DNA from: Gemmatimonas sp.
GTDB lineage: Bacteria > Pseudomonadota > Alphaproteobacteria > SMXQ01
Direction of reading: 5' to 3'
Length of the DNA stretch: 64,000 bases
Assembly (NCBI GenBank): GCA_050260515.1
Contig: JBLNCI010000040.1
Location: forward strand, 48,331 to 112,330
Made by a program: the position numbers and the translations under genes
Notes under the pieces: model-generated
What the model saw: only the letters and a program-made list of their open reading frames with translations
Told to the model about the DNA's origin: nothing
Database searches by the model: none
In this document: one piece after another, positions 1 to 64,000 of the stretch
Layout: each line of letters opens with the position of its first letter
Numbering within the stretch: the first letter of the stretch is position 1

Positions 1-160
1 CGAGTTCCAGCCCAACGTGCCGCGAGCCTATGCGACCGAGGAGACCGAGGAGAGGATTCCCCTGCCCAAGGGCCGCTCGGCCGAGGCGTACGGCATCATC
101 GTCGGGCTCCAGTTGAGCCCGGCGGATCTCGAGTACAACCGGGCCCGGACGCAGCGCTGA
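1..160 (+). CDS. 3' end of an upstream gene (C-terminal ~52 codons, product unknown)
   Basis: Reading frame 2 is open from the window edge to the TGA at 158-160. No recognisable motif. The glycine riboswitch follows. Confidence 0.3.
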   Translation, partial: EFQPNVPRAYATEETEERIPLPKGRSAEAYGIIVGLQLSPADLEYNRARTQR

Positions 161-229
161 TCGCTGTGGATAACCGGCCACCGGCGCGCCTTGATTCCGC
201 TGGATTCCCGCACCCGCAGCCCTAAGATG

Positions 230-480
230 CGCCCACATCCTCTCCCCGCGGGAGAGACCGGCGGCCCGCTTCGGCGGGGCTCCGGCGCCGAAGGAGCAAC
301 CGCCCCGGAAACTCTCAGGCAAAAGGACCGCGGGGAGTTCGACACTCTGGAAAGCGGACGCGCCGATCGATCCGAGCGGCCCGTCCCACCGACGAAGTAA
401 GCCCGGCGGCGGCACTACCCGCCGAGCGAATCTTTCAGGTTCCCGCGACAGAGGGGGCGGGCGGCCATTCGGCCGCGATG
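230..480 (+). promoter_or_regulatory. Tandem glycine riboswitch (two aptamers) in the gcvT leader
   Basis: Aptamer 1 carries GGGAGAGACCGG...CGCCGAAGGAGCAACCGCC...CTCTCAGGCAAAAGGACCG. Aptamer 2 carries CTCTGGAAAGCGG...CCACCGACGAAGTAAGCC...CTTTCAGG. This matches the conserved glycine riboswitch core GGAGAG / ACCGAAGGGGCAA / CTCAGGCAAAAGGAC. It sits immediately 5' of gcvT. Confidence 0.8.
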
Positions 481-503
481 CTGCCGATTCGCGGGAGACG
501 TTC

Positions 504-1625
504 TTGACCTCAGCAGACAACCCCGGCGACGCCAAGCGGACACCGCTGTTCGACCTGCACACGCAGCTCGGCGGCAAGATGGTGCCGTTCGCGGGCTACG
601 CGCTGCCGGTGCAGTACCCGGCCGGCATCATCGCCGAGCACCTGCAATGCCGCGCCGCGGCAGCGCTGTTCGACGTCTCCCACATGGGGCAGGCGCGGCT
701 CCACGGCTCCGGCGCAGCCGCCGCGCTCGAGCGGCTGGTGCCGGCCGACATCCAGTCGCTGAAGCCGTTCGCCCAGCGCTACACGATGTTCACCAACGAT
801 GGGGGCGGCATTCTCGACGACCTGATGGCGACGCGGCTCCCCGACGGCGTGTTCCTGGTCGTCAACGCCGCGTGCAAGGACGCCGACTTCGCCCTTCTGA
901 AGGCCAACCTCCCGGGCGATGTCTCGCTCGAGGTCCTCGAGGAGCGCGCGCTGCTCGCGCTGCAGGGCCCCGCCGCCGAAGCGGCCTTGTGCCGCCTGGC
1001 GCCGAAGGTCGCCGCGCTCGGCTTCATGCGGGGCGCCTGGCTCGACATCCGCCACGTGCCGTGTTTCGTGACGCGCTCGGGCTACACCGGCGAGGACGGG
1101 TTCGAGATCTCGGTCCCGGCGAGCCATGCCTTCGCGCTCGCCGAGGACCTGCTGGCGCAGCCCGAGGTCAAGCCGGCCGGACTCGGCGCGCGCGACACGC
1201 TGCGCCTCGAGGCCGGGCTTTGCCTCTACGGGCACGACATCGACACGACGACGAGCCCGATCGAGGCGGGCCTCGCCTGGACGATCCAGAAGCGCCGCCG
1301 CACCGAGGGCGGGTTCCCGGGTGCTGCGCGCATCCAGCGCGAGCTCGCCGACGGGCCCAACCGTACCCGGGTCGGCATCAAACCGGACGGCCGAGCGCCG
1401 GCGCGCGATGGCACCGAGGTGACGGATGTCTCCGGCAACGTGATCGGCACCGTCACGTCGGGCGGCTTCGGCCCGACGGTCGGCGCGCCGATCGGAATGG
1501 GATATGTCGCCGCCGGCGCGGCAAAACCCGAGACGCCGATTCGTCTGACGGTGCGCAACAACGCCATGCCTGGCCGCATCAAGCCGCTGCCGTTCGTGCC
1601 GCACCGTTACCGCCGGCCGAGCTAG
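504..1625 (+). CDS. gcvT: Glycine cleavage system T protein (aminomethyltransferase)
   Basis: 373 aa, TTG start. The N-terminus [28 protein letters not shown] is typical of GcvT. It is the first gene of the gcvTHP operon. Confidence 0.92.
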
Positions 1626-1654
1626 AACCTTACGAGAGCCCGCAGGAGAGAGAT

Positions 1655-2032
1655 GTGACCGAGAGCCGCTACACCGATCAACACGAATGGGTCCGCGTCG
1701 AGGGCGATGTCGCCGTCGTCGGCATCACCGACTACGCCCAGCAGCAACTGGGGGACGTCGTCTATGTCGAGCTGCCGGCGGTCGGCAAGGCCGTGAAGCA
1801 GGGCGGCGAGATGGCCGTCGTCGAATCGGTCAAGGCCGCGAGCGAGGTCTACGCGCCGGCGTCGGGCACCGTCACCGAGATCAACGACATGCTCGGCGCC
1901 TCGCCGCAAACGATCAACGAGGATGCCGAGGGCAAGGGGTGGTTCGCCAAGATCCGGCTTTCCGACAAGGCCGAGATCGGCAAGCTGATGGACGCCGCCG
2001 CGTACCGGAAGTTCGTCGAGGATCTCGGCTGA
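1655..2032 (+). CDS. gcvH: Glycine cleavage system H protein (lipoyl carrier)
   Basis: GTG start. The translation [41 protein letters not shown]...[15 protein letters not shown] contains the GcvH lipoyl-lysine region. The listed 647..2032 ORF is an artefactual N-terminal extension through gcvT. Confidence 0.9.
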
Positions 2033-2101
2033 CCTTCGGCGCCGACTGCGCGAGCCTGACGCGCGCGTCGTCGCGAACGATTTCGACCTAAGGAATATTT
2101 C

Positions 2102-3448
2102 ATGCGTTACCTGCCGCTCACACCCGCCGACCGTCAGTCCATGCTGGCGACGATCGGCGTCCGCGCCGTCGACGACCTGTTCAAGGGCGTCCCGGAGCGC
2201 GCCCGCCTCAAGACTCCGCTCGACCTGCCCGACCACCAGGGCGAGCTCGAGGTCGAGCGCGAGATGGCGGCGCTGGCGGCGAAGAACGTTCCGGCGGGGG
2301 CGGCGGCGAGCTTCATCGGCAGCGGCGCCTACCGCCATCACGTTCCGGCGGCGGTCGATCACATCATCCAGCGCGGCGAGTTCCTGACCTCCTACACGCC
2401 GTACCAGCCGGAAATCTCCCAGGGCACGCTGCAGTACCTGTTCGAGTTCCAGACTCAGGTCGCGATGCTGACCGGCATGGAGGTCGCCAACGCCTCGATG
2501 TACGACAGCGCCACTGCCTGCGCCGAAGCCGTGCTGATGGCGCGCCGCATCACCCGGCGGCAGAAGGTGGTGATCTCGGGGAACCTCCATCCCCACTGGC
2601 GCGACACGGTGATTACCGCGACGCGTTACACCGACAGCAAGCTCGACATCGGCGCGCCGGCGCCCCGCGGCGGCGAGGTGCTCGAGTCCCATATCGATCC
2701 CGACACCGCCTGCGTGGTGGTGCAGAACCCCGACGCGTTCGGTCGCATGCGCGACGTCTCCGGGCTGGCCGAGCGGTGTCACGCCGCCGGCGCCCTGCTG
2801 GTCGTCGCCGTGACCGAGGTCGTGTCGCTGGGAGCGATCAAGTCGCCCGGCGAGATGGGGGCGGACATCGTCGTCTGCGAAGGCCAGTCGATCGGCAATG
2901 GCCTGAACTTCGGCGGACCGTACCTCGGTCTGTTCGCGACCCGCGAGCGGTTCGTCCGCCAGATGCCGGGACGACTTGCCGGCGAGACCGTCGACGCCGA
3001 CGGCCGGCGCGGCTTCGTGCTGACGCTGTCGACGCGCGAACAGCACATCCGCCGCGAGAAGGCGACCAGCAACATCTGCACCAACTCCGGGCTGTGCGCG
3101 CTCGCCTTCACGATCCACATGGCGCTGCTCGGCTCCGAGGGGCTCACGCGGCTCGCGCGGCTCAACCACTTCAAGGCAGTCATGCTCGCGGAGCGACTGG
3201 CGAGGGTGCCCGGCGTGAAGGTGCTCAACGATACCTTCTTCAACGAGTTCACGGTTGCGCTGCCCAGGCCCGCGGCCGCGGTTGTCGAGACCCTCGCGGC
3301 GAGGAAGATCTTCGCCGGAGTGCCGGCGACCCGGCTGTGGCCGGAGGCCACGGGCCTCGACAGCCTGCTGGTCGTCGCGGTCACCGAGACGTCGAACAAG
3401 GAAGAGATGGTTGAGTATAGCGAGGCGCTGACGGAGGCCGTGCGATGA
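2102..3448 (+). CDS. gcvPA: Glycine dehydrogenase (decarboxylating) subunit 1
   Basis: 448 aa with typical GcvPA N-terminus [19 protein letters not shown]. Its stop overlaps the gcvPB start by 4 nt. Confidence 0.92.
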
Positions 3449-4971
3449 GCAGCCTTCCGCCGAGCACGCCGTCGACCTTCACCGGAAACCGGGCCCTCCA
3501 GATCGAGGAGCCGCTCCTGTTCGAGCAGGACGCGCCCGGCCGCTGCGGCGTCGACATCCCGGAGGCGCCCGAGTTCAAGGACCGCCTCGGCGGTCTCGCC
3601 CGCGTGACGCCGCTCGGTCTTCCCGGGCTGTCGGAGCCGCAGGTGGTGCGTCACTTCACGCGGCTGTCGCAGAAGAACTACGCGATCGACGCCGGCATCT
3701 TCCCGCTCGGCTCGTGCACGATGAAGCACAACCCGCGGCTCAACGAGAAAATGGCGCGGCTGCCCGGCTTCGCCGACATCCATCCGCTGCAGCCGGTGTC
3801 GACCGTCCAGGGCGCGCTCGAGCTGATGGATCGGCTCGCCCACTGGCTGAAGACATTGACGGGCCTTCCAGCCGTCGCGCTCACGCCCGCCGCCGGCGCC
3901 CATGGCGAGTTCTGCGGCATGGCGACGATCCGCGCCGCCCACGCCGCGGCCGGACAGGAGCGCATGCGCGTGCTGGTGCCCGAATCGGCGCACGGCACGA
4001 ACCCCGCGACCGCCGCGGCGCTCGGCTATCACGTCGAGTCGATTCCGGCCAACGGGCGCGGCCGGGTCGATGTCGCGGCGCTCAAGGCGAAGCTCGGGCC
4101 CGACGTCGCCGCGATCATGGTGACCAACCCGAACACCTGCGGGCTGTTCGAGGACGAGATCGTGGAGATCGCCGACGCGACCCATGCGGCCGGGGCATAC
4201 TTCTACTGCGACGGTGCCAACTTCAACGCCATCGTCGGCAAGGTCAGGCCCGCCGATCTCGGCATCGACGTCATGCACATGAACTTGCACAAGACGTTCT
4301 CGACGCCCCACGGCGGCGGCGGTCCGGGCTCGGGCCCGGTGGCGCTCGCCGCGGCGCTGGCGCCGTTCGCGCCGCTGCCGTGGGTCGTCCACGGCAAGGA
4401 TGGATTCGCGCTGATCGAGACGGCGACCGGCGAGGCGTCGCGCAGCATCGGCCGCCTCAAGGCGTTCCACGGCCAGATGGGCATGTTCGTCCGCGCGCTC
4501 ACCTACATGCTGAGCCACGGCCGCGACGGCCTGAAGCAGGTCGCCGAAGACGCGGTGCTCAACGCCAACTATCTGCTCGCGCGGCTGAAGAACGAGCTCA
4601 GTCCGGCGTTCCCCGGCACCTGCATGCATGAGGCGCTGTTCGACGACAGGTTCCTCGACGGGACCGGTGTGTCCACGCTCGACTTCGCCAAGGCGCTGAT
4701 CGACGAAGGCTTTCACCCGACGACGATCTACTTCCCGCTGGTGGTCCACGGCGCGATGCTGATGGAGCCGACCGAAACGGAGTCGAAGGGGTCGCTCGAC
4801 CAGTTCGCCGACGCTGTACTGTCGCTCGCGCGGCGTGCCAAGGCGGGCGAGGGCGAGGCGTTCCACGCCGCCCCGCGCCTGAGCCCGCGCCGCCGTCTCG
4901 ACGAGACCCGCGCGGCGCGGACGCCCGTCCTGCGCTGGCGTCCTTCGGCGCCGAAGCAGGCGGCGGAGTAG
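3445..4971 (+). CDS. gcvPB: Glycine dehydrogenase (decarboxylating) subunit 2, PLP-dependent
   Basis: 508 aa, translationally coupled to gcvPA. It contains the PLP-lysine region [16 protein letters not shown]. Confidence 0.92.
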
Positions 4972-5066
4972 CCGCGGAGTAGCCAGCGAAGCGTTGCGGC
5001 ACGGCCGCGCCTCCGCTGCAACGCGGAGCGTCCTGCGGCGTTTAGGCGGCAGGACAGGAGGCCGCC

Positions 5067-5525
5067 ATGCTGCCAGCGACGACCCGCCGGGTGCCCGACC
5101 ACACCTCCGTGGCCGCCAATCAGCGCATTGCCGAGGACATCGAGGAGCGGGTGCGCTACTTCGCGCATCACCCCGAGGAGATCGGCCGACGGCTTCGTGA
5201 GCTCGACGAGGAGTGGGACATCGAGCGCATGATCGAGGCCAACGCCGCGACACTGGCGTTCACCGGGGTTGCGCTGGGCACGACCGTCGATCGGCGCTGG
5301 CTCGCGCTCCCGGCCCTCGTCGCCGGGTTCCTGCTGCAGCACGCGACCCAGGGGTGGTGCCCGCCGGTTCCGGTGCTGCGCCGCCTCGGCTTCCGCACCG
5401 AACGCGAGATCGACACCGAGCGCTGCGCGCTCAAGGCGCTGCGCGGCGACTTCGGCTCGATCGATGCCGACATCGGTGATCCCGACGCGGCCGCGATCCG
5501 TGCCATTGCCGCCGCCCGGGCCTGA
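5067..5525 (+). CDS. DUF2892-like small membrane protein (YgaP-like TM domain, GWCP motif)
   Basis: 152 aa. The C-terminal half has two hydrophobic helices flanking QGWCPPVPVLRRLGF. Confidence 0.45.
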   Translation: MLPATTRRVPDHTSVAANQRIAEDIEERVRYFAHHPEEIGRRLRELDEEWDIERMIEANAATLAFTGVALGTTVDRRWLALPALVAGFLLQHATQGWCPPVPVLRRLGFRTEREIDTERCALKALRGDFGSIDADIGDPDAAAIRAIAAARA

Positions 5526-5533
5526 GTGCGTCC

Positions 5534-6058
5534 ATGGCGGTGGATTCCGGGGAGGACATGGCGGGCTTCCCGGCGTCCGCGGGAATCCTGTTCGGGCTCG
5601 GGCTCGGCGGATTCTTCGACGGCATCGTCTTCCACCAGGTGCTGCAATGGCACCACATGCTGACGTCGGCTGGTTATCCGCCGACCACCGTCGAGAACCT
5701 CCGCATCAACACCCTGGCCGACGGGCTCTTCCACGTCACGACGTATATCTTCGTCGGCACAGGGCTCGTCGTCCTGTGGCGGGCGGCGCGGCGGCGCCAT
5801 GTGCGATGGTCGGGGAAGCTGCTCGCGGCGACGATCCTGATCGGCTTCGGCGCCTTCAACGTCGTCGAAGGTCTGGTCGATCACCAGCTTCTCGGCATCC
5901 ATCACGTCAACGAGACGGTGCCCCGCGGCCAGTGGATCTGGTGGGACACGGCCTTCCTCGCGTGGGGCGCGGCGATGCTGATCGGCGGATGGCTCCTGTT
6001 GCGGCGCGCACGCGCGGACACCGCGCACGGCGGTCCAGGCTCCGGCCGCGCGTACTAG
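5534..6058 (+). CDS. DUF2243 family integral membrane protein
   Basis: 174 aa. Contains GILFGLGLGGFFDGIVFHQVLQWHHML and several TM segments typical of DUF2243. It lies 8 nt after the preceding gene. Confidence 0.5.
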   Translation: MAVDSGEDMAGFPASAGILFGLGLGGFFDGIVFHQVLQWHHMLTSAGYPPTTVENLRINTLADGLFHVTTYIFVGTGLVVLWRAARRRHVRWSGKLLAATILIGFGAFNVVEGLVDHQLLGIHHVNETVPRGQWIWWDTAFLAWGAAMLIGGWLLLRRARADTAHGGPGSGRAY

Positions 6059-6084
6059 GCGACGTCCGCGCCGGTTGGAGCGGG

Positions 6085-7122
6085 CTATTGCTCGGCGTTG
6101 TAGAGCGCGAGCAGCCGCTTCTTGACGGACTCAGGGGCGCGATAGGTGTCGGCGATGATCGCCGCGATCTCGTCGCCGCTCGACGGACTGGTGCAGTCGA
6201 GATTCTGGTGCGCGCAGTCGTCGCGGAACTCGGCGCTGTGGACCGTCGCGTTGACGCCGTTCTTCAGCAGCGCCGCGCGATCGGCGGGGATTCCCGGCGG
6301 TGCCAGCATCGGGCGGCCGAGGTAGAAGGGTGCTGCGACGATGCGAAGAAGTGCACGGTCGTCCTCACTGGCGGCGAGATCGGTCGCCAGCGGCACGTTC
6401 TCCAGCCCGGGCTGGACGTCGCCGCTGTAGCGCAGCATGAACTTGATCTTCCTGTCGCGGATCCATTCGGAGCGGGTCGACTGCAGCGTCGACCAGAAGG
6501 AGGACGCATAGCCCTCGTTCTCGCCGCGTTCCATCGCGAGCAGAGCCTCGGCCAGACCCTTGTAGCCCGACACGGTCTTGATCTTGAGGCCGAACACCGC
6601 GGTCAGCACGCGCGAGTAGAACGCGCCGCCGGTCGCGGCTCCGGCCGAGCCGAGAATGAGCTCGCGGTTCTTGGCCTCGGCGATCGAGTTGACCGGCACC
6701 GTGTGCCACAAGAGGAAGACGCTGATCTCCTTGGTCGGGCTCCCGAGCCAATTGAACTTGGTCGGGTCGAAGTGCGCCTGCGACATCCCGTACAGCGGCG
6801 CGAACGGATTGCCGTTGTTGATCAGCCCGATGGTCAGGCCGTCCTTCGGCGCGACGTTGTAGAGGTAGTTGCTGGCGCGGAGGCCGCTCGCGCCGGGCAT
6901 GTTCTGGACGACGATGGCGGGACGGCCGGGGATGTGGTTCGGCAGCCACCGCGCCACCGTGCGGGCGTAGAGATCGTAGCCGCTGCCCGATTCCGTGCTG
7001 GCGACCAGCGTGAGCTGCTTTCCGGCGTAGACATCCGCGGCCTCGGCGCGGGTCCCGGCGCTGACGGCTACGGCGAAGGCGACGAGTCGCAATGCGACTC
7101 CGGCGGCGCGGTGCGCGAACAT
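6085..7122 (-). CDS. Periplasmic solute-binding protein, Bug/TctC (tripartite tricarboxylate transporter) family-like
   Basis: Start chosen at MFAHRAAGVALRLVAFAVAVSAGTRAEA (signal peptide). The motif IVVQNMPGASGLRASNYLYNVAPKDG resembles the Bug-family VENxPGAGG...APDG motif. The longer 392-aa ORF N-terminus is probably not translated. Confidence 0.5.
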   Translation of the reverse strand: MFAHRAAGVALRLVAFAVAVSAGTRAEAADVYAGKQLTLVASTESGSGYDLYARTVARWLPNHIPGRPAIVVQNMPGASGLRASNYLYNVAPKDGLTIGLINNGNPFAPLYGMSQAHFDPTKFNWLGSPTKEISVFLLWHTVPVNSIAEAKNRELILGSAGAATGGAFYSRVLTAVFGLKIKTVSGYKGLAEALLAMERGENEGYASSFWSTLQSTRSEWIRDRKIKFMLRYSGDVQPGLENVPLATDLAASEDDRALLRIVAAPFYLGRPMLAPPGIPADRAALLKNGVNATVHSAEFRDDCAHQNLDCTSPSSGDEIAAIIADTYRAPESVKKRLLALYNAEQ

Positions 7123-7288
7123 CTTGGCTCCCTGTTTGTCCATCCCGAGCGCGTGCCGGGCGAGTTCGAACACCTCGCCGAAGCGCCCGGTCGGGCACCG
7201 GTCGGGATTCCCCGCCGGCTTGTCGTTGGAGCCGATCTTCACCGCTTCCCGGCCAGGAGGCAACCCGCCGAGGCACGGCCACGGGCAA

Positions 7289-7320
7289 AGAAAAACCCCC
7301 GCGGGCGACCGCGGGGGTTC
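7289..7320 (-). terminator. Rho-independent terminator ending the atp operon
   Basis: On the minus strand the sequence reads CCCCCGCGGTCGCCCGCGGGGG followed by TTTTTCTTT. This is a GC-rich hairpin plus U-tract just downstream of the atpF stop. Confidence 0.7.
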
Positions 7321-7344
7321 GTCGTTGCAGCCGGAGAGCCGCGC

Positions 7345-7887
7345 CTAGTGGAGCTGCTTCGGCAGATTCTTGAGCGCCTCGTCGATCAGCGCGCCGGCGC
7401 GATCCTGCGACAGGCCGTCGGCGATCAGCTTGCGGGTGGCGGCGAGCGCCACCTCGACCGCCGCGTCGCGGACGTCCTTGGTCGCGCGCGCCTCGGCCTG
7501 GGCGATCTTCTCCATGGCGAGCTCCTCGCGGCGCTTCAGCGTCTGAGCGAGCTCCTTCTCGGCGTTCTCGCGCATCCGCTTGGCTTCGGCCTCGGCGTTG
7601 GCGACGATCTCGGAGGCCTCGCGCCCGGCGGCGGCGAGCTTGTGCTTGTAGCTCTCGAGCGCCGTGCGGGTCTCCTCGTAGAGCTTCTGGGCTTCGTCGA
7701 TGTTGCGCGCGATCTCGGCGGCGCGGGTGTCGAGCGCGCCGGTGACGGCGCGGGCGACCGGACGCGAGATCGCAACGATGAAGATCAGGAACGCGACGCC
7801 GAGCCAGAACTCGGGCGACTGGTAGAACGCTTCCTCGCCGTGGCCGGCGGCCTCGGCGGCAACGGCGGTGGAAATGAGGCCGAACAT
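7345..7887 (-). CDS. atpF: F0F1 ATP synthase subunit b
   Basis: 180 aa with an N-terminal TM helix followed by a long charged coiled coil, as expected for subunit b. It is last in the atpI-B-E-b'-b order. Confidence 0.88.
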   Translation of the reverse strand: MFGLISTAVAAEAAGHGEEAFYQSPEFWLGVAFLIFIVAISRPVARAVTGALDTRAAEIARNIDEAQKLYEETRTALESYKHKLAAAGREASEIVANAEAEAKRMRENAEKELAQTLKRREELAMEKIAQAEARATKDVRDAAVEVALAATRKLIADGLSQDRAGALIDEALKNLPKQLH

Positions 7888-8379
7888 CTAGCGCTTCTCC
7901 CCGCGGGCGGCGGCGACGGCGGCCGCCGCGGCGCCGGCGTCGACCGGCGCGCCGAGCAGCTTCTCGGCGGCGGCCTTGGCAATGTCCGCCGCGGCCTGAT
8001 TGATGCCCGTCAGCGCCTGGGCCTTGGCCCGCTCGACGGTCTGCTCGGCGTCGCGGCTCTTCGCCGCGAGCGCCTGACCCTGGGCTTCCATCCGGGCGTT
8101 CGCCTCGACCTTGGCCTTCTCCACCGCCTGGGTGACCTGGCTGTGGGCCTTGGCGCGGGCCTCGGCGATCGCCTTGTCGTAGCTGTCGCGGGCTGCCTCG
8201 GCCTCGGCCCGCAGCGCCTGGGCGGCGGCGAGGGTGCCCTCGGTCCGCGCCTTGCGCTCCTTCAGCACGGCGCGGATGCGCGGCAGAACGAACGCCGTCA
8301 TCAGCACGTAGAGGCCGATGAAGGTGATGGCGAGCCACACCAACTGCGGGAGGAAGGTCGAGACGTCGAGTTGCGGCAT
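7888..8379 (-). CDS. atpF2: F0F1 ATP synthase subunit b' (alphaproteobacterial second b subunit)
   Basis: 163 aa. MPQLDVSTFLPQLVWLAITFIGLYVLM gives a TM helix followed by a coiled coil. It directly abuts atpF. Confidence 0.85.
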   Translation of the reverse strand: MPQLDVSTFLPQLVWLAITFIGLYVLMTAFVLPRIRAVLKERKARTEGTLAAAQALRAEAEAARDSYDKAIAEARAKAHSQVTQAVEKAKVEANARMEAQGQALAAKSRDAEQTVERAKAQALTGINQAAADIAKAAAEKLLGAPVDAGAAAAAVAAARGEKR

Positions 8380-8436
8380 CTACATGATCCTAGGGACACC
8401 TAAGCCTGTGGGGGGCCGAAGCCCCCCGCGCGGCGA

Positions 8437-8661
8437 TTAGGAGAACAGGATGAGGAACGAGATCAGCAGGGCGTAGAGCGCGACCGCCTCGACGAGCGCG
8501 AAGCCCAGCATCGTGTACGGGAACACCACCGGACGGGCCGCCGGGTTGCGGGCGACCGACGAGATGAACGAGGCAAACACGTTGCCGATACCGACGCCGA
8601 CACCGGCGAGACCGATGACGGCGAGACCGGCGCCAATGAGCTTAGCGGCAGCAGCATCCAT
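8437..8661 (-). CDS. atpE: F0F1 ATP synthase subunit c (proteolipid)
   Basis: 74 aa hairpin proteolipid [18 protein letters not shown]...[18 protein letters not shown] with the conserved acidic residue. Confidence 0.92.
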
Positions 8662-8712
8662 GACTTTTATCCTTAGCTTTGGTGGTGGTTGGGTGGTTGG
8701 AGGGAGCGCCGA

Positions 8713-9468
8713 TCAGTGCAGATGCAGCGCGTCGTGGAGGTAGAGGCAGGTGAGGATCGCGAACACGTAGGCCTGCAGCAGCGCGACCAGCAGCTCGAGC
8801 ACGTAGAGCGCGACGATGACCGCGAGCGGCGCGATGCCGAACACGCCGAGCAGGATCACGAAGCCCGCGAACACGTGCAGCATCGTGTGGCCCGCCATCA
8901 TGTTGGCGAACAGTCGCAGCGCCAGGGTCACCGGGCGCGCGAGGTAGGAGATGACCTCGATCGGCACCAGCAGCGGCGCCATGTAGAGCGGCGTGTCCGG
9001 GGGCAGGAAGTAGCTGAAGAACTTGACGCCGTGCTTGGCCAGCGCGACCAGCGTCACACCGAGGAAGACGACGGCGGCCAGCGCGAACGTCACGACGATG
9101 TGGCTGGTGACCGCGAACGCGCCCGGGACGAGGCCGATCAGGTTCGCGAACAGGATGAACATGAACAGCGTGAACACGAACGGGAAGAACGGCCGTGCGT
9201 CGTGCCCCGCGTTGTCGCGAATCATGCCCGAGACGAATTCGTAGAGGATCTCCGACATCGACTGCCAGCGGCCGGGAACCAGCGCCGCCTTGCGCATGCC
9301 GAGGACGAGGAACGCGGTCACGCCGAGGACGGCGACCGCCATGTAGAGGGAGGAGTTGGTGAAGGAGGCGTTCACCCCGCCGACCTGGATCGGAGCGAGG
9401 GTGTGGATCTCGAATTGCTCAAGCGGCGACGCCACGCGCGTTCCCCCTAAGGGTCTGTCGTTTCGCAC
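8713..9468 (-). CDS. atpB: F0F1 ATP synthase subunit a
   Basis: 251 aa polytopic protein. Contains LRLFANMMAGH, the conserved Arg-containing helix of subunit a. Confidence 0.9.
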   Translation of the reverse strand: MRNDRPLGGTRVASPLEQFEIHTLAPIQVGGVNASFTNSSLYMAVAVLGVTAFLVLGMRKAALVPGRWQSMSEILYEFVSGMIRDNAGHDARPFFPFVFTLFMFILFANLIGLVPGAFAVTSHIVVTFALAAVVFLGVTLVALAKHGVKFFSYFLPPDTPLYMAPLLVPIEVISYLARPVTLALRLFANMMAGHTMLHVFAGFVILLGVFGIAPLAVIVALYVLELLVALLQAYVFAILTCLYLHDALHLH

Positions 9469-9471
9469 GGC

Positions 9472-9825
9472 CTAGCGGCCGTCCGTCTCCTCGTCCTTCT
9501 CGACGACCGGGCGATAGCCGGGGCCCGCGCCGATCCCCGACACCGCGCGCCAGACGTTGAGAACGCCGGCGGCCGCGCCGAGGAAGAAGAACACCACCAT
9601 CAGCCACGGCTTGGTGCCGAGCCAGCGATCGAGGAACCACCCGATGCCGACACCGACCGCCAGAGCCGAGACCAGCTCGATACCGACGCGGAACGCGAGG
9701 CCAAGACCGCTCATCGGCTGCCCGCCGCTCCTCTTGCCGCCGCCGGTCCGGGAATCGACCCGGTCCTGAGCGGCCCGCAAGCGGGCGTCGAGGTCCTCCA
9801 GGGAGGGCGGTTTGCGCTCGTCCAT
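9472..9825 (-). CDS. atpI: ATP synthase protein I (AtpI)
   Basis: 117 aa small membrane protein with two TM helices. It is the first gene of the atp F0 operon. Confidence 0.7.
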   Translation of the reverse strand: MDERKPPSLEDLDARLRAAQDRVDSRTGGGKRSGGQPMSGLGLAFRVGIELVSALAVGVGIGWFLDRWLGTKPWLMVVFFFLGAAAGVLNVWRAVSGIGAGPGYRPVVEKDEETDGR

Positions 9826-10024
9826 GGGAAGGGTTACGCCGTAAGCGCGTGGCCGGAAGGGCCGCGCCGGAAAGCGCGCGCACCTTATAAAGCGGCCCCC
9901 CGGGTGTCAAGGCCGAACGGCGCCTGTGAGGGCGCCGAGAACGCCGGAAAATCAGGGGTTTCCGTGCTCCGCATCGGGCAGCGAAGCGGTCCCGCTTTGG
10001 GTAGGTTCACCGATCGCGAATCAT

Positions 10025-10056
10025 GAAAAAACCCCGGGGGCGCGCCCCCGGGGTTT
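10025..10056 (-). terminator. Rho-independent terminator downstream of smc
   Basis: On the minus strand the sequence reads GAAACCCCGGGGGCGCGCCCCCGGGG followed by TTTTTTCATGA. It lies immediately 3' of the smc stop. Confidence 0.75.
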
Positions 10057-10080
10057 CTCGGCTCGTCGGTGGCGCCCGCC

Positions 10081-13000
10081 TTACGCGATCGCGCGCAGCC
10101 GGGTCACGCCCTGGAGGTCGACCGACACCAACTGCGACACGCCGCGCTCCGGCATGGTGACGCCGTAGAGGCGGTCCATGCGGGCCATCGTGATGCGGTG
10201 GTGGGTGACGATCAGGAAGCGGGTCTTGGTGATGTTGCCGATCTCCTCGATCAGGTTGCAGAAGCGACCGATGTTGGAGTCGTCGAGCGGAGCGTCCACC
10301 TCGTCCAGCACGCAGATCGGCGCCGGGTTGGTGAGGAACACGGCGAACAGCAGCGCCGTCGTGGTCAGGGCCTTCTCGCCGCCCGAAAGCAGCGACAGGA
10401 CCTGCAGCTTCTTGCCCGGCGGGCTCGCCATGATCTCGAGCCCGGCCTCGAGCGGATCCTCGGCTTCCGTGAGTTCGAGATGCGCGCGCCCGCCGCCGAA
10501 CAGCCGCGTGAACAGGGTCTGGAAGTGGCCGTTCACCTTCTCGAACGCGGCGAGGAAGCGCTCGCGGCCCTCGCGATTGAGCTCGTTGATGCCGTGGCGC
10601 AGACGGGCGATCGCGGCGACGAGATCGTCGCGCTCCGTCGTCATGCCGGCGATCTGCTCGTTGAGCTCCTTGGCCTCCTCCTCGGCGCGCAGGTTCACCG
10701 GGCCCATGTTGTCGCGCTCGCGGGTCAGGCGATTGAGCCGCGCCTCGGCCTCGGGCAGCGCCTCGATCTCCTCCTCGGTCTTTTCGGCGACCGCCAGCAG
10801 CTCGGTCGGCAGGCACGCGACGCGCTCGGCGACACGTTCCTCGACCTGCGCCAGGGTCTGCGTCGCCTGGGCGACGACGCCCTCGGTGCGGACGCGATCC
10901 TCGCGCACGTCGCGCAGCTCGCCGTCCACCTTCTTCAGAGCGGCGGCGGCCTCGTTCAGCGTCGCCTCGGCGGTGGCGAGCGCATCGGCGCGGGCCTGAC
11001 GCTCGCGCGCGGCCTCGTCGATGCGATCACCCAGCGCATGGCGCTCGGTCATGATCTCGGCGGGACGCGCGGCGAGGCGGGCGCGCTCTTCCTCGGCCGA
11101 GGCGCGGCGGGATTCGAGCTCGTCGATCTGCGACTGGGCGTGGCTCTCGCGCTCCTGCCAACCGCTGCGCTCGGTGCCGATGTCGGCGATGCGCTGACGG
11201 CGGGCCGCCGCCTGGCGCAGCACCTCGTCGTGGGCGCGGGCAGCTTCCGCCTCGATGCCGTGGCGGCTCGACAGTTCCTCGCGGGCGCGCTCGGAGTCCT
11301 CGCGGCGGGCGGCGAGCGAGGACTCGTCGTCGGGGCCGGGCTGCGCGGCCTCGGCGGCGGCGACCGCCTCGTCGCGGTCGCCGGTGAGCTGAGCGATCAG
11401 CTCGCGGACGGTCTCGAGCTTGGTCGCGAGCTGCGCGGCCTTCTGCGCCACGTCGGCGTGGGTCTCGCGGGCGGAGCGCTCGTCGGCGTCGGCGCGGCGC
11501 ACCGCGTCCCGCGCGGAGCTGGTCGCGGCGTCGGCCGCCTGCTGGCGCTCGCGGGCCGCGACGCGCACCGCATTGACGGTATCGGTCGCCGCCTGCTGAC
11601 GCTGACGGACCTCGGCGCGCACCGCGTTCATCGCATCGTCGGCGGCCTGCTCGCGTTCGCGCGCGGCGAGACGAACCGCGTTCACGACCTCGTCGGCGGC
11701 CTGCTCGCGTTCGCGCGCGGCGAGACGAACCGCGTTGACGGCGTCGACCGCTTCCTGCTGGCGCTGACGCACGTCGGCGCGCACGGCGTTGACGGATTCG
11801 AGCGCCGCCTGCTGCTCTTCGCGGGCAGCCTCGCGCGCCGCGTTGACCGCGTCGGTGGCGGCCTGCTGACGTTCGCGTGCGGCTTCGCGCGCGGCACGCT
11901 CGGCCTCGGCGGCGGCCTGCTGACGCTCGCGCGCGGCCTCGACCGCGGCGCGCATCTCGGCCGAGTTGGCTTCCGCCGCCGCGATCAGCGGCGCGAGCTC
12001 GGCGAGACGGTTGCGCTGGCCGAGGCGCACGGCGGCGGCGGTCTGCGCGCCCGCGCTGACCGTGTAGCCGTCCCAGCGCCACAGCGCGCCGTCGCGCGAC
12101 ACCAGGCGCTGGCCGAGCTGGAGCTGCGGAGCGAGGGCCACGCCCTCGGCGGCGGTCTCGACGACGCCGATCTGCGACAGCCGGCGCGCGAGCGCCATCG
12201 GCGCGTGGGCGAAATCCGACAGCGGGCGGACGTCCCCGGGCAGCGGCGCCGACGCGTCGAACGGCGGCAGCGTGCGCCAGTGGATCGGCGCGGCCTCGTT
12301 GACCGGCGCGATCAGGTCGTCGCCCAGCGCGACGCCGAGCGCGGTCTCGTAGCCGGGCGTGACGCTGACATGGTCGATCAGCGGCTCGTAGCCCTCGCCC
12401 TCGCTGTGGGCGAGGAGGTTGCGCAGCGCCGAATCCTCGGCGGTGAACTTGGCCAGCATCGCGTCGGTGGCCTGCGCCTCCTCGGCGCGACGGCGGGCTT
12501 CGGCATCGACACGCTCGCGATCGGACTCGGCGGCGGCGATCTGCTGGCGCACGGCTTCGGCGACGCGCTGCGCGTCGGCCTCGGCCGCCGCGATCCGCTC
12601 GCGCGCCGTCTCGGCGACGCGCTGGGCGTCGGCCTCGGCCGCCGCGATCTTCTGGGTCTCGGCCTCGGCGAATCGCTGTGCGTCGGCTTCGGCCGCGGCG
12701 ATCTTCTGGGTTTCGGCCTCGGCCACCTGCTGCGCGTCGGCTTCGGCCGCGGCGATCGCGCGCGCCTGCTCCTCGGCGACACGCTGCGCCTCGGCCTCGG
12801 CGGCGGCAAGCTGCTCGCGGCCCGCCTCGGCGATGCGCTGCGCTTCGGCCTCGGCGGCAGCGAGCTCTTCGCGCGACGCTTCGGCGATCCGTTGCGCCTC
12901 GGCCTCGGCGGCGGCAAGCTCCGCGCGCGCCGCTTCCGCCTGCTGCCGGGCGTCGGCGAGCCGCGCCTCGGCGGCCTCGATCTCGGCGCGGTCGGCGACG

Positions 13001-14295
13001 GCGATCTCGAGCCGTTCGGCCTCGGCCTCGGCGTCGCGCAGGCGCTCGTTCAGGCGCTCGGCGCGGGCCTCGGCCTCGGCGCGACGACGGGCGAGCTCGG
13101 CGAGGCGCGCTTCGGCCGCGGCCACCTCGGCGGTGAGCCGGGCAAGGGTTTCCTCGGCCGCGACGCGCTCGGCGGTCGCCTGGTCGAGGGCGCGGCGCGC
13201 CGCGTCCTCCGCCTCGTCCTCGGCGAGCTGCTCAGAGGCGATGCGCTCGGCTTCCTCATCGAGGCGGGCGATGGCGGACGCCGCGTCTTCGGCGCGGATG
13301 CGCTCGCGCTCGGTATCGCCGGCGATCTGCGCCAGACGTTGGCTGAGCTGCGCCTCGGCGGCGCGGACGCGCTCTTCCTCGCGGTCGAGTTCCTCGCTCG
13401 CGAGCTTCAGGCGCTGCAGCCTGGCGGCCGCCTCGGCCTCGGCTTCGCGGAGCGGCGGCAGCGCGGCGGCGGCTTCGGCCTCGCGCGTCGTCGCCGACGC
13501 GACCTCGGTGGTGAGGCGCGCGACCTCGGCCTCGAGCGCCGTCAGGCGCTCGGTCGAGTCGCGGAGCTGCGCGACCGCCGCGGTGTAGCGGTGATGCAGG
13601 ACCTGCGCCTCGGCACGGCGGATGTGGTCGGAGAGGTTGCGGTAGCGCGACGCCTGGCGGGCCTGCTTCTTGAGCGTCTGGAGCTGGGCTTCGAGGGTGC
13701 GGATCACGTCCTCGAGGCGGGTGAGGTTGGCCTCGGCGGCCTTCAACCTGAGCTCCGCCTCGTGACGGCGCGAGTAGAGGCCGGTGATGCCCGCGGCCTC
13801 CTCGAGGATGGCGCGGCGCTCCGACGGCTTCGCCGCGATCAGCGCGCCGATCTGGCCCTGGCTGACGATGGCGGTCGAGCGTGCGCCGGTCGCGGCGTCG
13901 GCGAACAGCGTCTGGACGTCGCGCAGCCGCGACTCGGCGCCGTTGACCTTGTAGGCGGTGCCGGAGCCGCGCTCGATCCGGCGGATGATCTCGATCTCGT
14001 CCTGGTCGTTGAACTGCGCCGGCGCCTTGCGATCGTTGTTGTCCATAACGATGCCGACTTCGGCGATGTTGCGCGGCGGCCGGTTCTGCGTGCCGGCGAA
14101 GATGATGTCGTCCATCTCCGCGCCGCGGAGCTGACGCGCCGAGTGTTCGCCCATCGCCCAGCGCAGCGCGTCGATCAGGTTGGACTTGCCGCAGCCGTTG
14201 GGACCGACGATCCCGGTGAGGCCCGGTTCGATGATGAGCTCGGTGGTGTCGACGAAGGACTTGAAGCCGGAAAGTCGAAGCTTGGAGAACTGCAC
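10081..14295 (-). CDS. smc: Chromosome segregation protein SMC with in-frame tandem-repeat expansions in both coiled-coil arms
   Basis: 1404 aa. The N-terminal head is MQFSKLRLSGFKSFVD...GPNGCGKSNL (Walker A). The hinge is GVALAPQLQLGQRLVSRDGALWRWDGY. The C-terminal head carries LSGGEKALT...CVLDEVDAPLD. A single uninterrupted ORF spans all of it. Confidence 0.95.
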   Translation of the reverse strand: MQFSKLRLSGFKSFVDTTELIIEPGLTGIVGPNGCGKSNLIDALRWAMGEHSARQLRGAEMDDIIFAGTQNRPPRNIAEVGIVMDNNDRKAPAQFNDQDEIEIIRRIERGSGTAYKVNGAESRLRDVQTLFADAATGARSTAIVSQGQIGALIAAKPSERRAILEEAAGITGLYSRRHEAELRLKAAEANLTRLEDVIRTLEAQLQTLKKQARQASRYRNLSDHIRRAEAQVLHHRYTAAVAQLRDSTERLTALEAEVARLTTEVASATTREAEAAAALPPLREAEAEAAARLQRLKLASEELDREEERVRAAEAQLSQRLAQIAGDTERERIRAEDAASAIARLDEEAERIASEQLAEDEAEDAARRALDQATAERVAAEETLARLTAEVAAAEARLAELARRRAEAEARAERLNERLRDAEAEAERLEIAVADRAEIEAAEARLADARQQAEAARAELAAAEAEAQRIAEASREELAAAEAEAQRIAEAGREQLAAAEAEAQRVAEEQARAIAAAEADAQQVAEAETQKIAAAEADAQRFAEAETQKIAAAEADAQRVAETARERIAAAEADAQRVAEAVRQQIAAAESDRERVDAEARRRAEEAQATDAMLAKFTAEDSALRNLLAHSEGEGYEPLIDHVSVTPGYETALGVALGDDLIAPVNEAAPIHWRTLPPFDASAPLPGDVRPLSDFAHAPMALARRLSQIGVVETAAEGVALAPQLQLGQRLVSRDGALWRWDGYTVSAGAQTAAAVRLGQRNRLAELAPLIAAAEANSAEMRAAVEAARERQQAAAEAERAAREAARERQQAATDAVNAAREAAREEQQAALESVNAVRADVRQRQQEAVDAVNAVRLAAREREQAADEVVNAVRLAAREREQAADDAMNAVRAEVRQRQQAATDTVNAVRVAARERQQAADAATSSARDAVRRADADERSARETHADVAQKAAQLATKLETVRELIAQLTGDRDEAVAAAEAAQPGPDDESSLAARREDSERAREELSSRHGIEAEAARAHDEVLRQAAARRQRIADIGTERSGWQERESHAQSQIDELESRRASAEEERARLAARPAEIMTERHALGDRIDEAARERQARADALATAEATLNEAAAALKKVDGELRDVREDRVRTEGVVAQATQTLAQVEERVAERVACLPTELLAVAEKTEEEIEALPEAEARLNRLTRERDNMGPVNLRAEEEAKELNEQIAGMTTERDDLVAAIARLRHGINELNREGRERFLAAFEKVNGHFQTLFTRLFGGGRAHLELTEAEDPLEAGLEIMASPPGKKLQVLSLLSGGEKALTTTALLFAVFLTNPAPICVLDEVDAPLDDSNIGRFCNLIEEIGNITKTRFLIVTHHRITMARMDRLYGVTMPERGVSQLVSVDLQGVTRLRAIA
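11491..11922 (-). repeat. 8 x 54-bp (18-aa) imperfect tandem repeat inside smc, C-terminal coiled-coil arm
   Basis: Repeat units read QQAATDAVNAAREAAREE / EQAADEVVNAVRLAARER etc. (residues ~792-935). Two units are identical at DNA level (CGTCGGCGGCCTGCTCGCGTTCGCGCGCGGCGAGACGAACCGCGTT). Confidence 0.85.
12484..12915 (-). repeat. 8 x 54-bp (18-aa) imperfect tandem repeat inside smc, N-terminal coiled-coil arm
   Basis: Units AAAEAEAQRIAEASREEL / AAAEADAQRVAETARERI etc. span residues ~461-604. At the DNA level 54-bp periodicity is visible in ...CTCGGCCGCCGCGATCTTCTGGGTCTCGGCCTCGGCGAATCG.... Confidence 0.85.
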
Positions 14296-14300
14296 GTCGG

Positions 14301-14999
14301 TTACCGCGCTGGCGTGGATGAAGAGGTGGACGAGGGCGACACGGCGGCGCCGGAGGCCGCCTCCTCGACGAGCTTGGTGAACTCAGGCGCCTCGTAGGCG
14401 CCGACGACGAGCTGGCCGTTGATCAGGAAGCTCGGCGTGCTCTTGATGTCGTAGGTCTGCTCGGCGTCGGTGCGGCTCTGCACGACGGCATTGAGCGCGT
14501 CCTGGTTCTCGATGCAGGCATTGAACTGCTCCTCGCTCATGCCGGCCTGGGCGACGATCGACTGCAGCGCCGAGCGCGGGTCCTGCGATGCGGCCCACTG
14601 CATCTGGCGCGAAAACAGGAGGTCGATCATCCCGAACGCGCGGTCGTTGCCGACGCAGCGCACCAGCATGGCGGCGCGCAGCGCGAGCCCGTCGAGCGGG
14701 AAGTCGCGGAAGACGAGGCGCGCCTTGCCGGTGTCGATCAGCGTCGACTTAACCTGCGGCAGGACGTCGACGGCGAAATGGGCGCAGTGCGGGCAGGTCA
14801 TCGAGGCGTACTCGATGATCGTGACCGGCGCGTCGGCGCTGCCCATCACCCGGTCGTCGGGCTTGACCTCGAACGGCCGCGGGCCGTCGGAGGCGCTCGC
14901 CCCGGGGGTCGCCTTGGACGCGGGCTGCCACTCGCGGTAGGCGACGAACGCGATCGCCGCGACGGCGAGAACCAGCAATCCTAACAATATCTTCCGCAT
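14301..14999 (-). CDS. DsbA-family thiol:disulfide oxidoreductase (periplasmic)
   Basis: Start at MRKILLGLLVLAVAAIAFVA (signal/TM anchor). It has a thioredoxin-fold CPHC active site (YASMTCPHCAHF). The 5' ORF extension to 15050 is not needed. Confidence 0.8.
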   Translation of the reverse strand: MRKILLGLLVLAVAAIAFVAYREWQPASKATPGASASDGPRPFEVKPDDRVMGSADAPVTIIEYASMTCPHCAHFAVDVLPQVKSTLIDTGKARLVFRDFPLDGLALRAAMLVRCVGNDRAFGMIDLLFSRQMQWAASQDPRSALQSIVAQAGMSEEQFNACIENQDALNAVVQSRTDAEQTYDIKSTPSFLINGQLVVGAYEAPEFTKLVEEAASGAAVSPSSTSSSTPAR

Positions 15000-15080
15000 G
15001 GAACCCTCTGGCCATACTACGTATAGCGCTTGGCGGCCGCTACCGTCCACGATTCCGCAGCCCGCCGCAAGGCTCGAATT

Positions 15081-15617
15081 TCACTTATCCCCAAACGTTT
15101 TCGCACGGTTCGAGGGCGGAGCGGAGCGCGCCGCGGCCGTGGTCTTGAGCGCCTCGGCGAGGCGCTCGAGCGCCGCCCTGACCCCCTCGTCGGCGACGTC
15201 GGCGATGGCCGCGAGGGTCGTGTCGTCGGGGGGCGGCGGGGCGGGGGTGGTGGGGCGCTGCTGCGGCGGCGACTGCGGCATCGTCCCCGGCAGGATCTTG
15301 AGCTGGGCGACCGCCGGATAGCCGAAGTGCACGTTGACCCGTTCGATGATCTGCGGCGCGAGATGCTGGACCTCGGGACCGAATGCCGGCGCGACGCGCA
15401 CCATCAGCGTCCCGTGGTCCCGGCGGTCGCGCTCGAACGCGAGGCGCTCCGGGGTTGCGATCGACGCGAGATGCGCGCCGACGATGGCGCCCCAGTCGGT
15501 GATGATCGCGCCTTCGGCGAAGCCGCGTTTCTTGAACAGCGGGCGGGCGATTCGCGCGACCGCCGACGCGGCGGTGGCGAGTCCGCGCCGGGCATCCTTG
15601 TCCTTGGGGTCCGCCAT
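15081..15617 (-). CDS. DUF721 (DciA-like) domain protein
   Basis: Start chosen at MADPKDKDARRG. The core FAEGAIITDWGAIVGAHLASIATPERLAFERDRRDHGTLMVRVAPAFGPEVQHLAPQIIERVNVHFGYPAV is DUF721-like. It is divergent from mutY, as in many alphaproteobacteria. Confidence 0.55.
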   Translation of the reverse strand: MADPKDKDARRGLATAASAVARIARPLFKKRGFAEGAIITDWGAIVGAHLASIATPERLAFERDRRDHGTLMVRVAPAFGPEVQHLAPQIIERVNVHFGYPAVAQLKILPGTMPQSPPQQRPTTPAPPPPDDTTLAAIADVADEGVRAALERLAEALKTTAAARSAPPSNRAKTFGDK

Positions 15618-15669
15618 CGTGGGATCGCTTTCCTTTGGGCGCGCTTTTCGCCCCGCGCCGCGAGCCCGC

Positions 15670-18047
<2,378 letters not shown>

Positions 18048-18086
18048 TTATAAATCTACCGGTGGGAGTCGCCGGAGTCGCGGGAC

Positions 18087-18761
18087 TCAAGATGTAGCGG
18101 TAGATGCCACGGTCTGGGCGATGCCCGAGAACAGCGTGACCGCCTCCGCGACCGGTGCGAACGAGCGGCGGTGGTGCACTGTCGGCCCGTGCTTCGACAG
18201 CGCCTCGGCGTGGATTTCGGTGCCGTAGCCCGCGTTGGTGTCCCAGCCGAACGCCGGATAGAACGGCGCGAGGCGCGTCATCAGCCGGTCGCGCGCGACC
18301 TTGGCGACGATCGATGCCGCGGCGATCGACAGCGAGCGGTGGTCGCCGCCGACCACCGCCTTCACCGGGCAGCCGAAATCCGGCGCTCGGTTGCCGTCGA
18401 CGAGGATATGGTCGGGCGCGAACGGCAGGCGCGCAACGGCGCGCTTCATGGCGCACTCGGTCGCGCGCAGGATGTTCATGCGATCGATCTCGGCGACGCT
18501 CGCCGCAGCGAGCGAGAGGACGACGCCCTCGCCCGCCTTCGCGCGGGCGATCAGCTCGGCCGCGACCGCCTCGCGCCTCTTCGCCGTGAGCGCCTTCGAA
18601 TCGTCGATGCGGTCGCGGAGATCCTTCGGCAGCTTGCGGCGCTCGAGCACGCACGCCGCGGCGACGACCGGTCCCGCCCACGGACCCCGGCCCACCTCGT
18701 CGACGCCCGCCACGCGTCCGTCTTTGCCCGCCACGTCGATCTCCAGCCGGAAAGTCGGCAT
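18087..18761 (-). CDS. rnhB: Ribonuclease HII
   Basis: 224 aa. Contains [19 protein letters not shown] (DEVGRG active site), typical RNase HII. Confidence 0.9.
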
Positions 18762-18865
18762 TCCCCCGCGGTCCCCTCCAATCCCCTGCGCGGGAATGTA
18801 GCCGGAAGCGACGACGTCGGCAGCGCCGGAATCGTCCCCGCGTGTTCAAAGAGTTTTGAGGCCGG

Positions 18866-19990
18866 CTAGAGCAGCGACATCTGCCGCGCATCGCCTTTCG
18901 GCGACGGGGCGGGCGGGCGGAACAGGTCGCGGCGCAGATCGCGTCGCTCGCGGTTGAGGCCGAGCTTTTTGACCGCCAGAGCGAAGCGGTGCTGGATCAG
19001 CTCTGCGTAAGCCCCGGTGCCGCGCTGGCGCGAGAACCACTGCGAATCGTAGAGCTTGCCGCCGCGAACCTGCCGCATCAGGGACAGCACGTGCTGCGCG
19101 CGGTCGGCGAAGTGCTCGGTCAGCCACTCGGCGAACAGCTCCTTGATCTCGTGCGGCATGCGCAGCATCACGAAGCCGGCACCCGTCGCGCCGGCATCGC
19201 GCACCGCCTCGAGGATGGATTCGATCTCGGGGTCGGTGAGACCGGGGATGATCGGCGCGACCATGACGCGCATCGGCACGCCTGCTTCCGACAGCGCCTT
19301 GATCGCGGCGAGTCGCTTCTTCGGCGTCGACGCGCGTGGCTCCATGACGCGGGCGAGCGCCGGATCGAGCGTCGTCACCGACAGCGCGGCGGAGACGAGG
19401 TTCAGCTTCGCGGCCGCACCGAGGAGATCGGCGTCGCGCGCGATCAGGGCGTTCTTGGTGATGAGCGTGAACGGATGGCGGTGCTCGACCAGCACCTCGA
19501 TGATGCTGCGCGTGATCCGCAGCTGCCGCTCGACCGGCTGGTAGCAGTCGGTGATGCCGGAAATCATGATCGGCTCGGGCGTGTAGCCGGGCGCCGCAAA
19601 CTCGGCCTTCAGGCGCTCGACGGCGTCGAACTTGCCGTAGAGCTTGGTCTCGAAATCAAGGCCCGGCGAATGGCCGAGATAGGCGTGGCTTGGCCGCGCG
19701 TAGCAGTAGATGCAGCCGTGCTCGCAGCCGCGATACGGGTTGATCGAGCGATCGAAGCCGACGTCCGGCGAGTTGTTGCGCGTGATCACCGTGCGGCTGG
19801 TGTCGCGCATCACCGTGGTCCGGAGCTTGGGCGGCTCGTCCTCGTCGGGCACGAGGCCGTTGAGGTCGCGCCAGCCGTCGTCGATCGCCTCGCTGGTGAA
19901 GCGCTCGAAGCGGCCGGTGCGATTGCTCACCGCGCCGCGGCCTTTCGTCGGGAGCCCGGCGCGAACTCTATTCGAAACACTGTCGCTCAT
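18866..19990 (-). CDS. PA0069-family radical SAM protein (SPL-like DNA-repair photolyase family)
   Basis: 374 aa. Contains NPYRGCEHGCIYCYA (a CxxxCxxC-like radical SAM cluster) and the PA0069-family architecture. Confidence 0.8.
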   Translation of the reverse strand: MSDSVSNRVRAGLPTKGRGAVSNRTGRFERFTSEAIDDGWRDLNGLVPDEDEPPKLRTTVMRDTSRTVITRNNSPDVGFDRSINPYRGCEHGCIYCYARPSHAYLGHSPGLDFETKLYGKFDAVERLKAEFAAPGYTPEPIMISGITDCYQPVERQLRITRSIIEVLVEHRHPFTLITKNALIARDADLLGAAAKLNLVSAALSVTTLDPALARVMEPRASTPKKRLAAIKALSEAGVPMRVMVAPIIPGLTDPEIESILEAVRDAGATGAGFVMLRMPHEIKELFAEWLTEHFADRAQHVLSLMRQVRGGKLYDSQWFSRQRGTGAYAELIQHRFALAVKKLGLNRERRDLRRDLFRPPAPSPKGDARQMSLL

Positions 19991-20014
19991 GAGGAAACGC
20001 TAGGAAAAGCATGC

Positions 20015-20029
20015 GAACAAATCAAGAAC
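20015..20029 (-). promoter_or_regulatory. Candidate alphaproteobacterial LexA (SOS) box GTTC-N7-GTTC upstream of the radical SAM gene
   Basis: The minus strand reads GTTCTTGATTTGTTC, about 25 nt upstream of the start codon at 19990. It matches the GTTCN7GTTC direct-repeat LexA consensus. Confidence 0.45.
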
Positions 20030-20153
20030 ATATTCTTACCGATCGGTCTGGCGAAGCTCGGCTTTTGGCGATTTCCCTGCAATCGCAATCGATTTGTTAA
20101 CCGACGCGGCCGCACACTTGTTCACAACAGCGAAGCTTCACAGGAAGACTGTC

Positions 20154-20858
20154 ATGTTGCTGAGTGTCGTCATCCCCACCGAGAACGCTGCGGCCGAATT
20201 GCCCGCGACCCTGTCCGCGCTCCGCGACGACATCGCGCGCACCTGCGGCACCAAGGGCCTGCAGGTGCCGGACATCGAGATCGTCGTCTGCGACGCGAGC
20301 TCCAGCGACGGCACCGCGGCTGTCGCGGAACGCCTCGGCGCGCGTGTGGTGACGGCTCCGGCGGGCGGGGCCCAGCTCCGCGCCGGCGCCGAAGCCGCGC
20401 GTGGCGAGTGGCTCCTGTTCCTCCATTCCGCGACGCGCCTCGGCGAGGGCTGGTCGGCGCGGGTCGCGGGCTTCGTCGCCAACCCAGCCAACCTCGGTCA
20501 GGCCGCCGCGTTCCGATTCCGCGTCAGCGACGAGCGCAAATGGGCGCGTCGTCTCGAGGCGATCTTCGACGGCCGCTCGAAGTGGCTCGGCCTGCCGTCG
20601 GGCGATCAGGGGTTGCTCATCAGCAAACCGTTCTACGATTCCCTCGGCGGCTACCCCGAGGTGCCGATGATGGAAGACGTCGAGATGATCCGCCGCATCG
20701 GCGCCGAGCGTCTTCGCGTGCTGCCGATCGCCGCGATCAACTCCGCCGCGCGCTACCAGGGCGACGACTGGTGGAAGCGGATGATGCAGGACGCGCTGTG
20801 CGTCGGCCTGTGGTTCGCGGGCGTCCCGGCCAACCGCGTGATGCGGCTCTACCGCTAA
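20154..20858 (+). CDS. Family 2 glycosyltransferase (TIGR04283-like)
   Basis: Start MLLSVVIPTENAAAELPATL with an AGGAAG RBS. Has a GT-A fold with a DAS/DxD region (VVCDASSSDGT). The 5' ORF extension from 20094 is unlikely. Confidence 0.7.
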   Translation: MLLSVVIPTENAAAELPATLSALRDDIARTCGTKGLQVPDIEIVVCDASSSDGTAAVAERLGARVVTAPAGGAQLRAGAEAARGEWLLFLHSATRLGEGWSARVAGFVANPANLGQAAAFRFRVSDERKWARRLEAIFDGRSKWLGLPSGDQGLLISKPFYDSLGGYPEVPMMEDVEMIRRIGAERLRVLPIAAINSAARYQGDDWWKRMMQDALCVGLWFAGVPANRVMRLYR

Positions 20859-20936
20859 CGGCCCAAGTCCGGCGGACACAAAAGTCCGGCGGACCAAAAA
20901 GTCCAGCGGACATGAGCGCCCCGTAAGCGCCTGTTG

Positions 20937-21067
20937 AAAAGTGTCCCAACTGTCCCAAGTGTCCCAAACGCCCAGTGTGGGACAGTGGGACAAAGGGCCT
21001 TAGTCATTGGGATTGCTTGCAATGTCTGTCCCACGCGGGCCGATCGGGCGGCGTGGCGGTGGGACAG
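20937..21067. repeat. Composite palindromic repeat element, copy 1 (TGTCCCA/TGGGACA half-site array plus second hairpin)
   Basis: AAAAGTGTCCCAACTGTCCCAAGTGTCCCAAACGCCCAGTGTGGGACAGTGGGACA, then after about 34 nt TGTCCCACGC...GGTGGGACAG. It is intergenic. A near-identical copy lies at 42053-42182. Confidence 0.8.
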
Positions 21068-21092
21068 CGCGCCCGGGGCTCGGCGCCCGGGT

Positions 21093-21618
21093 TTAGCGTC
21101 CGAGGTGTTCCTTGAGGCGCGGCATCAGTTCGACGAGATTGCACGGCCGGTGCCGCGAATCGAGCTGGAGGCGCAGGATCTCGTCCCAGCCGTCGCGGCA
21201 GGCCGAGGGCGATCCCGGCAGCGAGAAGATGTAGGTACCGCGGGCGACGCCGCCGGTGGCGCGCGACTGGATCGTCGACGTGCCGACCTTGCCGTAGGAG
21301 ATCCAGCGGAACAGCTCGCCGAAGCCCTCGATCTTCTTCTCGTAGAGCGCCTCGACCGCTTCGGGCGTCACGTCGCGGCCGGTCATGCCGGTGCCGCCGG
21401 TCGTGATCACGACGTCGACGTTGGGATCGTCGATCCACGCGGTGACCTGGGACCGGATCTGCGCGATGTCGTCCTTCACCACGGCGCGCGCGGCGAGCGT
21501 GTGGCCGGCGGCTTGGAGGCGGTCGATCAGCGTCTTGCCGGACTCATCCTCCTTCGGACCGCGACTGTCCGAGACGGTGAGAACGGCGATCGCTACCGGA
21601 AGGAACTTACGGGTCTCG

Positions 21619-21632
<14 letters not shown>
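21093..21632 (-). CDS. moaB: Molybdenum cofactor biosynthesis protein B (MoaB/MogA family)
   Basis: Start at MAGIDETRKF. Contains VITTGGTGMTGRDVTPEAV (MoCF_biosynth GGTG motif). Confidence 0.8.
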
Positions 21633-23307
<1,675 letters not shown>

Positions 23308-23471
23308 CCCGGCGTTCTTAACCGAGCCGTTGGCGTAACGGCAAGGCATTAACGTTAAGATCTGACCGACCGGTATGTTCTTTTTTGGGGGCACAGTGGC
23401 CCCTTATTGGTCCTAAGCGACCTAATTTTCCATTAACCAAGCCGGCGGGCAGGCCGGGCGAGGCGTCCGGT

Positions 23472-24362
23472 TCAGGCCTCGGCGAGCTTGCGGCGAATGG
23501 CGAGAAAGTCCTGCCACGCCAGTCGCTTCTGCCCCGGGGACCGGAGCAGATAGGCCGGGTGGAAGGTGGCGATCGTGGGCACCGGACGCGCCATCCGCGG
23601 GGTGCGGAACTCGAGCCACCGGCCGCGCAGCCGCATGATCCCCTCGGAGCGGGCGAGCATCGTCTTGGCGGCGATGCCGCCGGCCAGCACCAGCACCGCC
23701 GGGTCGACGATCTCGACCATGCGCTCGACGAACGGCAGGCACGCGGCGATCTCCGCCGGCGTCGGCGTGCGGTTCCCCGGTGGACGCCAGAACAGGATGT
23801 TGGTGATCAGGCTGTTGGTGCGGTCCTGGCCGATCGCCGCCAGCATCCGGTCGAGGAGCTGGCCCGACACGCCGACGAATGGTTTTCCCATCCGGTCCTC
23901 GTCGGCCCCGGGCGCCTCGCCGATGACCATGAGTCGGGCGTTCGGGTTGCCGTCGCAGAACACCAGGTTGGTCGCCGTCTTCTTGAGCGCGCAGCCGTCG
24001 AACGCCGCGAGCGCCGCGCGCAGCTCCTCGAATGTCGTCGCCGCTTCGGCAAGTTGCGCGGCCGTCCTGTCCTCGGGCGGGCGCACCGGGGCCGCGACCG
24101 GGGCGGCGCGCGGCGCCACAGGACTGCGGCCGACCGCCGTGCCCGGGGCCGGAGCGTCGCGATCGATGGTGCGGGCGGCAGGCGCGGTCGCCGGGGGCGC
24201 GGCAATGGGCGTCATGGGCGCCGCCGGCTGCGGCCGCTCGAGTCGATTGACCGGCGCATCGCCGATGGCGTCGATCGCGCCCGCGTCGACCTGCCACGCG
24301 AGCAGCGCGACGAGCGGATCGATGTCGGGTTTTCCCCCGTGTGGGTTCGGCGGCTCGGCCAT
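23472..24362 (-). CDS. Uracil-DNA glycosylase, family 4, with Pro/Ala-rich N-terminal extension
   Basis: The C-terminal domain [43 protein letters not shown]...HPAYLLRSP matches the family-4 UDG motifs (GEAPG, HPS/A). The N-terminal ~100 aa are low complexity ([23 protein letters not shown]...). Start coordinate is +/-2 nt. Confidence 0.8.
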
Positions 24363-24443
24363 GGCCGCGAAGCTACCACAGCGCTTGGCACCAATGCGCG
24401 GCCCGCTGTTTCCCTCGCCGGCCCAATGCAGTAAGCAAGCGGC

Positions 24444-26066
24444 ATGGCACGGGAATCGATGACGTTCGACGTCGTGATCGTGGGCGCGGGGCCGGCAGGC
24501 CTGTCGGCGGCGATCCGTCTCAAGCAGCGGGCAGCCGCGACCGGACGCGAGCTGTCGGTGTGTGTCGTCGAGAAGGGCTCGGAGGTCGGCGCGCACATTC
24601 TGTCGGGCGCCGTGCTCGAGCCGCGCGCGCTGAACGAGCTCTTCCCCGACTGGAAGGAGCGGGGCGCCCCGCTCATGACGCCGGCGACCAGCGACCGCTT
24701 CCTGTTCCTGACCGAGCGCCGTGCCTTCCACCTGCCGACGCCGCCGCAGATGCGGAACCACGGCAACTACATCATCTCTCTCGGCAACCTCTGCCGCTGG
24801 CTCGCCAAGGAAGCCGAGGCGCTGGGGGTCGAGATCTACCCGGGATTCGCCGCCGCCGAGATCCTCATCGAGGATGATGCGGTCGTCGGCGTCGCGACCG
24901 GCGACATGGGGGTCGGCAAGAATGGCGAGGCGACCGAGAACTATCAGCCGGGCGTGGAGCTGCGCGCGCGGCTGACGCTGTTCGCCGAAGGGTGTCGCGG
25001 CTCGCTCTCCGAGCAACTCATCAAGCGCTACGACCTGCGGCGTGACTCCGAGCCCCAGACCTACGGAATCGGCATCAAGGAGCTGTGGGAAGTCGATCCC
25101 GCGCGCCATCGCCCCGGCACGGTCATCCACAGCGTCGGCTGGCCGCTCGATCACGCGACCTATGGCGGCTCGTTCCTCTACCACCTCGAGAACAACCAGG
25201 TCGCCGTCGGGTTCGTCGTCGGCCTCGATTACGCCAATCCGTTCCTGTCGCCGTTCGAGGAGTTCCAGCGCTTCAAGCTGCATCCGGCGATCCGCCCGAC
25301 CTTCGAGGGCGGCCGTCGCATCGCGTACGGGGCGCGCGCTCTCAATGAAGGCGGCTTTCAGTCGATCCCGGCGCTGACCGTGCCCGGCGCGGCCCTGATC
25401 GGCGACAGCGCCGGCTTCGTCAACGTCGCCAAGATCAAGGGCATCCATACGGCGATGAAATCGGCGATGGTCGCGGCCGATGCGGCGGTGGAGGCACTCG
25501 CGGGTGACGGCCCGGTGACGCTCGCCGACTATCCCGCACGGCTGAAGCAGAGCTGGGTGTTCGAGGAGCTCGCGCGCGTGCGCAACATCCGGCCCGGGTT
25601 CCACGCCGGGCTGATCCCGGGACTCGCGAACGCCGTGTTCGAGACGCTCGCCGGCGGTCGTGCCCCGTGGACGCTGCATCATCGCCGCGACAACGAGGCG
25701 CTCCGTCCGGCAAAGGAATCGGTGCCGGTCGCGTATCCGAGGCCGGACGGCAAGATCACCTTCGATCGCCTGTCGTCGGTGTTCATCTCCAACACCAACC
25801 ACGAAGAGAACCAGCCCGCGCACTTGAAGCTGCGCGCGCCGGCGCTGGCGATCTCGCTGAACCTCGCCGCCTATGATTCGCCCGAGACCCGCTACTGCCC
25901 GGCGGGCGTGTACGAGATCGTCCGCGACGAGTCGGGAGAGCCGCGGCTGCAGATCAACGCCCAGAACTGCGTCCACTGCAAGACCTGCGACATCAAGGAC
26001 CCGGCGCAGAACATCGAGTGGACCGTTCCCGAAGGCGGCGGCGGGCCCAACTATCCGAATATGTGA
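24444..26066 (+). CDS. Electron-transfer flavoprotein:ubiquinone oxidoreductase (ETF-QO)
   Basis: 540 aa. It has an FAD site [16 protein letters not shown] and a C-terminal 4Fe-4S ferredoxin-like motif [13 protein letters not shown], with ETF-QO length and architecture. Confidence 0.9.
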
Positions 26067-26145
26067 CGAACCGGCGGTGCTGCCGCGCCCCGCTGGGTTG
26101 TCGCCACGACTCGTGCCGTCCCGCCGCCGTGCTATAGTTCCGCCA

Positions 26146-27906
26146 ATGACGTCCTACATTCTCCGCCTCACATCGCGCTTTGGCGCCGGCGCGGCCATCG
26201 CGTGCGCGCTCGCGCTCGGGGCCTGCGCGCAGGGAGCGCGCCAGCAGGTCCTCGTTCCGACCGAACCGACCGGAACGGCGGGCGACTATCTCGCGGCGCG
26301 GCATGCGCAGGCCGCCCAGGACACGCGCCTCGCGGCGAATCTCTACGCGCGGGCGTTGGCCGACGATCCCGACAATCAGGAGCTGCTGCGCCGCACCTTC
26401 CAGTTGCTCGCGGCCGACGGGCGATTCGACGAGGCGGTGCCCGTGGCAAACCGCATCGTCGCCGCGTCCCCGAATTCCGCCCTGCCGGTCCTCACGCTCG
26501 TCGTCGAGGACGTCCGGCAGCGTCGCTACGCCGACGCGGTGGCGCGCGCGAACGCCCTGCCGAACGAGGGCCTCACCGCCTTCGTCCGCCCGATCGCGCT
26601 GACGTGGATCGAAGCGGGCCGCGGAAACAAGGTCGCGGCCGAGAACGCGATCAAGGAGCTCGGCGGCAAGGCGGGCTTCGAGCTGTTCGCGTATTTCCAC
26701 ACGGCGCTGGTTGACGACCTGCTCGGCGACACCGACGGCGCCCGTCGCGCCTATGTCGCCGCGGCGGAGGCGAACAAGGCGCAGTTCGTCCGCGTGACCG
26801 AAGCGGCGGGTTCGTTCTTCGAGCGCACCGGCGACCGCGCCGAGGCACAGCGCCTCTACGAGGCGTACGAGCGCGCGCACCCCGACACGCTGGTCATGAA
26901 GTCGGCGCTCGCCCGGCTCGCATCGGGCGGCGCGCCGCCGCGGACGATCGCCTCGGTCGAAGCCGGGCTCGCCGAAGGGCTGTTCGACATCGCGAGCCTG
27001 CTGCACCAGGAGCGGATCGACGACGTCGGCATCATCCTCGCGCAGCTCTCGCTCCGGCTGCGCGGCGACTTCACGATGGCGAAGCTGCTGATTGCGGACA
27101 TCTACGAGAGCCAGGGCCATCTCCAGTCGGCCGTCGCCGCGTACCAGGACATCGATCCGCATGCTCCGGTCGCGTGGTCGGCGCGGCTCCGCGCGGCGGT
27201 GCTGCTCGCCGGCATGGGCGACATCGACGGCGCGACGCGCCGCCTCGAGGCCATGGCCGAGGAGCGGCCCGACCGCAGCGACGCGCTCGTCGCGTTGGGC
27301 GACGTGCTGCGGAGCTCGGATCGCTTCACCGACGCGGTCGCCGCGTACGACCGCGCGCTGGCGCGCATCCCGCATCTCGAGGAGCGCCACTGGTCGCTGC
27401 TGTATTCGCGCGGCATCGCGCTCGAGCGGGCGAAGCAGTGGCCGCGCGCCGAGGCCGATTTCCTCAAGGCGGTCGAGCTCAGTCCCGACCAGCCCTATCT
27501 GCTCAATTACCTCGCCTATTCGTGGGTCGAGCACGGCACGAATCTCGAGAAGGCGCAGGCAATGCTCGAGCGCGCGCTGCGGCTGCGGCCCAAGGATGCG
27601 CAGATCATCGACAGCATGGGCTGGGTGCAGTACCGGCTCGGCCACTTCGACAACGCGGTGAAGCACCTCGAGCAGGCGGTCGAGCTGAAGCCGCAGGACG
27701 CGGTCATCAACGATCATCTCGGCGACGCCTATTGGCGGGTCGGGCGCTACAACGAGGCGCGCTACCAGTGGCAGCGCGCGCTGCGCATGGATCCGGAGCC
27801 CGATCTCGTCGCCTCGCTCGAGGAGAAGCTGCAGAACGGACTGAAGCCGTCGGCCGGCGGCCGGTCGGCGCAGCCGCCGAAGCCGACCGCGCGTCGCGGC
27901 TCCTGA
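26146..27906 (+). CDS. TPR-repeat lipoprotein
   Basis: Start [27 protein letters not shown] (lipobox LGAC). Multiple TPR-like AxxxYxxAL repeats occur throughout. The ORF extension from 25873 is discarded. Confidence 0.7.
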
Positions 27907-27912
27907 GCGCGC

Positions 27913-28884
27913 GTGACGGACGCTCCCGCGCCTCCCGGCCTCGATCTTGCGCAGCGCGAGCCGGCGCCGGCCAAGATCAACCTCTATCTTCATGTCGTCG
28001 GTCGCGCCGAGAGCGGCCACCACATCCTCGATTCGCTGGTCGCGTTCACCGAGTTCGGGGACGCGCTTGCGGCGGGCCCCGCGCGCGGCGACGCCCCCGA
28101 GGCGCTGACCCTCGACGTCGACGGTCCGTTCGGCGCTGCTCTCACCCGCGAGGCGGGCGAGGACAATCTCGTGCTCAGAGCCGCCCGCGCGCTGCGCCGC
28201 GAGGCGGGGATCGAGCGCGGCGCGCACCTGCGGCTGATCAAGCGGCTGCCGATCGCATCGGGCATCGGCGGCGGCTCGGCCGACGCGGCCGCGGCGCTGA
28301 GGGCGCTTGCGCGCCTGTGGGGCGTCGATCTGCCGCGCGACCGCTTCGACGAGATCGCGGTGTCGCTCGGCGCCGACGTGCCGGCGTGCTTCGCCTCGCG
28401 CCCGGCGCGGATGGCCGGCATCGGCGAGCGCCTCACGCCGATGCAGCTTCCCGAGGTGGGCGTGCTGCTCGCCAACCCTGGCGCGCCGCTGTCGACCGCG
28501 CGGGTGTTCGCGGCGTTCGCCGCCGCGCACGAGCAGGGCGGGCGCCCGTACCGTCGCGCGCTGCCGATGATCCCGGCATTCGCCGACGCGCGCGTGTTCG
28601 CCGACTGGCTCGATCAGGCGACCGACAACGATCTCACCGAGGCGGCGGCGCGGCTTGCGCCCGAGGTCGCGGCGACGCTGATCGCGCTCTCCGAACTTCC
28701 CGAGGCGCTGCTGGTGCGGATGAGCGGCAGCGGCGCGACCTGCTTTGCGCTGTTCGCCGATGCCGAGGCGGCCGCGCGCGGCGCGCGCCGGCTCGCGGCG
28801 CTCCAGCCGAAGTGGTGGATCGCGGCGACGACGCTGATCCCCTGCCTCGACACGCCGCTCCCGGGCGAGGTTGAGCCGGACTAG
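27913..28884 (+). CDS. ispE: 4-(cytidine 5'-diphospho)-2-C-methyl-D-erythritol kinase
   Basis: 323 aa. Contains KINLYLHVVGRAESGHHILDSLVAF and the GHMP kinase motif PIASGIGGGSADAAAAL. Confidence 0.88.
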   Translation: MTDAPAPPGLDLAQREPAPAKINLYLHVVGRAESGHHILDSLVAFTEFGDALAAGPARGDAPEALTLDVDGPFGAALTREAGEDNLVLRAARALRREAGIERGAHLRLIKRLPIASGIGGGSADAAAALRALARLWGVDLPRDRFDEIAVSLGADVPACFASRPARMAGIGERLTPMQLPEVGVLLANPGAPLSTARVFAAFAAAHEQGGRPYRRALPMIPAFADARVFADWLDQATDNDLTEAAARLAPEVAATLIALSELPEALLVRMSGSGATCFALFADAEAAARGARRLAALQPKWWIAATTLIPCLDTPLPGEVEPD

Positions 28885-28945
28885 CGCGAGCGCCGGCGGC
28901 GGTTGCCGCCGGACCCATGGGGGCGGTAGTTTACGGCCCGCGCAT

Positions 28946-29020
28946 TGGGGCGTAGCCAAGCGGTAAGGCAGCGGATTTTGATTCCGCCATTCCCAGGTTC
29001 GAATCCTGGCGCCCCAGCCA
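28946..29020 (+). tRNA. tRNA-Gln (anticodon UUG)
   Basis: 75 nt. Acceptor stem TGGGGCG/CGCCCCA, anticodon stem GCGGA/TCCGC with loop TTTTGAT (anticodon TTG), T-arm CCAGGTTCGAATCCTGG, encoded 3' CCA. Confidence 0.85.
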
Positions 29021-29196
29021 ATTCCCCACTCGCCTCCGCACCCACCGTCGAGCTCCGGTTCCCCGGTCGCGCTTGTGGCAAAGACGTGCCAGCGGCGCGT
29101 TCGGCGCGACAGCGTACGAAGTTTGCGCGCGGTGCCCCGTTCGGCAGAACAAAACCCCCATGCGCGGCGTTGTACGCGTTCAGGGACACAGCCGAA

Positions 29197-29871
29197 ATGG
29201 AGGATGAGATGCGCGCATTGTTTCTGGCCCCGCTGGGGCTCGCATTGCTCGCCACCGCGTGTGGCGAGACCACGGGCGAACGCGCCACGACGGGCGCGGC
29301 GGGCGGGGCCGTGACCGGCGCCGCGGTCGGCGGCCCGGTCGGGGCGGTCGTCGGTGGCGGTATCGGCGCCGCGGGCGGCGCCTACCGGCCGCAAGCCGAT
29401 CAGGCGGTGGACACCGCGAAAGAGAACGTGTCCGACCAGATGAGCGGCACCACCGGCCGCACCGCCTCACAGAGCCGCACTCGCGGCGCAGCCGCCTCGT
29501 CGGGCGGCGCATCGCGCACGCAGGTCCGCCAGGCCCAGACCGCGCTGCAGAAGATGGGCTACTACAACGGCAAGATCGACGGCGTGGCCGGACCCCAGAC
29601 CCGTGCCGCGGTCCGTCAATACCAGGCCAAGGAGAACCTGGACCAGACCGGCAGGCTCGACCGGACGACGATGCAGCATCTGCGCAACGTCGCATCGTCC
29701 GGCAGCACCCCCGGCTCGAGCGGCAGCTCGACGACCACGTCGGGCAGCTCGGGTACCGTCAACGCGCCGAGCAACGCGGGCAGCGGTTCGGGCAGCAACA
29801 TCCCGAACAACGCGGGCAACAGCTCGGGCACGACCTCGGGAAGCCCGTCCGACCAGCCGATCAACCGGTAG
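29197..29871 (+). CDS. Lipoprotein with peptidoglycan-binding (PG_binding_1) domain and Gly/Ser-rich linkers
   Basis: MEDEMRALFLAPLGLALLATAC has a lipobox. The segment QTALQKMGYYNGKIDGVAGPQTRAAVRQYQAKENLDQTGRLD is a PG-binding-1 repeat. An alternative start is MRALFL at 29209. Confidence 0.65.
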   Translation: MEDEMRALFLAPLGLALLATACGETTGERATTGAAGGAVTGAAVGGPVGAVVGGGIGAAGGAYRPQADQAVDTAKENVSDQMSGTTGRTASQSRTRGAAASSGGASRTQVRQAQTALQKMGYYNGKIDGVAGPQTRAAVRQYQAKENLDQTGRLDRTTMQHLRNVASSGSTPGSSGSSTTTSGSSGTVNAPSNAGSGSGSNIPNNAGNSSGTTSGSPSDQPINR

Positions 29872-29955
29872 CGGCTGCGCGTGAGAGAGCCCGATCCCGG
29901 CACTCGGGATCGGGCTTTCTCTTCGTCGCCACGAACGGCCATCGCACGCACGTCG

Positions 29956-30561
29956 TCACTCGCGGCGCGCGGCTCGCCCTTCATCGTCGATCCGCTCCGC
30001 CATCGTGCGGAACGTGATCGAGTAGCGCGTCTGTGCGACCGGCGCGATGCTGTGCTCCCACACAGCGCGCGCCGGGCCGCGCAGCGCGTACAGCGAACGG
30101 GCCGCGCACGGCAGTGTGAACCGCCGCCATGTGCTGCCGCTCTTCCTGCGGAAGCGGATCGCGCAGTCCGACGCGAGCGACAGCCCGAACACCTCTCCGA
30201 ACTGCTTCTTGTCGCGATGCCAGCCGATGCCGGCGCCGACCGCGTACTCGGTGCAGAGGGCGTGGCGGATGCTGCCCGGGGCGATCCCCGCCGCATCCTC
30301 GGTGCGACGCGCGACCGGCAGCAGCCACTCGGGCAGCTCGTCGGCGGGCTCCAGTCGCTGGTGCGTGAAGTCGTAGCGCGTCCCGAAGGTGACGACGCGG
30401 CGCTTGCCCTCGTAGACGCCGAACTGGAACGGCGCGAGCGGCAGCGACGCCACGCGGTCGATCAGGTCGCGCTCTTCGGCTATGGTAAGGAACTCGGCGG
30501 TGTAGGAGAGCCCTTCGGGCAAGGGCCGGTCGTCCGAGAACAGGGGCAGTTGTCGGCGCAT
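29956..30561 (-). CDS. AlkB-family 2OG/Fe(II) dioxygenase (alkylated DNA/RNA repair)
   Basis: 201 aa. Contains GIGWHRDKKQFGEVFGLSLASDCAIRFRR (the HxD...H iron-binding region of AlkB-like proteins). Confidence 0.7.
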   Translation of the reverse strand: MRRQLPLFSDDRPLPEGLSYTAEFLTIAEERDLIDRVASLPLAPFQFGVYEGKRRVVTFGTRYDFTHQRLEPADELPEWLLPVARRTEDAAGIAPGSIRHALCTEYAVGAGIGWHRDKKQFGEVFGLSLASDCAIRFRRKSGSTWRRFTLPCAARSLYALRGPARAVWEHSIAPVAQTRYSITFRTMAERIDDEGRAARRE

Positions 30562-30668
30562 GGGTGTCGCGGGCGCACGGGCGTCGGGAGCGCGTCAATC
30601 CTAAGTCGACGGCACCGGCCGCGGTTGCGGCATTCTCGGGCGACCGTCCGCCATTCGAAGGGGGCATC

Positions 30669-31624
30669 ATGCAGCAGCGTACGTTGGGTCGCTCGGGTTT
30701 GCGCGTGTCGGTGATCGGAATCGGCTGCAACCAGTTCGGCGGCCGGGTCGACCTCGACGGCACGCGCAAGGTCGTCTACAAGGCGCTCGACCTCGGGGTG
30801 ACGCTGTTCGACACCGCCGACAGCTACGGCAACCGCGGCGGCTCCGAGGAGATCCTCGGCACGGTTCTCGGCGACCGCCGCAAGGACATCGTGCTGGCGA
30901 CCAAGTTCGCGATGCCGATGGACGACGCGGGCACGCTCAAGGGCGCGTCGCGCCGCTACATCATGCAGGCGGTCGAGGCGTCGCTGCGCCGGCTCAAGAC
31001 CGACTGGATCGACCTCTATCAGCTCCACCGGCCGGATCCGCAGACGCCGATCGAGGAGACGCTGCGCGCGCTCGAGGATCTGATCCGCGCCGGCAAAGTC
31101 CGCTACATCGGCTGCTCCAATCTCGCCGCGTGGCAGGTGGTCGAGGCGCAATGGACGGCGCGCGAGCTCGGCGTCAACGCGTTCGTGTCCTGTCAGGACG
31201 AGTACAGCCTCCTGGTGCGCGACATCGAGCGCGAGCTCGTGCCCGCGATGAACGCGTACGGCCTCGGCCTGCTGCCGTTCTTCCCGCTCGCCGGCGGGCT
31301 TCTCACCGGCAAGTACAAGCGCGGCGCGCCACTCCCGCAGGACGCGCGCTACGCGTCGTCGAAGAACATGGTGCAGCGGTTCATGACGCCCGCTGGCTGG
31401 ACCGCCGTCGAGGCGCTGGAGGGCTGGGCACGGGCGCGCGGCAAGACGCTGCTCGATCTCGCCGTCGCCTGGCTCGCGGCGCGCAAGCCGGTGTCGTCGG
31501 TGATCGCCGGCGCCACCAAGCCCGAGCAGATCGAGCAGAACGTCCGCGCCGCGGAATGGACGCTCACCGACGCGGACATCGCCGAGATCGACGCGCTGGC
31601 TCCGGTCGGCACGATCCCGCCGCG

Positions 31625-31628
<4 letters not shown>
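30669..31628 (+). CDS. Aldo/keto reductase
   Basis: 319 aa. Contains MQQRTLGRSGLRVSVIGIGCNQFGG...LFDTADSYG (the AKR catalytic tetrad region). Confidence 0.85.
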
Positions 31629-32607
<979 letters not shown>

Positions 32608-32611
<4 letters not shown>

Positions 32612-33438
32612 AAGTGATAGAGGAGGTGCAGCTCGGTCGAGACCTGATCGGCCGAGCCGCGCGTCTTGATCAGCGGGCTGTCCGCCGCCTGGTCGAGCAG
32701 GCGCTGGTATTTGACCCGCGCTGCGATCGCCCAGTGGCCGTCGAGATCGTAGATGAGGCTCGGCTGGACCACGGCATCGCGCATCCCGGACGACGGCGAG
32801 TAGACGGCGAGACCGCTCGCCGTCGACTGGCCGGGCGTGATCCCGAACATGGGTTGCAGCCCCGAGCGGGTCGCCCAGGTTGCCGTGAGCCGCAGGTTCA
32901 GGAACCAGTGCTGCGGCGCCAGCGGGGCCGTGACCTCGCCTCCGACGTCGACGAACGTCGCGTTGTCGGGATCGATGTCGTGCCGGGCTTTCAGGAACAC
33001 GTAGCAGCAGTCGTGCGGCTGGTACTCGGCGATCGCGCCGGCCTGGAAGCTCGAGCTCGCGTCGCCGAGGCCCTTGAGGTCGCTCGACCAGCGCTCGCGC
33101 CGGCCCGGGCGCCAGGTCAGCAGCGGTCCGATCCGCACCGTGGGCGTCGAGAACAGGTAGATGCCGAGCCCGTCGTCGACGTTGAGGAACGTGCGGGCGA
33201 GGCCGTTGGCGTCGTACCAGGTGATGTCGAAGTAGGGGAGCGGCTCGAACGAATGGCTGTCGGCGCCCTCGTAGTCGGGCTCGTAGCCCACGCCCGCGCC
33301 GAGGGTGATGTCCCATTGGTCGTGGAGCGTCTCGTCCGCCGCGGCGGGCGAGTGCCAGGCCAGCGCCCACGCCGCCACCGACAGAGCGGCGATCAAAACG
33401 CGGTGACGGCCCTGGAACGGCGGTTTGCGAATGCCCAT
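32608..33438 (-). CDS. MipA/OmpV family outer-membrane protein
   Basis: Start at MGIRKPPFQGRHRVLIAALSVAAWALA (signal peptide). It has a beta-barrel-like alternating pattern and ends with the aromatic C-terminal residue (..LHLLYHF). Confidence 0.65.
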
Positions 33439-33525
33439 TTTCGCCTTAGACTTCGATGAGGCACCTGCCTGAAGGCCCTCGCGCATTGATGCGCTTTCGC
33501 CGTTCATACCCCGGATTTCCGATCA

Positions 33526-34398
33526 ATGTCACGCTTCGCTGACCGCCCCGGCTCCGCCGCGCTGCTGGCCTACTCGCCGTGGGACGCCGTGCCGGTCGTT
33601 CTCGGGCTGCTCCACTTCGTTGGCGTTGTCGCGCTGGTGCTGAGCGCGCCGCACCTGTCGTGGCCCGCGTTCCTCGGCTTCGCGGCTCTCTACTCCCTGA
33701 GCATCGCGTGGAGCATCAACAGCATCTCCCACAACCTGATTCACAATCCGTACTTCTCGTCGGATTTGCTCAATCACCTGTTCTCGATGCTGCTGTCGCT
33801 GACCTTGGGCTTCTCCCAGGTCATGTACCACTACGTGCACATGCGCCATCACAGCGGCAACATGGACCGCCCGGACGCCAAGGGCGACACCGTCGACCTG
33901 ATCTCGATCTACAAGCACGGCCGAGACGGCCAGCCCGAGAATGCGTTCCGCTATTTCCTGATGAGCTACTTCCGCGACGACCCGTTCCCGATCTACCGGG
34001 CGATCAAGGCGCGCCAGCCGCGCGAGGCGCGCTGGGCCATCGCCGAGCTCGTCGTCGTCGTCGGGTTCTACGTCGCGCTCGCGGTGTGGGACTGGCGCGC
34101 GGTGCTGATGCTGGTGCCGTTCTACTGGCTCGGTCACTCGCTGTCGGCGGTGAACGGCTACTACGAGCACTACAAGGCCAATCCCGACCAGCCGATCGCG
34201 TGGGGCGTGTCGTCCTACAACAAGCTCTACAACTGGACGTGGATGAACAACGGCTACCACGCCGAGCATCATTACCGTCCGAAGTGCCACTGGACCAAGA
34301 TGCACGAGTTGCATCTGCAGATCGCCGACGAGCAGAAGAGGGCCGGCGTCCGCGTCATCGCCTGGCCGCACGTGCTCGGGTTCATGGCGGCGAACTAG
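33526..34398 (+). CDS. Membrane fatty-acid desaturase family protein
   Basis: 290 aa with three His boxes (HNLIHN, HMRHH, HAEHH) and TM helices. Confidence 0.75.
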   Translation: MSRFADRPGSAALLAYSPWDAVPVVLGLLHFVGVVALVLSAPHLSWPAFLGFAALYSLSIAWSINSISHNLIHNPYFSSDLLNHLFSMLLSLTLGFSQVMYHYVHMRHHSGNMDRPDAKGDTVDLISIYKHGRDGQPENAFRYFLMSYFRDDPFPIYRAIKARQPREARWAIAELVVVVGFYVALAVWDWRAVLMLVPFYWLGHSLSAVNGYYEHYKANPDQPIAWGVSSYNKLYNWTWMNNGYHAEHHYRPKCHWTKMHELHLQIADEQKRAGVRVIAWPHVLGFMAAN

Positions 34399-34454
34399 GG
34401 CCGCCGGCGCATCGGCTCCGGACGAGCTCCGCGACGAGCGCTTCTCGCGCCGCC

Positions 34455-34820
34455 CTACGGTTTATCCCTGTTGTTGAGGATGTCGAGCCGCTGCTGCTCG
34501 AAGTTCCTCTGCACGTCGAGGTCGCGCTGGCGCGCGGCGTCGATGTTTTGCTGCTGTTGCTGCTGCATCTCCAGCGTGCGCTGGCGTGCCCGGTCATCGA
34601 GCGCGCGGCTCCGCTGCTGCTCGATCGCCTCGCGCTCGCGGGCGCGGGTCTCGGGCGTCGGCGTCTCGCCGGGCAGCCGGATCGGCCGGCCGTTCTCGTC
34701 GACCTCGGTCTGGCTCAGCGACACGCCCGCCGACCAGGCCAACGCCGCGGCCGCGCCGACCAGCGCGAGAAAAGCGCGGCGCGTCACGGTCGGGTCGAGT
34801 GTCGCGGCGGTGTCGCGCAT
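34455..34820 (-). CDS. Small Tat-secreted Gln/Arg-rich protein (hypothetical)
   Basis: Start MRDTAATLDPTVTRRAFLALVGAAAALAWSA carries a twin-arginine motif TRRAFL. The rest is low-complexity and coiled-coil-like with a QQQQQQ run. Confidence 0.4.
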   Translation of the reverse strand: MRDTAATLDPTVTRRAFLALVGAAAALAWSAGVSLSQTEVDENGRPIRLPGETPTPETRAREREAIEQQRSRALDDRARQRTLEMQQQQQQNIDAARQRDLDVQRNFEQQRLDILNNRDKP

Positions 34821-34860
34821 GTCTCGGATATGGGGATGCGGCGCCGTTTTGCCAGCCGGC

Positions 34861-35553
34861 TCAGTCCCCGAGCCGCCGTGCGTCGCGGGCCGCCGGAAAG
34901 GCATCGAACATACGTTCCCGCCACGCCGCCACCGGGTCGTCGGCCGCAATCAGCGCAAACGGACTGGTCACGCGCGCCCATTGCAACGAGCCGAGCACGA
35001 TGATGTCGGCGTAGCTCGGCTTCTCTCCGCCGAGGAATTGCCGGTCGCGCACGGCCAGGCGCAGCGGCTGGAGCGTGTCGCGGAACGTCGACACACGGGC
35101 CTCGCGCCCGGCGCACAGCGCGTCGAGCGTGCGGCCGTAGCGCTCCTCGCGCGACTGCCGGAAGTACGGCTTGTCGCGTTCGTCGAGCTGATGAAAGACG
35201 TCGATCAGGATCAGCCGAGCCATTGCCGGCAGCAGTGTCGAGTCGGCCCAGGTGTTGACGAAGCGGATCGCCGCGCGCGCCGCCTCGCCCCCGAACAGAG
35301 ACGGGCGATCGGGATACCCATGATCGAGATACTCAGCGATGGTCCACGAGTCGGACACGACCCGGTCGCCGTCGACGAGCACCGGAACGCGGCCCTGACC
35401 GGAGAACGCGATCGCGTCCTTCTCCGAGAACCGCCACGGAACGGTCTCGAACGCGAGGCCTTTGTGGATGAGCGCGAGCTTGGTGCGCCAGCAGTACGGG
35501 CTGAAGCGTCGCTCCGGATCGGCGCCGGCGAGGTCGTAGAGCGTGATCGTCAT
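34861..35553 (-). CDS. Glutathione S-transferase family protein
   Basis: 230 aa. It begins MTITLYDLAG...RFSPYCWRTKLAL and has a GST N-terminal thioredoxin-like domain plus a C-terminal helical domain. Confidence 0.75.
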   Translation of the reverse strand: MTITLYDLAGADPERRFSPYCWRTKLALIHKGLAFETVPWRFSEKDAIAFSGQGRVPVLVDGDRVVSDSWTIAEYLDHGYPDRPSLFGGEAARAAIRFVNTWADSTLLPAMARLILIDVFHQLDERDKPYFRQSREERYGRTLDALCAGREARVSTFRDTLQPLRLAVRDRQFLGGEKPSYADIIVLGSLQWARVTSPFALIAADDPVAAWRERMFDAFPAARDARRLGD

Positions 35554-35587
35554 CGCCGACGACTATGCACCGGCGCTGTCATAGCCG

Positions 35588-35620
35588 CAAAAAAGAAGCG
35601 GCCCCGAATGGGGCCGCTTC
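35588..35620 (-). terminator. Rho-independent terminator after the UbiD-family gene
   Basis: On the minus strand the sequence reads CGGAAGCGGCCCCATTCGGGGCCGCTTC followed by TTTTTTGCGG. Confidence 0.75.
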
Positions 35621-35649
35621 CGTACGCGCAACGAGACTGATTGAGAGGC

Positions 35650-37134
35650 TCAGACCGACTTGCCCCAGCCCTCGATCAGGTGGCCGAACTTCTGGCGGGT
35701 CTCCTTCGCCAGCTCCTTCGAAGGCATGTTGACCTTCGGGAACTGGTCGCGCCAGTGGAACGGACGGCAGGCGTTGATGATCGCGCGCGAGCTGGTGAAG
35801 TCCTTGGTCGCGCGCTGCTCCGGGGTGATGCGCGGATCGAGCGGGGTCGACCACGCATTCTTGACGATGTCGATCGACGTCGCCGGGTCGGAGCGGCTCA
35901 CCGTGGCCCACATCAGCTCCTCGAGGTTCGAGGGGTCGATGTCGTCGTCCACCACGATCACGTACCGGCCGGCGTAGGCGCCGACGTGGCACTGGCAGGC
36001 GACGTGGCCGGCCTGGGTCGCGTGGCCCGGGTAGCGCTGCTTGATCGAAACCGCGACCAGCATGCGCGCCGTGCCGACTTCGTGGGCCCAGACGTTCGTG
36101 ATGTCCGGGACGCCCGCGGCCTGGATCGACTGCTTGAGCAGCGCCGAGCGAGCCACCGCGCGGTAGCGGGCGAGCTCATCCGGCGGACGCTGCGGGGGGC
36201 AGCCGAGGATGATCGGGTCGTTGCGATGATAGATCGCCTCGACGTGCATCACCGGCTCCGGACGGGTGTCCGACGCGTAGTAGCCGGTCCACTCTCCGAA
36301 CGGACCCTCGTCCTTGAACTCCTTCGGGTCGATCCAGCCCTCGAGCACGATCTCGGCGTCGGCCGGCATCGGCAGGCCCGTGATCTTGCCCTTCACGCAC
36401 TCCAGCGGCTTGCCGTACAGGCCGCCGAGGATGTCGTACTCGCAGACGCCGTAGGGGACTTCCTGCGACGACAGGATGAACTGCATCGGGTTGCCGCCGA
36501 CGACGATCAGCGCCGGCATCTTCTCGCCGCGCTCCGCGTACTTGTCGCGGTGGATGCGGCCGTGCTTGCCCGGCGAGATGTAGAAGCCGATCGTGTTCTT
36601 GCCCTGGATCATGCAGCGGTAGGTGCCGCAGTTGATCCAGTTCTCGTCCGGATCGCGGGTGACGTTGTAGGAGCCGGTGCCGAGGTAGCGGCCGCCGTCT
36701 TCCTCGTGCCACTTCGGCGTCGGGAAGATCCCGAGGTCGACCTTGTCGCCCGTCAGGATGTTCTCGAAGATCGGGCCCGTCTCGACGATCTTGTGCGGGA
36801 TCGGCTGGTTGTTCGGGTTCCGGTAGACCTTCAGGAACTCCTCCGACAGCTCGAGCCGGCTCAACCCCGCCGGGAAGCCCAGCGTCATGTTGGCGCGCTT
36901 CGCGCTGAAGAAGTTCGTCAGGACCCGGAAGCCCTTCTTCACGCCCGGGATCTCATCGAACAGGCCGCAGGGCGCCGGATCGGTGTGATGGAGCATCTCC
37001 GTCACCATGCCGATCTCGCGTTCCCAGTTGAGCCCGTTGATGTACTTCATCTCGCCGAGCTTGTCCGCCTCGCGGATCCACTCGCGCAGATCCTTGTAGG
37101 CGAACGCGTGTTTGACGTTCGAGTTGTTGCTCAT
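35650..37134 (-). CDS. UbiD-family (prFMN-dependent) reversible aromatic-acid decarboxylase
   Basis: Start MSNNSNVKHAFAYKDLREWI. 494 aa with the UbiD fold and the conserved E-x4-G..E region (EGPFGEWTGYY). The ORF extension to 37287 is discarded. Confidence 0.8.
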   Translation of the reverse strand: MSNNSNVKHAFAYKDLREWIREADKLGEMKYINGLNWEREIGMVTEMLHHTDPAPCGLFDEIPGVKKGFRVLTNFFSAKRANMTLGFPAGLSRLELSEEFLKVYRNPNNQPIPHKIVETGPIFENILTGDKVDLGIFPTPKWHEEDGGRYLGTGSYNVTRDPDENWINCGTYRCMIQGKNTIGFYISPGKHGRIHRDKYAERGEKMPALIVVGGNPMQFILSSQEVPYGVCEYDILGGLYGKPLECVKGKITGLPMPADAEIVLEGWIDPKEFKDEGPFGEWTGYYASDTRPEPVMHVEAIYHRNDPIILGCPPQRPPDELARYRAVARSALLKQSIQAAGVPDITNVWAHEVGTARMLVAVSIKQRYPGHATQAGHVACQCHVGAYAGRYVIVVDDDIDPSNLEELMWATVSRSDPATSIDIVKNAWSTPLDPRITPEQRATKDFTSSRAIINACRPFHWRDQFPKVNMPSKELAKETRQKFGHLIEGWGKSV

Positions 37135-37183
37135 TGTTCCTCGCTGTCCTCCTTGACGTACGCGTAGGTTGGTTAGAAGACGC

Positions 37184-37666
37184 TCACGCCGAGCGGGCGG
37201 CCCGTGAGGGTTCCCGCGCGGCGGATTCGGGTTCGGCGCTGGCGTTGAGGTTCTCGAGCATGCGCCCGAGGGCGACGCGCAGCGCATCGGTCTCGCGCGG
37301 CGTCATGCCGGCGAGAAGGATTTTTTCGTAGTCGCGGAAATAGACCGGGCGCTCCTTCTGCGCGAGCGCGCGGCCCTTCGGCGTGATGAAGACGATGACC
37401 TCGCGGGCGTCCTGGCCGCTGCGGGCGCGGCGCACGAGACCGCGCGCCTCCATGCGCGAGACGACGCGCGACAGCGTCGACAGCTCGATGCCGGTGAGGC
37501 GGGCGAGCTCGCCCACCGGGCGGCCGTCCTTCGCCATCAGGCGATAGAGGACGCGCACGCCCTCGAACTTGAGGCCGTAGGCGCGCGCATGGCGGTTGAC
37601 CGAAGCCATCACCTGGCTGGCGATCTGATGCATGAGAAAGGGTACCGACCAGTCGGCGTTCGCCAT
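37184..37666 (-). CDS. MarR-family transcriptional regulator
   Basis: Start MANADWSVPF. It has a winged helix ELARLTGIELSTLSRVVSRMEARGLVRR. It lies immediately upstream of the UbiD gene on the same strand. Confidence 0.8.
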   Translation of the reverse strand: MANADWSVPFLMHQIASQVMASVNRHARAYGLKFEGVRVLYRLMAKDGRPVGELARLTGIELSTLSRVVSRMEARGLVRRARSGQDAREVIVFITPKGRALAQKERPVYFRDYEKILLAGMTPRETDALRVALGRMLENLNASAEPESAAREPSRAARSA

Positions 37667-37740
37667 GCCCGGCGCCTCCCCGCGCCGTGGCGGACAGCAA
37701 GCGACCCCATGGGGCCGCAGGTCCGCCGGGCGCGAACGAT

Positions 37741-37792
37741 GCCCCAAACAATTTGCAGGTGCAAGTAATTTGGGGCGCAAGATTCTTGCGCC
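37741..37792. promoter_or_regulatory. Two adjacent inverted repeats between tauE-like stop and marR start (operator and/or terminator candidates)
   Basis: GCCCCAAACAATTTGCAGGTGCAAGTAATTTGGGGC contains the inner near-palindrome TTGCAG-GTGCAA. It is followed by GGCGCAAGATTCTTGCGCC. Confidence 0.4.
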
Positions 37793-37825
37793 TTAACGAC
37801 CACGGGGCGGGTCTATTCCCTGCGG

Positions 37826-38590
37826 CTAGAACAGGCCCTGACGCACCATATTGAGGCCGATCAGCACCAGCGCGATCAGCAGCACCTTGCGGAAGGTGTC
37901 CTCGTTGATGCGGCCGCGGATCCACTGGCCGGCGAGCATGCCGACGAACACCGGGATGCAGGCGATCGCCGTCGGCACGACGTGTTCGGCGCGCAGCACG
38001 CCCTCGGCGACGTAGGCGATGCCGGTCGGGATGATGCCGAGGAGATAGACGAGGGCGATGGTGCCGATGAACTCGTCCTTCGGCACCCGGAGCGCGACCA
38101 TGAACATGATGACGGCGGGGCCGATGAACAGCGTGAGCCCGCCGAAGAAGCCGCCGGTCACGCCGACCAGGATCGACAGCCACAGCGCGTGCTGCTTCGG
38201 CACCGCGAGCTTCGGCTGCAGCAGGTTGACGAGCGAGAAGCCCGCGACGGCCGCGCCGACGACGATCTGCAGCGACTGCGAGTCGATGCCGACCAGCGTC
38301 TTGGCGCCGAGCCATGTCCCGGCGATCACCGCCACCATCATCGGCCAGAAGTTGCGCAGCGCGACGAGGAAGTAGCCGCCCTGGAACGTCTGCCAGACGT
38401 TCATGATCAGCACCGGCCCGTACATCAATGCGACCGCTTCGCGGATCGGCACCGAGGTGTAGAGCAGCGGCAGCGCGATCATCGGCAGGCCGACGCCGAG
38501 CACGCCCTTGGCGAGACCGCCGGCGAACAGCGCGGCGGCAGCGGCGGCGAGGAGAAGAGGTGAGCTGTCGATCATCAGGGTGGGCGTCAT
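37826..38590 (-). CDS. TauE/SafE family sulfite/anion exporter-like membrane protein
   Basis: About 254 aa and polytopic, with a GxxxG-rich internal duplication (LGVGLPMIALPLL... / GVTGGFFGGLTLFIGPAVIMF) typical of the TSUP/TauE family. Confidence 0.7.
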   Translation of the reverse strand: MTPTLMIDSSPLLLAAAAAALFAGGLAKGVLGVGLPMIALPLLYTSVPIREAVALMYGPVLIMNVWQTFQGGYFLVALRNFWPMMVAVIAGTWLGAKTLVGIDSQSLQIVVGAAVAGFSLVNLLQPKLAVPKQHALWLSILVGVTGGFFGGLTLFIGPAVIMFMVALRVPKDEFIGTIALVYLLGIIPTGIAYVAEGVLRAEHVVPTAIACIPVFVGMLAGQWIRGRINEDTFRKVLLIALVLIGLNMVRQGLF

Positions 38591-38679
38591 GGGGCGGCAC
38601 ACCGTAGCCAAACAGCGTCGCGCGTGCTAACCGAAATTTCGCAGAGCGATATGGGGAGATTTACGTGTCGGACGTGGGG

Positions 38680-39888
38680 ATGATCGTCATTGCCGGAGCG
38701 GGGCACGCGGGCGGGCGCGCCGCCGAGGCGATGCGCCAGGCGGGCTACACCGGACGCATCGTGCTGGTCGGCGACGAGTCGCATCCGCCGTACGAGCGCC
38801 CGCCGCTGTCGAAGGAGATGCTGGCGACCGAGTACGCGCCGGAGAAAGCCTATCTCGCGCCGCTCGCCGCCTGGGCCGAGAAGACGATCGAGCTTCGCCT
38901 CGACGCCAGGGTCGAAGGCCTCGACCGCGCGTCGCATCGCGTCCATCTCGCCGGCGGCGAGGCGCTGCCCTACGACCGGCTGCTGATCGCGACCGGCGGC
39001 CGCGTGCGCACGCTGTCGGCGCCGGGTGCCGCACTCGCCGGCGTCCACTACATCCGCTCGATCAAGGATTCGCTCGCTCTCAAGGCCGAGCTCAAGCCGG
39101 GCGGCCGCGTCGTCGTCATCGGCGGCGGCTTCATCGGCCTCGAGGCCGCGGCGGCCGCCATCAAGCTCGGCTGCAAGGCGACGGTAATCGAGGCCCAGGC
39201 CGAGCTCCTCAACCGTGTCATGGACCCGTTGATGGGCCGCTGGTTCGAGCAGCTCCATCGCGCCAACGGCGTCGAGGTGCTGAAGGGCGTCACCATCGAG
39301 CGCCTCGAGGGTCGCGACCGCGTCGAGGCGGTGGTGCTGACGTCGGGCGATCGCATCGACGCCGACGCCGTCGTGATCGGCATCGGCATCATCCCGAACG
39401 TGGAGATCGCCGCGAACGCCGGCATCGAGGTCGGCAACGGCGTCAAGGTCGACGAGTTCGGCGTCAGCTCCGATCCGGACGTGTTCGCCGCCGGGGACGT
39501 CGCGTTCCACCTCAATCCGATCCTCGGCCGTCACGTGCGGCTCGAGTCGTGGGCCAATGCCCAGAACGGCGGCATCGCCGTCGCGCGCAACATGGTTGCC
39601 GAACCGGCGCCGTACGTCGACGTGCCGTGGTTCTGGACCGATCAATTCGGCGCCAACATCCAGATCGCCGGCGCGCCGCAGGCCTGGGACCGCATCATCG
39701 TGCGCGGCAAGGCGGAATCCGGCAAGTTCATCGCGTTCGCGCTGCATGGAGCCAAGGTGGTCGGCGGCACCGCGGTGAACCTCGGCCGCGACATGCGTTT
39801 CATTAAGTCGCTGATCCAGTCGGGTAAGGACGTGCGCGACGAGGACCTCGCGAACGAGGCCGTGCAGATGCGAGCCTTGGCGGGGTGA
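38680..39888 (+). CDS. FAD-dependent NAD(P)H:ferredoxin reductase (putidaredoxin/rubredoxin-reductase class)
   Basis: MIVIAGAGHAGGRAAEAMRQAG (FAD GxGxxG), VVVIGGGFIGLEAAAA (NAD GxGxxG), and a C-terminal dimerisation domain. A GTG at 38665 is an alternative start. Confidence 0.85.
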   Translation: MIVIAGAGHAGGRAAEAMRQAGYTGRIVLVGDESHPPYERPPLSKEMLATEYAPEKAYLAPLAAWAEKTIELRLDARVEGLDRASHRVHLAGGEALPYDRLLIATGGRVRTLSAPGAALAGVHYIRSIKDSLALKAELKPGGRVVVIGGGFIGLEAAAAAIKLGCKATVIEAQAELLNRVMDPLMGRWFEQLHRANGVEVLKGVTIERLEGRDRVEAVVLTSGDRIDADAVVIGIGIIPNVEIAANAGIEVGNGVKVDEFGVSSDPDVFAAGDVAFHLNPILGRHVRLESWANAQNGGIAVARNMVAEPAPYVDVPWFWTDQFGANIQIAGAPQAWDRIIVRGKAESGKFIAFALHGAKVVGGTAVNLGRDMRFIKSLIQSGKDVRDEDLANEAVQMRALAG

Positions 39889-39959
39889 CGCCGGGACCGC
39901 TATAAAGCTCCCCCACACCTGCGGTTCATCGCGGGCATCCGCATTTCAGGGGAGAGCCG

Positions 39960-41840
39960 ATGGCGACGAAAGTGAAGGCCAACAAGCCGGCCGCGAAGTC
40001 CGGAGCGAAGACGCGCAAGGCGGCGAAGTCGGACGGGATCGACGCCCCGGCGAACATCGGCAATCCGCGCTTGGGCTGGGCGTCCGACGCGATCGCCGAG
40101 CTGTTGGCGCGCATGGACTTCCCCTACATCAGCCTGGTGCCGGGCGCGTCGTATCGCGGCTTCCACGATTCGATCGTCAACTACCTCGGCAACAAGAACC
40201 CGCGCATGCTCGTGAATCTGCACGAGGAGCATGCGGTCGCCGTCGCCCACGGCTGGGCCAAGGTCACCGACAAGCCGCTGCCGGTGGCGCTGCACTCGAA
40301 CGTCGGCCTGTTGCACGGCACCATGGCGATCTTCAACGCGTGGTGCGACCGCGTGCCGATGCTGATCTTCGGCGCCAACGGCCCGATCGACGCCAACGAG
40401 CGCCGGCCGTGGATCGACTGGATCCACTCGACGTCCGACATGGGCGCGCAGATCCGCGACTACACGAAGTGGGACGACACGCCGATGAGCGTGCCGGCCG
40501 CCTTCGAGTCGATCCTGCGCGGCTACCAGCAGACCTGCAGCCAGCCGTGCGCGCCGGTCTACATCTGCCTCGACGCCGGCCTCCAGGAGAAGAAGCTCGA
40601 CGAGCAGCCGGACTTCCCCGACCTCGCCCGCTACCAGCCGGCCGAGCCGCCGGCCCCGTCGGAGGAGCAGGTGGCGCGCGCCGCCGACTGGCTGCTCAAG
40701 GCCAAGCGGCCGCTGATCATGATGGGCCGCGGCTCGCGCGATGGCGCGGACTGGACGCACCGCGTGAAGCTCGCCGAGCAGCTCGGCGCGGCGGTGATCA
40801 CCGACATGCACAATCCGGCGGTGTTCCCGACCAACCATCCGAACCACCTCATCGAGCCGCGCTTCCGCCCGTCGCCGCGCTCGGCGGAGCTGGTCAAGCA
40901 GGCCGACGTCATCCTGATCCTCGACTGGCTCGATCCGGCGGGCTTCTTCGCCCAGACCCTGAAGCTGGGGCTCGCGCAGGCGCCGGAGGCGAAGATCATC
41001 AACGTCTCGCTCGACTCCTACCTGCATCGCGGCTGGAGCAAGGATCATCAGGCGCTGCCGGCCGCCGACCTGCCGGTGCTGTCGGGGACCGACGCGTTCG
41101 TCGCCGCGCTGCTCGAAGAGGTCATCAGCCGGACCAAAGGGAAAGCCAAGACGCTCGCGCCGTTCAAGCTGCCGCCGGCGCCGAAGGGTGCCGCCCGCGC
41201 GCTCGACAAGTCGCGCTCGCGCGGCGGCATGAACCTGCGCGAACTCGCCGACGCGACGGTGGCGGCGCTCGAAGGGTACGACGTCAGCTACATCAAGCTG
41301 CCGCTCGGCTGGCCGGGCGACGCGATCTCGTTCAATCACCCGCTCGATTACCTGGGCCACGACGGCGGCGGCGGCGTGGGCTCGGGCCCCGGGATCTCGG
41401 TCGGCTGCGCGCTCGCGCTCAAGGACTCGGGCCGCCTGCCGGTCGCGCTCCTGGGCGACGGCGACTTCATGATGGGCAGCAACGCGCTGTGGACCGCGGC
41501 CCACAACAAGATCCCGTTCCTCATGGTGGTGTGCAACAACCGCTCGTACTTCAACGACGAGACCCACCAGGAGCGGATGGCCGTCGTCCGCGGCCGCCCG
41601 CCCGAGAACAAGTGGATCGGCCAGCGTCTCGACGAACCGGCGATCGACCTCGCGGCGATCGCCCGCGCCCAGGGCCTCGAGGCCGAGGGCCCGGTGTGGG
41701 ACGCCGCGGGCCTGCGCAAGGCGCTCGAGCGCGGCATCGAGGTGGTGGAGAACGGCGGGACCTACGTCATCGACGCCCGCATCGACACCGGCTACGCCGA
41801 GCCGATGATGACGCACCCCGGCAACCGCAAGGCGGGGTAG
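39960..41840 (+). CDS. Thiamine-diphosphate-dependent enzyme (benzoylformate decarboxylase / acetolactate synthase superfamily)
   Basis: 626 aa. It has Lys/Ala-rich N-terminal ~30 aa and a ThDP-binding motif GDGDFMMGSNALWTAAHNKIPFLMVVCNN. Confidence 0.8.
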   Translation: MATKVKANKPAAKSGAKTRKAAKSDGIDAPANIGNPRLGWASDAIAELLARMDFPYISLVPGASYRGFHDSIVNYLGNKNPRMLVNLHEEHAVAVAHGWAKVTDKPLPVALHSNVGLLHGTMAIFNAWCDRVPMLIFGANGPIDANERRPWIDWIHSTSDMGAQIRDYTKWDDTPMSVPAAFESILRGYQQTCSQPCAPVYICLDAGLQEKKLDEQPDFPDLARYQPAEPPAPSEEQVARAADWLLKAKRPLIMMGRGSRDGADWTHRVKLAEQLGAAVITDMHNPAVFPTNHPNHLIEPRFRPSPRSAELVKQADVILILDWLDPAGFFAQTLKLGLAQAPEAKIINVSLDSYLHRGWSKDHQALPAADLPVLSGTDAFVAALLEEVISRTKGKAKTLAPFKLPPAPKGAARALDKSRSRGGMNLRELADATVAALEGYDVSYIKLPLGWPGDAISFNHPLDYLGHDGGGGVGSGPGISVGCALALKDSGRLPVALLGDGDFMMGSNALWTAAHNKIPFLMVVCNNRSYFNDETHQERMAVVRGRPPENKWIGQRLDEPAIDLAAIARAQGLEAEGPVWDAAGLRKALERGIEVVENGGTYVIDARIDTGYAEPMMTHPGNRKAG

Positions 41841-41893
41841 GCGGCCAACGTCTCGCGTGTGAGGGCCAGGCCTCCTGTCCCTGAAGAACGAAG

Positions 41894-41925
41894 AAGGGGC
41901 GCTCCGACGGAGCGCCCCTTTTGTT
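41894..41925 (+). terminator. Rho-independent terminator after the ThDP enzyme gene
   Basis: AAGGGGCGCTCCGACGGAGCGCCCCTT followed by TTGTTCTT. Confidence 0.75.
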
Positions 41926-42052
41926 CTTCACATTCGCACACGGCGAAGAGACGTGCAGCCGCGACGCCCCTCACATCTCGCTGCGCCCGGCGGCGACGAT
42001 GACGTTGATGCGAGAACCGTGCCGCACGCACGCGGCCGCATGGCCCCTGTGC

Positions 42053-42182
42053 AAAAGTGTCCCAACTGTCCCAGGTGTCCCAAATGGCCAGTGTGGGACA
42101 GTGGGACACTTGGGGGTTTCTGGCGGAAATCCGCGGGGTTTGCTGTCCCACGCCGGCGCGCGGCGGCGAACGCCGTGGGACA
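42053..42182. repeat. Composite palindromic repeat element, copy 2
   Basis: AAAAGTGTCCCAACTGTCCCAGGTGTCCCAAATGGCCAGTGTGGGACAGTGGGACA, then after about 35 nt TGTCCCACGCCGG...CGCCGTGGGACA. It differs from copy 1 by 3 substitutions in the 56-nt core. Confidence 0.8.
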
Positions 42183-42259
42183 CTCGCACGACCGGAGACG
42201 CGGAGACGAAAAGGCCCCCGACAAGCGCGCTATGGCGAAAGGAAAACCAGGTAGGGAGG

Positions 42260-42640
42260 CTAGGCGACCTGGATCGGGATCGCGCGGCGCTGCTGCTTGA
42301 TGCGGTTGTTGGCGTCGACGTAGACGAGCTTCGGCTGGTACGAGGCCAGCTCGCTCTCGTCGTAGCGCGCGTAGGCGGCGATGATGACGATATCGCCGAC
42401 CGCGCCCTTGCGCGCCGCGCCGCCGTTGAGCGAGATCGTGCCCGAGCCCGCCTGGGCGCGGATCGCGTAGGTCGTGAACCGCTCGCCGTTGTTCACGTTG
42501 TAGATGTCGATCTGCTGGTACTCGCGGATGTCCGCGGCCTTGAGCAGGTCCTCGTCGATCGCGCACGAGCCTTCGTACTCGAGCTCGCATTGCGTGATCG
42601 TGACGCGGTGCAGCTTGGACTGGAGCATCGTACGTTGCAT
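42260..42640 (-). CDS. panD: Aspartate 1-decarboxylase proenzyme
   Basis: 126 aa. Contains [33 protein letters not shown] with the self-processing G-S site. The long ORF extension to 42988 is discarded. Confidence 0.9.
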
Positions 42641-42996
42641 GGCGACCCCCTCCGACGGGGTCCAAACGGCCGGTACTTGTAAGGTATCGGCGGCCGTTTG
42701 TCTCCCGGTTAACGTGCGCGCCCGGAACATGGCTCCCGCGAGGCCCGCAACCGGCCTCGGCGTTGACAAAAGCCGCGCCGGAATAGGAAAATACGCAACC
42801 CTTAGATATTTACCCTTTCGCTGAAATCCAGCCCCGGAGGTAAAAACTCCGGGAGCGCGGCATCCGGCGGCAGCAAGGGGCCGGTGCAGACCTCCCAAGG
42901 CGCTCCAGTGCGGGCATACCAGCGGGCAGGCGCGGCGGCGGCCGGGGCGTTTCGCGTGCCGGTCCGGACAACCCTCGACAAGGAACAAGAAAGCAC

Positions 42997-43305
42997 ATGG
43001 CGGAGCATCTGGTAGCGAAGACCGGAGAGATCGAGGACGGCCAGGCCAAGCGCGTGGTCATCGGTCAGAACGAGATCGCGATCTACAACCTCGGCGGCAA
43101 GTTCTACGCCACCGACGACATCTGCACCCACGCGTACGCGTCGCTCGCCGACGGCTACATCGAGGAGGGCGCGGTCGAGTGCCCGCTCCACGCCGCGCGC
43201 TTCGACATCGTCACCGGCAAGGCGCTGAGCATGCCGGCGACCACCGACCTTCGCGTCTACAAGGTGCGCGTCGACGGCGACAGCATCTACGTCGACGTCG
43301 CGTAA
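42997..43305 (+). CDS. Rieske [2Fe-2S] ferredoxin (oxygenase electron-transfer component)
   Basis: 102 aa. The cluster motif is [27 protein letters not shown] (CxH-x17-CxxH). Confidence 0.85.
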
Positions 43306-43327
43306 CCGAACGCAACGGGAGATCGAC

Positions 43328-43912
43328 ATGGCCGAGGTCAAAGACGCTGGCGTGAAGGGTGGGGAACTGATCCCTCGCGTCGCGTGGGAGGATTTCCCCG
43401 AGGGCCTCAAGGCGGCGCTCAAGCCGAAGGTCGACCGGCTCGGCTACTGCGGCGAGATCTGGCAGGTCGGCGCCAATCTGCCGAAGAGCATGCTCTCGTT
43501 CTGCAACATGACCGAGGACCTCAAGGACGAGATGCCGATGAAGCTCGTCGAGCTCACGGCGCTTACCGTCGCCGGGGTCATGGGCAACACCTACGAGAAG
43601 AACCAGCACGAGCGTCTCGCCGACAAGCTCGGCTACGGCCGCGAGTGGATCGCCGACGTCGGCCGCCTCAACCCGACCGAGGCCACGGTGATGTCGGACG
43701 ACGAGAAGAAGGTCCAGAAGTTCATCATCGCCGCGATCTACCGCCGCGGCCACGACTCGCGCGCGCTGTTCGAGGACGCGGCCAAGGCGATCGGCGCCAA
43801 GGCCGCCGTCGGCGTGCTGCTGTCGATCGGCCGCTGCATCCAGCACGCGATCTTCCGCAACGTGCTGGAGCTCGCGCCGCCGGTGACCTCCGTATTCGAG
43901 GGCAAGAAGTGA
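43328..43912 (+). CDS. Carboxymuconolactone decarboxylase (PcaC-like) family protein
   Basis: 194 aa. The core GYCGEIWQVGANLP...LTALTVAGVMGNTYEKNQHERL resembles the PcaC motif EYCWGEIWSRPGL...LAMLTAL. Confidence 0.55.
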   Translation: MAEVKDAGVKGGELIPRVAWEDFPEGLKAALKPKVDRLGYCGEIWQVGANLPKSMLSFCNMTEDLKDEMPMKLVELTALTVAGVMGNTYEKNQHERLADKLGYGREWIADVGRLNPTEATVMSDDEKKVQKFIIAAIYRRGHDSRALFEDAAKAIGAKAAVGVLLSIGRCIQHAIFRNVLELAPPVTSVFEGKK

Positions 43913-44460
43913 GCGACCTCGTTCCGCGCATCGAGTTCGAGGACATCGAGCCCGGCCTCAAGGAGCTGTTCCGCCCGCGCGTCGAGCGGCTCGGCTATCT
44001 CGGCGAGTTCTTCAAGGTGATGTCGGCGTGCCCCGAGACAATGAAGGGGTTTTTCACCATCACCGAGAGCCTCAAGAAGGAGCTGCCCGACAACCTGTCG
44101 CAGCTCGTGTCGGTCGCGCTGTCGTCACGGCTCGGCAACACGTACGAGCAGTACCAGAACGAGCGGCTGTCGCTGAAGCTCGGCCTCAGCAAGGAGTGGG
44201 TGCGCTCGGCGCTCGGCGCCGTCGACGATCCGGCGAGCGTCTTCACGCCCGAGGAGAAGGCGGTTCAGAAGTACGCGATCGCCGCCGGCCAGGGCATCGG
44301 CCGGGGCGTCGAGGCGGAGTTCAAGGCGCTGGTCGAGGCGGTCGGCCCTCGCAAGGCGGTCGCCGTGATGTGGCTGGTCGCGCGCACGATCTCCCACGCG
44401 ATGATCTCGAACACCCTGCACCTGGCCTCGCCGGTCACGTCGGTCTTCGACAACGGATAA
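43909..44460 (+). CDS. Carboxymuconolactone decarboxylase (PcaC-like) family protein, paralogue
   Basis: A GTG start overlaps the preceding stop (GTGA). GYLGEFFKVMSACPE...LVSVALSSRLGNTYEQYQNERL is homologous to the upstream gene. Both share the C-terminal motif PVTSVF. Confidence 0.5.
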   Translation: MSDLVPRIEFEDIEPGLKELFRPRVERLGYLGEFFKVMSACPETMKGFFTITESLKKELPDNLSQLVSVALSSRLGNTYEQYQNERLSLKLGLSKEWVRSALGAVDDPASVFTPEEKAVQKYAIAAGQGIGRGVEAEFKALVEAVGPRKAVAVMWLVARTISHAMISNTLHLASPVTSVFDNG

Positions 44461-44498
44461 CCGCAAGCCAACAAGACACCTGAACAAGGGAAAGCATC

Positions 44499-45506
44499 AT
44501 GGCGTTCAAACTCAAGGTCCCCGACACCTTCCTGTGGCTCACCGAGGCCGACGTCTGCAAGCTGATCGACCTCAAGGATTCGATCTCGGCGCTCGAGAAG
44601 GGCCTGATCATGGAGGCCGAGGGCAAGGCCGTGAACATGACCAAGACCCAGACCGTGTGGCCGGTCGGCTCGATGAACGTCACCGGCGCGCAGATGCTGG
44701 GCGACGGGCTGGTCGGCGCCAAGGTGTGGACCAACGCCAACACCCATGCCGCGCCGCTCATCATCCTGCACGGCTCCGAGGACGGTCAGATCCGCGCCAT
44801 CATCGAGGCGTTTGCGCTCGGCCAGATGCGCACCGCGGCGCTGTCGTCGACCGCCACCAAGTGGCTGTCGGACGAGAAGGCCGACACCATGGCGATCATG
44901 GGCTCGGGCCATCAGGCGCTGCCGCAGGTCTCGGCGGTGGTGAAGGTCCGCCCGATCAAGCACGTCAAGGTGTGGAGCCGCACGCCGGAGAACCGCGCCG
45001 CCTTCGTCGAGATGATCCGCAAGGCCTATCCGAACCTCAAGGTGACCGACTGCGCGACCACCGCCGAGGCGTGCAAGGACGCCCAGGTCATCACCAGCTT
45101 CACGCGCGCCAAGGAGCCGTTCGTGATGTCGGACATGGTCGCCAAGGGCACCCACATCAACGCCGGCGGCGCCATCATCCCGACCAACGCCGAGATCGAC
45201 CCCGCGATCTTCCCGCGCTGCGCCGTGGTCGCCTGTGACAATTTGCCGCAGGTCCAGAAGGGCTCGAAGGAACTCATGGATTTCGTGGCTTCGGGGAAGG
45301 GGAGCTGGGACAAGATCTACCCGCTCAACCAGGTCGTTTATAAGAAAATGACCCGTCCCAAGGACGCCGATCTCACCATATATAAGTTCATGGGATATGG
45401 TCTCGCCGACCTGGCTTCCGCCACCGAGATCTACAAGCGGGCGCTGGCGCAGGGCGTGGGCAAGCAATACCCCCACCCGAAGCGGTCCGAGCCCAAGCTG
45501 CTTTAG
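44499..45506 (+). CDS. Ornithine cyclodeaminase / mu-crystallin family NAD(P)-dependent enzyme
   Basis: 335 aa. It has a Rossmann motif MAIMGSGHQALPQV and the OCD-family architecture. Confidence 0.75.
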   Translation: MAFKLKVPDTFLWLTEADVCKLIDLKDSISALEKGLIMEAEGKAVNMTKTQTVWPVGSMNVTGAQMLGDGLVGAKVWTNANTHAAPLIILHGSEDGQIRAIIEAFALGQMRTAALSSTATKWLSDEKADTMAIMGSGHQALPQVSAVVKVRPIKHVKVWSRTPENRAAFVEMIRKAYPNLKVTDCATTAEACKDAQVITSFTRAKEPFVMSDMVAKGTHINAGGAIIPTNAEIDPAIFPRCAVVACDNLPQVQKGSKELMDFVASGKGSWDKIYPLNQVVYKKMTRPKDADLTIYKFMGYGLADLASATEIYKRALAQGVGKQYPHPKRSEPKLL

Positions 45507-45531
45507 TTCACCGTCCGAAAGGAGGACGACG

Positions 45532-46671
45532 ATGCCGTTCGATTTCAACCAGAAGTTCAAGATGGTCGACCAGTCCGGCCGCCAGACGTCGGACAACAAG
45601 GCCTGGGGAGATCACTCGCTGGAGCTGTGGGCGCCGCTCATCATCCGCAAGGAGGAGATCGACGCCGAGGTGAAGCGCCTGATGGCGCTGCCGCGCCCGA
45701 ACAACGGCGTGCGCCGGACGCAGTTCGTGCATCCGCAGTGCGAGCCGGGCCTCCTGTCGTTCGCGCCGGGCATCGGCGTGTCGCTCGACGTGCTGCTGCC
45801 GGGCGAGCGCACCAAGCCGGTGCGGCAGAACTCGTCGGTCGTCGACTTCTGCATCCAGGGCAAGGGGTCGAAGATCGTCAACGGCAAGCGCTTCGAGTTC
45901 GACCAGTACGACGTGCAGACGACGCCGGCGATGACGGTGCACGAGTACATGAACGAGTCGAACGAGCCGCACGTCCGGCTCCGCTACTCGAACGCACCGC
46001 TGCTCGAGCGCCTCAAGATCCACTGGGTCGACGAGGATCCGCCGGAGAAGCCGAAGGACGTCACCGAGGCGGTCTCCGAGGCCCACGAGAAGGGCAAGGA
46101 GATGCCGAAGAGCCCGTACGGCACCTTCCAGCTCACCGACGACGGCGCCTGGCTGATGCCGTACGAGGAGCTCATCAACCCGAAGCCGATCGCGATCGAC
46201 CCGCATTCGTGGCCGTGGAAGAAGGTCAAGGCCGAGCTCGACAAGCTTGCCGCGCTGGGCTCGTCGTACAAGGGCCGCCGCCTGTACCTGCTCTACGATC
46301 CGGCGACGGGCCGCACCAACGGCACCAACCCGAACTTCTTCTCGGCGATCACCATCCGGCCGCAGGGCATCGTCGACCGTCCGCACCGTCACGCGTCCGC
46401 CGCCATCAACTACTACTTCGGCGGCGAGGGGCACTCGGTGGTGCAGGGTCAGCGCCTCGACTGGAAGGCGGGCGACCTGATGTTCTCGGCGCCGGGCTGG
46501 GCGATCCACAACCACGCCACCGACGTCGGGCCGGTGTACGAGATGACGATTCAGGACATGCCGTTCTGCATCAACACCGACGCGCTGCTGTGGCAGGAGG
46601 ACCTGAAGGGCCCGATCTCGCTGCTCGGCTCCCACGCCGGCTTCGAGACCAACCGCCAGAAGGTCGCCTGA
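45532..46671 (+). CDS. Bicupin dioxygenase-like protein (gentisate / 1-hydroxy-2-naphthoate dioxygenase-like)
   Basis: 379 aa. It has an AGGAGG RBS and a cupin metal motif RPHRHASAAINYYFGGEGHS (HxH...E...H). Length and two-domain layout are consistent with bicupin ring-cleavage dioxygenases. Confidence 0.55.
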   Translation: MPFDFNQKFKMVDQSGRQTSDNKAWGDHSLELWAPLIIRKEEIDAEVKRLMALPRPNNGVRRTQFVHPQCEPGLLSFAPGIGVSLDVLLPGERTKPVRQNSSVVDFCIQGKGSKIVNGKRFEFDQYDVQTTPAMTVHEYMNESNEPHVRLRYSNAPLLERLKIHWVDEDPPEKPKDVTEAVSEAHEKGKEMPKSPYGTFQLTDDGAWLMPYEELINPKPIAIDPHSWPWKKVKAELDKLAALGSSYKGRRLYLLYDPATGRTNGTNPNFFSAITIRPQGIVDRPHRHASAAINYYFGGEGHSVVQGQRLDWKAGDLMFSAPGWAIHNHATDVGPVYEMTIQDMPFCINTDALLWQEDLKGPISLLGSHAGFETNRQKVA

Positions 46672-46785
46672 ACGAACGCCGCGCGAGCGGTTCACGACCA
46701 GGGGGAGCTAGCCTCCCCGCAAACTCCGGAGGGGGGCGAAAGCCCCCCTCTCGCCATACCCACTCCCGCTACAAGGTAAAAAGAC

Positions 46786-47694
46786 GTGATCAAGCTGAAG
46801 AAGGATTTCCTGCGCGGCTCGTACCCGCCGGTCGTCACTCCGTTCAAGAACGGCAAGGTGGACTACGACACGTTCGCCAAGCTCGTGAACTACATGATCA
46901 AGAACGGCACGCACGGCATCCTGGTGACGGGAACGACCGGCGAGCCGTCGACGCTCACCACCGACGAGCGCATCAACCTCTACCGCACCGCGGTCGAGGT
47001 GACCGACGGCCGGGTGCCGGTGGTCGCGGCGACCGGCTCGCAGTCCGAAGCCGAGACGATCGTGCTGTCGGAAGGCGCCGAGAAGGCGGGCGTCGACTCG
47101 CTGCTGATCGTGACCCCGTACTACGTGCGTCCGCCGCAGCGCGGTCTCGTCCAGTACTACAACAACATGTGCAAGCGCACGTCGCTCCCGGTGATGCTCT
47201 ATCACATCCCGGGCCGCACCGCGGTCGCGGTGACGCTCGATACCCTCGAGCAGATCGTCGAGAAGTCCGACAACTTCGTCGGCATCAAGCACGCGGTGAA
47301 CGACCTCGGGTTCGTCACCCACATGCTCGACAAGTTCGGCTTCGACTTCCGCGTGTTCGTTGGCCTCGAGGACCTGTCGTTCCCGATGCTGTGCGTCGGT
47401 GCCTGCGGCCTGATGAACGCCGTCGGCAACGTCGCGCCGAAGAAGGTCGCGCAGCTCTACGACAAGACCGCGGCGGGCGACATGGCCGGCGGCCGCAAGC
47501 TCCACTTCGAGCTGATGGAGCTGAACGAGGCGGTGTTCTACGACACGAACCCGATCGCGATTAAGTACATCATGATGAAGATGGGCCTGCTCGCGAAGAA
47601 CGAGCACCGTCTGCCGATGGCGCCGGCGACCGACGAGGTCGCGAAGCGCCTCGACGGCGTCATGCAGCGCGCGGGCCTCAAGGCCAAGCGCTGA
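46786..47694 (+). CDS. Dihydrodipicolinate synthase/N-acetylneuraminate lyase family protein (aldolase, hydratase-aldolase or deaminase)
   Basis: GTG start, 302 aa. Contains GILVTGTTGE...the Schiff-base Lys region FVGIKHAVND and the Y-x-x-P motif. Confidence 0.75.
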   Translation: MIKLKKDFLRGSYPPVVTPFKNGKVDYDTFAKLVNYMIKNGTHGILVTGTTGEPSTLTTDERINLYRTAVEVTDGRVPVVAATGSQSEAETIVLSEGAEKAGVDSLLIVTPYYVRPPQRGLVQYYNNMCKRTSLPVMLYHIPGRTAVAVTLDTLEQIVEKSDNFVGIKHAVNDLGFVTHMLDKFGFDFRVFVGLEDLSFPMLCVGACGLMNAVGNVAPKKVAQLYDKTAAGDMAGGRKLHFELMELNEAVFYDTNPIAIKYIMMKMGLLAKNEHRLPMAPATDEVAKRLDGVMQRAGLKAKR

Positions 47695-47729
47695 TCGCCA
47701 CCGCGGTTGCGATACATCTTGCGATACGA

Positions 47730-47763
47730 GGGCCCGGCGGAAACGCCGGGCCCTTTGCATTTG
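47730..47763 (+). terminator. Rho-independent terminator closing the 42997-47694 operon
   Basis: GGGCCCGGCGGAAACGCCGGGCCC followed by TTTGCATTT. Confidence 0.7.
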
Positions 47764-47817
47764 GTGCTATCCGTCGCCGAGATGCTGGGCGGCATCGGCG
47801 AGCAGCGGTAACGCGGC

Positions 47818-48414
47818 TCACGCCCGCGTCAGCGCGGTCCAATAGGCGTCGGCCTGGGCACGTCGCGCGGTGACAGTAGGCGCCAGCTCGCCGCTCGCGA
47901 CGCCGGTGCCCGCAGCGAGATCGGCGATGACCAGCAGGACCTCGCTCGCGGAGGCGACGAATCCGTCGTAGGCATCGGGCGGCACGTCGTCGTAGCGCGG
48001 CAGCAGGCGAGCCTGAGTTGCGTCCCACGCCTCGCGAATGAGCTGGAGCGACGGGTTGTCGCGAAGCGCCGCCCAGCGTTCGGCCGACGAGCGCAGACGC
48101 GCGCCGTCGCCCGTAGCTGCCACGTCGGCGAACGTTGCTGCGTCAGACAACGCGATGAACACCGGCGCGAGGCTCGCCGCGGCATCGCGCCGCGGATCGG
48201 TGAGGCGCAGGACGGCGTTGATCAGCCGCTCGACCGCCGCGGCGTGAACGACGGCGGCGATGGGGGCCGATTCCGGCGCCAGCCGGGTCGATCCCGCCCG
48301 CGCGTGGCCGAGCTCGAAATACGAGAGCAGCGCCGCGATCTCGCCCACGGCCGCATGGGCGGCGCGCGCGACGCCGATGATCTGTTGAGCGGTGTTCACG
48401 TGAGCGGGATTCAC
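47818..48414 (-). CDS. Hypothetical alpha-helical protein
   Basis: A GTG start is preceded by GGAGG (VNPAHVNTAQQI...). About 198 aa with no recognisable motif. The longer ORF to 48510 lacks an RBS. Confidence 0.4.
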   Translation of the reverse strand: MNPAHVNTAQQIIGVARAAHAAVGEIAALLSYFELGHARAGSTRLAPESAPIAAVVHAAAVERLINAVLRLTDPRRDAAASLAPVFIALSDAATFADVAATGDGARLRSSAERWAALRDNPSLQLIREAWDATQARLLPRYDDVPPDAYDGFVASASEVLLVIADLAAGTGVASGELAPTVTARRAQADAYWTALTRA

Positions 48415-48559
48415 GAGTCGCGCCTCCGGGCCGTTCCCTCCGCGAGTGTCGCTGCGACAATAACGGTCCGGCGGCGGCCGCAGAAGCGAAGCTTGGCACT
48501 TTTTGCTCACGTGAAGGCCACCGGCAGTGCGCTCCTATACTGCGGGCAGGAGAGGGGAC

Positions 48560-49222
48560 ATGTCCGCCTGCAGTCGCACCCGGCACCGCTTTGGCATTTC
48601 CGCGCTGATCGCGCTCGCCGCGATCGTCGTCCTGGCGCTGCCGACGCGCGCCCAACAGGCGGCCGACGATGCGACGGTGGTCATCGATCCCGCCGACGGC
48701 CAGCGGGAGCTCGCGATGAAGCTGTTCCCGGGCCTGCTCGAGATGGGGCTCGACGTGACGCCGAGCGACGATCAGGTGCGCAGCGTCCTGGCCGCGGTGA
48801 ACGCGCTCCGCCGCCAGGACAACCAGCGGCAGTTCGCGCAGCTCGACGCCGACGCCGCGGCCTACGTCGAGGGCAAGCTCGCCGCCTATCGCACCCAGCA
48901 CCAGCTCACGCTCCGCATCCAGGGCGCGCTCGACGCGCTCGGCTTCTCGCCCGGACCGCTCGACGGTATCTACGGCCCCCTGACGACCGACGCGGTGCGC
49001 CGCTACCAGCGCAGCACCGGGCTGTCGCCGTCGGGTCAGCTCACCGCCGAGCAGGTCGATGCCCTCGAGATGCGGAGCATCGACCGCATCATGCGGCCGC
49101 CGGAGACCGCGACGTCCGGCGCGACTGGCCCCGCCGCCGACAACGGCGACGCGATGGTCGCTGCGCCGGCGGCCAACGCCCCCGAGATCGATCCCGACCT
49201 CCTCGATTACATCGGCCGCTGA
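48560..49222 (+). CDS. Secreted protein with peptidoglycan-binding (PG_binding_1) domain
   Basis: MSACSRTRHRFGISALIALAAIVVLALPTRAQQA is a signal peptide. IQGALDALGFSPGPLDGIYGPLTTDAVRRYQRSTGLSPSGQLTAEQ is a PG-binding-1 repeat. Confidence 0.6.
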   Translation: MSACSRTRHRFGISALIALAAIVVLALPTRAQQAADDATVVIDPADGQRELAMKLFPGLLEMGLDVTPSDDQVRSVLAAVNALRRQDNQRQFAQLDADAAAYVEGKLAAYRTQHQLTLRIQGALDALGFSPGPLDGIYGPLTTDAVRRYQRSTGLSPSGQLTAEQVDALEMRSIDRIMRPPETATSGATGPAADNGDAMVAAPAANAPEIDPDLLDYIGR

Positions 49223-49284
49223 CCGGCCCCGCGCCGTGTGCTACACGAGCGCGGGATGAATCGAAGCACCGGAGACAACCGGCG

Positions 49285-50031
49285 ATGACGGGATCCGCGC
49301 CGCGGGTGGACGCGGCCGCCTACGACAAGCGCCTCGCGATCATCGTTCCCTACCGCGACCGCCAGGAGCACGTGCAGATGTTCCTGCCGCACATCGTCGC
49401 GTACTTCGCCCGCGACAAGCTCGATCGCTACATCGATTACGCCATCCACATCGTCGAGCAGGCGCCGGGCAAGCCGTTCAATCGCGGCCTGTTGCTGAAC
49501 GCGGGCTTCCAGATCGCCCGCGACTCCTGCGATTACGTGTGCTTCCACGACGTCGACTACCTGCCGCTATGGGCGGACTACAGCTATCCGGCGTCGCCCA
49601 CCCGCCTGATCTGGCACGGCCTCACGATGAAGGAGGACTACGGCGGCTTTTTCGGGGGCGTCGTGCTGTTCCCCAACGAGCACTTCGCGAAGGTCAACGG
49701 CTACAGCAACGGCTACTGGGGATGGGGCGCCGAAGATACGGAACTCGGGCTCCGGTGCGACATCAGCGGTCTGCCGCGCGCGAACCGCGACGGCACCTAC
49801 CGCGCGCTGCCACACCCGAACGCCGGCAACAATCCCGACCGGACGCTGACGCCGGAGGCGGTCGCCAACCGGCAACGATTCAGGGAACGCCGGGACCGGC
49901 TGGCCGAGCTGATGACCGGAGACGGCTTGTCGAGCGCGGAGTTCCGTATCGCGGAGACGACCGAGGTCTCGACCGCCGGCCTGCCGGAGCCCCCGAGAGG
50001 TCCGATCCGCCGCTATCTCGTCGAGGTGTAG
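49285..50031 (+). CDS. Galactosyltransferase-like glycosyltransferase (beta-1,4-GalT / GT7-like fold)
   Basis: 248 aa with a GGAGA RBS. Contains LAIIVPYRDRQEHVQMFL...FNRGLLLNAGF...FHDVDYLP...WGWGAEDTEL, matching the conserved blocks of the beta4GalT N/C domains. The ORF extension from 48244 is an artefact. Confidence 0.6.
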   Translation: MTGSAPRVDAAAYDKRLAIIVPYRDRQEHVQMFLPHIVAYFARDKLDRYIDYAIHIVEQAPGKPFNRGLLLNAGFQIARDSCDYVCFHDVDYLPLWADYSYPASPTRLIWHGLTMKEDYGGFFGGVVLFPNEHFAKVNGYSNGYWGWGAEDTELGLRCDISGLPRANRDGTYRALPHPNAGNNPDRTLTPEAVANRQRFRERRDRLAELMTGDGLSSAEFRIAETTEVSTAGLPEPPRGPIRRYLVEV

Positions 50032-50050
50032 ACGGTCGACGTCTGACGCG

Positions 50051-51274
50051 TCAGGCGCGGCGGCTGCGGCTCTCGATGTGGGGCAGGAACGCCGCGAGCA
50101 GCCCGATCGCCGGCAGGTACGAGCAGACGTCGTAGACGAACTCGATGCTGGTCGCGTCGGCGAGCCAGCCCAGCACGGCGGCGCCGATGCCGCCCATGCC
50201 GAAGGCGAGGCCGAAGAACAGCCCCGAGATCGCGCCGACCTTTCCCGGCACCAGCTCCTGGGCGTAGACCACCATGGTCGAGAACGCCGAGGCCAGGATC
50301 AGGCCGACGGGCACGCTCAGCACCGCGGTCCAGAACAGGTTGGCGTAGGGGAGGGCGAGCGTGAACGGCAGCGCGCCCAGGATCGAGAACCAGATCACGT
50401 GCTTGCGACCGAAGCGGTCGCCGATCGGCCCGCCGGCGATGGTCCCGACCGCGACGGCCGCGAGGAACACGAACAGGTAGAGCTGGGACGCCTGGACGCT
50501 GACCCCGAACTTGTGGATCAGGTAGAACGTGTAGTAGCTCGACAGGCTCGCGAGATAGAAGAACTTCGAGAACATCAGCGCGATCAGGATCGCGAGCGCA
50601 CCGGCCACGCGTCCGCGCGGCAGCGTCGGGGCCTCGACGGCCGCCGGCCGTTTCGCGGCGGCGCGGCGATGGGCGCGGTACCACGTCCCGACGTGCCACA
50701 GGATGACGATGCCGAGCAGCGCGAGCGCCGAGAACCACGACACGCTCGCCTGTCCGTCGGCGAACACGACGAACGCGGCGAGCAGCGGACCGATGGCCGA
50801 GCCGAGATTGCCGCCGACCTGGAACACCGACTGCGCGAAGCCGTGGCGTCCGCCGGAGGCGAGCCGGGCGACGCGCGAGGATTCGGGATGGAAGATCGAC
50901 GAGCCGATCCCCATCATCGCCGCCGCGGCGAGCAGCACGTGGTAGCCCGGCGCGAACGCGAGCAGCAGCAGCCCCGCCATGGTGAACGTCATGCCGACGG
51001 CGAGCGCGTAGCTTTTCGGACGATGGTCGGTGTAGAGCCCGACGAGCGGCTGCAGCACCGACGCGGTGAGCTGGTAGGTGAGGGTCAGGAGTCCGATCTG
51101 GCCGAAGTCGAGCGCGAAGCTCTGCTTCAGCATCGGGTAGATCGCCGGCAGCAGCGCCTGCAGCGAATCGTTCAGCAGGTGGCAGAAGCTGATCGCGAAC
51201 AGGATTCGGACGACGGTGCCGTCGCTCCGCGTCGCCGCCGCTGTCTTGCCGCTGTCGTGGGTGATGTCCGTCAC
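50051..51274 (-). CDS. MFS transporter
   Basis: GTG start (VTDITHDSGK...). 407 aa with 12 predicted TM helices and an MFS signature region GLYTDHRPKSYALAVG. Confidence 0.7.
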   Translation of the reverse strand: MTDITHDSGKTAAATRSDGTVVRILFAISFCHLLNDSLQALLPAIYPMLKQSFALDFGQIGLLTLTYQLTASVLQPLVGLYTDHRPKSYALAVGMTFTMAGLLLLAFAPGYHVLLAAAAMMGIGSSIFHPESSRVARLASGGRHGFAQSVFQVGGNLGSAIGPLLAAFVVFADGQASVSWFSALALLGIVILWHVGTWYRAHRRAAAKRPAAVEAPTLPRGRVAGALAILIALMFSKFFYLASLSSYYTFYLIHKFGVSVQASQLYLFVFLAAVAVGTIAGGPIGDRFGRKHVIWFSILGALPFTLALPYANLFWTAVLSVPVGLILASAFSTMVVYAQELVPGKVGAISGLFFGLAFGMGGIGAAVLGWLADATSIEFVYDVCSYLPAIGLLAAFLPHIESRSRRA

Positions 51275-51442
51275 GCGTCGCTCCGGCCGAAACGAAACCC
51301 GCGCGGGGTTTCGCCGCGCGGGGGTGACGTTATAGGGGAAACGGGCCGCGTGCGGCAGTGACGAAACCCGCGCCGCGCGCAACTCTGCTATCCGCGACCC
51401 TGGCATCCGCTGCGGCCGCGCTCCGCCCGGCCGCAGGGGCCG

Positions 51443-51952
51443 TCAGAACGGGTAGACGATGGTCGCCGGGACGATCTCGGAGTCGTAGATGCAGAGCCGC
51501 TGGCGCAGCTTGAGCTGCTTGCCCTCGTAGACGAACTCATCGAGGTAGCGGCCGACGCTGAGGATTCGGGTGACGTCGGTCGGGATCGTCTCGACGACCA
51601 TGTAGTTGGCCTCGGCGCGGATCACGCCCTCGTTCACGCCGAGGACGCGGATGTTCGAGATGAAGTGCCGCAGGTAGCGCGGCCGCGCCACGGTCGTCTT
51701 GGTGATGGCGACGGTGCGGTCGACGAGACCGCCGCGGCCCTCGGCGAAGATCGTCGCCAGCGGCAGGTTCTGGTCCCAGTTCTCGCGGGCGATGACCTTG
51801 TAGACCGCATCCTCGGTGAAGAAGTCCGGCCACAGCATGATGTCGCCGTCGTCGATGCACGCGGCGTAGGCGCTGTTGAAGTCGTAGATGTCGGCGCGGA
51901 GAGCGCGCGCGTCGAGCGGCTTCGTCATCGTCTTGGTGTCCATGATGTCCAT
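51443..51952 (-). CDS. Rieske-type ring-hydroxylating dioxygenase beta subunit
   Basis: 169 aa, MDIMDTKTMTKPLD.... It has a SnoaL-like small-subunit fold and sits immediately downstream of the alpha subunit. Confidence 0.75.
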   Translation of the reverse strand: MDIMDTKTMTKPLDARALRADIYDFNSAYAACIDDGDIMLWPDFFTEDAVYKVIARENWDQNLPLATIFAEGRGGLVDRTVAITKTTVARPRYLRHFISNIRVLGVNEGVIRAEANYMVVETIPTDVTRILSVGRYLDEFVYEGKQLKLRQRLCIYDSEIVPATIVYPF

Positions 51953-51978
51953 CTGTCGTGCCGCGTGGTTCGTGCCGC

Positions 51979-53238
51979 TTACAGGCCCATGATCTTGCGA
52001 TAGCCGCTGTAGAAGCCGCGGATCATCGACTCGGTCACCATGTGGTCGGTGTCCTCGAAGTCGCGTCCGCCCATCTCCACGACGGCTTTTGCCTCGGGGT
52101 AGTTGGCGACGCCGAACTGCGTCGCCTCCATGACCTCGCTGTCGTCGGCGGAGACGAAGCCGGCCGGACCCATCAGGTTGGCCTGGCGCAGGCGCTTCAT
52201 GGTCATCTCCTCCGACTCGTCGGCGTAGCCGAAGAACGTCCAGTGGAGCTCGAACTCCTGCGGACTCACGGTCTGGATCTGGCGCATCGCGAGCGTGTTC
52301 GACTGCTGCTGGATGATCAGGTTCGGCCAGATCGTCTGCATGACGACGGTGGCGTCGCCCGGGAACTCCTTCTCGGGCTGCAGCATGTTGGGGTTGGCGA
52401 GCTTGAGATGCGCGATGTTCTGGCGGATGTCCTCGGTGCCCTCGTCGTGCTTCTGCTCGCCGCGCTGCGAGATCTGCACACCGTGCAGCCCGGTGCCATC
52501 GAGCTGCACCTTCGACGGGTTGTCGGCGCGGAACAGGCTGAACGAGACCAGGAACACGTGCATCAGCGACGCGTGGTACGGGTCCTTGATGTTCTCGAAC
52601 ATCAGCTTCCAGTTCGAGCGCAGGCGCTGACGCTCGTAGCCGAGGACCTTCAGCGGACGGCCGTTGAACACCCGGTTCACCCAGTGGAGCATCTTCGGCC
52701 CGAGGTACTCCTCGAACGACGGCATGCCGTGATCGAACGAGGCGAAGATCGTGCCGTTGTAGGTCGCGACCTTCAGCTCCTGCAGCCGATGCTCCTTCAT
52801 GTCGAAGTCCTTCGGCATGCCGCCGTGCTTCTTGAGCCCGCGGCGGAACGGGATGGCGATGGTCTCGCCCTTCAGGTTGTAGGTCCACTGGTGGTACGGG
52901 CAGATGAACTCGGTCTTGCCCTTGCCGTGGGTCTCGTAACAGAACTGCACGCCGCGGTGGGCGCAGCGGTTCGCGAACACGCGCACCTGGCCGGTCTCGT
53001 CGCGGGTGTAGATGACCGGCTTGGAGCCGATCTTGGTGGCGCGGAAATCGCCGGTGTTCGGGATCTCGCACTCGAAGCCGATGAAGCTGTAGGCGGAGCC
53101 GCCGAACACGACCTCCTGCTCGCGCGCGTAGATCTCGGGCGCGGAGTACACCCAGTAGGGGACGCGGGTGTATCCCTCCTCAGGCCAGGTGAAGTTCAGC
53201 GGCGAATTCTTCAGTTGGGTGGCCATGGCTCTTCCCAT
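51979..53238 (-). CDS. Rieske non-haem iron oxygenase alpha subunit
   Basis: 419 aa. The Rieske motif is CAHRGVQFCYETHGKGKTEFICPYHQW. The mononuclear Fe motif is DPYHASLMH (D-x2-H-x4-H) in the catalytic domain. Confidence 0.85.
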   Translation of the reverse strand: MGRAMATQLKNSPLNFTWPEEGYTRVPYWVYSAPEIYAREQEVVFGGSAYSFIGFECEIPNTGDFRATKIGSKPVIYTRDETGQVRVFANRCAHRGVQFCYETHGKGKTEFICPYHQWTYNLKGETIAIPFRRGLKKHGGMPKDFDMKEHRLQELKVATYNGTIFASFDHGMPSFEEYLGPKMLHWVNRVFNGRPLKVLGYERQRLRSNWKLMFENIKDPYHASLMHVFLVSFSLFRADNPSKVQLDGTGLHGVQISQRGEQKHDEGTEDIRQNIAHLKLANPNMLQPEKEFPGDATVVMQTIWPNLIIQQQSNTLAMRQIQTVSPQEFELHWTFFGYADESEEMTMKRLRQANLMGPAGFVSADDSEVMEATQFGVANYPEAKAVVEMGGRDFEDTDHMVTESMIRGFYSGYRKIMGL

Positions 53239-53291
53239 GCGAACGAGTGGGCGGTGCAGCTCGGGCCCGTTTCGACCCGGGGCGAGTCCGT

Positions 53292-53317
53292 CTCACATAT
53301 GGGACTCACATATGGGA
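53292..53317. promoter_or_regulatory. Perfect tandem 13-bp direct repeat CTCACATATGGGA x2 in the promoter region of the Rieske oxygenase operon
   Basis: It lies in the locally AT-richer 218-bp gap upstream of the alpha-subunit start (53238). Each unit contains the palindrome CATATG. Confidence 0.4.
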
Positions 53318-53456
53318 ACGGACAGGCACTATGCCGCCGCGAACGGCCGTTTGCTTTGATCTAGGGCATGGCGGTCGCGGCCGGCGAATAAAGGATAGAT
53401 ATCAAAGTATTTTGCCGGGTTCAAGGGGCCTTCGGTCGCGACCGACCCCGGATGCG

Positions 53457-55403
53457 TCAGGATTTCCGCGCCCCGCGCACCGCCGCCGCGTTCCGCCGCG
53501 CGACCGAGGCGATGCTGAGCGCCGCGAGCGCGATGCCGACCGGGTTGCTCCACAATGTCGGGGCGACGAAGAACAGCCCCGACGCGGCAAGGAGCAGCCG
53601 TTCCCACCACAGGACGCCGAGCCGCGGGTGGCCCTCGCACGCGGCGGCGAGCAGCACGAAGCCGATTGCGGCGGTGACGAAGTCGAGCGCGATCCGCCAC
53701 GGCTCGCCGATCATCAGAAGCGTGGTCGAGATCGCGAACGCGAACGGCACGACGAAGGCGGCCAGCGCGAGCCGCACCGCCGTCATGCTGATGTGCAGCG
53801 GGTTCGTGCCGTGACCGGCGATGGTCGCCGCGGCGTAGGACGCGGCGTGGGTCGGTGGCGTGATCGCGCTCATCGCCGCGAAGCACAGCAGGAACATGTG
53901 CGCGGCGATGTCGGGAAGTCCGACGTTCTGCAAGATCGGGCTCATCAGCGCCGCGCCGATGATGTAGGCGGCCGGGATCGGCATGCCCATGCCGAGGATG
54001 ACGGTCAGCGCGGCGGCTATCGCCAGCGCCCAGAGCATGCTGTCGCCCGTGAAGCCGTACGCGAACGCGGCGAACTTGAGGCCGAAGCCCGTCAGGGTCA
54101 GGCCGGCGACGATGAGCCCGGCGGCGGCACACGCGGCGGTGATCGGCATCATGCGCAGCACGGTGTCGGCGCACGCCCGCAGCAGCGACAGGGCGCCGAA
54201 CCGGGTCTCTCGGCGGGCGCTCGCCATCGCGAGTGCCAGTCCGGTTGCCGCGATCGCGACGTAGGAGGCATCGAACCCGAGCACGACACCGACGATGAGC
54301 GCGACCGTCGGCACCAGGAAGATGCCGCCCTTGCGCAGGTTGGGGCCGAGCTTCGGGATCTCGTCCTCGCGCAGGCGCGGGACGCCGCGGTTCACCGAGT
54401 GGAAGTGCACCTGCGAGTACACGGCGATGTAGTAGAGGATCGCCGGAAGCACGGCGGCGAGCGCTACCTCGCGGTAGGGGATGTCGGCGTACTCGGCCAT
54501 GATGAAGGCGGCGGAGCCCATCACCGGCGGCATGATCGCGCCGCCGGCGGAGGCGGTGAGCTCGATGGCGGCGGCGAGGTTCGCGCCGTAGCCGTGGCGC
54601 CGCATCGCCGGTATCGAGATCGCGCCCGTCGTGACCACGTCGAGCGTCGTCGAGCCCGAGATCGCCCCGTAGAGCCCCGAGGAGATCACCGCGATCTTCG
54701 CGGGCGCGCCGCGGCGGCGGCCGGCGATCAGCGCCGCGAGATCGACGAAGAACGCTCCGCTCCGGGCGAAGCGCATGATCTCGGCGAACAGCACGAACAG
54801 GAACGCGTACTTCGCCGCGGTCTGCAGCGGTAGTCCCAGCAACCCCTCGTCGGTGAGCGCCTCGCCGTCGATGAAGTTGCGGAACACGATCCGCGGGTGA
54901 CCGAGGATTCCGCCGATGTGATGGCCGAGAAGGACGTAGACGATCACGACGACGGTTAGCAGCGCGAAGGCGAGCCCGACGGCGCGTCGGGTCATCTCGA
55001 TGGTCAGCAACACCAGCGCCGAGCCGGCGAGGATGTCCCATGGCGACATCAGGTCGAGGAAGGGAATCCGGTCCTCGACGCGCGCGGCGGCGAGCATGAA
55101 ATAAGCACCGATGACGACGGCGGCGACGGCGAGGGCGCAGTCGTACCACGGTACCCGTCGCGGGTCGGCGCGGGATGACGGCGCGATCATCAGGAAGGAG
55201 AGCGCGAGCGACCCGGTGAGGAAGCTGGTCGCGACGCGCCACAGGCTCACGGTGGGCAGCAGCGCCGCGGCGATGACGTAGACGGTGAGGGCGGCCGAGC
55301 CGAGCGCGAAGGTCCACGCCGGCCAGCCTTCGGGCGCGCGGCGCGCAGCCATCGAGAACCACGTCTCGACACGGAACAGCCGGGCGGGGAATGCGATCGG
55401 CAT
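53457..55403 (-). CDS. TRAP transporter fused permease (DctQ-DctM fusion, TAXI-type architecture)
   Basis: 648 aa and highly hydrophobic with about 16-18 TM helices. The small N-terminal 4-TM module is fused to a 12-TM DctM-like module. No DctP/TAXI-type secreted binding protein is adjacent. Confidence 0.7.
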   Translation of the reverse strand: MPIAFPARLFRVETWFSMAARRAPEGWPAWTFALGSAALTVYVIAAALLPTVSLWRVATSFLTGSLALSFLMIAPSSRADPRRVPWYDCALAVAAVVIGAYFMLAAARVEDRIPFLDLMSPWDILAGSALVLLTIEMTRRAVGLAFALLTVVVIVYVLLGHHIGGILGHPRIVFRNFIDGEALTDEGLLGLPLQTAAKYAFLFVLFAEIMRFARSGAFFVDLAALIAGRRRGAPAKIAVISSGLYGAISGSTTLDVVTTGAISIPAMRRHGYGANLAAAIELTASAGGAIMPPVMGSAAFIMAEYADIPYREVALAAVLPAILYYIAVYSQVHFHSVNRGVPRLREDEIPKLGPNLRKGGIFLVPTVALIVGVVLGFDASYVAIAATGLALAMASARRETRFGALSLLRACADTVLRMMPITAACAAAGLIVAGLTLTGFGLKFAAFAYGFTGDSMLWALAIAAALTVILGMGMPIPAAYIIGAALMSPILQNVGLPDIAAHMFLLCFAAMSAITPPTHAASYAAATIAGHGTNPLHISMTAVRLALAAFVVPFAFAISTTLLMIGEPWRIALDFVTAAIGFVLLAAACEGHPRLGVLWWERLLLAASGLFFVAPTLWSNPVGIALAALSIASVARRNAAAVRGARKS

Positions 55404-55419
55404 GTCGCCCGCCCCGCCG

Positions 55420-56418
55420 TCAGATCCGGCTCTGCTCGAGCGTCGAGGCGGCGAACAGGTCGGCGATCGTCAGCGGGCGCGGCGAAAGTCCCTGGCTGTG
55501 GTGGTAGCGGAGGAAGGCCTCGATCGTGACGCGGTTGGCCTGGACGCCGTACGGCCAGAAGTCGCGGCCGAACAGCGCCGCCGCCTCGTTCGCCATCTCC
55601 TCGACCCACGGCAGCGCGACCGGCGGAATGTTGATGCTGCGCAGCTCGTCGAGGGCCAGGTCCTTCGCCTTGTCGAACGCCTTGTAGATGCTGGCCGGCA
55701 GCCACGGGTACTGCTGGACCTTCGATTCGCGGACGCCGACCAGGTGCATGATCGGGAAGATGCGCGTCTTCGCGTAGTACGCCTTTTCGGCCGACACGAA
55801 GTCCTCGAACAGCCGGGCGATGTTTGGCGTCCGCTTGAGATAGACGCTCGGCGGCCGCGGCGCGATGACGGCATCGAGCTCGCCCGAGGCGAGCATTTCG
55901 GACAGCGTCCGGTCCGACGGGATCAGTTGCAGCTCGACTCCGGCCGGGAGCTTCAGCGCCACCTTCTCGGTGCGGCCCGCCTGCTCCAGCCCGCCGGTGC
56001 GCCAGCGGATGTCCGAGGGCTTCACGGCGTACTCGTCCTCGAGCACGCCCCGCATCCAGACGACGGCGGTCACCTGATACTCGGGAACGCCGACCAGCTT
56101 GCCCTTGAGGTCCTGCGGCTTCGCGATGCCGCGGTCGGTGCGGACGTAGATGCCGGAATGGCGGAACTTGCGGCCGGGGAAGATCGGGATCGCGACGTAC
56201 GGGCACTCGCCGCGGGCGCGCAGCGCGACGTAGTTGGAGAACGACAGCTCGGCGACGTCGAACTCCTCGTGGTGCAGCGCGCGGTGGAACATCTCCTCGG
56301 GCTCGAGGTCGAAGTACGTCGGATCGCAGCCTTCGATGGTCACGCGGCCGTCGAGCAGCGGGCGGGTGCGGTCGTAGTTCGAGAAGGCGACGGTCAGCGG
56401 GACGCGATGCACGGGCAC
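55420..56418 (-). CDS. Cytoplasmic NMT1/THI5-fold protein, 4,5-dihydroxyphthalate decarboxylase (PhtD)-like
   Basis: GTG start at VPVHRVPLTVAFSNYDRTRPLLDGRV. About 332 aa with no signal peptide. The 5' part of the listed 422-aa ORF is Arg/Ser-rich antisense junk overlapping ctaA. The family assignment is from recalled motif similarity and not verified. Confidence 0.4.
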   Translation of the reverse strand: MPVHRVPLTVAFSNYDRTRPLLDGRVTIEGCDPTYFDLEPEEMFHRALHHEEFDVAELSFSNYVALRARGECPYVAIPIFPGRKFRHSGIYVRTDRGIAKPQDLKGKLVGVPEYQVTAVVWMRGVLEDEYAVKPSDIRWRTGGLEQAGRTEKVALKLPAGVELQLIPSDRTLSEMLASGELDAVIAPRPPSVYLKRTPNIARLFEDFVSAEKAYYAKTRIFPIMHLVGVRESKVQQYPWLPASIYKAFDKAKDLALDELRSINIPPVALPWVEEMANEAAALFGRDFWPYGVQANRVTIEAFLRYHHSQGLSPRPLTIADLFAASTLEQSRI

Positions 56419-56434
56419 CTCGGTCAGGTTGGTG

Positions 56435-57526
56435 TCAGGAGTTGGCGGTGAGGTCGAGCACGATGCGCGTGCGCTCCATTTCGATGCGGTACCACTGGAT
56501 CGAGGCGAGCAGGGCGAGCGCTCCGGCCTGGTGCGCGAGGGCGAGCGGAATCGGCACGACGTTGATGAGCGTGAGGATGCCGAGCGTCGGCTGGACGAGC
56601 GCCATGCCGCCAACGTGGTGCAGCGCGACGCGCGCCTTGCGCGGCAGCGGCCGTCGCATCGCCGTGAGCCACACCGCGATTCCGGCAAGTGCCGTGACCA
56701 TGCCGAGCACGCGGTGGTCGAACTGCACCGCGGCGACGTTCTCGAAGAGATTGCGCCACCACGGCTCGAGCATGAGATAGCCGTCCGGCACGAGGCGGCC
56801 GTCCATCAGCGGGAAGGTGTTGTAGGTGAGGCCCGCCTTGAGGCCGGCGACGAACGAGCCTGCGATCGCCGTCACGTAGGCGAGCACGAGGAGGGCGCCG
56901 GCGCGGCGGCGCATGTCGTGCGCGGCGGCCGCCTCGTCGGGTGTCGGCAGCGGCCGGTGGAGCAGCTTCAGCCCGATCGTCAGCAACGACAGGAAGATCA
57001 GCACGCCGACCGCGAAGTGGAGCGCGAGCCGGTAGGCGCTGACCTCGGGACGGTCGACCAGCCCGCTCGCGACCATGAGCCAGCCGATGACCGCCTGGAC
57101 GCCGCCGAGCGCGAAGACCCCGAGCAGGCGCGTCAGCAGCGCGCGCCCGGTATCGCCGCGGAACGCGCCGCGGACCAGGAACACGAGGAACGGGATCAGG
57201 AAGCCGACGCCGATCAGGCGTCCCCACAGGCGATGGACGAACTCGACCCAGAAGATGCGTTTGAACTCGGGAAGCGCCATCCCGTAGTTCAGCATCTGGT
57301 ACTCGGGCGACTGCTGATAGAGGCGGAACGCCTCGTCCCAGGCGCGATCGCTGAGCGGCGGGATCGCCCCGGTGATCGGCTGCCACACGACGATCGACAG
57401 GCCGGATTCGGTCAGCCGCGTGAGCCCGCCGATCAGCACCATGGCCGCCGCCATCGCGGCGAGGGTGAAGATCCAGGCGACGATGACCCGGCGGCGGGGA
57501 TGGTCGTAGGCGGCAAGCGGAAGCAT
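56435..57526 (-). CDS. ctaA: Haem A synthase (CtaA/COX15)
   Basis: Start MLPLAAYDHPRRRVIVAWIF. It has 8 TM helices with conserved His pairs (HRLWGRLIG, HFAVG, HHVGG). Confidence 0.8.
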   Translation of the reverse strand: MLPLAAYDHPRRRVIVAWIFTLAAMAAAMVLIGGLTRLTESGLSIVVWQPITGAIPPLSDRAWDEAFRLYQQSPEYQMLNYGMALPEFKRIFWVEFVHRLWGRLIGVGFLIPFLVFLVRGAFRGDTGRALLTRLLGVFALGGVQAVIGWLMVASGLVDRPEVSAYRLALHFAVGVLIFLSLLTIGLKLLHRPLPTPDEAAAAHDMRRRAGALLVLAYVTAIAGSFVAGLKAGLTYNTFPLMDGRLVPDGYLMLEPWWRNLFENVAAVQFDHRVLGMVTALAGIAVWLTAMRRPLPRKARVALHHVGGMALVQPTLGILTLINVVPIPLALAHQAGALALLASIQWYRIEMERTRIVLDLTANS

Positions 57527-57803
57527 GAGGGCCTCGGAGGGACGGGCTACGGCGCGGTGCCGCCGCAACATATTGAAGAATATGAGGAGTTCGCGTCCGG
57601 CGGAACAGCCCAGCGACACGCCACATATTCACCTAACTGTGATGTAATTTTTCGAATTTCACACCACGTTAATTGACAAATGAGCGGTCGGCGCTAGGAT
57701 ACGCGCCTCTTGGACATTCCGCTCCCCGACCCCGTCGCGGGAGCGTTTTGCGCATTTGCCGCCGCTGCCGTACAAACCCGGCGGCCGTTTTTAGGAGATC
57801 GTC

Positions 57804-59972
57804 ATGTCCCAGTCCACCTCCGCCAACGTGCGCTTCCGTTCGGGGGAGATCGTCGTCGGCACGCAGGCCGCCGAGCCGCTGGCGCGCGTCGAGGACGCGG
57901 CGGAATTCCGCGCGGCCTATGCGCGGAAGGTGTCCGGCGAGTGGGACAACGCGAAGTGGCAGCCGTTCCGCCTCCGCTTCGGCGTCTACGGCCAGCTCCA
58001 GCCCAACGTCCATATGGTGCGCATGAAGGTCCCGGGCGGCGTGCTGCCGTTCGCGTGGGCGCGCGCCGCCGCCGAGGCCGCCCGCCGCTGGGGCAACGGC
58101 AAGGTGCACGTCACCACGCGCCAGGATCTCCAGACCCACTTCGTGAAGCCGGACGACGCTCCGGACATGCTCGACTTCATCTACGCGCGCGGGCTGACGA
58201 CCCGCGAGGCGTGCGGCAACACTCTGCGCAACATGACCTCGTGCCCGCTCGCGGGCGTCTGCCCGAAGGAGCACGTCGACGCGGGCGATCTCGCCGCGCG
58301 GCTCGCGCAGGTGTGGATCCGTCATCCGCTGGTCCAGCACATGCCGCGCAAATTCAAGGTCACGGTGTCGGGCTGCGAGGCCGATTGCGGCGCGAGCGGC
58401 ATCCATGACCTCGGGCTCGTCGCGGTCCGCAAGGACGGCAAGGTCGGCTTCAAGGTCTACGCCGGCGGCGGCACCGGCGGTCAGGCCGTGTCCGCGGTGC
58501 TCGTCAAGGACTTCGCCGAGGAATCGGAGCTGCCGAGCGTCCTCGAGGCGCTGGTGCGGCTGCATCAGAAGTACTCGAACCGCCGCAACCGCAACGCCGC
58601 GCGCATGAAGTTCGTCCTCAAGCGCTTCGGCGAGGAGAAGTTCAAGGCGCTGTTCGACGAGGAGTACGCGCGGGTGCGCGGTCTGCCGACCCGGCCGTGG
58701 GACAAGCTCGCGTTCCGCAAGGGCGACGAATCGCTGCCGCCGCCGGCCTCGCCCGGCGGCGTGGTGACGCGCGACGACGGCCAGATCGGTGTCGTCGTGA
58801 AGGCCCCGCTCGGCATCTACACTTCGGCCGAGCTCGAGCACATCGTTGCGCTCGCCGAAGAGGCGGGGGCCAAGGAGCTGCGCACCACCCGCGACCAGAA
58901 CCTGATCATCGTCGCGCCGAAGCCCGAGCGCACGGCGGAGGTCGTCGACCGCATCCGCACGATGGGCTTCTACGTCGAGAACAAGGCGGGCGACGTGCCC
59001 GACGTCGTCGCCTGCCCGGGCACGACCACCTGCGGCATCGGCATCACCAACTCCCAGAACTTCGGCAAGGAAGTCCAGGACGCGGTGCGCGAGTTCACGA
59101 CGAAGCCGAACCTCACCGTCAAGATCTCCGGGTGCCAGAACGGCTGCGGCCTCCATCATGTCGCCGACTTCGGCTTCCGCGGCATGGGCAAGAAGATCGG
59201 CAGCCGCAACGCGCCGCATTACCAGATCTACATCGGCGGCGACTTCCGCGTCGTCGGCCACATCGGCCTGTCGGGGCCCGTCGTGCCGGCGCGGCTCGCC
59301 GAGAAGGCGCTGCGCCTGATGCTGAAGGGCTACGAGGACGGCCGCGCGAGCGCGACCGAATCGGTGCGCGACTGGGCGTTGCGCGTCGGCAAGGACGGGC
59401 TCAAGGCGCTGGTGAAGCCGATCGAGGCCGAGATCAACCCGGCCGACGAGGGTCTGTTCTTCGACTTCGGCGAGGACTGGGAGTTCTCGCCGCCGGCGGG
59501 CCGCACCTCGGAATGCGCCGCGGGCTTCGCCGACGACGACCTGCAGAAGGACCTTGCCGACGACGCGCTGGTCGACATGGATCGCGCGATCGCCGTCGCC
59601 AACGTGCCCGTGGCGGTGGTCCGCGCGAACGAGGGGCTGCGCTATGCCGCCCAGCGCCTGCGCATCAAGGCCGGCGACCCGGGCAACGAGAGCGACGCCG
59701 AGGACATGGTGCTGGGAGCCATTCGCGCCTATTTCGCCCACGAGGCGGACGTGATCGCGGCGCTCGACGGCTTCGTGAAGGCGCGCGACGCGGCGAAGGC
59801 GAGCCATGACGGCCTGTCGGCCGTCGAGGCGCTGCGCGAGGCCTTGGCGCTGTGGCTCGACACCGTGGCCGAGGTCATCGAGAAGCCGGCGATCCAGCCG
59901 GCGTTCGATCCCGCGATGCTCGGCGACGGCGGCGGCTCGGTTGCGGCCATGCTGCGGGGTAGCGGAGCCTGA
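57804..59972 (+). CDS. Ferredoxin-dependent nitrite/sulfite reductase family hemoprotein (sirohaem-[4Fe-4S]) with ~150-aa C-terminal extension
   Basis: 722 aa with two NiR/SiR half-domains. The cluster/sirohaem ligands are in CPGTTTCGIGITNSQ and ISGCQNGCGLHH. Residues after about 570 have no counterpart in typical 550-590-aa NirA/Sir enzymes. Confidence 0.8.
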   Translation: MSQSTSANVRFRSGEIVVGTQAAEPLARVEDAAEFRAAYARKVSGEWDNAKWQPFRLRFGVYGQLQPNVHMVRMKVPGGVLPFAWARAAAEAARRWGNGKVHVTTRQDLQTHFVKPDDAPDMLDFIYARGLTTREACGNTLRNMTSCPLAGVCPKEHVDAGDLAARLAQVWIRHPLVQHMPRKFKVTVSGCEADCGASGIHDLGLVAVRKDGKVGFKVYAGGGTGGQAVSAVLVKDFAEESELPSVLEALVRLHQKYSNRRNRNAARMKFVLKRFGEEKFKALFDEEYARVRGLPTRPWDKLAFRKGDESLPPPASPGGVVTRDDGQIGVVVKAPLGIYTSAELEHIVALAEEAGAKELRTTRDQNLIIVAPKPERTAEVVDRIRTMGFYVENKAGDVPDVVACPGTTTCGIGITNSQNFGKEVQDAVREFTTKPNLTVKISGCQNGCGLHHVADFGFRGMGKKIGSRNAPHYQIYIGGDFRVVGHIGLSGPVVPARLAEKALRLMLKGYEDGRASATESVRDWALRVGKDGLKALVKPIEAEINPADEGLFFDFGEDWEFSPPAGRTSECAAGFADDDLQKDLADDALVDMDRAIAVANVPVAVVRANEGLRYAAQRLRIKAGDPGNESDAEDMVLGAIRAYFAHEADVIAALDGFVKARDAAKASHDGLSAVEALREALALWLDTVAEVIEKPAIQPAFDPAMLGDGGGSVAAMLRGSGA

Positions 59973-60105
59973 CCCGCGGTCCTATCTAACAGTCGCCCGG
60001 CGCCTCGCGCCGGATCGTTCCCACCGCCCGGCCCGAACCAGCGAAGGGCCGGGCGGCGCCTTACCAAGCGCCCGGCGATTTCGGGCGGAGTTTCCGGAGT
60101 AGCCG

Positions 60106-63100
60106 GTGTCCGAGCTCACCCTGAAGCACGGTCTTCGCTTCGAGGACCTCTACGATCACGCGGGCCTCGCCCGCCTCGACGGGGCGTTCCGCGCCGAGCT
60201 CGCCAAGTCCGATGCCGAGCTTGCCGCGCGTCTCGATGCGGCGCGGGTCGATCCCGACGCGCTGGGCCAGAAGCCCGAGGCCGACCTGCTGCTCGCCGTC
60301 GCGCCGTACTTCGAGGATTTCGTCGCCGATCTGTTCGGCATCCGCGCCGACGTGCAGGCGCTGGCCGAGAAGCACAACGCGCTCGCGCCGCTCTACGCCT
60401 GCAAGCGCCTGTTCGTGCAGCGCCGCGCCGCCAAGGCGGTGAAGGCCGACCAGATCGAGGGCCTCGACGGCCGCGCGCTCGAAGCCGAGCTGCTCGCCGT
60501 GCTCGGCATCGCGACGTTCGACGAGCTCGCGTTCGCGCGGACCGTCATGTCGTGGCTCGACGACGAGCCCGCCCACGAAGCGCCGCTCGCGCTGGCCGCG
60601 CGCTACGCCGCGTGGGCGACGCTGTCGAAGCCCGGCCGCGAGCGCCACGCCGGCAGCGTGCTGTTCCATATTCCGGCGAAGATCGACCCGATCCACCTCG
60701 TGCACGTCGAGAAGACGGAGCGCGACGGCGTCGCCGTGCTCGGGCTGCCGCAGGAGAAGCAGCGTCGCCGCGAGGGCTTCGGCCTGACCGACCCGCGCAT
60801 GGACATGGTGGCGGCGCTCGATCACGCCCACTACTGCATCGTCTGCCACAACCAGGGCAAGGATTCCTGCTCGAAGGGTCTCAAGGACCGCAAGACCGGC
60901 GACTACCAGAAGTCGGCGTTCGGCGTGTCCCTGCCGGGCTGCCCGCTCGACGAGCGCATCTCGGAGATGAACTCGCTCAAGTCCGAGGGCCACGCCATCG
61001 CGGCGCTTGCCGCCGTCGCCATCGACAACCCGATGTGCGCGGCGACCGGGCATCGCATCTGCAACGACTGCATGAAGGCCTGCATCTATCAGAAGCAGGA
61101 GCCGGTCAACATCCCGCAGGTCGAGACGCGCTCGCTCACCGACGTGCTCGATCTGCCGTGGGGCTTCGAGATCTACGCGCTGCTGACGCGGTGGAATCCG
61201 CTCAACCTGCGCCGGCCGTATCCCAAGGTCGAGTCCGGCTACAAGGTGCTGGTCGTCGGCATGGGCCCGGCGGGCTTCACGCTCGCCCATCACCTGCTCA
61301 ACGAGGGCCACGCGGTCGCCGCCATCGACGGCCTCAAGATCGAGCCGCTCGACCCGGTGCTCTCCGGCGTGAAGGCCGACGGCTCGCGCGTGCCGTTCAA
61401 GCCGGTGCGCGACTGGAAGTCGCTGCGCGAGAATCTCGACGACCGCACCATGGCGGGCTTCGGCGGCGTCGCCGAATACGGCATCACCGTCCGCTGGGAC
61501 AAGAACTTCCTCAAGCTGGTGCGCCTGCTGCTCGAGCGCCGCTCGACTTTTGCGCTCTACGGCGGGGTCCGCTTCGGCGGCACCATCACCGTCGAGGACG
61601 CGTTCGCGATGGGGTTCGATCACATAGCGCTGTGCGCCGGCGCCGGCCGTCCGACCTTCATCAGCATGCCCAACGCGCTCGCCCGCGGCGTGCGTCAGGC
61701 CTCCGACTTCCTCATGGGCCTGCAGCTCACCGGCGCGGCCAAGGCCGACTCGATCGCCAATCTCGTCGTGCGGCTGCCGGTGGTCGTCATCGGCGGCGGC
61801 CTCACCGCCATCGACACCGCGACCGAATCGCTCGCCTACTACCCGGTGCAGGTCGAGAAGTTCCTCGCGCGCTACGAGACGCTGATCGCCGAGCGCGGCG
61901 AGGAGGCGGTGCGCGCCCGCTGGACGCCGTCCGAGGCCGAGATCGCCGAGGAGTTCCTCGCCCACGGCCGCGCGATCCGCGCCGAGCGTGAGACTGCGAA
62001 ACGGGACAGCCGTGCGCCGAAGATCCGCGAGCTGTTGCAGTCGTGGGGCGGCGCCACCATCGCCTACCGCCGCTGGCTCACCGACAGCCCGAGCTACACG
62101 CTGAACCACGAGGAAGTGGAGAAGGCGATGGAGGAGGGCATCGTCTTTGCCGAGGGCCTGAGCCCGGTCGAGGTCGAGATCGACGACGCCGGCCACGCCA
62201 AGGCGCTCGAGTGCGCGCGGATGGAGCCCGGCGACGACGGCCGCCTCCAGGACACCGGCACGACGGTGTTCCTGCCGGCGCGCACCATCCTGGTCGCCGC
62301 CGGCACCCAGCCCAACACCGTGCTTGCCCGCGAATCCAACACGCCGATCGCGCTCGACGGCCGCCACTTCCAGGCGGTCGACGAGGACGGCAACTCGGTG
62401 CATCCGGAGCGCTCGGCGAAGCCCGCCAAGACCCACGTGCTGATGGCGGTCGAGCAGGACGGCAAGCGCGTCAGCTTCTTCGGCGACCTGCATCCGTCGT
62501 TCGCCGGCAACGTCGTCAAGGCGATGGCCTCGGCCAAACGCGGCTACCCGGTGGTCAGTCGCACGCTCGCCAGGCGCACGCCCGCGGGCCCGAGTCCGCG
62601 CGAGCTGTTCGCGACCCTCAACCGCGATCTCCGGCCGCGCGTCCACGCCGTCAACCGGCTCACGCCGACGATCATCGAGGTGGTGGTCGAGGCGCCGGCC
62701 GCGGCGCGCGCGTTCCAGCCGGGCCAGTTCTTCCGGCTGCAGAACTTCGAGACCGCGGCGCCGCTGGTCGACGGCACGCGGCTCGCAATGGAAGGCCTGG
62801 CGCTCACCGGTGCCTGGGTCGACCGCGACAGGGGCCTGGTCTCGGTGATCGTGCTCGAGATGGGCGGCTCGTCGGATCTGTGCGCGATGCTGAAGCCCGG
62901 GGAGCCCGTCGTGCTGATGGGCCCGACCGGCACGCCGACCCACACGCCGCCCAAGGAGACCGTGCTGCTGGTCGGCGGCGGCCTCGGCAACGCCGTGCTG
63001 TTCTCGATCGGCAAGGCGCTGCGCGCCGCCGGCTCGAAGGTGCTGTACGTCGCCGGCTACAAGAAGCGCATCGACCGCTACAAGGTCGAGGAGATCGAGG

Positions 63101-63615
63101 CCGCGGCCGACGTCGTCGTCTGGGCGTGCGACGAGGCGCCGGGGTTCACCCCCGACCGGCCGCAGGACGCGGCGTTCGTCGGCAACATCGTCGAGGCGAT
63201 CAAGGCCTACGGCGAGGGCAAGCTCGGCGCGCCCGCGATCAAGCTGTCCGAGGTCGACCGCATCGTCGCGATCGGCTCCGACGCGATGATGGCCGCGGTG
63301 GGGCGCGCCCGCCACGGCGTGCTGCAGCCGCTGCTCAAGCCCGAGCATGCCGCGATCGGCTCGATCAACTCGCCGATGCAGTGCATGATGAAGGAGATCT
63401 GCGCGCAGTGCCTCCAGCCGCACGTCGATCCCAAGACCGGCGAGACCACGGTGGTGTTCTCCTGCTTCAACCAGGATCAGCCGCTCGATGAGGTGAACTT
63501 CGCCGGGCTGCGCGACCGGCTGTCGCAGAACGGCGTCCAGGAGAAGCTGACGGCGCAGTGGATCGACCGCTGCCTCAAGCGCCTCGGCGCCCGGACGGCG
63601 ACGGCGGCCGAGTAG
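60106..63615 (+). CDS. Large multidomain flavo-iron-sulfur oxidoreductase: N-terminal unknown domain + GltD/NfnB-like (2x[4Fe-4S], FAD, NAD(P)H) + PyrK/NfnA-like ([2Fe-2S], FAD)
   Basis: 1169 aa. The GltD-like cluster region is YCIVCHNQGKDSC...GCPLDERISEMNSL...CNDCMKAC. The FAD/NAD(P) motifs are KVLVVGMGPAGFTLAH and VVVIGGGLTAIDTA. The C-terminal PyrK-like part has FQPGQFFRL (FAD), LLVGGGLGNAVL (NAD) and CMMKEICAQC...C (2Fe-2S). Confidence 0.7.
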   Translation: MSELTLKHGLRFEDLYDHAGLARLDGAFRAELAKSDAELAARLDAARVDPDALGQKPEADLLLAVAPYFEDFVADLFGIRADVQALAEKHNALAPLYACKRLFVQRRAAKAVKADQIEGLDGRALEAELLAVLGIATFDELAFARTVMSWLDDEPAHEAPLALAARYAAWATLSKPGRERHAGSVLFHIPAKIDPIHLVHVEKTERDGVAVLGLPQEKQRRREGFGLTDPRMDMVAALDHAHYCIVCHNQGKDSCSKGLKDRKTGDYQKSAFGVSLPGCPLDERISEMNSLKSEGHAIAALAAVAIDNPMCAATGHRICNDCMKACIYQKQEPVNIPQVETRSLTDVLDLPWGFEIYALLTRWNPLNLRRPYPKVESGYKVLVVGMGPAGFTLAHHLLNEGHAVAAIDGLKIEPLDPVLSGVKADGSRVPFKPVRDWKSLRENLDDRTMAGFGGVAEYGITVRWDKNFLKLVRLLLERRSTFALYGGVRFGGTITVEDAFAMGFDHIALCAGAGRPTFISMPNALARGVRQASDFLMGLQLTGAAKADSIANLVVRLPVVVIGGGLTAIDTATESLAYYPVQVEKFLARYETLIAERGEEAVRARWTPSEAEIAEEFLAHGRAIRAERETAKRDSRAPKIRELLQSWGGATIAYRRWLTDSPSYTLNHEEVEKAMEEGIVFAEGLSPVEVEIDDAGHAKALECARMEPGDDGRLQDTGTTVFLPARTILVAAGTQPNTVLARESNTPIALDGRHFQAVDEDGNSVHPERSAKPAKTHVLMAVEQDGKRVSFFGDLHPSFAGNVVKAMASAKRGYPVVSRTLARRTPAGPSPRELFATLNRDLRPRVHAVNRLTPTIIEVVVEAPAAARAFQPGQFFRLQNFETAAPLVDGTRLAMEGLALTGAWVDRDRGLVSVIVLEMGGSSDLCAMLKPGEPVVLMGPTGTPTHTPPKETVLLVGGGLGNAVLFSIGKALRAAGSKVLYVAGYKKRIDRYKVEEIEAAADVVVWACDEAPGFTPDRPQDAAFVGNIVEAIKAYGEGKLGAPAIKLSEVDRIVAIGSDAMMAAVGRARHGVLQPLLKPEHAAIGSINSPMQCMMKEICAQCLQPHVDPKTGETTVVFSCFNQDQPLDEVNFAGLRDRLSQNGVQEKLTAQWIDRCLKRLGARTATAAE

Positions 63616-63679
63616 CGAGAGGGGCTTGGCGCGGGCACTCGTCCGCGCCACACTCGTTCCGGCAGCGAAGGAGCGACCC

Positions 63680-64000
63680 ATGTCCCGTGCCGCGAGTCAC
63701 GTCCGTCTCGATTACGCCGAGTTCCGCAAGCGGGCGCCCCAGGTCGCCGACGCGCTGACCGCGCTGAGCAAGACCGCGCGCGAGAACGGGATCGAGCCCG
63801 ACCTCGTCGAGCTGATCAAGATCCGCGCCTCGCAGATCAACGGCTGCGCGTTCTGCCTCCAGTACCACCTCAATGAGGCGCGCAGGCTCGGCGTCGCGCC
63901 GGAGAAGCTCGACCTCGTCGCGACGTGGCGCGAGGCCGGCATCTACTCGGCCCGCGAACAGGCGGCGCTCGCCTGGACCGAGGCGCTGACCGAGGTCTCG
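63680..64000 (+). CDS. Carboxymuconolactone decarboxylase / AhpD-like family protein (3' truncated by window end)
   Basis: MSRAASHVRLDYAEFRKRAP... contains the AhpD-core motif INGCAFCLQYH. Confidence 0.6.
   Translation, partial: MSRAASHVRLDYAEFRKRAPQVADALTALSKTARENGIEPDLVELIKIRASQINGCAFCLQYHLNEARRLGVAPEKLDLVATWREAGIYSAREQAALAWTEALTEVS

What the first reader, a model, noticed from the sequence alone, without database searches (positions are those of the whole stretch)
10081..14295. SMC with symmetric 8 x 18-residue tandem-repeat insertions in both coiled-coil arms
The smc ORF is 1404 aa, roughly 250 aa longer than typical alphaproteobacterial SMC. The excess is two blocks of eight imperfect 54-bp in-frame repeats. 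One is in the N-terminal arm (nt 12484-12915, units AAAEAEAQRIAEASREEL). The other is in the C-terminal arm (nt 11491-11922, units like EQAADEVVNAVRLAARER). The two arms pair antiparallel in SMC, so equal 144-residue insertions on each side would lengthen the arm by about 20 nm while keeping heads and hinge in register. An 18-residue unit equals 11+7, compatible with a coiled coil. Two C-arm units are identical at the nucleotide level, suggesting recent or ongoing repeat expansion. Such balanced arm-length polymorphism in SMC seems to be rarely described.
Basis: seen in the sequence. Interest (0 to 1): 0.65.

Follow-up and report, generated by a model that had tools for sequence, protein, structure and literature searches.

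The report
SMC arms lengthened by matched repeats
The chromosome-folding SMC protein encoded here has both strands of its rod-like arm lengthened by the same number (eight) of 18-residue repeats. Relatives carry 2, 3, 7, 8 or 9 repeats, always the same number on both strands, which gives a natural series of arm lengths against which to test a published rule about which SMC arm lengths can work.

Summary
The 1404-aa ORF at 10081-14295 (-) is the chromosomal Smc. It holds two in-frame arrays of eight 54-bp units, in the N strand (aa 461-604) and the C strand (aa 792-935) of the arm, both close to the hinge.

More than 200 relatives are 1152-1154 aa with invariant arm lengths and one unit per strand. 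Close relatives carry 2+2, 3+3, 8+8 and 9+9 units. An unrelated Ferrovibrio lineage carries 7+7. No unbalanced case was seen.

The two arrays share no DNA similarity, so the balance must come from selection on pairing. Both arrays have a hydrophobic period of 3.60 residues (18/5), against 3.50 in the rest of the arm. The AlphaFold confidence profile places them opposite each other.

One detail fails: no two units are identical. The best pair is 85% identical, with a 47-nt exact stretch. The units are old (pS about 0.5) and under purifying selection.

The arm gains about 19 nm and reaches lengths that were non-functional in engineered B. subtilis Smc. My inferred explanation is that 18/5 modules add length with little supercoil twist.

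I rate this a new variant of a known kind, of moderate to high interest.

The parts
10081..14295 (-). smc coding sequence, 1404 aa plus stop codon (GTG start; N-terminus VQFSKLRLSGFKSF matches relatives)
14182..14205 (-). Walker A motif GPNGCGKS (aa 31-38), N-terminal half of the ATPase head
12412..13782 (-). N-terminal strand of the coiled-coil arm (aa ~172-628 in the AlphaFold model)
12484..12915 (-). N-strand array of 8 x 18 aa (aa 461-604). Consensus AAAEA[ED]AQR[VI]AEAxRxx[IL]. Unit 8 is the divergent, ancestral-type unit. Net charge -14.
12040..12411 (-). Hinge dimerisation domain (aa ~629-752; LIDHVSV ... WRWDG)
11491..11922 (-). C-strand array of 8 x 18 aa (aa 792-935). Consensus QQAAxDAVNAVRxAARER. 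Roughly neutral charge.
11636..11736 (-). Two copies of a 47-nt exact repeat at 54-nt spacing (11690-11736 and 11636-11682) inside C units 4-6. This is the longest exact repeat in either array.
10822..12039 (-). C-terminal strand of the coiled-coil arm (aa ~753-1158 in the AlphaFold model)
10282..10389 (-). C-terminal half of the head: signature motif LSGGEK (aa 1303-1308) and Walker B / D-loop ICVLDEVDAPLD (aa 1327-1338)

Best explanation
This is the chromosomal Smc subunit of the Smc-ScpAB condensin of an alphaproteobacterium. Its antiparallel coiled-coil arm has been lengthened near the hinge. The lengthening came from tandem duplication of one ancestral 18-residue segment on the N-terminal strand and, separately, of the segment that faces it on the C-terminal strand.

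Shown:
- Seven extra units per strand (126 aa, about 19 nm at 0.148 nm per residue) lie 24-39 residues from the hinge.
- The two arrays are unrelated at the DNA level. Each change in copy number therefore needs two separate mutations.
- In every genome found, the two numbers are equal.
- The units are old, diverged and under purifying selection.

Inferred:
- The arrays pair with each other as one continuous stretch of two-stranded coil. An unmatched unit would leave a bulge or shift the register, and selection removes it or favours a compensating duplication.
- One-sided intermediates could survive for a time, because the hinge-proximal coil is the part of B. subtilis Smc that tolerates one-sided peptide insertions.
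- Each unit is a heptad plus a hendecad: five core positions per 18 residues, or 3.60 residues per turn. That is close to the 3.63 of an unstrained helix. The added coil would therefore carry about a quarter of the supercoil of heptad coil, roughly 15 degrees per unit against 66 degrees. Length could then change in 2.7-nm steps with little change in the angular relation between head and hinge.
- This would explain how the lineage sits at arm lengths that are non-functional for heptad-type extensions in B. subtilis.

Whether the longer arm is itself adaptive (larger lumen or step size) is not known.
For: Identity as Smc:
- TIGR02168 841.7 bits and SMC_N. Head motifs present.
- Foldseek matches the model to SMC chains and hinge structures.
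- The locus RNase HII - CcrM-type methylase - MutY - DciA - DsbA - smc - atpI/B/F/F' (no c-subunit ORF was scanned in the window) matches the relatives, which carry the full atpI/B/E/F/F' operon.

Balance:
- Walker A to hinge and hinge to signature-motif distances are 491/438-439 aa in most of the 120 closest relatives (98 with both anchors found, 15 more on the C-side distance alone).
- They are 509/456 in two proteins of 1188 aa, 527/474 in the 1224-aa protein and 617/564 here.
- L001 carries 9+9. L128 carries 8+8 with different unit sequences.
- P0361 from a Ferrovibrio MAG has +108/+108, which is 7+7, and sits in a different part of the tree.
- Cluster members have constant length: 5/5, 2/2 and 6/6.

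Independence of the arrays:
- No direct or inverted DNA similarity beyond codon-shuffle controls.

Periodicity:
- 3.60 in both arrays, against 3.50-3.52 in the head-proximal arm.
- 3.57-3.62 in the P0361 arrays and 3.65-3.66 in the 88-aa inserts of P0250, against about 3.5 in their flanks.
- Core positions fall at 3-4-3-4-4 spacing in the unit profiles.
- 18/5 is a recognised periodicity, and 3.63 is the value for an unstrained helix (PMC4786415).

Pairing:
- The AlphaFold model keeps both arrays helical, with pLDDT 74-86 outside a central dip.
- The mirror correlation of pLDDT between the strands peaks at r = 0.91 for x+y about 1390. That places aa 461-604 opposite 786-929, and the C array is 792-935.

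Selection:
- pN/pS is 0.33-0.50 among units.

Context from the literature:
- Engineered B. subtilis Smc works only at arm lengths 330-373 and 407-435 aa, with a period of 91 aa.
- Functional one-sided insertions cluster near the hinge (PMC5344682).
Against: - No coordinates or contacts were available, so the pairing rests on a confidence profile and on the counts.
- With 3.63 residues per turn, seven extra 18/5 units still add about 100 degrees of twist. By coincidence that is the same residual phase as 126 aa of heptad coil (465 = 360 + 105 degrees). Twist neutrality therefore holds only if the real helical period in this coil is nearer 3.60.
- The B. subtilis length rule may simply not apply to Alphaproteobacteria.
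- AlphaFold puts a low-confidence kink at the centre of both arrays. It could be an artefact or a real break.
- The N array is strongly acidic and the C array is neutral, so there is no clear charge pairing.
- A test for mirrored duplication history between the arrays was not significant.
- The 8+8 state of this genome rests on a single contig.
- ScpA and ScpB are not in the window.
Confidence: 0.7

Rival explanations
1. Neutral drift of arm length. The hinge-proximal coil is a permissive zone, the repeats carry no benefit, and only equality of the two strands is under selection. Arm length wanders, and the periodic length rule does not hold in this group.
For: - Copy numbers are scattered (2, 3, 7, 8, 8, 9) with no preferred value.
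- The hinge-proximal coil tolerates insertions and truncations in B. subtilis.
- No functional data exist.
Against: - Arm length is invariant in more than 200 relatives, so length is normally constrained.
- All three independent extensions use 3.6-3.67-periodic coil rather than heptads. That points to a geometric constraint on what can be added.
- Units are under purifying selection.
Confidence: 0.25
2. The arrays do not pair with each other. Each is a separate protrusion, a flexible acidic region or a repeated docking site for a partner, and the equal numbers reflect something other than coiled-coil register.
For: - The N array is very acidic (-14 here, -27 in L128) while the C array is neutral.
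- AlphaFold shows a central non-helical stretch in the N array.
Against: - Both arrays are amphipathic with the same 3.60 period.
- They sit at mirror-image distances from the hinge, and the pLDDT mirror correlation aligns them within about 6 residues.
- Equal counts in six expanded species-level lineages are hard to explain without pairing.
Confidence: 0.05
3. Assembly artefact: repeat units were wrongly expanded or collapsed in a short-read metagenome assembly.
For: - The 8+8 allele of this window is on one contig only.
- The gene contains 54-bp repeats.
Against: - Units are 54-89% identical, and the longest exact repeat is 47 nt. That is shorter than the k-mers used for such assemblies.
- The frame is intact and the strands are balanced.
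- Independent assemblies give 8+8 (L128) and 9+9 (L001). The 2+2 and 3+3 alleles recur with identical length in 8 and 5 separately recorded sequences.
Confidence: 0.03
4. A decaying or dispensable smc in which repeat expansion is tolerated because the protein no longer works.
For: smc is dispensable under some conditions in several bacteria (general knowledge, not tested here).
Against: - All ATPase motifs and the hinge are intact.
- Identity outside the arrays is 79-87% within the clade.
- pN/pS is below 1 in the arrays.
- There are no frameshifts in any of seven genomes.
- The locus is conserved.
Confidence: 0.02

Closest known systems
Canonical bacterial Smc of Smc-ScpAB (TIGR02168 SMC_prok_B; e.g. 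B. subtilis and Caulobacter Smc, and the 1152-1154-aa alphaproteobacterial orthologues P0005-P0120)
   Same: Head motifs, hinge, antiparallel arm, conserved chromosomal locus; 57-61% identity outside the arrays.
   Different: Seven extra 18-aa units on each strand near the hinge. The arm is about 126 aa (about 19 nm) longer. The added part has period 3.60 instead of 3.50.
Engineered arm-length variants of B. subtilis Smc (Burmann et al. 2017, PMC5344682; Smc-CC425 in PMC8357415)
   Same: The arm is lengthened by adding matched residues to both strands at the hinge-proximal end.
   Different: - Those variants used ordinary coiled coil from S. pneumoniae. They worked only at 330-373 and 407-435 aa, with a 91-aa period.
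- Here the additions are 18, 36, 108, 126 and 144 aa of 18/5 coil. Most of the resulting lengths fall in the gaps of that pattern.
Natural long-armed SMC classes (modes at about 423 and 515 aa in Burmann et al. 2017)
   Same: Naturally longer arms with both strands of similar length.
   Different: - Those were described only as modes of a length distribution. No repeat architecture or stepwise series was reported in the text I read.
- The estimated arm lengths here, about 360, 380, 450, 470 and 490 aa, are mostly off those modes.
Ferrovibrionaceae SMC P0250 (1327 aa)
   Same: Balanced hinge-proximal extension (+88/+88) with non-heptad periodicity of 3.65.
   Different: It is built of eight hendecads rather than 18-residue units. 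Its total lies close to one superhelical period, so it fits the published length rule.
Coiled coils with 18/5 periodicity (heptad plus hendecad; Lupas group reviews, PMC4786415)
   Same: Five core positions per 18 residues, giving near-straight helices.
   Different: Here the periodicity arises from exact tandem duplication on two strands of an intramolecular antiparallel coil, and the copy number varies between species.

Membership tests
Bacterial Smc (SMC_prok_B, TIGR02168) | Whole-protein HMM score above the curated cutoff | tested here: met
   841.7 bits against a cutoff of 567.35. The match is split into four stretches by the arrays.
Bacterial Smc (SMC_prok_B, TIGR02168) | ABC-type head: Walker A, signature motif, Walker B / D-loop | tested here: met
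   GPNGCGKS aa 31-38, LSGGEK aa 1303-1308, ICVLDEVDAPLD aa 1327-1338. Pfam SMC_N spans aa 4-1387.
Bacterial Smc (SMC_prok_B, TIGR02168) | Central hinge dimerisation domain | tested here: met
   Pfam SMC_hinge does not reach threshold in this protein but is recorded in many 58-61% relatives. The hinge sequence aligns column for column with theirs. The AlphaFold model matches the solved SMC hinges 5h69, 4rsj and 1gxj.
Bacterial Smc (SMC_prok_B, TIGR02168) | Two long helical strands that fold back into an antiparallel arm | tested here: met
   Long helices span aa ~172-628 and ~753-1158. The mirror correlation of pLDDT is r = 0.91. Both come from a model, not from experiment.
Bacterial Smc (SMC_prok_B, TIGR02168) | Partner kleisin ScpA and ScpB in the genome | not testable with these tools
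   None among the ORFs of the 64-kb window that were scanned with Pfam. The rest of the genome is not available.
Bacterial Smc (SMC_prok_B, TIGR02168) | Orthologous chromosomal locus | tested here: met
   RNase HII - CcrM-type methylase - MutY - DciA - DsbA - smc - atp F0 operon, in the window and in L005-L007.
Permitted arm-length regimes of Smc (Burmann et al. 2017) | Arm length within 330-373 or 407-435 aa, or at the natural modes 341 / 423 / 515 aa | tested here: not met
   Unexpanded relatives are about 330-345 aa. Adding 126 aa gives about 456-471 aa here. The estimate of absolute length is rough, but the increment is exact.
18/5 (heptad + hendecad) coiled coil | Hydrophobic periodicity of 3.60 with five core positions per 18 residues | tested here: met
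   The Fourier peak is at 3.60 in both arrays and 3.50-3.52 in the flanks. Core positions are 3, 7, 10, 14, 18 (N units) and 4, 8, 11, 15, 18/1 (C units).
18/5 (heptad + hendecad) coiled coil | Near-zero supercoil in three dimensions | not testable with these tools
   Model coordinates are not returned, so Crick parameters could not be measured.

The most novel reading that the evidence does not exclude
SMC function constrains the superhelical phase between head and hinge, not arm length as such. Nature escapes the roughly 91-residue length quantum by building extensions from near-straight coil: 18/5 or 11/3 modules, duplicated in step on both strands. The arm can then be tuned in 2.7-nm steps. 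The clade found here (1, 2, 3, 7, 8 and 9 units, plus the 8-hendecad form) would be a ready-made natural test series for that model.
Probability: 0.35. Interest if true: 0.75.

Novelty: new variant of a known kind. Interest (0 to 1): 0.62.

Why it matters
How the 50-nm arm of SMC complexes transmits ATPase-driven changes, and why its length is so conserved, remains an open question in the field. The only systematic data are engineered B. subtilis variants.

This finding supplies natural, evolutionarily tested Smc proteins whose arms differ by exact multiples of one 18-residue module on each strand. Most of their lengths are predicted to be non-functional by the engineered series.

If the modules are twist-neutral, this separates length from superhelical phase. 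It also gives a simple recipe for building SMC arms of any length, which could be used to test how lumen size or step size affects loop extrusion.

It is also a clean example of compensatory co-evolution of copy number between two unlinked repeat arrays within one gene.

Tried and rejected
- Metagenome scan for three AAAEA-starting units at 54-nt spacing.
- Search with the array-plus-hinge fragment. It returned mostly truncated SMCs. Only P0121 and P0131 were informative.
- A single mutational origin for both arrays, either a direct or an inverted copy. Rejected: there is no DNA similarity beyond shuffles, and the reverse-complement frames give unrelated peptides.
- Mirrored duplication history between the arrays, tested with a Mantel test on unit-identity matrices. 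The mirrored mapping was not significant (r = 0.08-0.38, p > 0.1). The 'parallel' correlation is driven by the divergent last unit. The most similar unit pairs do face each other in this window (N4-N5 with C4-C5) and in L001 (N4-N5 with C5-C6), but not in L128. This is suggestive only.
- The three-unit (162-bp) higher-order period reported by TRF. The unit-identity matrices do not support it clearly.
- Charge complementarity between the arrays. Not found: the N array is acidic and the C array is neutral.
- The first fragment alignment, A1 (aa 401-1000), was misaligned at its ends and was not used. A2 (aa 161-1240) was used instead.
- Model coordinates are not exposed, so contacts and supercoil could not be measured.


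Full report
THE OBSERVATION

The window has 69% G+C. The ORF at 10081..14295 on the minus strand is 1404 aa. Its GC3 is 0.92, which marks it as the real frame opposite a long antisense ORF. It scores 841.7 bits on the Smc equivalog model TIGR02168, against a cutoff of 567. Pfam SMC_N spans aa 4-1387.

Tandem Repeats Finder reports two arrays of period 54. One lies at 12507-12915 (7.6 copies, 79% matches, score 378). The other lies at 11534-11937 (7.5 copies, 73% matches, score 256).
- aa 461-604, units like AAAEADAQRVAEAxRxxI;
- aa 792-935, units like QQAAxDAVNAVRxAARER.

So the coordinates, the unit size, the count and the frame are all correct.

One detail is wrong. No two units are identical in DNA. 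Unit pairs are 48-89% identical, and the best are N4-N5 at 89%, N6-N7 at 87% and C4-C5 at 85%. The longest exact repeat is 47 nt at 54-nt spacing, inside C units 4-6.

COMPARISON WITH ORTHOLOGUES

A search of the protein collection gave these results:
- the identical protein (NCBI MGE5539906.1);
- one relative of 1224 aa at 82% identity;
- two relatives of 1188 aa at 77-78%;
- after those, a long run of alphaproteobacterial Smc proteins of 1152-1154 aa at 54-61%.

The length differences from 1152 are 36, 72 and 252 aa. All are multiples of 36, which is one 18-aa unit on each strand.

I measured the two strands separately with motif anchors. The Walker A to hinge distance is 491 aa in the ordinary relatives, then 509, 527 and 617. 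The hinge to signature-motif distance is 438-439, then 456, 474 and 564. The increments are therefore +18/+18, +36/+36 and +126/+126.

The alignment shows that ordinary relatives have one copy of each unit. The window therefore carries seven extra units per strand, which is 126 aa rather than 144.

A scan of species-representative genomes found L001, a MAG labelled Alphaproteobacteria bacterium with 83% identity. Its Smc is 1440 aa with 9+9 units. A second protein search led to a 3.9-kb JGI contig, L128. Its gene call was truncated, but its reading frame is open from the contig edge. It carries 8+8 units of clearly different sequence.

All these genes sit in the same locus: RNase HII, a CcrM-type methylase, MutY, DciA, DsbA, smc, then the F0 ATP synthase genes. 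They are therefore orthologues of the single chromosomal smc.

A SECOND, INDEPENDENT LINEAGE

The exhaustive search of cluster representatives returned P0361, a 1374-aa Smc from a Ferrovibrio sp. MAG. Its anchor distances are 465/442, against 357/334 in ordinary relatives. That is +108/+108, or 7+7 units of 18 aa (N unit AVEAEHAQKIEAARAGLN).

Its nearest relatives are ordinary 1152-aa proteins at 60-66% identity. In a neighbour-joining tree built on ungapped columns it sits far from the window's clade. The same kind of balanced expansion, at the homologous site, has therefore arisen at least twice.

A third case in the same neighbourhood is P0250, from Ferrovibrionaceae. It is 1327 aa, with the full 1327-aa length recorded for six cluster members, and occurs on contigs up to 7.4 Mb. 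It has +88/+88 residues at the same site, built of eleven-residue repeats.

Within the window's clade, L128 is about equally distant from all other members, at 78-82%. Its 8+8 state is therefore probably not inherited together with the window's.

In total there are six expanded species-level lineages (2, 2/3, 7, 8, 8, 9) and several changes of copy number. Every one is matched on the two strands. I saw no unbalanced protein among about 280 full-length relatives examined. Arm lengths in the rest are essentially invariant.

Members of the 90%-identity clusters all have the length of their representative: 5/5 at 1224 aa, 2/2 and 6/6 at 1188 aa. Copy number therefore differs between species. It does not behave as a hypervariable locus.

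WHAT KEEPS THE NUMBERS EQUAL

The N and C arrays have no DNA similarity to each other, direct or inverted, beyond codon-shuffled controls. One mutational event cannot change both. Each step needs one duplication or deletion in each array, and the equality must be maintained by selection.

The units within an array differ at 44-52% of synonymous sites and 17-25% of non-synonymous sites, giving pN/pS of 0.33-0.50. The arrays are therefore old and constrained at the protein level. They are not recent slippage products. The 47-nt exact stretch is the only sign of a recent event.

These properties, together with the independent assemblies, also rule out an assembly artefact.

STRUCTURE

Both arrays are amphipathic. 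The unit profiles put the apolar residues at positions 3, 7, 10, 14 and 18 in the N units, and at 4, 8, 11, 15 and 18/1 in the C units. That is 3-4-3-4-4 spacing, or a heptad plus a hendecad.

The Fourier peak of hydrophobicity is at 3.60 residues in both arrays and at 3.50-3.52 in the head-proximal parts of the arm. The Ferrovibrio arrays give 3.57-3.62. The P0250 inserts give 3.65-3.66. The flanks of both are near 3.5.

AlphaFold2 was run on aa 161-1240 with a 45-sequence alignment. It gave mean pLDDT 78.6 and a low pTM of 0.35, as expected for a long rod. It shows two long helical strands and an SMC hinge. The arrays are helical, with pLDDT 74-86 apart from a dip at their centres. Foldseek matches the model to SMC, MukB and condensin chains and to solved SMC hinges.

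Coordinates are not returned, so I used the confidence profile instead. The pLDDT of the N strand correlates with the reversed pLDDT of the C strand. The peak is sharp, r = 0.91, at x + y of about 1390 in protein numbering. That places aa 461-604 opposite aa 786-929, and the C array is aa 792-935. The two arrays therefore face each other to within about six residues in the model. This is model-internal evidence, not an experiment.

RELATION TO WHAT IS KNOWN

Burmann et al. (PMC5344682) reported the following:
- Natural Smc arm lengths are multimodal: 238, 341 and 515 aa, with minor modes at 163 and 423.
- B. subtilis Smc with resized arms works only at 330-373 and 407-435 aa.
- The viability pattern has a 91-aa period, close to the superhelical period of a heptad coil (about 99 aa).
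- Functional one-sided 14-aa insertions cluster near the hinge.

A later paper restates that function is restricted to discrete arm lengths (PMC8357415).

Taking about 330-345 aa for the unexpanded arm, the clade described here sits at roughly 360, 380, 450, 470 and 490 aa. Most of these values fall in the non-functional gaps and off the natural modes. P0250 falls at about 430 aa, inside the second regime.

The coiled-coil literature gives 3.63 residues per turn for an unstrained helix and lists 18/5 and 11/3 as accessible periodicities (PMC4786415). From those numbers, heptad coil supercoils by about 3.7 degrees per residue. 18/5 coil supercoils by about 0.8 degrees, and 11/3 coil by about 1 degree in the opposite sense.

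MECHANISM

My inference is that these lineages lengthen the arm with near-straight coil. Length then changes with little change in the head-hinge phase.

This step is uncertain. At exactly 3.63, seven units still add about 100 degrees. By coincidence that equals the residual phase of 126 aa of heptad coil. The argument therefore needs the true period in this coil to be nearer 3.60, or it needs the tolerance to be wide.

The tolerance of the hinge-proximal coil to one-sided insertions offers a route through unbalanced intermediates.

WHAT REMAINS OPEN

- Whether the longer arm (about +19 nm here) is adaptive.
- Whether the central low-confidence kink in both arrays is real.
- Whether copy number varies within populations.
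- What the organism is. NCBI labels the MAG Gemmatimonas sp., but every relative and the gene order point to Alphaproteobacteria.

Literature searches found no description of repeat-built, stepwise, balanced natural extensions of SMC arms. The library does not cover subscription journals fully.

VERDICT

This is a real feature, correctly read by the first stage apart from the 'identical units / ongoing expansion' detail. It is a new variant of a known kind: Smc with a modular, copy-number-variable arm extension. It has clear value as a natural test of the arm-length rule.

Noticed in passing
window 7345-18761 (and the whole contig): NCBI names the source MAG 'Gemmatimonas sp.' (protein MGE5539906.1). 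All close Smc relatives that carry a taxon name are named Alphaproteobacteria (most are unnamed). The gene order is the alphaproteobacterial one seen in the relatives: RNase HII - CcrM-type methylase with RAMA domain - MutY - DciA - DsbA - smc - atpI/B/F/F'. The label looks like a binning or classification error.
   Followed up: partly
P0250 (1327 aa; Ferrovibrionaceae; aa 457-544 and 767-854): Another alphaproteobacterial Smc has a balanced +88/+88 extension at the same hinge-proximal site. It is built of about eight 11-residue repeats with hydrophobic period 3.65. The full 1327-aa length recurs in six cluster members, one on a 7.4-Mb contig.
   Followed up: partly
P0195 (821-aa partial Smc), C strand after WRWDG: The C-strand distance is about 86 aa longer than normal and seems to contain an internal duplication of about 87 aa (AESRL.A.EPQLARLAA appears twice). 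That is about one superhelical period. The N strand is not available.
   Followed up: no
window 12691-12732 (aa 522-535) and 11686-11745 (aa 851-870): AlphaFold places a 14-residue non-helical stretch at the centre of the N array and a pLDDT dip (51-53) at the centre of the C array, opposite each other. It could be a modelling artefact of a very long rod, or a real break or elbow in the extended arm.
   Followed up: no
window 12484-12537 and 11491-11544 (unit 8 of each array): In both arrays the 3'-most unit is by far the most divergent, and in the N strand it is the one that aligns with the single unit of unexpanded relatives. New units therefore seem to have been added on the 5' side of the ancestral unit in both strands, although these ends are structurally opposite (hinge-proximal in N, head-proximal in C).
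   Followed up: partly
window 12484-12915 versus 11491-11922: The N array is strongly acidic (net -14 here, -22 in L001, -27 in L128), whereas the C array is about neutral. The extension therefore adds a negatively charged stretch to the arm near the hinge.
   Followed up: no
L128:1-3396 (JGI Ga0395898_0054382): The database protein P0121 (725 aa) starts at an internal Met. The smc frame is in fact open from the contig edge and includes the hinge and an eight-unit N array, so the deposited gene call is truncated.
   Followed up: yes
P0421 (1222 aa): A more distant Smc has roughly +36/+33 residues in the two strands without recognisable repeats. It may be an old, diverged two-unit extension.
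   Followed up: no
window 10069-14397 (+): A 1442-aa ORF lies antisense to smc. The minus-strand frame has GC3 of 0.92 and all the homology, so the antisense ORF is most likely a by-product of high G+C.
   Followed up: partly

Follow-up and report, generated by a model that had tools for sequence, protein, structure and literature searches.

A modular gene set, probably for carboxylated aromatic acids, in a Gemmatimonas sp. contig and in many other bacteria

Do the catabolic genes at positions 35650-56418 of this Gemmatimonas sp. DNA form one pathway, and around which enzymes would it be built? The whole stretch analysed, called hereafter the window, is 64,000 nucleotides long. Gene calls over the region combined a frame-specific GC3 analysis, an ORF listing and Pfam/NCBIfam scans. 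They recovered, at the same coordinates, every gene named in an earlier note, which had described a complete, Rieske-centred set for an aromatic or N-heterocyclic acid. Not mentioned there were an OCD-family gene inside the main operon, a TauE/SafE gene, panD and three unrelated genes at 47818-50031.

The part of that description that stood is a functionally linked, non-textbook set for aromatic acids: no characterised pathway matching it was found, and we know of no characterised close homologue of its enzymes. Its Rieske centring and its completeness did not stand. Our preferred reading, with a probability of about 0.6, is of a modular island, built on an uncharacterised lower pathway, for the catabolism of carboxylated aromatic acids. 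The set would most likely cleave the aromatic ring of a salicylate-like acid and break the resulting compound into pyruvate and a small aldehyde-acid.

A search of species-representative genomes for the bicupin dioxygenase of the set yielded 449 loci, the best 80 of which were inspected. The gene set recurs in many bacteria, mostly uncultured, its genes being found together in dozens of other genomes. In a close clade of about 20 MAGs (bicupin identity 68-84%) the order is UbiD-MarR-TauE-FdR-(ThDP)-Fd-CMD-CMD-OCD-bicupin-DHDPS ... beta-alpha-TRAP-TAXI-(PhtD-like). Gene order varies among 37 distant loci (53-58%) from Binatia, Gammaproteobacteria, Acidobacteria and marine Rhodospirillaceae. The most frequent neighbour of the bicupin gene within 10 kb was there the DapA-like (DHDPS-family) gene, present in 22 of the 37 loci versus 7 for the oxygenase alpha/beta genes, which does not fit a Rieske-centred set. 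UbiD genes were found in 14, OCD and CMD genes in 11 each and PhtD-like genes in six, and nine or ten Binatia loci had the bicupin without other genes of the set. In other phyla the module occurs, in differing orders, with a NagG/AndAc-like oxygenase, TAXI-TRAP, PhtD-like, UbiD-MarR or ThDP genes. Synteny, whose absence would have counted against the set, is conserved in the close clade and, with the genes rearranged, in distant phyla too. The conserved core, recurring across phyla, consists of one or two CMD-fold proteins, the OCD enzyme, the bicupin and the DapA-like aldolase.

Cultured bacteria carry variants of it. Ralstonia solanacearum has CMD-OCD-bicupin followed by genes for the HpaH hydratase, the HpaI aldolase, a succinate-semialdehyde dehydrogenase and an aldehyde dehydrogenase. 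HpaH, HpaI and the succinate-semialdehyde dehydrogenase stand there in place of the DapA-like gene, and we take this non-orthologous replacement to pin down the chemistry. In Paraburkholderia, bicupin-DHDPS ("hpaI_2")-CMD-OCD is accompanied by genes for a PhtD-like protein, a VanAB-type oxygenase and an esterase, and Cupriavidus necator N-1 has Fd-FAA hydrolase-OCD-bicupin-beta-alpha.

In the window, the core genes follow the ferredoxin gene in a tight operon, with successive gaps of 22, -4, 38, 25 and 114 bp. The first CMD-fold protein (43328-43912, plus strand), which has no CxxC motif, is confidently predicted to adopt the AhpD/CMD fold: its AlphaFold model has a pLDDT of 92 and gave Foldseek TM scores of 0.75-0.78 to 3lvy, 6e8l and 6ohj, the matched CMD/AhpD/Bmp8 structures sharing 15-17% identity with it. 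Its invariant polar residues include N87, Y89, E90, Q93, R169 and H173, and it is 100% identical to the NCBI MAG protein ACM30I_15060. The second, a paralogue (43909-44460, plus strand; 4-bp overlap), is 40% identical to the first. Neither matched Pfam at E<=1e-3, their matches to CMD (PF02627) being sub-threshold (16.5 and 15 bits, cut-off 23). Two copies are found in the close clade and one in distant loci.

The OCD/mu-crystallin family gene (44499-45506, plus strand; Pfam OCD_Mu_crystall, 153 bits) sits in the middle of the operon and encodes a putative NAD(P)-dependent enzyme with a GSGHQA dinucleotide-binding motif. All NCBIfam equivalogs scored below cut-off, and the best matches were alanine dehydrogenase, Pyr2C reductase, ketimine reductase and iminosuccinate reductase. 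To our knowledge, characterised members of this family all act on the C=N or C-N bond of alpha-amino or alpha-imino acids, and activity on a ring-fission product lacking nitrogen would be without precedent. The OCD gene adjoins the bicupin gene in most loci, and the two are fused in two proteins. One (P0333) is encoded on a short metagenomic contig (locus L099) in the order CMD - OCD::bicupin fusion - DHDPS; in the other (P0390), the bicupin match covers only the first ~170 bicupin residues. These fusions could be assembly or frameshift artefacts.

Judged from its sequence and predicted fold, the bicupin (45532-46671, plus strand) is a ring-cleavage dioxygenase forming a distinct family of the gentisate/salicylate 1,2-dioxygenase (GDO/SDO) type. 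Its nearest folds by Foldseek were GDO 3bu7, SDO 2phd and GDO 2d40 (E 1e-19 to 1e-18, TM about 0.65), followed by quercetinases (E 1e-13). It scored 47-75 bits to solved GDO/SDO and 68 bits to TIGR02272 (cut-off 442), and its top NCBIfam match, the 5-aminosalicylate dioxygenase MabB, reached just 82 bits. The 3-His iron site is intact, and its triad (H285, H287, H326) is confined to the C-terminal cupin, whereas the GDO/SDO site lies in the other cupin. SDO Arg127, which binds the substrate carboxylate in the solved enzymes, is replaced by an invariant Asn293, so the assumption of an o-hydroxy-carboxylate substrate may be wrong.

The last gene of the operon (46786-47694, plus strand; Pfam DHDPS, 255 bits) encodes a DapA-like class I (Schiff-base) aldolase, which we propose to be a hydratase-aldolase. 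It scored 305 bits against TIGR02313 (HHED aldolase), below the cut-off of 396.7, and 269 bits against TIGR00674 (dapA), above that of 206. E. coli DapA residues T44, T45, Y107, Y133, R138 and K161 are all kept, R138 being the residue that in DapA binds the carboxylate of the C4 aldehyde.

A complete three-component oxygenase of the NagG/AndAc type, as predicted by homology, is joined to the module here, and all four of its components fell below NCBIfam equivalog cut-offs. The alpha subunit (51979-53238, minus strand; NagG/AndAc/TphA2 group) gave 458 bits to the salicylate 5-hydroxylase NagG (7c8z), 330 to the terephthalate dioxygenase TphA2 and 433 to AndAc (cut-off 750), and both iron motifs, the Rieske C-x-H...C-x-x-H and D-x-x-H-x4-H, are intact. 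It is 54-71% identical to other alphas travelling with the bicupin module and 50-51% to the closest cultured ones, from canonical gentisate clusters of Azospirillum and Tistrella. The beta subunit (51443-51952, minus strand) has Ring_hydroxyl_B and SnoaL_4 domains and scored 108 bits against AndAd (cut-off 230). The [2Fe-2S] ferredoxin (42997-43305, plus strand; Pfam Rieske, 73 bits) has the C-x-H...C-x-x-H motif, with HcaC (114 bits) and AndAb (95) as top, below-cut-off matches; its gene heads the core operon in the window, in the close clade and in locus L041. The reductase (38680-39888, plus strand; Pyr_redox_2 and Reductase_C) is of the glutathione-reductase type, best matches AndAa (412 bits, cut-off 650), and has a conserved place beside the ferredoxin or ThDP gene in the close clade.

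Inclusion of the UbiD-MarR pair, the ThDP enzyme and the PhtD-like protein in the set was borne out by their independent co-occurrence with the module in other lineages. The UbiD-family, prFMN-type decarboxylase (35650-37134, minus strand; Pfam UbiD, UbiD_C and UbiD_N) scored 284 against TIGR00148 (cut-off 244.85). Its best solved relative (365 bits), followed by pyrrole-2-carboxylate decarboxylases, is 7pda, the phenazine-1-carboxylate decarboxylase PhdA (PMC10850782). It is the best-conserved protein of the set (87% identity in locus L010). The MarR-family gene (37184-37666, minus strand; Pfam MarR_2 and MarR), 61 bp upstream, is kept with it in the close clade. An Acidobacteria MAG (L051) has a UbiD orthologue close to its bicupin gene, and UbiD-MarR pairs of a different subfamily lie directly upstream of the core in L091 and marine Rhodospirillaceae loci; since UbiDs of distant loci often belong to another subfamily (130-150 bits), the link to the module holds at the family level only. 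The ThDP-dependent enzyme (39960-41840, plus strand), with all three TPP_enzyme domains, is a divergent decarboxylase/lyase-type protein (PRK08327, 210 bits, cut-off 456; below 80 bits to benzoylformate decarboxylase and 2-hydroxyacyl-CoA lyase structures), and its orthologues adjoin the core in L037 and a betaproteobacterial MAG (L061). The PhtD-like protein (55420-56418, minus strand), a predicted non-oxidative decarboxylase with a periplasmic-binding-protein-like fold, matches the solved 4,5-dihydroxyphthalate decarboxylase 9jp7 (374 bits, E 5e-111). Its orthologues adjoin the core in L052, L054, L060-L063, L079, L080 and Paraburkholderia (L090).

In the pathway that we propose, the TRAP system would import an aromatic (poly)carboxylate, which decarboxylases would trim and the Rieske oxygenase hydroxylate to an o-hydroxy-carboxy ring of the salicylate/gentisate type, possibly amino-substituted. 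The bicupin would then break the bond between the carboxyl- and hydroxyl-bearing carbons, giving a linear 2-oxo-C7-dicarboxylate. This labile product may be adjusted by the OCD enzyme and the CMD-fold proteins, perhaps through imine/enone reduction or isomerisation. Finally, the DapA-like enzyme would hydrate and split a 2-oxo-3-enoate to pyruvate and a C4 aldehyde-acid: succinic semialdehyde, 4-oxobutenoate or, if the ring bore an amine, aspartate semialdehyde. The window cannot be called complete for such a route, as it holds no TAXI receptor, aldehyde dehydrogenase or UbiX.

Could the oxygenase instead be a salicylate 5-hydroxylase and the bicupin a gentisate 1,2-dioxygenase, in a divergent classical salicylate-to-gentisate pathway (nagAaGHAb-nagIKL type) with unusual enzymes downstream of maleylpyruvate? 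The NagG score of the alpha subunit fits, JGI gives homologues these two names, and the closest cultured alphas lie in FdR-alpha-beta-Fd-gtdA-MFS clusters with maiA and an FAA hydrolase. The identity among module alphas, moreover, is only a little above that to canonical ones (50-58%), and an FAA hydrolase gene sits beside OCD and bicupin in C. necator N-1. We nevertheless hold this pathway to be unlikely. The bicupin is far below the TIGR02272 cut-off and scores low to solved GDO/SDO, has its iron site in the other cupin and has Asn for the carboxylate-binding Arg; the oxygenase components all miss their equivalog cut-offs, and the module is widespread without any Rieske oxygenase. The region encodes neither maleylpyruvate isomerase nor fumarylpyruvate hydrolase, and maleylpyruvate, a 2,4-diketone, needs prior reduction before any retro-aldol enzyme acts. 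An N-heteroaromatic or amino-aromatic carboxylate (dipicolinate, a hydroxypicolinate, phenazine-1-carboxylate, an aminosalicylate or anthranilate derivative) has a similarly small chance of being the substrate. The OCD enzyme would then reduce an alpha-imino ring-fission acid, in keeping with the C=N/C-N chemistry of its family, and the DapA-like enzyme, with its whole DapA active site, would release pyruvate and aspartate semialdehyde. An OCD-dioxygenase fusion would suit channelling of an imine prone to cyclise; the solved relatives of UbiD, the MabB match of the bicupin, weak as it is, and an oxygenase as similar to the anthranilate dioxygenase AndAc as to NagG point the same way. Many loci, however, have bicupin and DapA-like genes without OCD, the Ralstonia succinate-semialdehyde dehydrogenase after the aldolase implies a nitrogen-free C4 product, and the window has no deaminase or amidase. 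The dipicolinate (dip) system of Alcaligenes faecalis was rejected as the identity of the set: the key oxygenase of that system, DipD, was reportedly found in 2022 to be dissimilar to known oxygenases. DipR, the GntR/FadR repressor that controls the dip cluster (PMC11472048), is absent from the window.

Two further readings seem very improbable. A phthalate-isomer pathway, in which a TphA2-like dioxygenase and the PhtD-like 4,5-dihydroxyphthalate decarboxylase make protocatechuate for degradation elsewhere, would agree with the TphA2 and 9jp7 scores and with carboxylates, including dicarboxylates, being known TRAP cargo. It would leave the ferredoxin-to-DHDPS operon unrelated, but the oxygenase's own ferredoxin heads that operon, PhtD-like genes directly adjoin the module in several unrelated lineages, and neither a cis-dihydrodiol dehydrogenase nor a protocatechuate dioxygenase was found in the window. 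As for the genes being neighbours merely through lineage-conserved chromosome order, the close clade also keeps housekeeping genes (CtaA, nitrite/sulfite reductase) alongside, and the set as found in the window is broken up by five unrelated genes: panD (42260-42640), the MFS gene and three genes at 47818-50031 (unknown, PG-binding protein, GT7-like glycosyltransferase). These five, however, are missing from every related locus examined. In other classes and phyla, and also on replicons of Ralstonia, Paraburkholderia and Cupriavidus, the families of the set recur, differently ordered and in different surroundings, and an apparent OCD::bicupin gene fusion exists. Cross-phylum co-occurrence already contradicts this reading.

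For the modular island, the transporter would be the fused DctQM-type TRAP permease of the TAXI type (53457-55403, minus strand; TIGR02123 496.5, cut-off 320.65), beside which relatives encode a TAXI (NMT1_3) receptor. The MFS transporter (50051-51406, minus strand; Pfam MFS_1), 36 bp downstream of beta, had been taken for a pathway transporter; its gene is specific to the window, with no equivalent in close-clade or any other related loci, and its membership is doubtful. That of the TauE/SafE-family membrane protein (37826-38590, minus strand; Pfam TauE, 106 bits) is uncertain: its gene is kept between MarR and reductase across the close clade, with a single weak match (L081) in distant loci. 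A candidate operator (53284-53323), not found in related loci, lies upstream of alpha in a gap of 218 bp: a tandem CTCACATATGGGA x2 with GTCCGT/ACGGAC on its flanks. A terminator-like hairpin, matching the consensus only (41894-41920; 12-bp stem with nine GC pairs, T-rich tails), follows the FdR-ThDP unit, and a candidate sigma-70-like promoter (TTGACA-18-GAAAAT, 10/12 matches; 42763-42792, plus strand) precedes the ferredoxin-to-DHDPS operon.

Because the window has about 70% G+C, raw ORF lists were crowded with shadow frames. One gene per stretch was therefore resolved by third-position GC profiles, and identities were taken from Pfam and NCBIfam scans. The minus strand carries a UbiD-family decarboxylase (35650-37134), MarR (37184-37666), a TauE/SafE membrane protein (37826-38590), panD (42260-42640), a gene of unknown identity (47818-48510), an MFS transporter (50051-51406), the beta (51443-51952) and alpha (51979-53238) subunits of a Rieske oxygenase, a fused TRAP permease (53457-55403), a PhtD-like protein (55420-56418) and CtaA (56435-57619). 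The plus strand carries a ferredoxin reductase (38680-39888), a ThDP enzyme (39960-41840), a Rieske ferredoxin (42997-43305), two CMD-fold paralogues (paralogue 1, 43328-43912; paralogue 2, 43909-44460), an OCD/mu-crystallin family enzyme (44499-45506), a bicupin (45532-46671), a DHDPS-family enzyme, hereafter DapA-like (46786-47694), a PG-binding protein (48527-49222) and a GT7-like glycosyltransferase (49285-50031). Spacing in the run from the ferredoxin to the DHDPS gene (intergenic gaps of 22, -4, 38, 25 and 114 bp) suggests one operon. The reductase and ThDP genes, with a strong hairpin at their end, suggest a second unit, and the minus-strand arrangement suggests a run of PhtD-like and TRAP genes, a gap of 218 bp, then alpha, beta and MFS. 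The remaining genes are housekeeping (ATP synthase F0, SMC, a CcrM-like methylase, DciA, RNase HII, ETF-QO, tRNA-Gln, and also the gcvT/gcvP glycine-cleavage genes with a glycine riboswitch), so the catabolic set is chromosomal. All the genes listed in the earlier note, which had described a Rieske-oxygenase-centred set dispersed over 35650-56418, were found in the window by the ORF, Pfam and NCBIfam scans; absent from that list were the OCD-family gene, TauE, panD and the three unrelated genes at 47818-50031.

Conservation of the set was examined in relatives. The CMD-fold protein at 43328-43912 is 100% identical to an NCBI MAG protein labelled 'Gemmatimonas sp.'. In MAGs with an alpha subunit 63-75% identical, the same families were found together, rearranged (L002/L003, L005, L006/L007). 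A bicupin profile scan of 185,579 species-representative genomes gave 449 loci, of which the best 80 were examined, all of them MAGs from soil and aquatic lineages; all their ORFs were translated and searched with the window proteins. The close clade (bicupin 68-84% identical) keeps the order UbiD-MarR-TauE-FdR-(ThDP)-Fd-CMD-CMD-OCD-bicupin-DHDPS ... beta-alpha-TRAP-TAXI-(PhtD-like)-CtaA, where Fd and FdR are the ferredoxin and its reductase. Identity between one such locus, L010, and the window is 87% for UbiD and 83% for the bicupin, and lowest for MarR (53%). No counterpart of panD, the 47818-50031 genes, the MFS gene or the neighbouring GST was found in any related locus examined. By this comparison, these genes are specific to the present genome and make the set look dispersed. 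Between DHDPS and beta lie two response-regulator/EAL genes in L002/L003 and a nucleoside transporter in L005, and this spot is, as judged from gene order, a variable insertion site.

The distant loci are the real test of the unit, because lineage synteny cannot explain them. Among the best 80 of the 449 loci, 37 had a bicupin 53-58% identical and at least 4 kb on either side, and neighbours were counted within 10 kb. A DHDPS orthologue was near the bicupin in 22 of the 37, always adjacent and on the same strand, followed by UbiD (14/37), OCD and CMD-fold (11/37 each), MarR (8/37), alpha/beta (7/37), PhtD-like (6/37) and TRAP/TAXI (4/37). These loci belong to Binatia, Gammaproteobacteria, Acidobacteria, marine Rhodospirillaceae and one betaproteobacterium. 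Their layouts include UbiD-MarR-CMD-OCD-bicupin-DHDPS (L091), CMD-OCD-bicupin-DHDPS (L092, L093), Fd-CMD-OCD-bicupin-DHDPS-beta-alpha (L041), beta-alpha-TAXI-PhtD-like-CMD-OCD-bicupin-DHDPS (L079) and CMD-OCD-bicupin-DHDPS-PhtD-like-ThDP (L061). On these gene neighbourhoods, the conserved core is the bicupin and the DapA-like gene, which OCD and the CMD-fold gene join in part of the loci; the additions that vary with lineage are the Rieske oxygenase, the transporters and the decarboxylases. The TauD, PhyH, amidase, class V aminotransferase and methyltransferase genes that recur near distant bicupins seem to reflect gene order shared within the marine Rhodospirillaceae lineage.

The nearest folds of the bicupin were gentisate and salicylate 1,2-dioxygenases (GDO and SDO; E about 1e-19 with Foldseek), quercetinases coming next (1e-13). 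It scored 47-75 bits against solved GDO/SDO enzymes, and 67.7 against TIGR02272, the gentisate 1,2-dioxygenase model, whose cut-off of 442.1 was not reached. Among the nearest folds is the SDO of Pseudaminobacter salicylatoxidans (2phd), which performs direct ring fission of salicylate. The window bicupin shares only 14-15% identity with this enzyme and has its catalytic domain in the opposite half of the protein: a 3-His Fe(II) site (H285, H287, H326), invariant across 28 homologues, is present in the C-terminal cupin only, and this cupin aligns with the catalytic N-terminal domain of SDO. The His triad and the equivalents of His162 and Arg83 are kept, whereas Asn, Thr and Phe stand where SDO has Arg127, Gln108 and Trp104. 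In the alignment to 3nst and 3bu7 the first two of these positions correspond to invariant Asn293 and Thr274, with Asn at the Arg127 position in 28/28 aligned homologues. In the solved SDO and GDO enzymes, the substrate carboxylate is bound by the residue at the Arg127 position. The SDO product, 2-oxohepta-3,5-dienedioate, is the type of 2-oxo-3-enoate that a hydratase-aldolase could split. An exhaustive HMMER search through 1.84 billion cluster representatives gave only 70 bicupin clusters at E<=1e-30; the family is therefore small and discrete.

The CMD-fold paralogues scored 16.5 and 15.0 bits against PF02627 (gathering cut-off 23), and the CxxC motif of AhpD-type peroxidases is in neither sequence. 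The model of paralogue 1 (pLDDT 92) matched CMD, AhpD and Bmp8 structures with TM 0.75-0.78 and a probability of 1.00, and this protein is confidently predicted to have the AhpD/CMD all-helical fold. The 'PcaC-like' label that had been given to the two paralogues is thus right at the level of fold and fails beyond it, given the sub-threshold CMD matches and the missing CxxC. A canonical CMD-family gene (PF02627, 75 bits) was also observed at 63551-63997, where it runs off the window end; it follows a large RP005/Pyr_redox gene and has no relationship to the operon's pair of divergent CMD-fold proteins.

The OCD-family enzyme matched PF02423 with 153 bits, has a Rossmann GSGHQA motif (G-x-G-x-x-A) at residue 135 and reaches no NCBIfam equivalog model. 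Among the 70 HMMER clusters was a 687-residue OCD::bicupin protein, with an N-terminal half 41% identical to the window OCD and a C-terminal half 51-54% identical to the bicupin, on a contig ordered CMD - OCD::bicupin - DHDPS. A second product of the OCD::bicupin type, P0390, was found. The fusion could be natural, or an artefact of assembly or frameshift, as the metagenomic contigs are short; it agrees with the adjacency of OCD and bicupin genes. The fused protein P0333 is encoded by a single ORF at 604-2667 of L099, a metagenomic contig of 3.3 kb.

In an alignment of the DapA-like protein with E. coli DapA and seven module orthologues, T44, T45, Y107, Y133, R138 and K161 were invariant, and the window protein thus keeps the Schiff-base Lys161 and the triad Thr44/Tyr107/Tyr133; His53 and His56 of the lysine allosteric site are replaced. 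Its score against TIGR00674 (dapA) is 269, over the cut-off of 206, and its top NCBIfam model is TIGR02313 (the DapA-like 2,4-dihydroxyhept-2-ene-1,7-dioate aldolase, or 'HpaI-NOT-DapA', family; 305.3, under the cut-off of 396.7). The gene has no lysine-biosynthesis context: it closes an operon of catabolic type, and no other gene was counted so often near the bicupin. In DapA, Arg138 binds the carboxylate of aspartate semialdehyde, so its retention fits an aldolase role.

Searching plasmid and chromid records by tblastn with the bicupin revealed cultured carriers: Ralstonia solanacearum (55% identity), Paraburkholderia (52-53%), Cupriavidus necator N-1 (42%) and Rhodococcus (39-41%). The Ralstonia order begins with a flavin monooxygenase, a flavin reductase, and NTF2-like, CMD-like, OCD and bicupin genes; after the bicupin come HpaH (2-oxo-hept-3-ene-1,7-dioate hydratase), HpaI (4-hydroxy-2-oxoheptanedioate aldolase), a succinate-semialdehyde dehydrogenase and an aldehyde dehydrogenase. 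In Paraburkholderia, a VanAB-type oxygenase is upstream of a module ordered bicupin, DHDPS (annotated hpaI_2), CMD-like and OCD, then porin, MFS, PhtD-like and esterase. C. necator N-1, with its more distant bicupin, has the order Fd-FAA hydrolase-OCD-bicupin-beta-alpha. More generally, a second and more distant bicupin paralogue was observed with OCD and an FAA-family hydrolase in place of CMD and DHDPS, at L006 1-2268 (a Rhodovibrionaceae MAG) and L094 6621-11893 (C. necator N-1 pBB1); the Cupriavidus copy adjoins Rieske alpha and beta genes.

The strongest clue to the chemistry is that a hydratase, a class II aldolase and a succinate-semialdehyde dehydrogenase can stand in for the DapA-like gene. 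In the homoprotocatechuate lower pathway, the HpaH hydratase and HpaI aldolase lead to pyruvate and succinic semialdehyde, and it is the place of the window's DapA-like gene that HpaH, HpaI and the dehydrogenase occupy in Ralstonia. This swap argues that the DapA-like protein would be an aldolase, or hydratase-aldolase, acting on a 2-oxo-3-enoate or 4-hydroxy-2-oxo diacid, and implies that it may release pyruvate and a C4 aldehyde-acid. Cleavage of the GDO/SDO type converts a C7 o-hydroxybenzoate into a linear 2-oxo-C7 diacid, which matches exactly the substrate type proposed here. A ring with a para-hydroxyl would instead give a 2,4-diketone, which needs a hydrolase and not an aldolase, and this fits the FAA-hydrolase variant. 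These arrangements suggest that the lower pathway exists in two sister versions, with CMD/DHDPS or with FAA-hydrolase. In contrast to the homoprotocatechuate pathway, the window has no homologues of HpaD, HpaE, HpaF or HpaG, and has a cupin for ring cleavage where that pathway uses the extradiol enzyme HpaD. The set would work, by analogy, like gentisate/salicylate ring fission joined to an HpaH/HpaI-like lower step.

The oxygenase has every part of a three-component system, and its cofactor motifs are intact. The alpha subunit (Pfam Rieske and Ring_hydroxyl_A) has the Rieske C-x-H...C-x-x-H and the D/E-x-x-H-x4-H iron motifs at residues 92-116 and 219-227; the NTF2-like beta subunit matches Ring_hydroxyl_B, and a dedicated Rieske-type ferredoxin, its motif verified, and a glutathione-reductase-type reductase are both present. 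Alpha has no identical database entry (best match 94%) and scored 458 bits against the salicylate 5-hydroxylase NagG (7c8z), versus 330 bits against the terephthalate dioxygenase TphA2. AndA models were the top NCBIfam match for the reductase, alpha and beta and the third for the ferredoxin, and all four scores were below the equivalog cut-offs (AndAa 412/650, AndAb 95/150, AndAc 433/750, AndAd 108/230). Judged from these profiles, the oxygenase is a member of a broader NagGH/AndAcAd-type group and no named equivalog. The closest cultured alphas, those of Azospirillum lipoferum 4B (p2) and Tistrella mobilis (pTM1), are 50-51% identical to that of the window, and lie in textbook clusters of FdR, alpha, beta, Fd, gtdA and MFS with maiA, FAA hydrolase and IclR. 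Module-associated alphas are 54-71% identical to the window alpha, versus 49-58% to these canonical alphas; the oxygenase therefore belongs to a sister group of the NagG-type enzymes. Its reaction is probably a (di)hydroxylation of an ortho-substituted benzoate, similar to that of the NagG type.

The layout of these textbook clusters is that of nagAaGHAb-nagIKL of Ralstonia sp. U2. They share with the window a three-component Rieske oxygenase (alpha about 50% identical), a bicupin of the GDO superfamily and a transporter, and a logic of hydroxylation, cleavage beside the carboxyl carbon and release of pyruvate. In contrast, the window bicupin is of a separate family, with a C-terminal iron site and Asn for the carboxylate-binding Arg. 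Maleylpyruvate isomerase and fumarylpyruvate hydrolase are absent from the window, which has in their stead the OCD-family enzyme, the two CMD-fold proteins and the DapA-like aldolase; it adds the UbiD, PhtD-like and ThDP decarboxylases, and has TRAP uptake where the nag/gentisate clusters have MFS. The canonical nag/gentisate pathway was therefore not accepted as the whole explanation: the bicupin scores far under the GDO model cut-off, its key residues differ, and both isomerase and hydrolase are absent. The anthranilate 1,2-dioxygenase AndAaAbAcAd of Burkholderia cepacia DBO1 has the component architecture of the window system, but all four window scores are well under the cut-offs and no catechol pathway is nearby. 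Similarly, the PhtD-like protein has full-length homology to the 4,5-dihydroxyphthalate decarboxylase PhtD/Pht5 (9jp7; 374 bits, residues 4-329 versus 22-346), whereas phthalate operon context is missing: no phthalate dioxygenase, dihydrodiol dehydrogenase or protocatechuate genes are near its gene in the window. A phthalate or terephthalate pathway was rejected for lack of a dihydrodiol dehydrogenase and a protocatechuate dioxygenase, and the substrate of the PhtD-like protein is probably another hydroxy-dicarboxy aromatic.

The UbiD protein has the UbiD N, Rift-related and C domains and scored 284 against TIGR00148 (cut-off 244.85). Its nearest solved relative (365 bits, full length, moderate similarity) is 7pda, the phenazine-1-carboxylate decarboxylase PhdA (PMC10850782). 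PhdA is one of the UbiD decarboxylases of (hetero)aromatic acids. The window has no phenazine-related genes; phenazine degradation was rejected, its paper (PMC4626857) mentioning no family of the module. No UbiX/flavoprotein gene was found among the scanned window ORFs, and the genome may carry UbiX outside the window. The ThDP enzyme is only remotely similar to benzoylformate decarboxylase and 2-hydroxyacyl-CoA lyase (<80 bits). Its identity as the sulfoacetaldehyde acetyltransferase Xsc, prompted by the TauE neighbour, was rejected (77 bits, cut-off 676). For transport, the fused DctQM TRAP permease scored 496.5 against TIGR02123 and is only about 44-47% identical to the permeases of relatives, versus 60-87% for neighbouring genes. 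A TAXI solute-receptor gene is absent from the window but encoded in relatives, where it sits between the permease and either the PhtD-like gene or CtaA (L002, L005, L016-L021). The PhtD-like protein was rejected as the missing receptor, since its homology to a cytoplasmic decarboxylase is strong and the in-frame sequence preceding it does not resemble a signal peptide.

The analysis establishes which genes are present, their cofactor motifs, their conserved linkage and the pattern of replacement. We favour, with a probability of roughly 0.6, a modular catabolic island. Its catalytic steps, all of which we infer along with the nature of the substrate, would begin with uptake and decarboxylative trimming of an aromatic acid, continue with hydroxylation and ring cleavage by the bicupin, and pass the cleavage product to the OCD, CMD-fold and DapA-like steps. 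This explanation is weakest in the part that it gives to the OCD enzyme. The chemistry of its family favours a nitrogen-bearing intermediate: with a ring of the 3-aminosalicylate type, for example, the product would be a 2-imino acid, which the OCD enzyme could reduce, and the DapA-like enzyme would then release aspartate semialdehyde. However, many loci have no OCD, and the Ralstonia locus has a succinate-semialdehyde dehydrogenase at its end.

Beyond the modular island, a more specific and rather doubtful proposal is that the core constitutes a central route of ring cleavage not described before. Its GDO-type dioxygenase, which in one metagenomic contig reads as a fusion with its partner, might open an amino- or hydroxy-salicylate-type ring, and the OCD-family enzyme might trap the labile product, an imine or enone. 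A DapA paralogue recruited to the route, running the chemistry of lysine biosynthesis in reverse, might then yield pyruvate and aspartate or succinate semialdehyde. Lineage-specific funnels (Rieske oxygenase, PhtD-like, UbiD, ThDP) might bring in poly-carboxylated aromatics, and the users might be several phyla of uncultured bacteria, Ralstonia solanacearum and Paraburkholderia.

The window proteins fell outside the gentisate 1,2-dioxygenase, AndA equivalog and TIGR02313 families, and no published description of the gene combination was found in full-text literature searches. The oxygenase of a 2022 dipicolinate paper is reportedly unrelated to that of this set. The only recent candidate with an unknown lower part is dipicolinate catabolism, encoded by the dip cluster of Alcaligenes faecalis JQ135 (PMC11472048); that cluster has a DipD-type oxygenase and a GntR/FadR repressor, DipR, with GWATAC boxes, and the paper gives no Dip protein families. 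No regulator gene of this GntR/FadR type was seen in the region. What appears new, from gene content, is an uncharacterised and widely distributed lower pathway in cupin-type ring cleavage, and no new category of system. Aromatic ring-cleavage pathways are considered well catalogued, and such a lower pathway would add a route hidden by current labels ('gentisate 1,2-dioxygenase', 'ornithine cyclodeaminase', '4-hydroxy-tetrahydrodipicolinate synthase', 'hypothetical'). It would be of solid interest to specialists. Genetically testable carriers exist in the plant pathogen R. solanacearum and in insect-gut Paraburkholderia. If the substrate were known, aromatic or humic carbon turnover could be read better from metagenomes, and functions could be assigned to one OCD subfamily and one AhpD/CMD subfamily.

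No operator motif common to the three transcription units emerged: their intergenic regions shared only GC-rich chance 9-mers. Upstream of alpha, in the 218-bp gap, a tandem direct repeat (CTCACATATGGGA x2, 53284-53323) is bracketed by inverted GTCCGT/ACGGAC and looks like a candidate operator; it is absent from related loci. Between TauE and MarR, two adjacent inverted repeats at 37742-37792, CCCCAAA...TTTGGGG and GGCGCAAGA-T-TCTTGCGCC, may serve as a terminator for TauE or as an operator for MarR.

The gene content of the window looks alphaproteobacterial. It includes a CcrM-like methylase with a RAMA domain, duplicated ATP synthase b/b' subunits and DciA, and the syntenic relatives are all labelled Alphaproteobacteria or Rhodospirillaceae. 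The bin label 'Gemmatimonas sp.' looks wrong. A glycine riboswitch aptamer (68 bits) lies at 239-340, upstream of gcvT/gcvP, in an ordinary arrangement.

A short repeat element is present in two copies, at 20937-21075 and 42053-42190; no repeat motif of its TGTCCCA type was found in the fetched related loci. The second copy is between the candidate terminator of the ThDP gene and panD, which all related loci lack and whose 3' end faces the repeat. The core of about 55 bp, AAAAGTGTCCCAACTGTCCCAnGTGTCCCAAAnGnCCAGTGTGGGACAGTGGGACA, is nearly identical in both copies and consists of three direct TGTCCCA units, then two inverted TGGGACA units, with a TGTCCCAC...GTGGGACA pair about 35 bp beyond it. 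The sequence GTGTCCCA occurs 8 times in the window, versus 1.0 expected.

Follow-up and report, generated by a model that had tools for sequence, protein, structure and literature searches.

Six genes on the plus strand of the window (the whole stretch of 64,000 nucleotides that was analyzed) form a real operon, widely conserved as a catabolic unit. The operon belongs to a larger cluster, also conserved, of which it makes up the lower half and which includes a UbiD-family decarboxylase, transporters and a Rieske oxygenase (Table 1). With a little less than even confidence, we propose that the ring of an aromatic acid is opened and that the product is degraded to pyruvate and succinate semialdehyde by the six-gene lower half of this cluster.

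Table 1. Features of the operon and of the surrounding cluster, in positions of the window.
Feature	Position	Strand	Evidence
UbiD-family (prFMN) decarboxylase	35650..37287	-	TIGR00148 284 > cut-off 245
MarR-family regulator beside UbiD	37184..37780	-	weak NCBIfam MarR-type matches only
TauE/SafE (TSUP) membrane transporter	37826..38611	-	PF01925, 106 bits
Ferredoxin-NAD(+) reductase	38665..39888	+	AndAa-like 412, HcaD-like 381 bits, both sub-cut-off
Thiamine-diphosphate (TPP) enzyme, benzoylformate-decarboxylase/acetolactate-synthase type	39960..41840	+	PRK08327-like 210 bits, sub-cut-off
Rieske [2Fe-2S] ferredoxin, 102 aa	42997..43305	+	PF00355, 73 bits
AhpD/CMD-fold protein 1, 194 aa, no CxxC motif	43328..43912	+	fold match
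AhpD/CMD-fold protein 2, 183 aa, tandem paralog	43909..44460	+	41% identical to paralog 1
OCD/mu-crystallin family NAD(P)-binding protein, 335 aa	44499..45506	+	PF02423, 153 bits
Bicupin, 379 aa, gentisate/salicylate 1,2-dioxygenase superfamily	45532..46671	+	PDB phmmer, Foldseek
DapA-like (DHDPS-family) class I aldolase, 302 aa	46786..47694	+	PF00701, 255 bits
Terminator-like GC-rich hairpin with T-rich tail, operon end	47729..47765	+	sequence and folding
Rieske oxygenase beta, 169 aa	51443..51952	-	AndAd-like 108 bits, sub-cut-off
Rieske oxygenase alpha, NagG/AndAc type	51979..53226	-	AndAc-like 433 bits vs cut-off 750
TRAP transporter fused permease	53457..55403	-	TIGR02123 496 > cut-off 321
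Periplasmic-binding-protein-fold protein	55420..56400, upstream boundary approximate	-	homologs 46-48% identical

Operon structure and conservation of gene order

All six genes were confirmed where an earlier note on this DNA had placed them (42997-47694), and an independent gene call on a Logan assembly gave the same six products (102, 194, 183, 335, 379 and 302 amino acids). The profile searches that the note had proposed matched PF00355, PF02423 and PF00701 in the ferredoxin, OCD and DHDPS proteins. Intergenic spacings in gene order are 22, -4 (a GTGA overlap), 38, 25 and 114 nt; the tight packing described earlier therefore holds for the first four gaps but not for the last one, between the bicupin and DHDPS genes, which contains two GC-rich hairpins. 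The strong terminator placed at 47730-47763 is a real hairpin (GGGCCCGGCG-GAAA-CGCCGGGCCC at approximately 47730-47755, then TTTGCATTT), which folds with -31.8 kcal/mol (z = -4.2) and is equaled by none of 200 shuffles; a consensus terminator scan of the sequence did not include the 47730-47755 hairpin among its calls. In the upstream region, where the note had placed a promoter, there is one sigma-70-like site at 42763-42792 (TTGACA-18-GAAAAT, 10 of 12), but chance alone would give 0.6 sites of this kind there. The remaining window is housekeeping chromosome, with genes for the glycine cleavage system, SMC, ETF-QO and an IspE-like kinase.

We examined the genomic neighborhoods of 42 species-representative loci, using as denominators (35 to 42) the loci testable for each gene, and the arrangement recurs far beyond chance. 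Of 40 testable loci, 37 have the DHDPS gene directly after the bicupin gene, no more than 400 nt away on its downstream side. The bicupin gene is immediately preceded by the OCD gene in 24 of 37 loci; a CMD-like gene is found upstream in 22 of 36 and a Rieske ferredoxin gene ahead of the module in 22 of 35. The earlier note had suggested looking for the same gene order in other genomes, and the CMD-OCD-bicupin-DHDPS order is indeed present in many Alphaproteobacteria MAGs, in Paraburkholderia, in unrelated metagenome contigs and in one Chloracidobacterium-labelled (Acidobacteria) MAG; it extends, in some cases with gene replacements, to cultured Burkholderiaceae and Rhodococcus. This recurrence bears out the claim of one conserved catabolic unit, and our literature search returned no paper describing the module. 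In thirteen marine loci the bicupin gene is accompanied only by UbiD, MarR and DHDPS genes, with no OCD or CMD gene within 8 kb, so the redox and isomerase steps proposed below are not universal.

Domain analysis of the operon proteins

The bicupin begins with MPFDF at 45532 rather than at the ATG at 45397 of the longest ORF. Its matches by phmmer in the PDB are gentisate 1,2-dioxygenase (GDO; 3bu7, 2e-18) and salicylate 1,2-dioxygenase (SDO; ~1e-11), with domains cross-aligned, and its top Foldseek matches are again GDO and SDO (E ~1e-20, TM ~0.64); all of these closest relatives cleave 2-hydroxybenzoates. The 3-His site, which sits in the C-terminal cupin, is invariant, as are H328 and R249 (H285, H287, H326, H328, R249). 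The bicupin is thus predicted from its sequence to be a 3-His Fe(II) ring-cleavage-type dioxygenase with a catalytic C-terminal cupin, and the invariant site and the GDO/SDO fold argue against the non-catalytic or sugar-related cupin that the earlier note had allowed for. Gln108, Arg127, Trp172 and Asp174 are described as conserved across all GDOs, and mutation of Arg127 abolishes SDO activity (PMC11264262). In the bicupin, however, these four pocket residues are changed: Gln108 of SDO aligns to Thr, and the other three positions are occupied by N293 (invariant), E337 (near-invariant) and T339 (invariant). Because the four GDO residues are missing, the enzyme may differ in its substrate, in how it binds that substrate and even in where it cleaves. 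The TIGR02272 score is 68, far under the cut-off of 442, and the best NCBIfam match is the 5-aminosalicylate dioxygenase MabB, at 83 bits also far under its cut-off.

The best NCBIfam match of the DapA-like protein is TIGR02313, 'HpaI-NOT-DapA' (305; cut-off 397), while TIGR00674 dapA scores 269, above its cut-off of 206; the motifs GTTGE, PYY, LYHIPGRT and GIKHA are kept. In Ralstonia and Cupriavidus the gene is swapped for HpaH plus HpaI. The Ralstonia solanacearum row reads CMD-like, OCD, bicupin, HpaH, HpaI, SSADH, with scores against cut-offs of 451/351 for HpaH, 389/369 for HpaI and 714/646 for SSADH. The order in Cupriavidus necator N-1 is HpaH, HpaI, LysR, Rieske ferredoxin, FAH, OCD, bicupin, RHO alpha, with HpaH (446) and HpaI (402) both above equivalog cut-offs. 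Rhodococcus koreensis has OCD-DHDPS-FAH. Paraburkholderia, which carries the module on secondary replicons, retains a DapA-like gene, 63% identical and annotated as 2,4-dihydroxyhept-2-ene-1,7-dioate aldolase. Since Ralstonia has both a CMD-like gene and HpaH, the CMD-like protein is not the hydratase, and the DapA-like enzyme therefore corresponds to HpaH plus HpaI; it would be a 2-oxohept-ene-1,7-dioate hydratase-aldolase or a 4-hydroxy-2-oxoheptanedioate aldolase. The NAL/DHDPS superfamily takes in the hydratase-aldolases HBPHA and CBPHA (PMC5380162), and a hydratase-aldolase is known to act after a 1-hydroxy-2-naphthoate dioxygenase (PMC13077335). The pairing of a GDO-type dioxygenase with the DHDPS superfamily is thus established, and not unusual as had been supposed.

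The OCD-family gene does remain an unusual partner, as our literature search found no paper placing this family in such a role. The protein scores far under the cut-offs of all NCBIfam equivalogs (best 145 vs 417). When it is aligned to alanine dehydrogenase 1omo, two members of the carboxylate triad are retained, the Lys and the second Arg; the first Arg is Asn, and Ala stands at the position of Asp228 of ornithine cyclodeaminase (OCD). To our knowledge, all characterized OCD-family enzymes act on a C=N bond and none on a nitrogen-free substrate.

The two genes earlier called PcaC-like merit that name at the level of fold, but not of Pfam: CMD scores 16.5 on paralog 1, under the cut-off of 23, and does not match paralog 2. 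An AlphaFold (AF2) model of paralog 1 (pLDDT 92) has Bmp8, the CMD-family protein SMU.961 and AhpD as its top Foldseek matches (TM 0.75-0.78), and the invariant polar residues of this protein are R37, Y40, E63, K66, N87, Y89, E90, Q93, R169, H173 and N178. The paralogs are aligned over 179 amino acids, and the GTG start of the second, as read from the sequence, overlaps the stop codon of the first by 4 nt. Two copies are present in the closest clade and one in most other loci; in Cupriavidus and Rhodococcus an FAH/HpaG-like gene takes their place.

The wider cluster

The ferredoxin resembles HcaC (114 bits) and AndAb (95 bits) in NCBIfam, both under equivalog cut-offs. The best PDB match of the oxygenase alpha subunit is salicylate 5-hydroxylase (7c8z, 3e-136), followed by terephthalate dioxygenase (1e-97), and the independent gene call assigns SnoaL_4 and Ring_hydroxyl_B domains to the beta subunit. 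Oxygenase, reductase and ferredoxin are all nearest to AndA/NagG systems. The alpha gene is present in 17 of 42 loci and the reductase gene, co-directional with the operon, in 21 of 42; in related loci the reductase gene is upstream on the same strand, and so is the TPP gene in those that have it. Reductase, alpha and beta subunits are all conserved around the operon. The ferredoxin is most likely the electron carrier from the reductase to the three-component NagG/AndAc-like oxygenase rather than a partner of the cupin.

The UbiD-family protein probably starts about 60 codons inside its ORF. Its best PDB match is 7pda (8e-108), which is PhdA, a phenazine-1-carboxylate decarboxylase (PMC10850782). 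Its gene is near the bicupin gene in 18 of 42 loci, UbiD-MarR pairs adjoin the module in many loci, and the TauE/SafE gene is present in 17 of 42. The TPP gene lies between reductase and ferredoxin in 8 of 42 loci and is a cluster member only in the closest clade. On an Antarctobacter plasmid, a 49% identical TPP homolog is located ~2.4 kb from a dihydroxyphthalate-decarboxylase-like gene, from which two LysR-type genes separate it. The position of the TRAP permease gene beside the oxygenase is conserved, a TAXI binding protein joins it in related loci, and the permease probably takes up an aromatic acid. The periplasmic-binding-protein-fold protein is possibly a second decarboxylase: two records among its homologs are annotated '4,5-dihydroxyphthalate decarboxylase', and Paraburkholderia (42% identical) and five MAG loci also have a homolog beside the module. 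We found neither a succinate-semialdehyde dehydrogenase nor UbiX in the window, which counts against the pathway proposed below. The upper oxygenase is not the same in every lineage: Paraburkholderia has a VanAB-type enzyme, Ralstonia a two-component flavin monooxygenase and Rhodococcus a P450, the pattern expected of a common lower pathway.

A proposed pathway and its alternatives

From the observed gene content, conservation, fold assignments and gene displacements we infer a pathway, including its substrate, the direction of its redox step and all catalytic activities. The TRAP system would import an aromatic carboxylic acid, the three-component oxygenase (alpha, beta, the operon ferredoxin and the upstream reductase) would hydroxylate it, and the UbiD-type and dihydroxyphthalate-decarboxylase-like enzymes would remove carboxyl groups. 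By homology, the bicupin would then cleave an ortho-hydroxy aromatic acid at C1-C2 to a linear C7 2-oxo-dienedioate; the product of salicylate 1,2-dioxygenase is 2-oxohepta-3,5-dienedioate (PMC4600096). No other enzyme of the module depends on NAD(P), and the OCD protein may contribute the two electrons required for the oxidation level of 2-oxohept-ene-1,7-dioate, a role suggested by elimination and by carbon and redox bookkeeping. The AhpD/CMD-fold proteins may isomerize, or decarboxylate and isomerize, the dienol, since an FAH/HpaG-like protein replaces them elsewhere. Finally, the DapA-like aldolase would hydrate and cleave the product to pyruvate and succinate semialdehyde, since HpaH and HpaI, with SSADH in Ralstonia, take its place elsewhere. 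These displacements, together with the FAH/HpaG-like replacement, suggest that the last steps of the pathway act on nitrogen-free C7 2-oxo-diacids.

The same end products would result from a homoprotocatechuate-type route, which we consider unlikely. Here the substrate of the bicupin would be a C8 catecholic acid, for example 3,4-dihydroxyphenylacetate, and the OCD protein would stand in for HpaE by oxidizing the semialdehyde, perhaps as a cyclic hemiacetal. The CMD-like proteins (FAH elsewhere) would replace the HpaF/HpaG isomerase-decarboxylase, and the DapA-like enzyme HpaH plus HpaI. The equivalog-level HpaH and HpaI, the Ralstonia SSADH and the HpaG-C-terminal-like FAH protein of Cupriavidus and Rhodococcus fit this route too, as does the aldolase's best model, named for a DapA-like HpaI substitute. 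CMD is a decarboxylase family, and the loss of Arg127, which contacts the carboxylate, would be in keeping with a substrate bound otherwise than via a ring carboxylate. The HsaA/HpaB-like two-component monooxygenase of the Ralstonia cluster, related to p-hydroxyphenylacetate 3-hydroxylase, counts against our preferred explanation, since it would make a catechol, not a plain salicylate, and fit this route equally well. However, no homoprotocatechuate dioxygenase of the cupin type is known to us, and the bicupin's closest relatives act on 2-hydroxybenzoates; NagG/AndAc-type oxygenases and UbiD enzymes, likewise, act on ring-bound carboxylates. An OCD-family aldehyde dehydrogenase is no less unprecedented than a nitrogen-free reductase, and the route is impossible for the minimal bicupin-DHDPS pair and for the marine loci without OCD and CMD.

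The earlier note had suggested a cyclic imine or amino acid as substrate or intermediate. In its most developed form, an aminated aromatic acid would give a ring-fission product with an enamine or alpha-imino acid (e.g. 6-amino-2-oxohepta-3,5-dienedioate), the OCD protein would reduce the imine, and after hydration the DapA-like enzyme would run the DapA reaction backwards to pyruvate and L-aspartate semialdehyde. This draws on the textbook chemistry of both families, including the C=N bond on which the characterized OCD-family enzymes are known to act. It also agrees with the dapA equivalog score, which weighs against our preferred explanation, with a retained motif whose Arg presumably binds aspartate semialdehyde, with the nearness of the oxygenase components to the anthranilate dioxygenase AndAaAbAcAd models, with the MabB match and with E337, which could bind an amine. 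We nevertheless regard it as improbable: the HpaH/HpaI displacement and the SSADH that follows in Ralstonia point to nitrogen-free C7 diacids and succinate semialdehyde, no aminotransferase, deaminase or amidase is conserved alongside the module in the loci compared, the AndA and MabB scores are all far under cut-offs, and the OCD protein has the Asn and Ala substitutions described above. Very improbable is an incidental adjacency of a housekeeping lysine dapA gene and an amino-acid enzyme to an aromatic operon; the dapA score and the housekeeping character of the rest of the window would suit it, but the DHDPS gene accompanies the bicupin gene across several phyla and on Paraburkholderia secondary replicons, its best model is the non-DapA exception, and its place elsewhere is taken by HpaH plus HpaI rather than a further lysine gene.

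If the preferred reading, degradation of an aromatic acid to pyruvate and succinate semialdehyde, is true, the route uses two enzyme families never linked to such chemistry, and a nitrogen-free reductase role for the OCD family would be unprecedented.

Organization of the operon and the surrounding cluster

The six plus-strand genes that the earlier note had described are all present, and an independent gene call made on the Logan assembly of the same sequence yields identical products: a Rieske ferredoxin, two paralogous proteins related to AhpD and carboxymuconolactone decarboxylase (CMD) that are 41% identical to each other, an ornithine cyclodeaminase (OCD)/mu-crystallin family protein, a bicupin, and a DHDPS-family (DapA-like) protein. 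The spacings between consecutive genes are 22, -4, 38, 25 and 114 nt, the second AhpD/CMD-like gene starting with GTG and overlapping the stop of the first. The G+C content of the window is approximately 69%. Two GC-rich hairpins, GGGGGAGCTAGCCTCCCC (46701) and GGGGGGCGAAAGCCCCCC (46731), each of them single-copy in the window, lie in the spacer between the bicupin and DHDPS genes; in related loci this spacer is about 5 nt long, as opposed to 114 nt here. These hairpins may be a palindromic element that has inserted there, or an attenuator within the operon. The earlier note also placed a terminator downstream of the operon and a promoter upstream of it. The former is borne out by a strong hairpin (-31.8 kcal/mol, z = -4.2); for the latter we found a single promoter-like site, no better than chance expectation. 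Another hairpin (12-bp stem with 9 GC pairs and T-rich flanks) lies just 3' of the TPP enzyme gene and is rated terminator-like on the minus strand by the scanner, although it could stop transcription from either side. An Rfam E-value scan of 35000-57000 for riboswitches and leader RNAs returned only chance-level matches.

Features of the operon and its surroundings in the window
Feature	Coordinates	Strand	Remarks
SMC chromosome-segregation protein and its shadow ORF	10081-14295	- (shadow, +)	
DNA methylase	16836-18026		N6_N4_Mtase and RAMA domains
Glutathione S-transferase	34861-35553	-	adjoins UbiD gene
UbiD-family decarboxylase	35650-37287	-	best solved relative PhdA (phenazine-1-carboxylate decarboxylase), 8e-108
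MarR regulator			cluster member
TauE/TSUP transporter			cluster member
Ferredoxin reductase	38665-39888	+	cluster member
TPP enzyme			cluster member in closest clade only
Hairpin 3' of TPP gene	41894-41920		
panD (aspartate 1-decarboxylase)	42260-42640	-	TIGR00223, 172 against cut-off 106
Promoter-like site	42763-42792		
Operon	42997-47694	+	
Rieske ferredoxin		+	102 aa; gene 1 of operon
AhpD/CMD-like 1	43328-43912	+	194 aa
AhpD/CMD-like 2		+	183 aa
OCD/mu-crystallin protein		+	335 aa
Bicupin		+	379 aa; real start 45532, not ATG at 45397
Bicupin-DHDPS spacer	46672-46785		
DHDPS-family protein		+	302 aa
Terminator hairpin	~47730-47755		
Four unrelated genes	47818-51274	both	
Rieske oxygenase beta subunit	51443-51952	-	other side of operon
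Rieske oxygenase alpha subunit	51979-53226	-	best solved relative salicylate 5-hydroxylase NagG, 3e-136
Fused TRAP permease			cluster member
PBP-fold protein	55420-56400	-	family sometimes annotated 4,5-dihydroxyphthalate decarboxylase

The operon makes up one half of a larger gene cluster, which is shared by the window and some 20 related loci. Within this cluster the Rieske ferredoxin (PF00355, 73 bits) is a soluble protein of about 100 amino acids with CTH and CPLH motifs (Rieske CxH...CxxH), and a reductase and oxygenase alpha and beta subunits are conserved nearby, as is expected of the ferredoxin of a three-component system. Because all of these components are nearest to the And (AndAaAbAcAd) and Nag (NagAaGHAb) systems, we read the ferredoxin as the likely electron carrier of a NagG/AndAc-like oxygenase and not as a partner of the cupin. 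The resemblance to the nag pathway extends to the location of oxygenase genes beside a gentisate dioxygenase-like gene. The differences are that all scores fall under equivalog cut-offs, that the components are encoded on two strands in the window, and that the operon has no NagK/NagL-type maleylpyruvate isomerase or hydrolase.

In the window the cluster is split at two places. The panD gene, which separates the TPP gene from that of the Rieske ferredoxin, is found at that position in 0 of 42 related loci, which have a gap of approximately 400 nt there instead; it looks like a local insertion into a gene string that is co-directional elsewhere. The second split, between the DHDPS and oxygenase beta genes, spans just 0.7-3 kb in related loci; here it holds genes for an unknown 198-aa protein (minus strand), a PG_binding_1 protein (plus), a Glyco_transf_7N/7C-like glycosyltransferase (plus) and an MFS transporter (minus).

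The periplasmic-binding-protein (PBP)-fold family at the far end is labelled either "4,5-dihydroxyphthalate decarboxylase" or "ABC transporter substrate-binding protein". Besides the window, its members lie at L044, 16218-17198; L050, 3151-4128; and L049, 9007-9978. The family recurs beside the cluster, adjoins TauE and a NagG-like oxygenase on a plasmid of Massilia sp. WG5, and on an Antarctobacter plasmid is separated by approximately 2.4 kb from a homolog of the window's TPP enzyme (49% identity). It is probably an inconsistently annotated enzyme of the upper pathway. A search of the window for the GxSGASG motif of a UbiX partner found none. Maleylpyruvate isomerases are members of the glutathione S-transferase family; the transferase encoded next to UbiD is not among the families recurring with the module.

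Two observations concern the contig itself. Long ORFs with high third-position GC occur on both strands at 10081-14295, where the minus-strand ORF encodes an ordinary SMC protein and the plus-strand ORF is its shadow. A protein 100% identical to AhpD/CMD-like 1 is labelled "Gemmatimonas sp." MAG at NCBI. Since all related loci come from Alphaproteobacteria MAGs, and since the window encodes a DNA methylase that we take to be of the CcrM type typical of Alphaproteobacteria, the contig is probably mis-binned.

The bicupin protein

The AF2 model of the bicupin, of moderate confidence (pLDDT 71, pTM 0.77), consists of two beta-rich domains. When this model was used in a Foldseek search, the top 17 matches were gentisate 1,2-dioxygenases (GDO) and salicylate 1,2-dioxygenases (SDO), with E ~1e-20 and TM 0.57-0.64, placing it in the fold of the GDO family (class III cupin dioxygenases); these enzymes are also its closest relatives by sequence (E = 2e-18). 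The domains cross-align: the C-terminal cupin of the bicupin matches the catalytic N-terminal cupin of SDO. It is accordingly the C-terminal cupin that carries the HxH...H site for iron, the N-terminal cupin reading RQN at the HxH position. H285, H287 and H326 align to His119, His121 and His160 of SDO and are invariant among 30 family members, as are H328 (SDO His162) and R249 (SDO Arg83). With such relatives and an invariant 3-His site, the premise of the earlier note that the cupin is catalytic and not sugar-related stands, and we rejected a sugar-acid cupin of the KduI/KdgF-like kind on the same grounds.

The substrate pocket is different. Gln108, Arg127, His162, Trp172 and Asp174 of SDO are described as conserved in all GDOs, and mutation of the arginines is reported to abolish activity (PMC11264262). 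In the window bicupin Gln108 aligns to Thr, and the other three positions are occupied in the family by invariant Asn293, near-invariant Glu337 and invariant Thr339, so that among these pocket residues His162 alone is kept. The protein also scores far below the cut-offs of TIGR02272 (68.3 against 442.1 bits) and MabB (82.7 against 650). Because the 3-His site is kept while the GDO pocket residues are replaced, the bicupin is predicted to cleave aromatic rings as a catalytically active member of the GDO superfamily, without being a gentisate dioxygenase itself. A plain gentisate pathway is unlikely in view of these replacements and of the operon having no maleylpyruvate isomerase or hydrolase.

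The other enzymes of the module

The AhpD/CMD-like proteins miss the threshold of PF02627 (CMD/PcaC), for which the cut-off is 23: paralog 1 reaches 16.5, paralog 2 has no match to it, and neither matches any NCBIfam model. An AlphaFold model (pLDDT 92) has the all-helical AhpD-like fold and matches Bmp8, the CMD-family protein SMU.961 and AhpD (TM 0.73-0.78, probability 1.00). On inspection of the sequences, the CxxC/Cys motif is absent, its position reading G-N-x-Y-E-x-N-Q-H, which sets these proteins apart from AhpD-type peroxidases and Bmp8-type thiol enzymes; several polar positions, on the other hand, are invariant across the two paralogs. We rejected a role as hydratase because Ralstonia carries the AhpD-fold gene alongside a genuine hydratase gene, HpaH.

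The OCD homolog matches PF02423 over its full length (residues 15-317, 153.4 bits against a cut-off of 24). It shares with the OCD/mu-crystallin family (ornithine and lysine cyclodeaminases, ketimine reductases, archaeal alanine dehydrogenase, BhcD, SbnB) the Rossmann domain and, in comparison with archaeal alanine dehydrogenase 1omo, the Lys and second Arg of the carboxylate-binding triad. It differs in that the first Arg is replaced by Asn and in that the cyclodeaminase Asp, which we take to be catalytic Asp228 of the P. putida OCD structure, is replaced by Ala (GGA versus GAD in 1omo). All subfamily models score far under their cut-offs (PRK07589, 87 against 350; PRK06407, 131 against 337). 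The context differs as well, comprising aromatic ring cleavage and nitrogen-free downstream enzymes. We also considered the OCD homolog as cis-dihydrodiol dehydrogenase of the Rieske oxygenase and rejected this role: the gene stays with the bicupin where the oxygenase is absent or monooxygenases are found instead.

The DHDPS-family protein passes the dapA model TIGR00674 (268.8 against 206.15 bits) but scores best on TIGR02313, "HpaI-NOT-DapA" (2,4-dihydroxyhept-2-ene-1,7-dioate aldolase), at 305.3 bits, under the cut-off of 396.7; its Paraburkholderia ortholog reaches 304 bits. Its translation retains the GTTGE, PYY, LYHIPGRT (YxxPxRT) and GIKHA motifs, which presumably supply the Schiff-base Lys, the Tyr/Thr/Tyr triad and the distal-carboxylate Arg (K161, Y133, T44, Y107 and R138 of E. 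coli DapA).

Conservation of the module

In order to determine how the module is conserved, we scanned one genome per GTDB species for the bicupin and obtained 42 loci with 53-93% identity, nearly all from uncultured Alphaproteobacteria. Seven metagenome contigs picked by their bicupin homolog and five replicons of cultured strains complete the census, in which the denominators are loci with enough flanking sequence. The most conserved core is the bicupin-DHDPS pair, the DHDPS gene lying on the same strand less than 400 nt downstream in 37/40 loci. Upstream of the bicupin gene we found the OCD gene (immediately adjacent, 24 of 37 loci), a CMD-like gene (22 of 36) and the Rieske ferredoxin gene (22 of 35). 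The order CMD-OCD-bicupin-DHDPS is repeated in metagenome contigs chosen for length, where the module stands alone, after MarR, after UbiD-MarR, or after the Rieske ferredoxin with oxygenase alpha/beta and a TRAP-TAXI transporter.

A minimal variant consisting of UbiD, MarR, bicupin and DHDPS genes only is found in thirteen marine loci from Rhodospirillaceae MAGs (in the range L027-L040), with no OCD or CMD gene within 8 kb. Frequent neighbors in these loci are genes for an alpha/beta hydrolase, a methyltransferase and proteins that on inspection resemble TauD and PhyH. Contigs L052 and L057, which are not among these loci, each have a Meth_synt_2/URO-D-like gene beside UbiD in divergent orientation. 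Members of the bicupin family are frequent among Alphaproteobacteria MAGs from soil, freshwater and marine settings, many of which have the full four-gene module; given this spread, the substrate is likely an environmentally relevant aromatic acid.

Gene displacement in cultured relatives

A tblastn search of plasmids and secondary replicons identified bicupin orthologs with 39-55% identity. The bicupin orthologs include BEI72756 of Paraburkholderia and QIK21325 of Ralstonia. In Paraburkholderia largidicola and P. caribensis the gene order is bicupin, DapA-like (63% identical, annotated as 2,4-dihydroxyhept-2-ene-1,7-dioate aldolase), CMD-like, OCD. Genes for a VanA-type oxygenase, an MFS transporter of aromatic acids and a VanB reductase precede this set, and a homolog of the dihydroxyphthalate-decarboxylase-like protein follows it. 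Ralstonia solanacearum has no DapA-like gene within 10 kb of the module; its locus consists of CMD-like, OCD, bicupin, HpaH, HpaI, succinate-semialdehyde dehydrogenase (SSADH) and second ALDH genes, with an HsaA/HpaB-like two-component monooxygenase upstream. The Cupriavidus necator N-1 locus encodes a reductase, an oxygenase-beta-like protein, HpaH, HpaI, a LysR regulator, a Rieske ferredoxin, an FAH-family (HpaG-like) protein, OCD, bicupin and an oxygenase alpha subunit. In Rhodococcus koreensis, OCD, DHDPS and FAH genes lie on one strand and the bicupin gene is nearby, together with genes for a P450, a reductase, a VAO-type oxidase and an ALDH.

The HpaH (451 and 446 against 351), HpaI (389 and 402 against 369) and SSADH (714 against 646) proteins reach their NCBIfam equivalog or subfamily cut-offs. 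The FAH/HpaG-like protein, found only in Cupriavidus and Rhodococcus, scores 182 against 276 in Cupriavidus, and apart from it the window and annotated related loci contain no homologs of HpaD, HpaE, HpaF or HpaG. These gene arrangements therefore imply two non-orthologous displacements, one in which HpaH plus HpaI are the counterpart of the DapA-like gene and one in which the FAH/HpaG-like gene is the counterpart of the AhpD-fold gene. A Massilia sp. WG5 plasmid carrying a dihydroxyphthalate-decarboxylase-like gene, TauE, a NagG-like oxygenase, a DHDPS-family gene and a cupin gene was not counted as having the same module, its cupin being merely 28% identical.

Comparison with known pathways

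A close parallel to the bicupin-DHDPS pair is found in phenanthrene degradation, where PhdI (1-hydroxy-2-naphthoate dioxygenase) is followed by PhdJ (trans-2'-carboxybenzalpyruvate hydratase-aldolase). In both cases a GDO-family dioxygenase directly precedes a class I enzyme of the DHDPS/NAL superfamily, which includes the hydratase-aldolases that follow 1-hydroxy-2-naphthoate dioxygenase (PMC5380162, PMC13077335). A PhdJ-type enzyme frees pyruvate from a 2-oxo-3-enoate ring-fission product. In contrast, the aldolase of the module is DapA-like (269 bits on the dapA model) and not NahE/PhdJ-like, OCD-family and AhpD-like proteins are added, and the displaced variants are indicative of a C7 product that is monocyclic, as opposed to a benzaldehyde.

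With the hpa/hpc homoprotocatechuate pathway (HpaD, E, F, G, H, I, then SSADH) the module would share its end-game, genuine HpaH and HpaI replacing the DapA-like gene in Ralstonia and Cupriavidus, and SSADH being present in Ralstonia. However, the module is without HpaD, HpaE and HpaF; its dioxygenase is a cupin, its redox enzyme belongs to the OCD family and not to the ALDHs, and its isomerase/decarboxylase has the AhpD fold in most lineages. We classify the module as a probable lower pathway for aromatics, which joins the hpa route at its end-game and is built from other families. The opa pathway for o-phthalate and 2,3-dihydroxybenzoate was set aside as a match: its dioxygenase OpaC is a DhbA/CmtC homolog that is nowhere called a cupin, and it uses an ACMSD-like decarboxylase (PMC6362003). 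A full-text literature search for the combination of OCD, cupin/GDO, DHDPS, UbiD and hpaH/hpaI returned no paper describing it. In public records the bicupin is annotated as gentisate 1,2-dioxygenase or cupin, the AhpD/CMD-like protein as hypothetical protein or alkylhydroperoxidase, the OCD homolog as ornithine cyclodeaminase family, and the DHDPS-family protein as DapA (4-hydroxy-tetrahydrodipicolinate synthase) or HpaI.

Proposed pathway and its alternatives

The characterized GDO-family relatives matched in our searches cleave 2-hydroxy-aryl-carboxylates. Gentisate/salicylate dioxygenase cuts the ring between C1 and C2 (PMC11264262), and salicylate 1,2-dioxygenase converts salicylate to 2-oxohepta-3,5-dienedioate (PMC4600096), a linear C7 2-oxo diacid whose oxidation level exceeds that of 2-oxohept-ene-dioate by two electrons. 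Because the displaced variants carry HpaH, HpaI and SSADH, we infer that the module ends with conversion of 2-oxohept-ene-1,7-dioate to 4-hydroxy-2-oxoheptanedioate and then to pyruvate and succinate semialdehyde. The bicupin would thus open an o-hydroxy aromatic acid by C1-C2 cleavage to give a linear C7 2-oxo-dienedioate. The OCD homolog, as the sole NAD(P) enzyme in the module, would carry out a two-electron reduction of this product. The AhpD-fold proteins would then catalyze double-bond migration, or decarboxylation where the ring bears an extra carboxyl. Hydration and retro-aldol cleavage would fall to the DapA-like enzyme, for which the DHDPS/NAL enzymes acting after 1-hydroxy-2-naphthoate dioxygenase provide the precedent; gene displacement in the orthologous modules suggests that it stands in for HpaI. 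In the minimal marine loci the aldolase may act on the dienedioate directly. Judged by homology, gene context and stoichiometry, it is probable that the module serves as a lower pathway for aromatics, with pyruvate and a C4 aldehyde acid free of nitrogen as its products; the full sequence of steps we put forward tentatively, with somewhat less than even confidence. The substrates considered include an arylsulfonate (because of the TauE/TSUP gene), phenazine-1-carboxylate (because of the similarity to PhdA), dipicolinate/teneraic acid, L-DOPA/betalamic acid, 2,3-dihydroxybenzoate and hydroxy-isophthalate, and these are neither supported nor excluded.

A homoprotocatechuate-type route would account equally well for the HpaG-like, HpaH and HpaI genes and for the Ralstonia monooxygenase. 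It seems unlikely, as it requires an unprecedented cupin catechol dioxygenase together with aldehyde oxidation by an OCD-family enzyme, and it cannot operate in the minimal loci. The earlier note favored a cyclic imine or amino acid as substrate or intermediate; spelled out, this would mean imine reduction followed by a reverse DapA reaction giving aspartate semialdehyde. Such a route suits the established reactions of the OCD and DHDPS families and the resemblances to AndA and MabB, yet it is at odds with the displacement by HpaH, HpaI and SSADH, and the loci share no conserved nitrogen-handling gene; we consider it very unlikely. That the DHDPS gene is a housekeeping dapA that merely neighbors the operon is hardly credible: a lysine-biosynthesis context is contradicted by its conservation beside the bicupin and by the occurrence of HpaH and HpaI in its place in Ralstonia and Cupriavidus.

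Implications

A bolder reading of the ring-cleavage scheme, which we consider possible though rather doubtful, is that the four-gene module (AhpD-fold, OCD-family, bicupin and DapA-like proteins) represents an unrecognised central ring-cleavage pathway in which the OCD enzyme acts on a nitrogen-free ring-fission product. For example, the OCD enzyme could transfer hydride to C2 of 2-oxohepta-3,5-dienedioate, and the AhpD-fold protein could then move the double bond. In the minimal UbiD-MarR-bicupin-DHDPS loci, UbiD could run as a carboxylase converting a phenol to the o-hydroxy acid, pulled by irreversible ring cleavage. If true, the module would rank with the gentisate, homogentisate and homoprotocatechuate pathways, fed by lineage-specific upper oxygenases; it would supply the missing downstream route for direct salicylate-type 1,2-cleavage, and would represent the first non-imine chemistry of the OCD/mu-crystallin family. 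The presence of the module in Ralstonia solanacearum, Paraburkholderia caribensis, P. largidicola, Cupriavidus necator N-1 and Rhodococcus koreensis would make it directly testable in culture.

The catalogue of aromatic lower pathways is generally regarded as nearly complete. A widespread module composed of a divergent GDO-like bicupin, an OCD enzyme, AhpD-fold proteins and a DapA look-alike would add a route to them and extend the chemistry of two families, and the routine names "gentisate 1,2-dioxygenase", "4-hydroxy-tetrahydrodipicolinate synthase", "ornithine cyclodeaminase" and "hypothetical protein" would need correcting.
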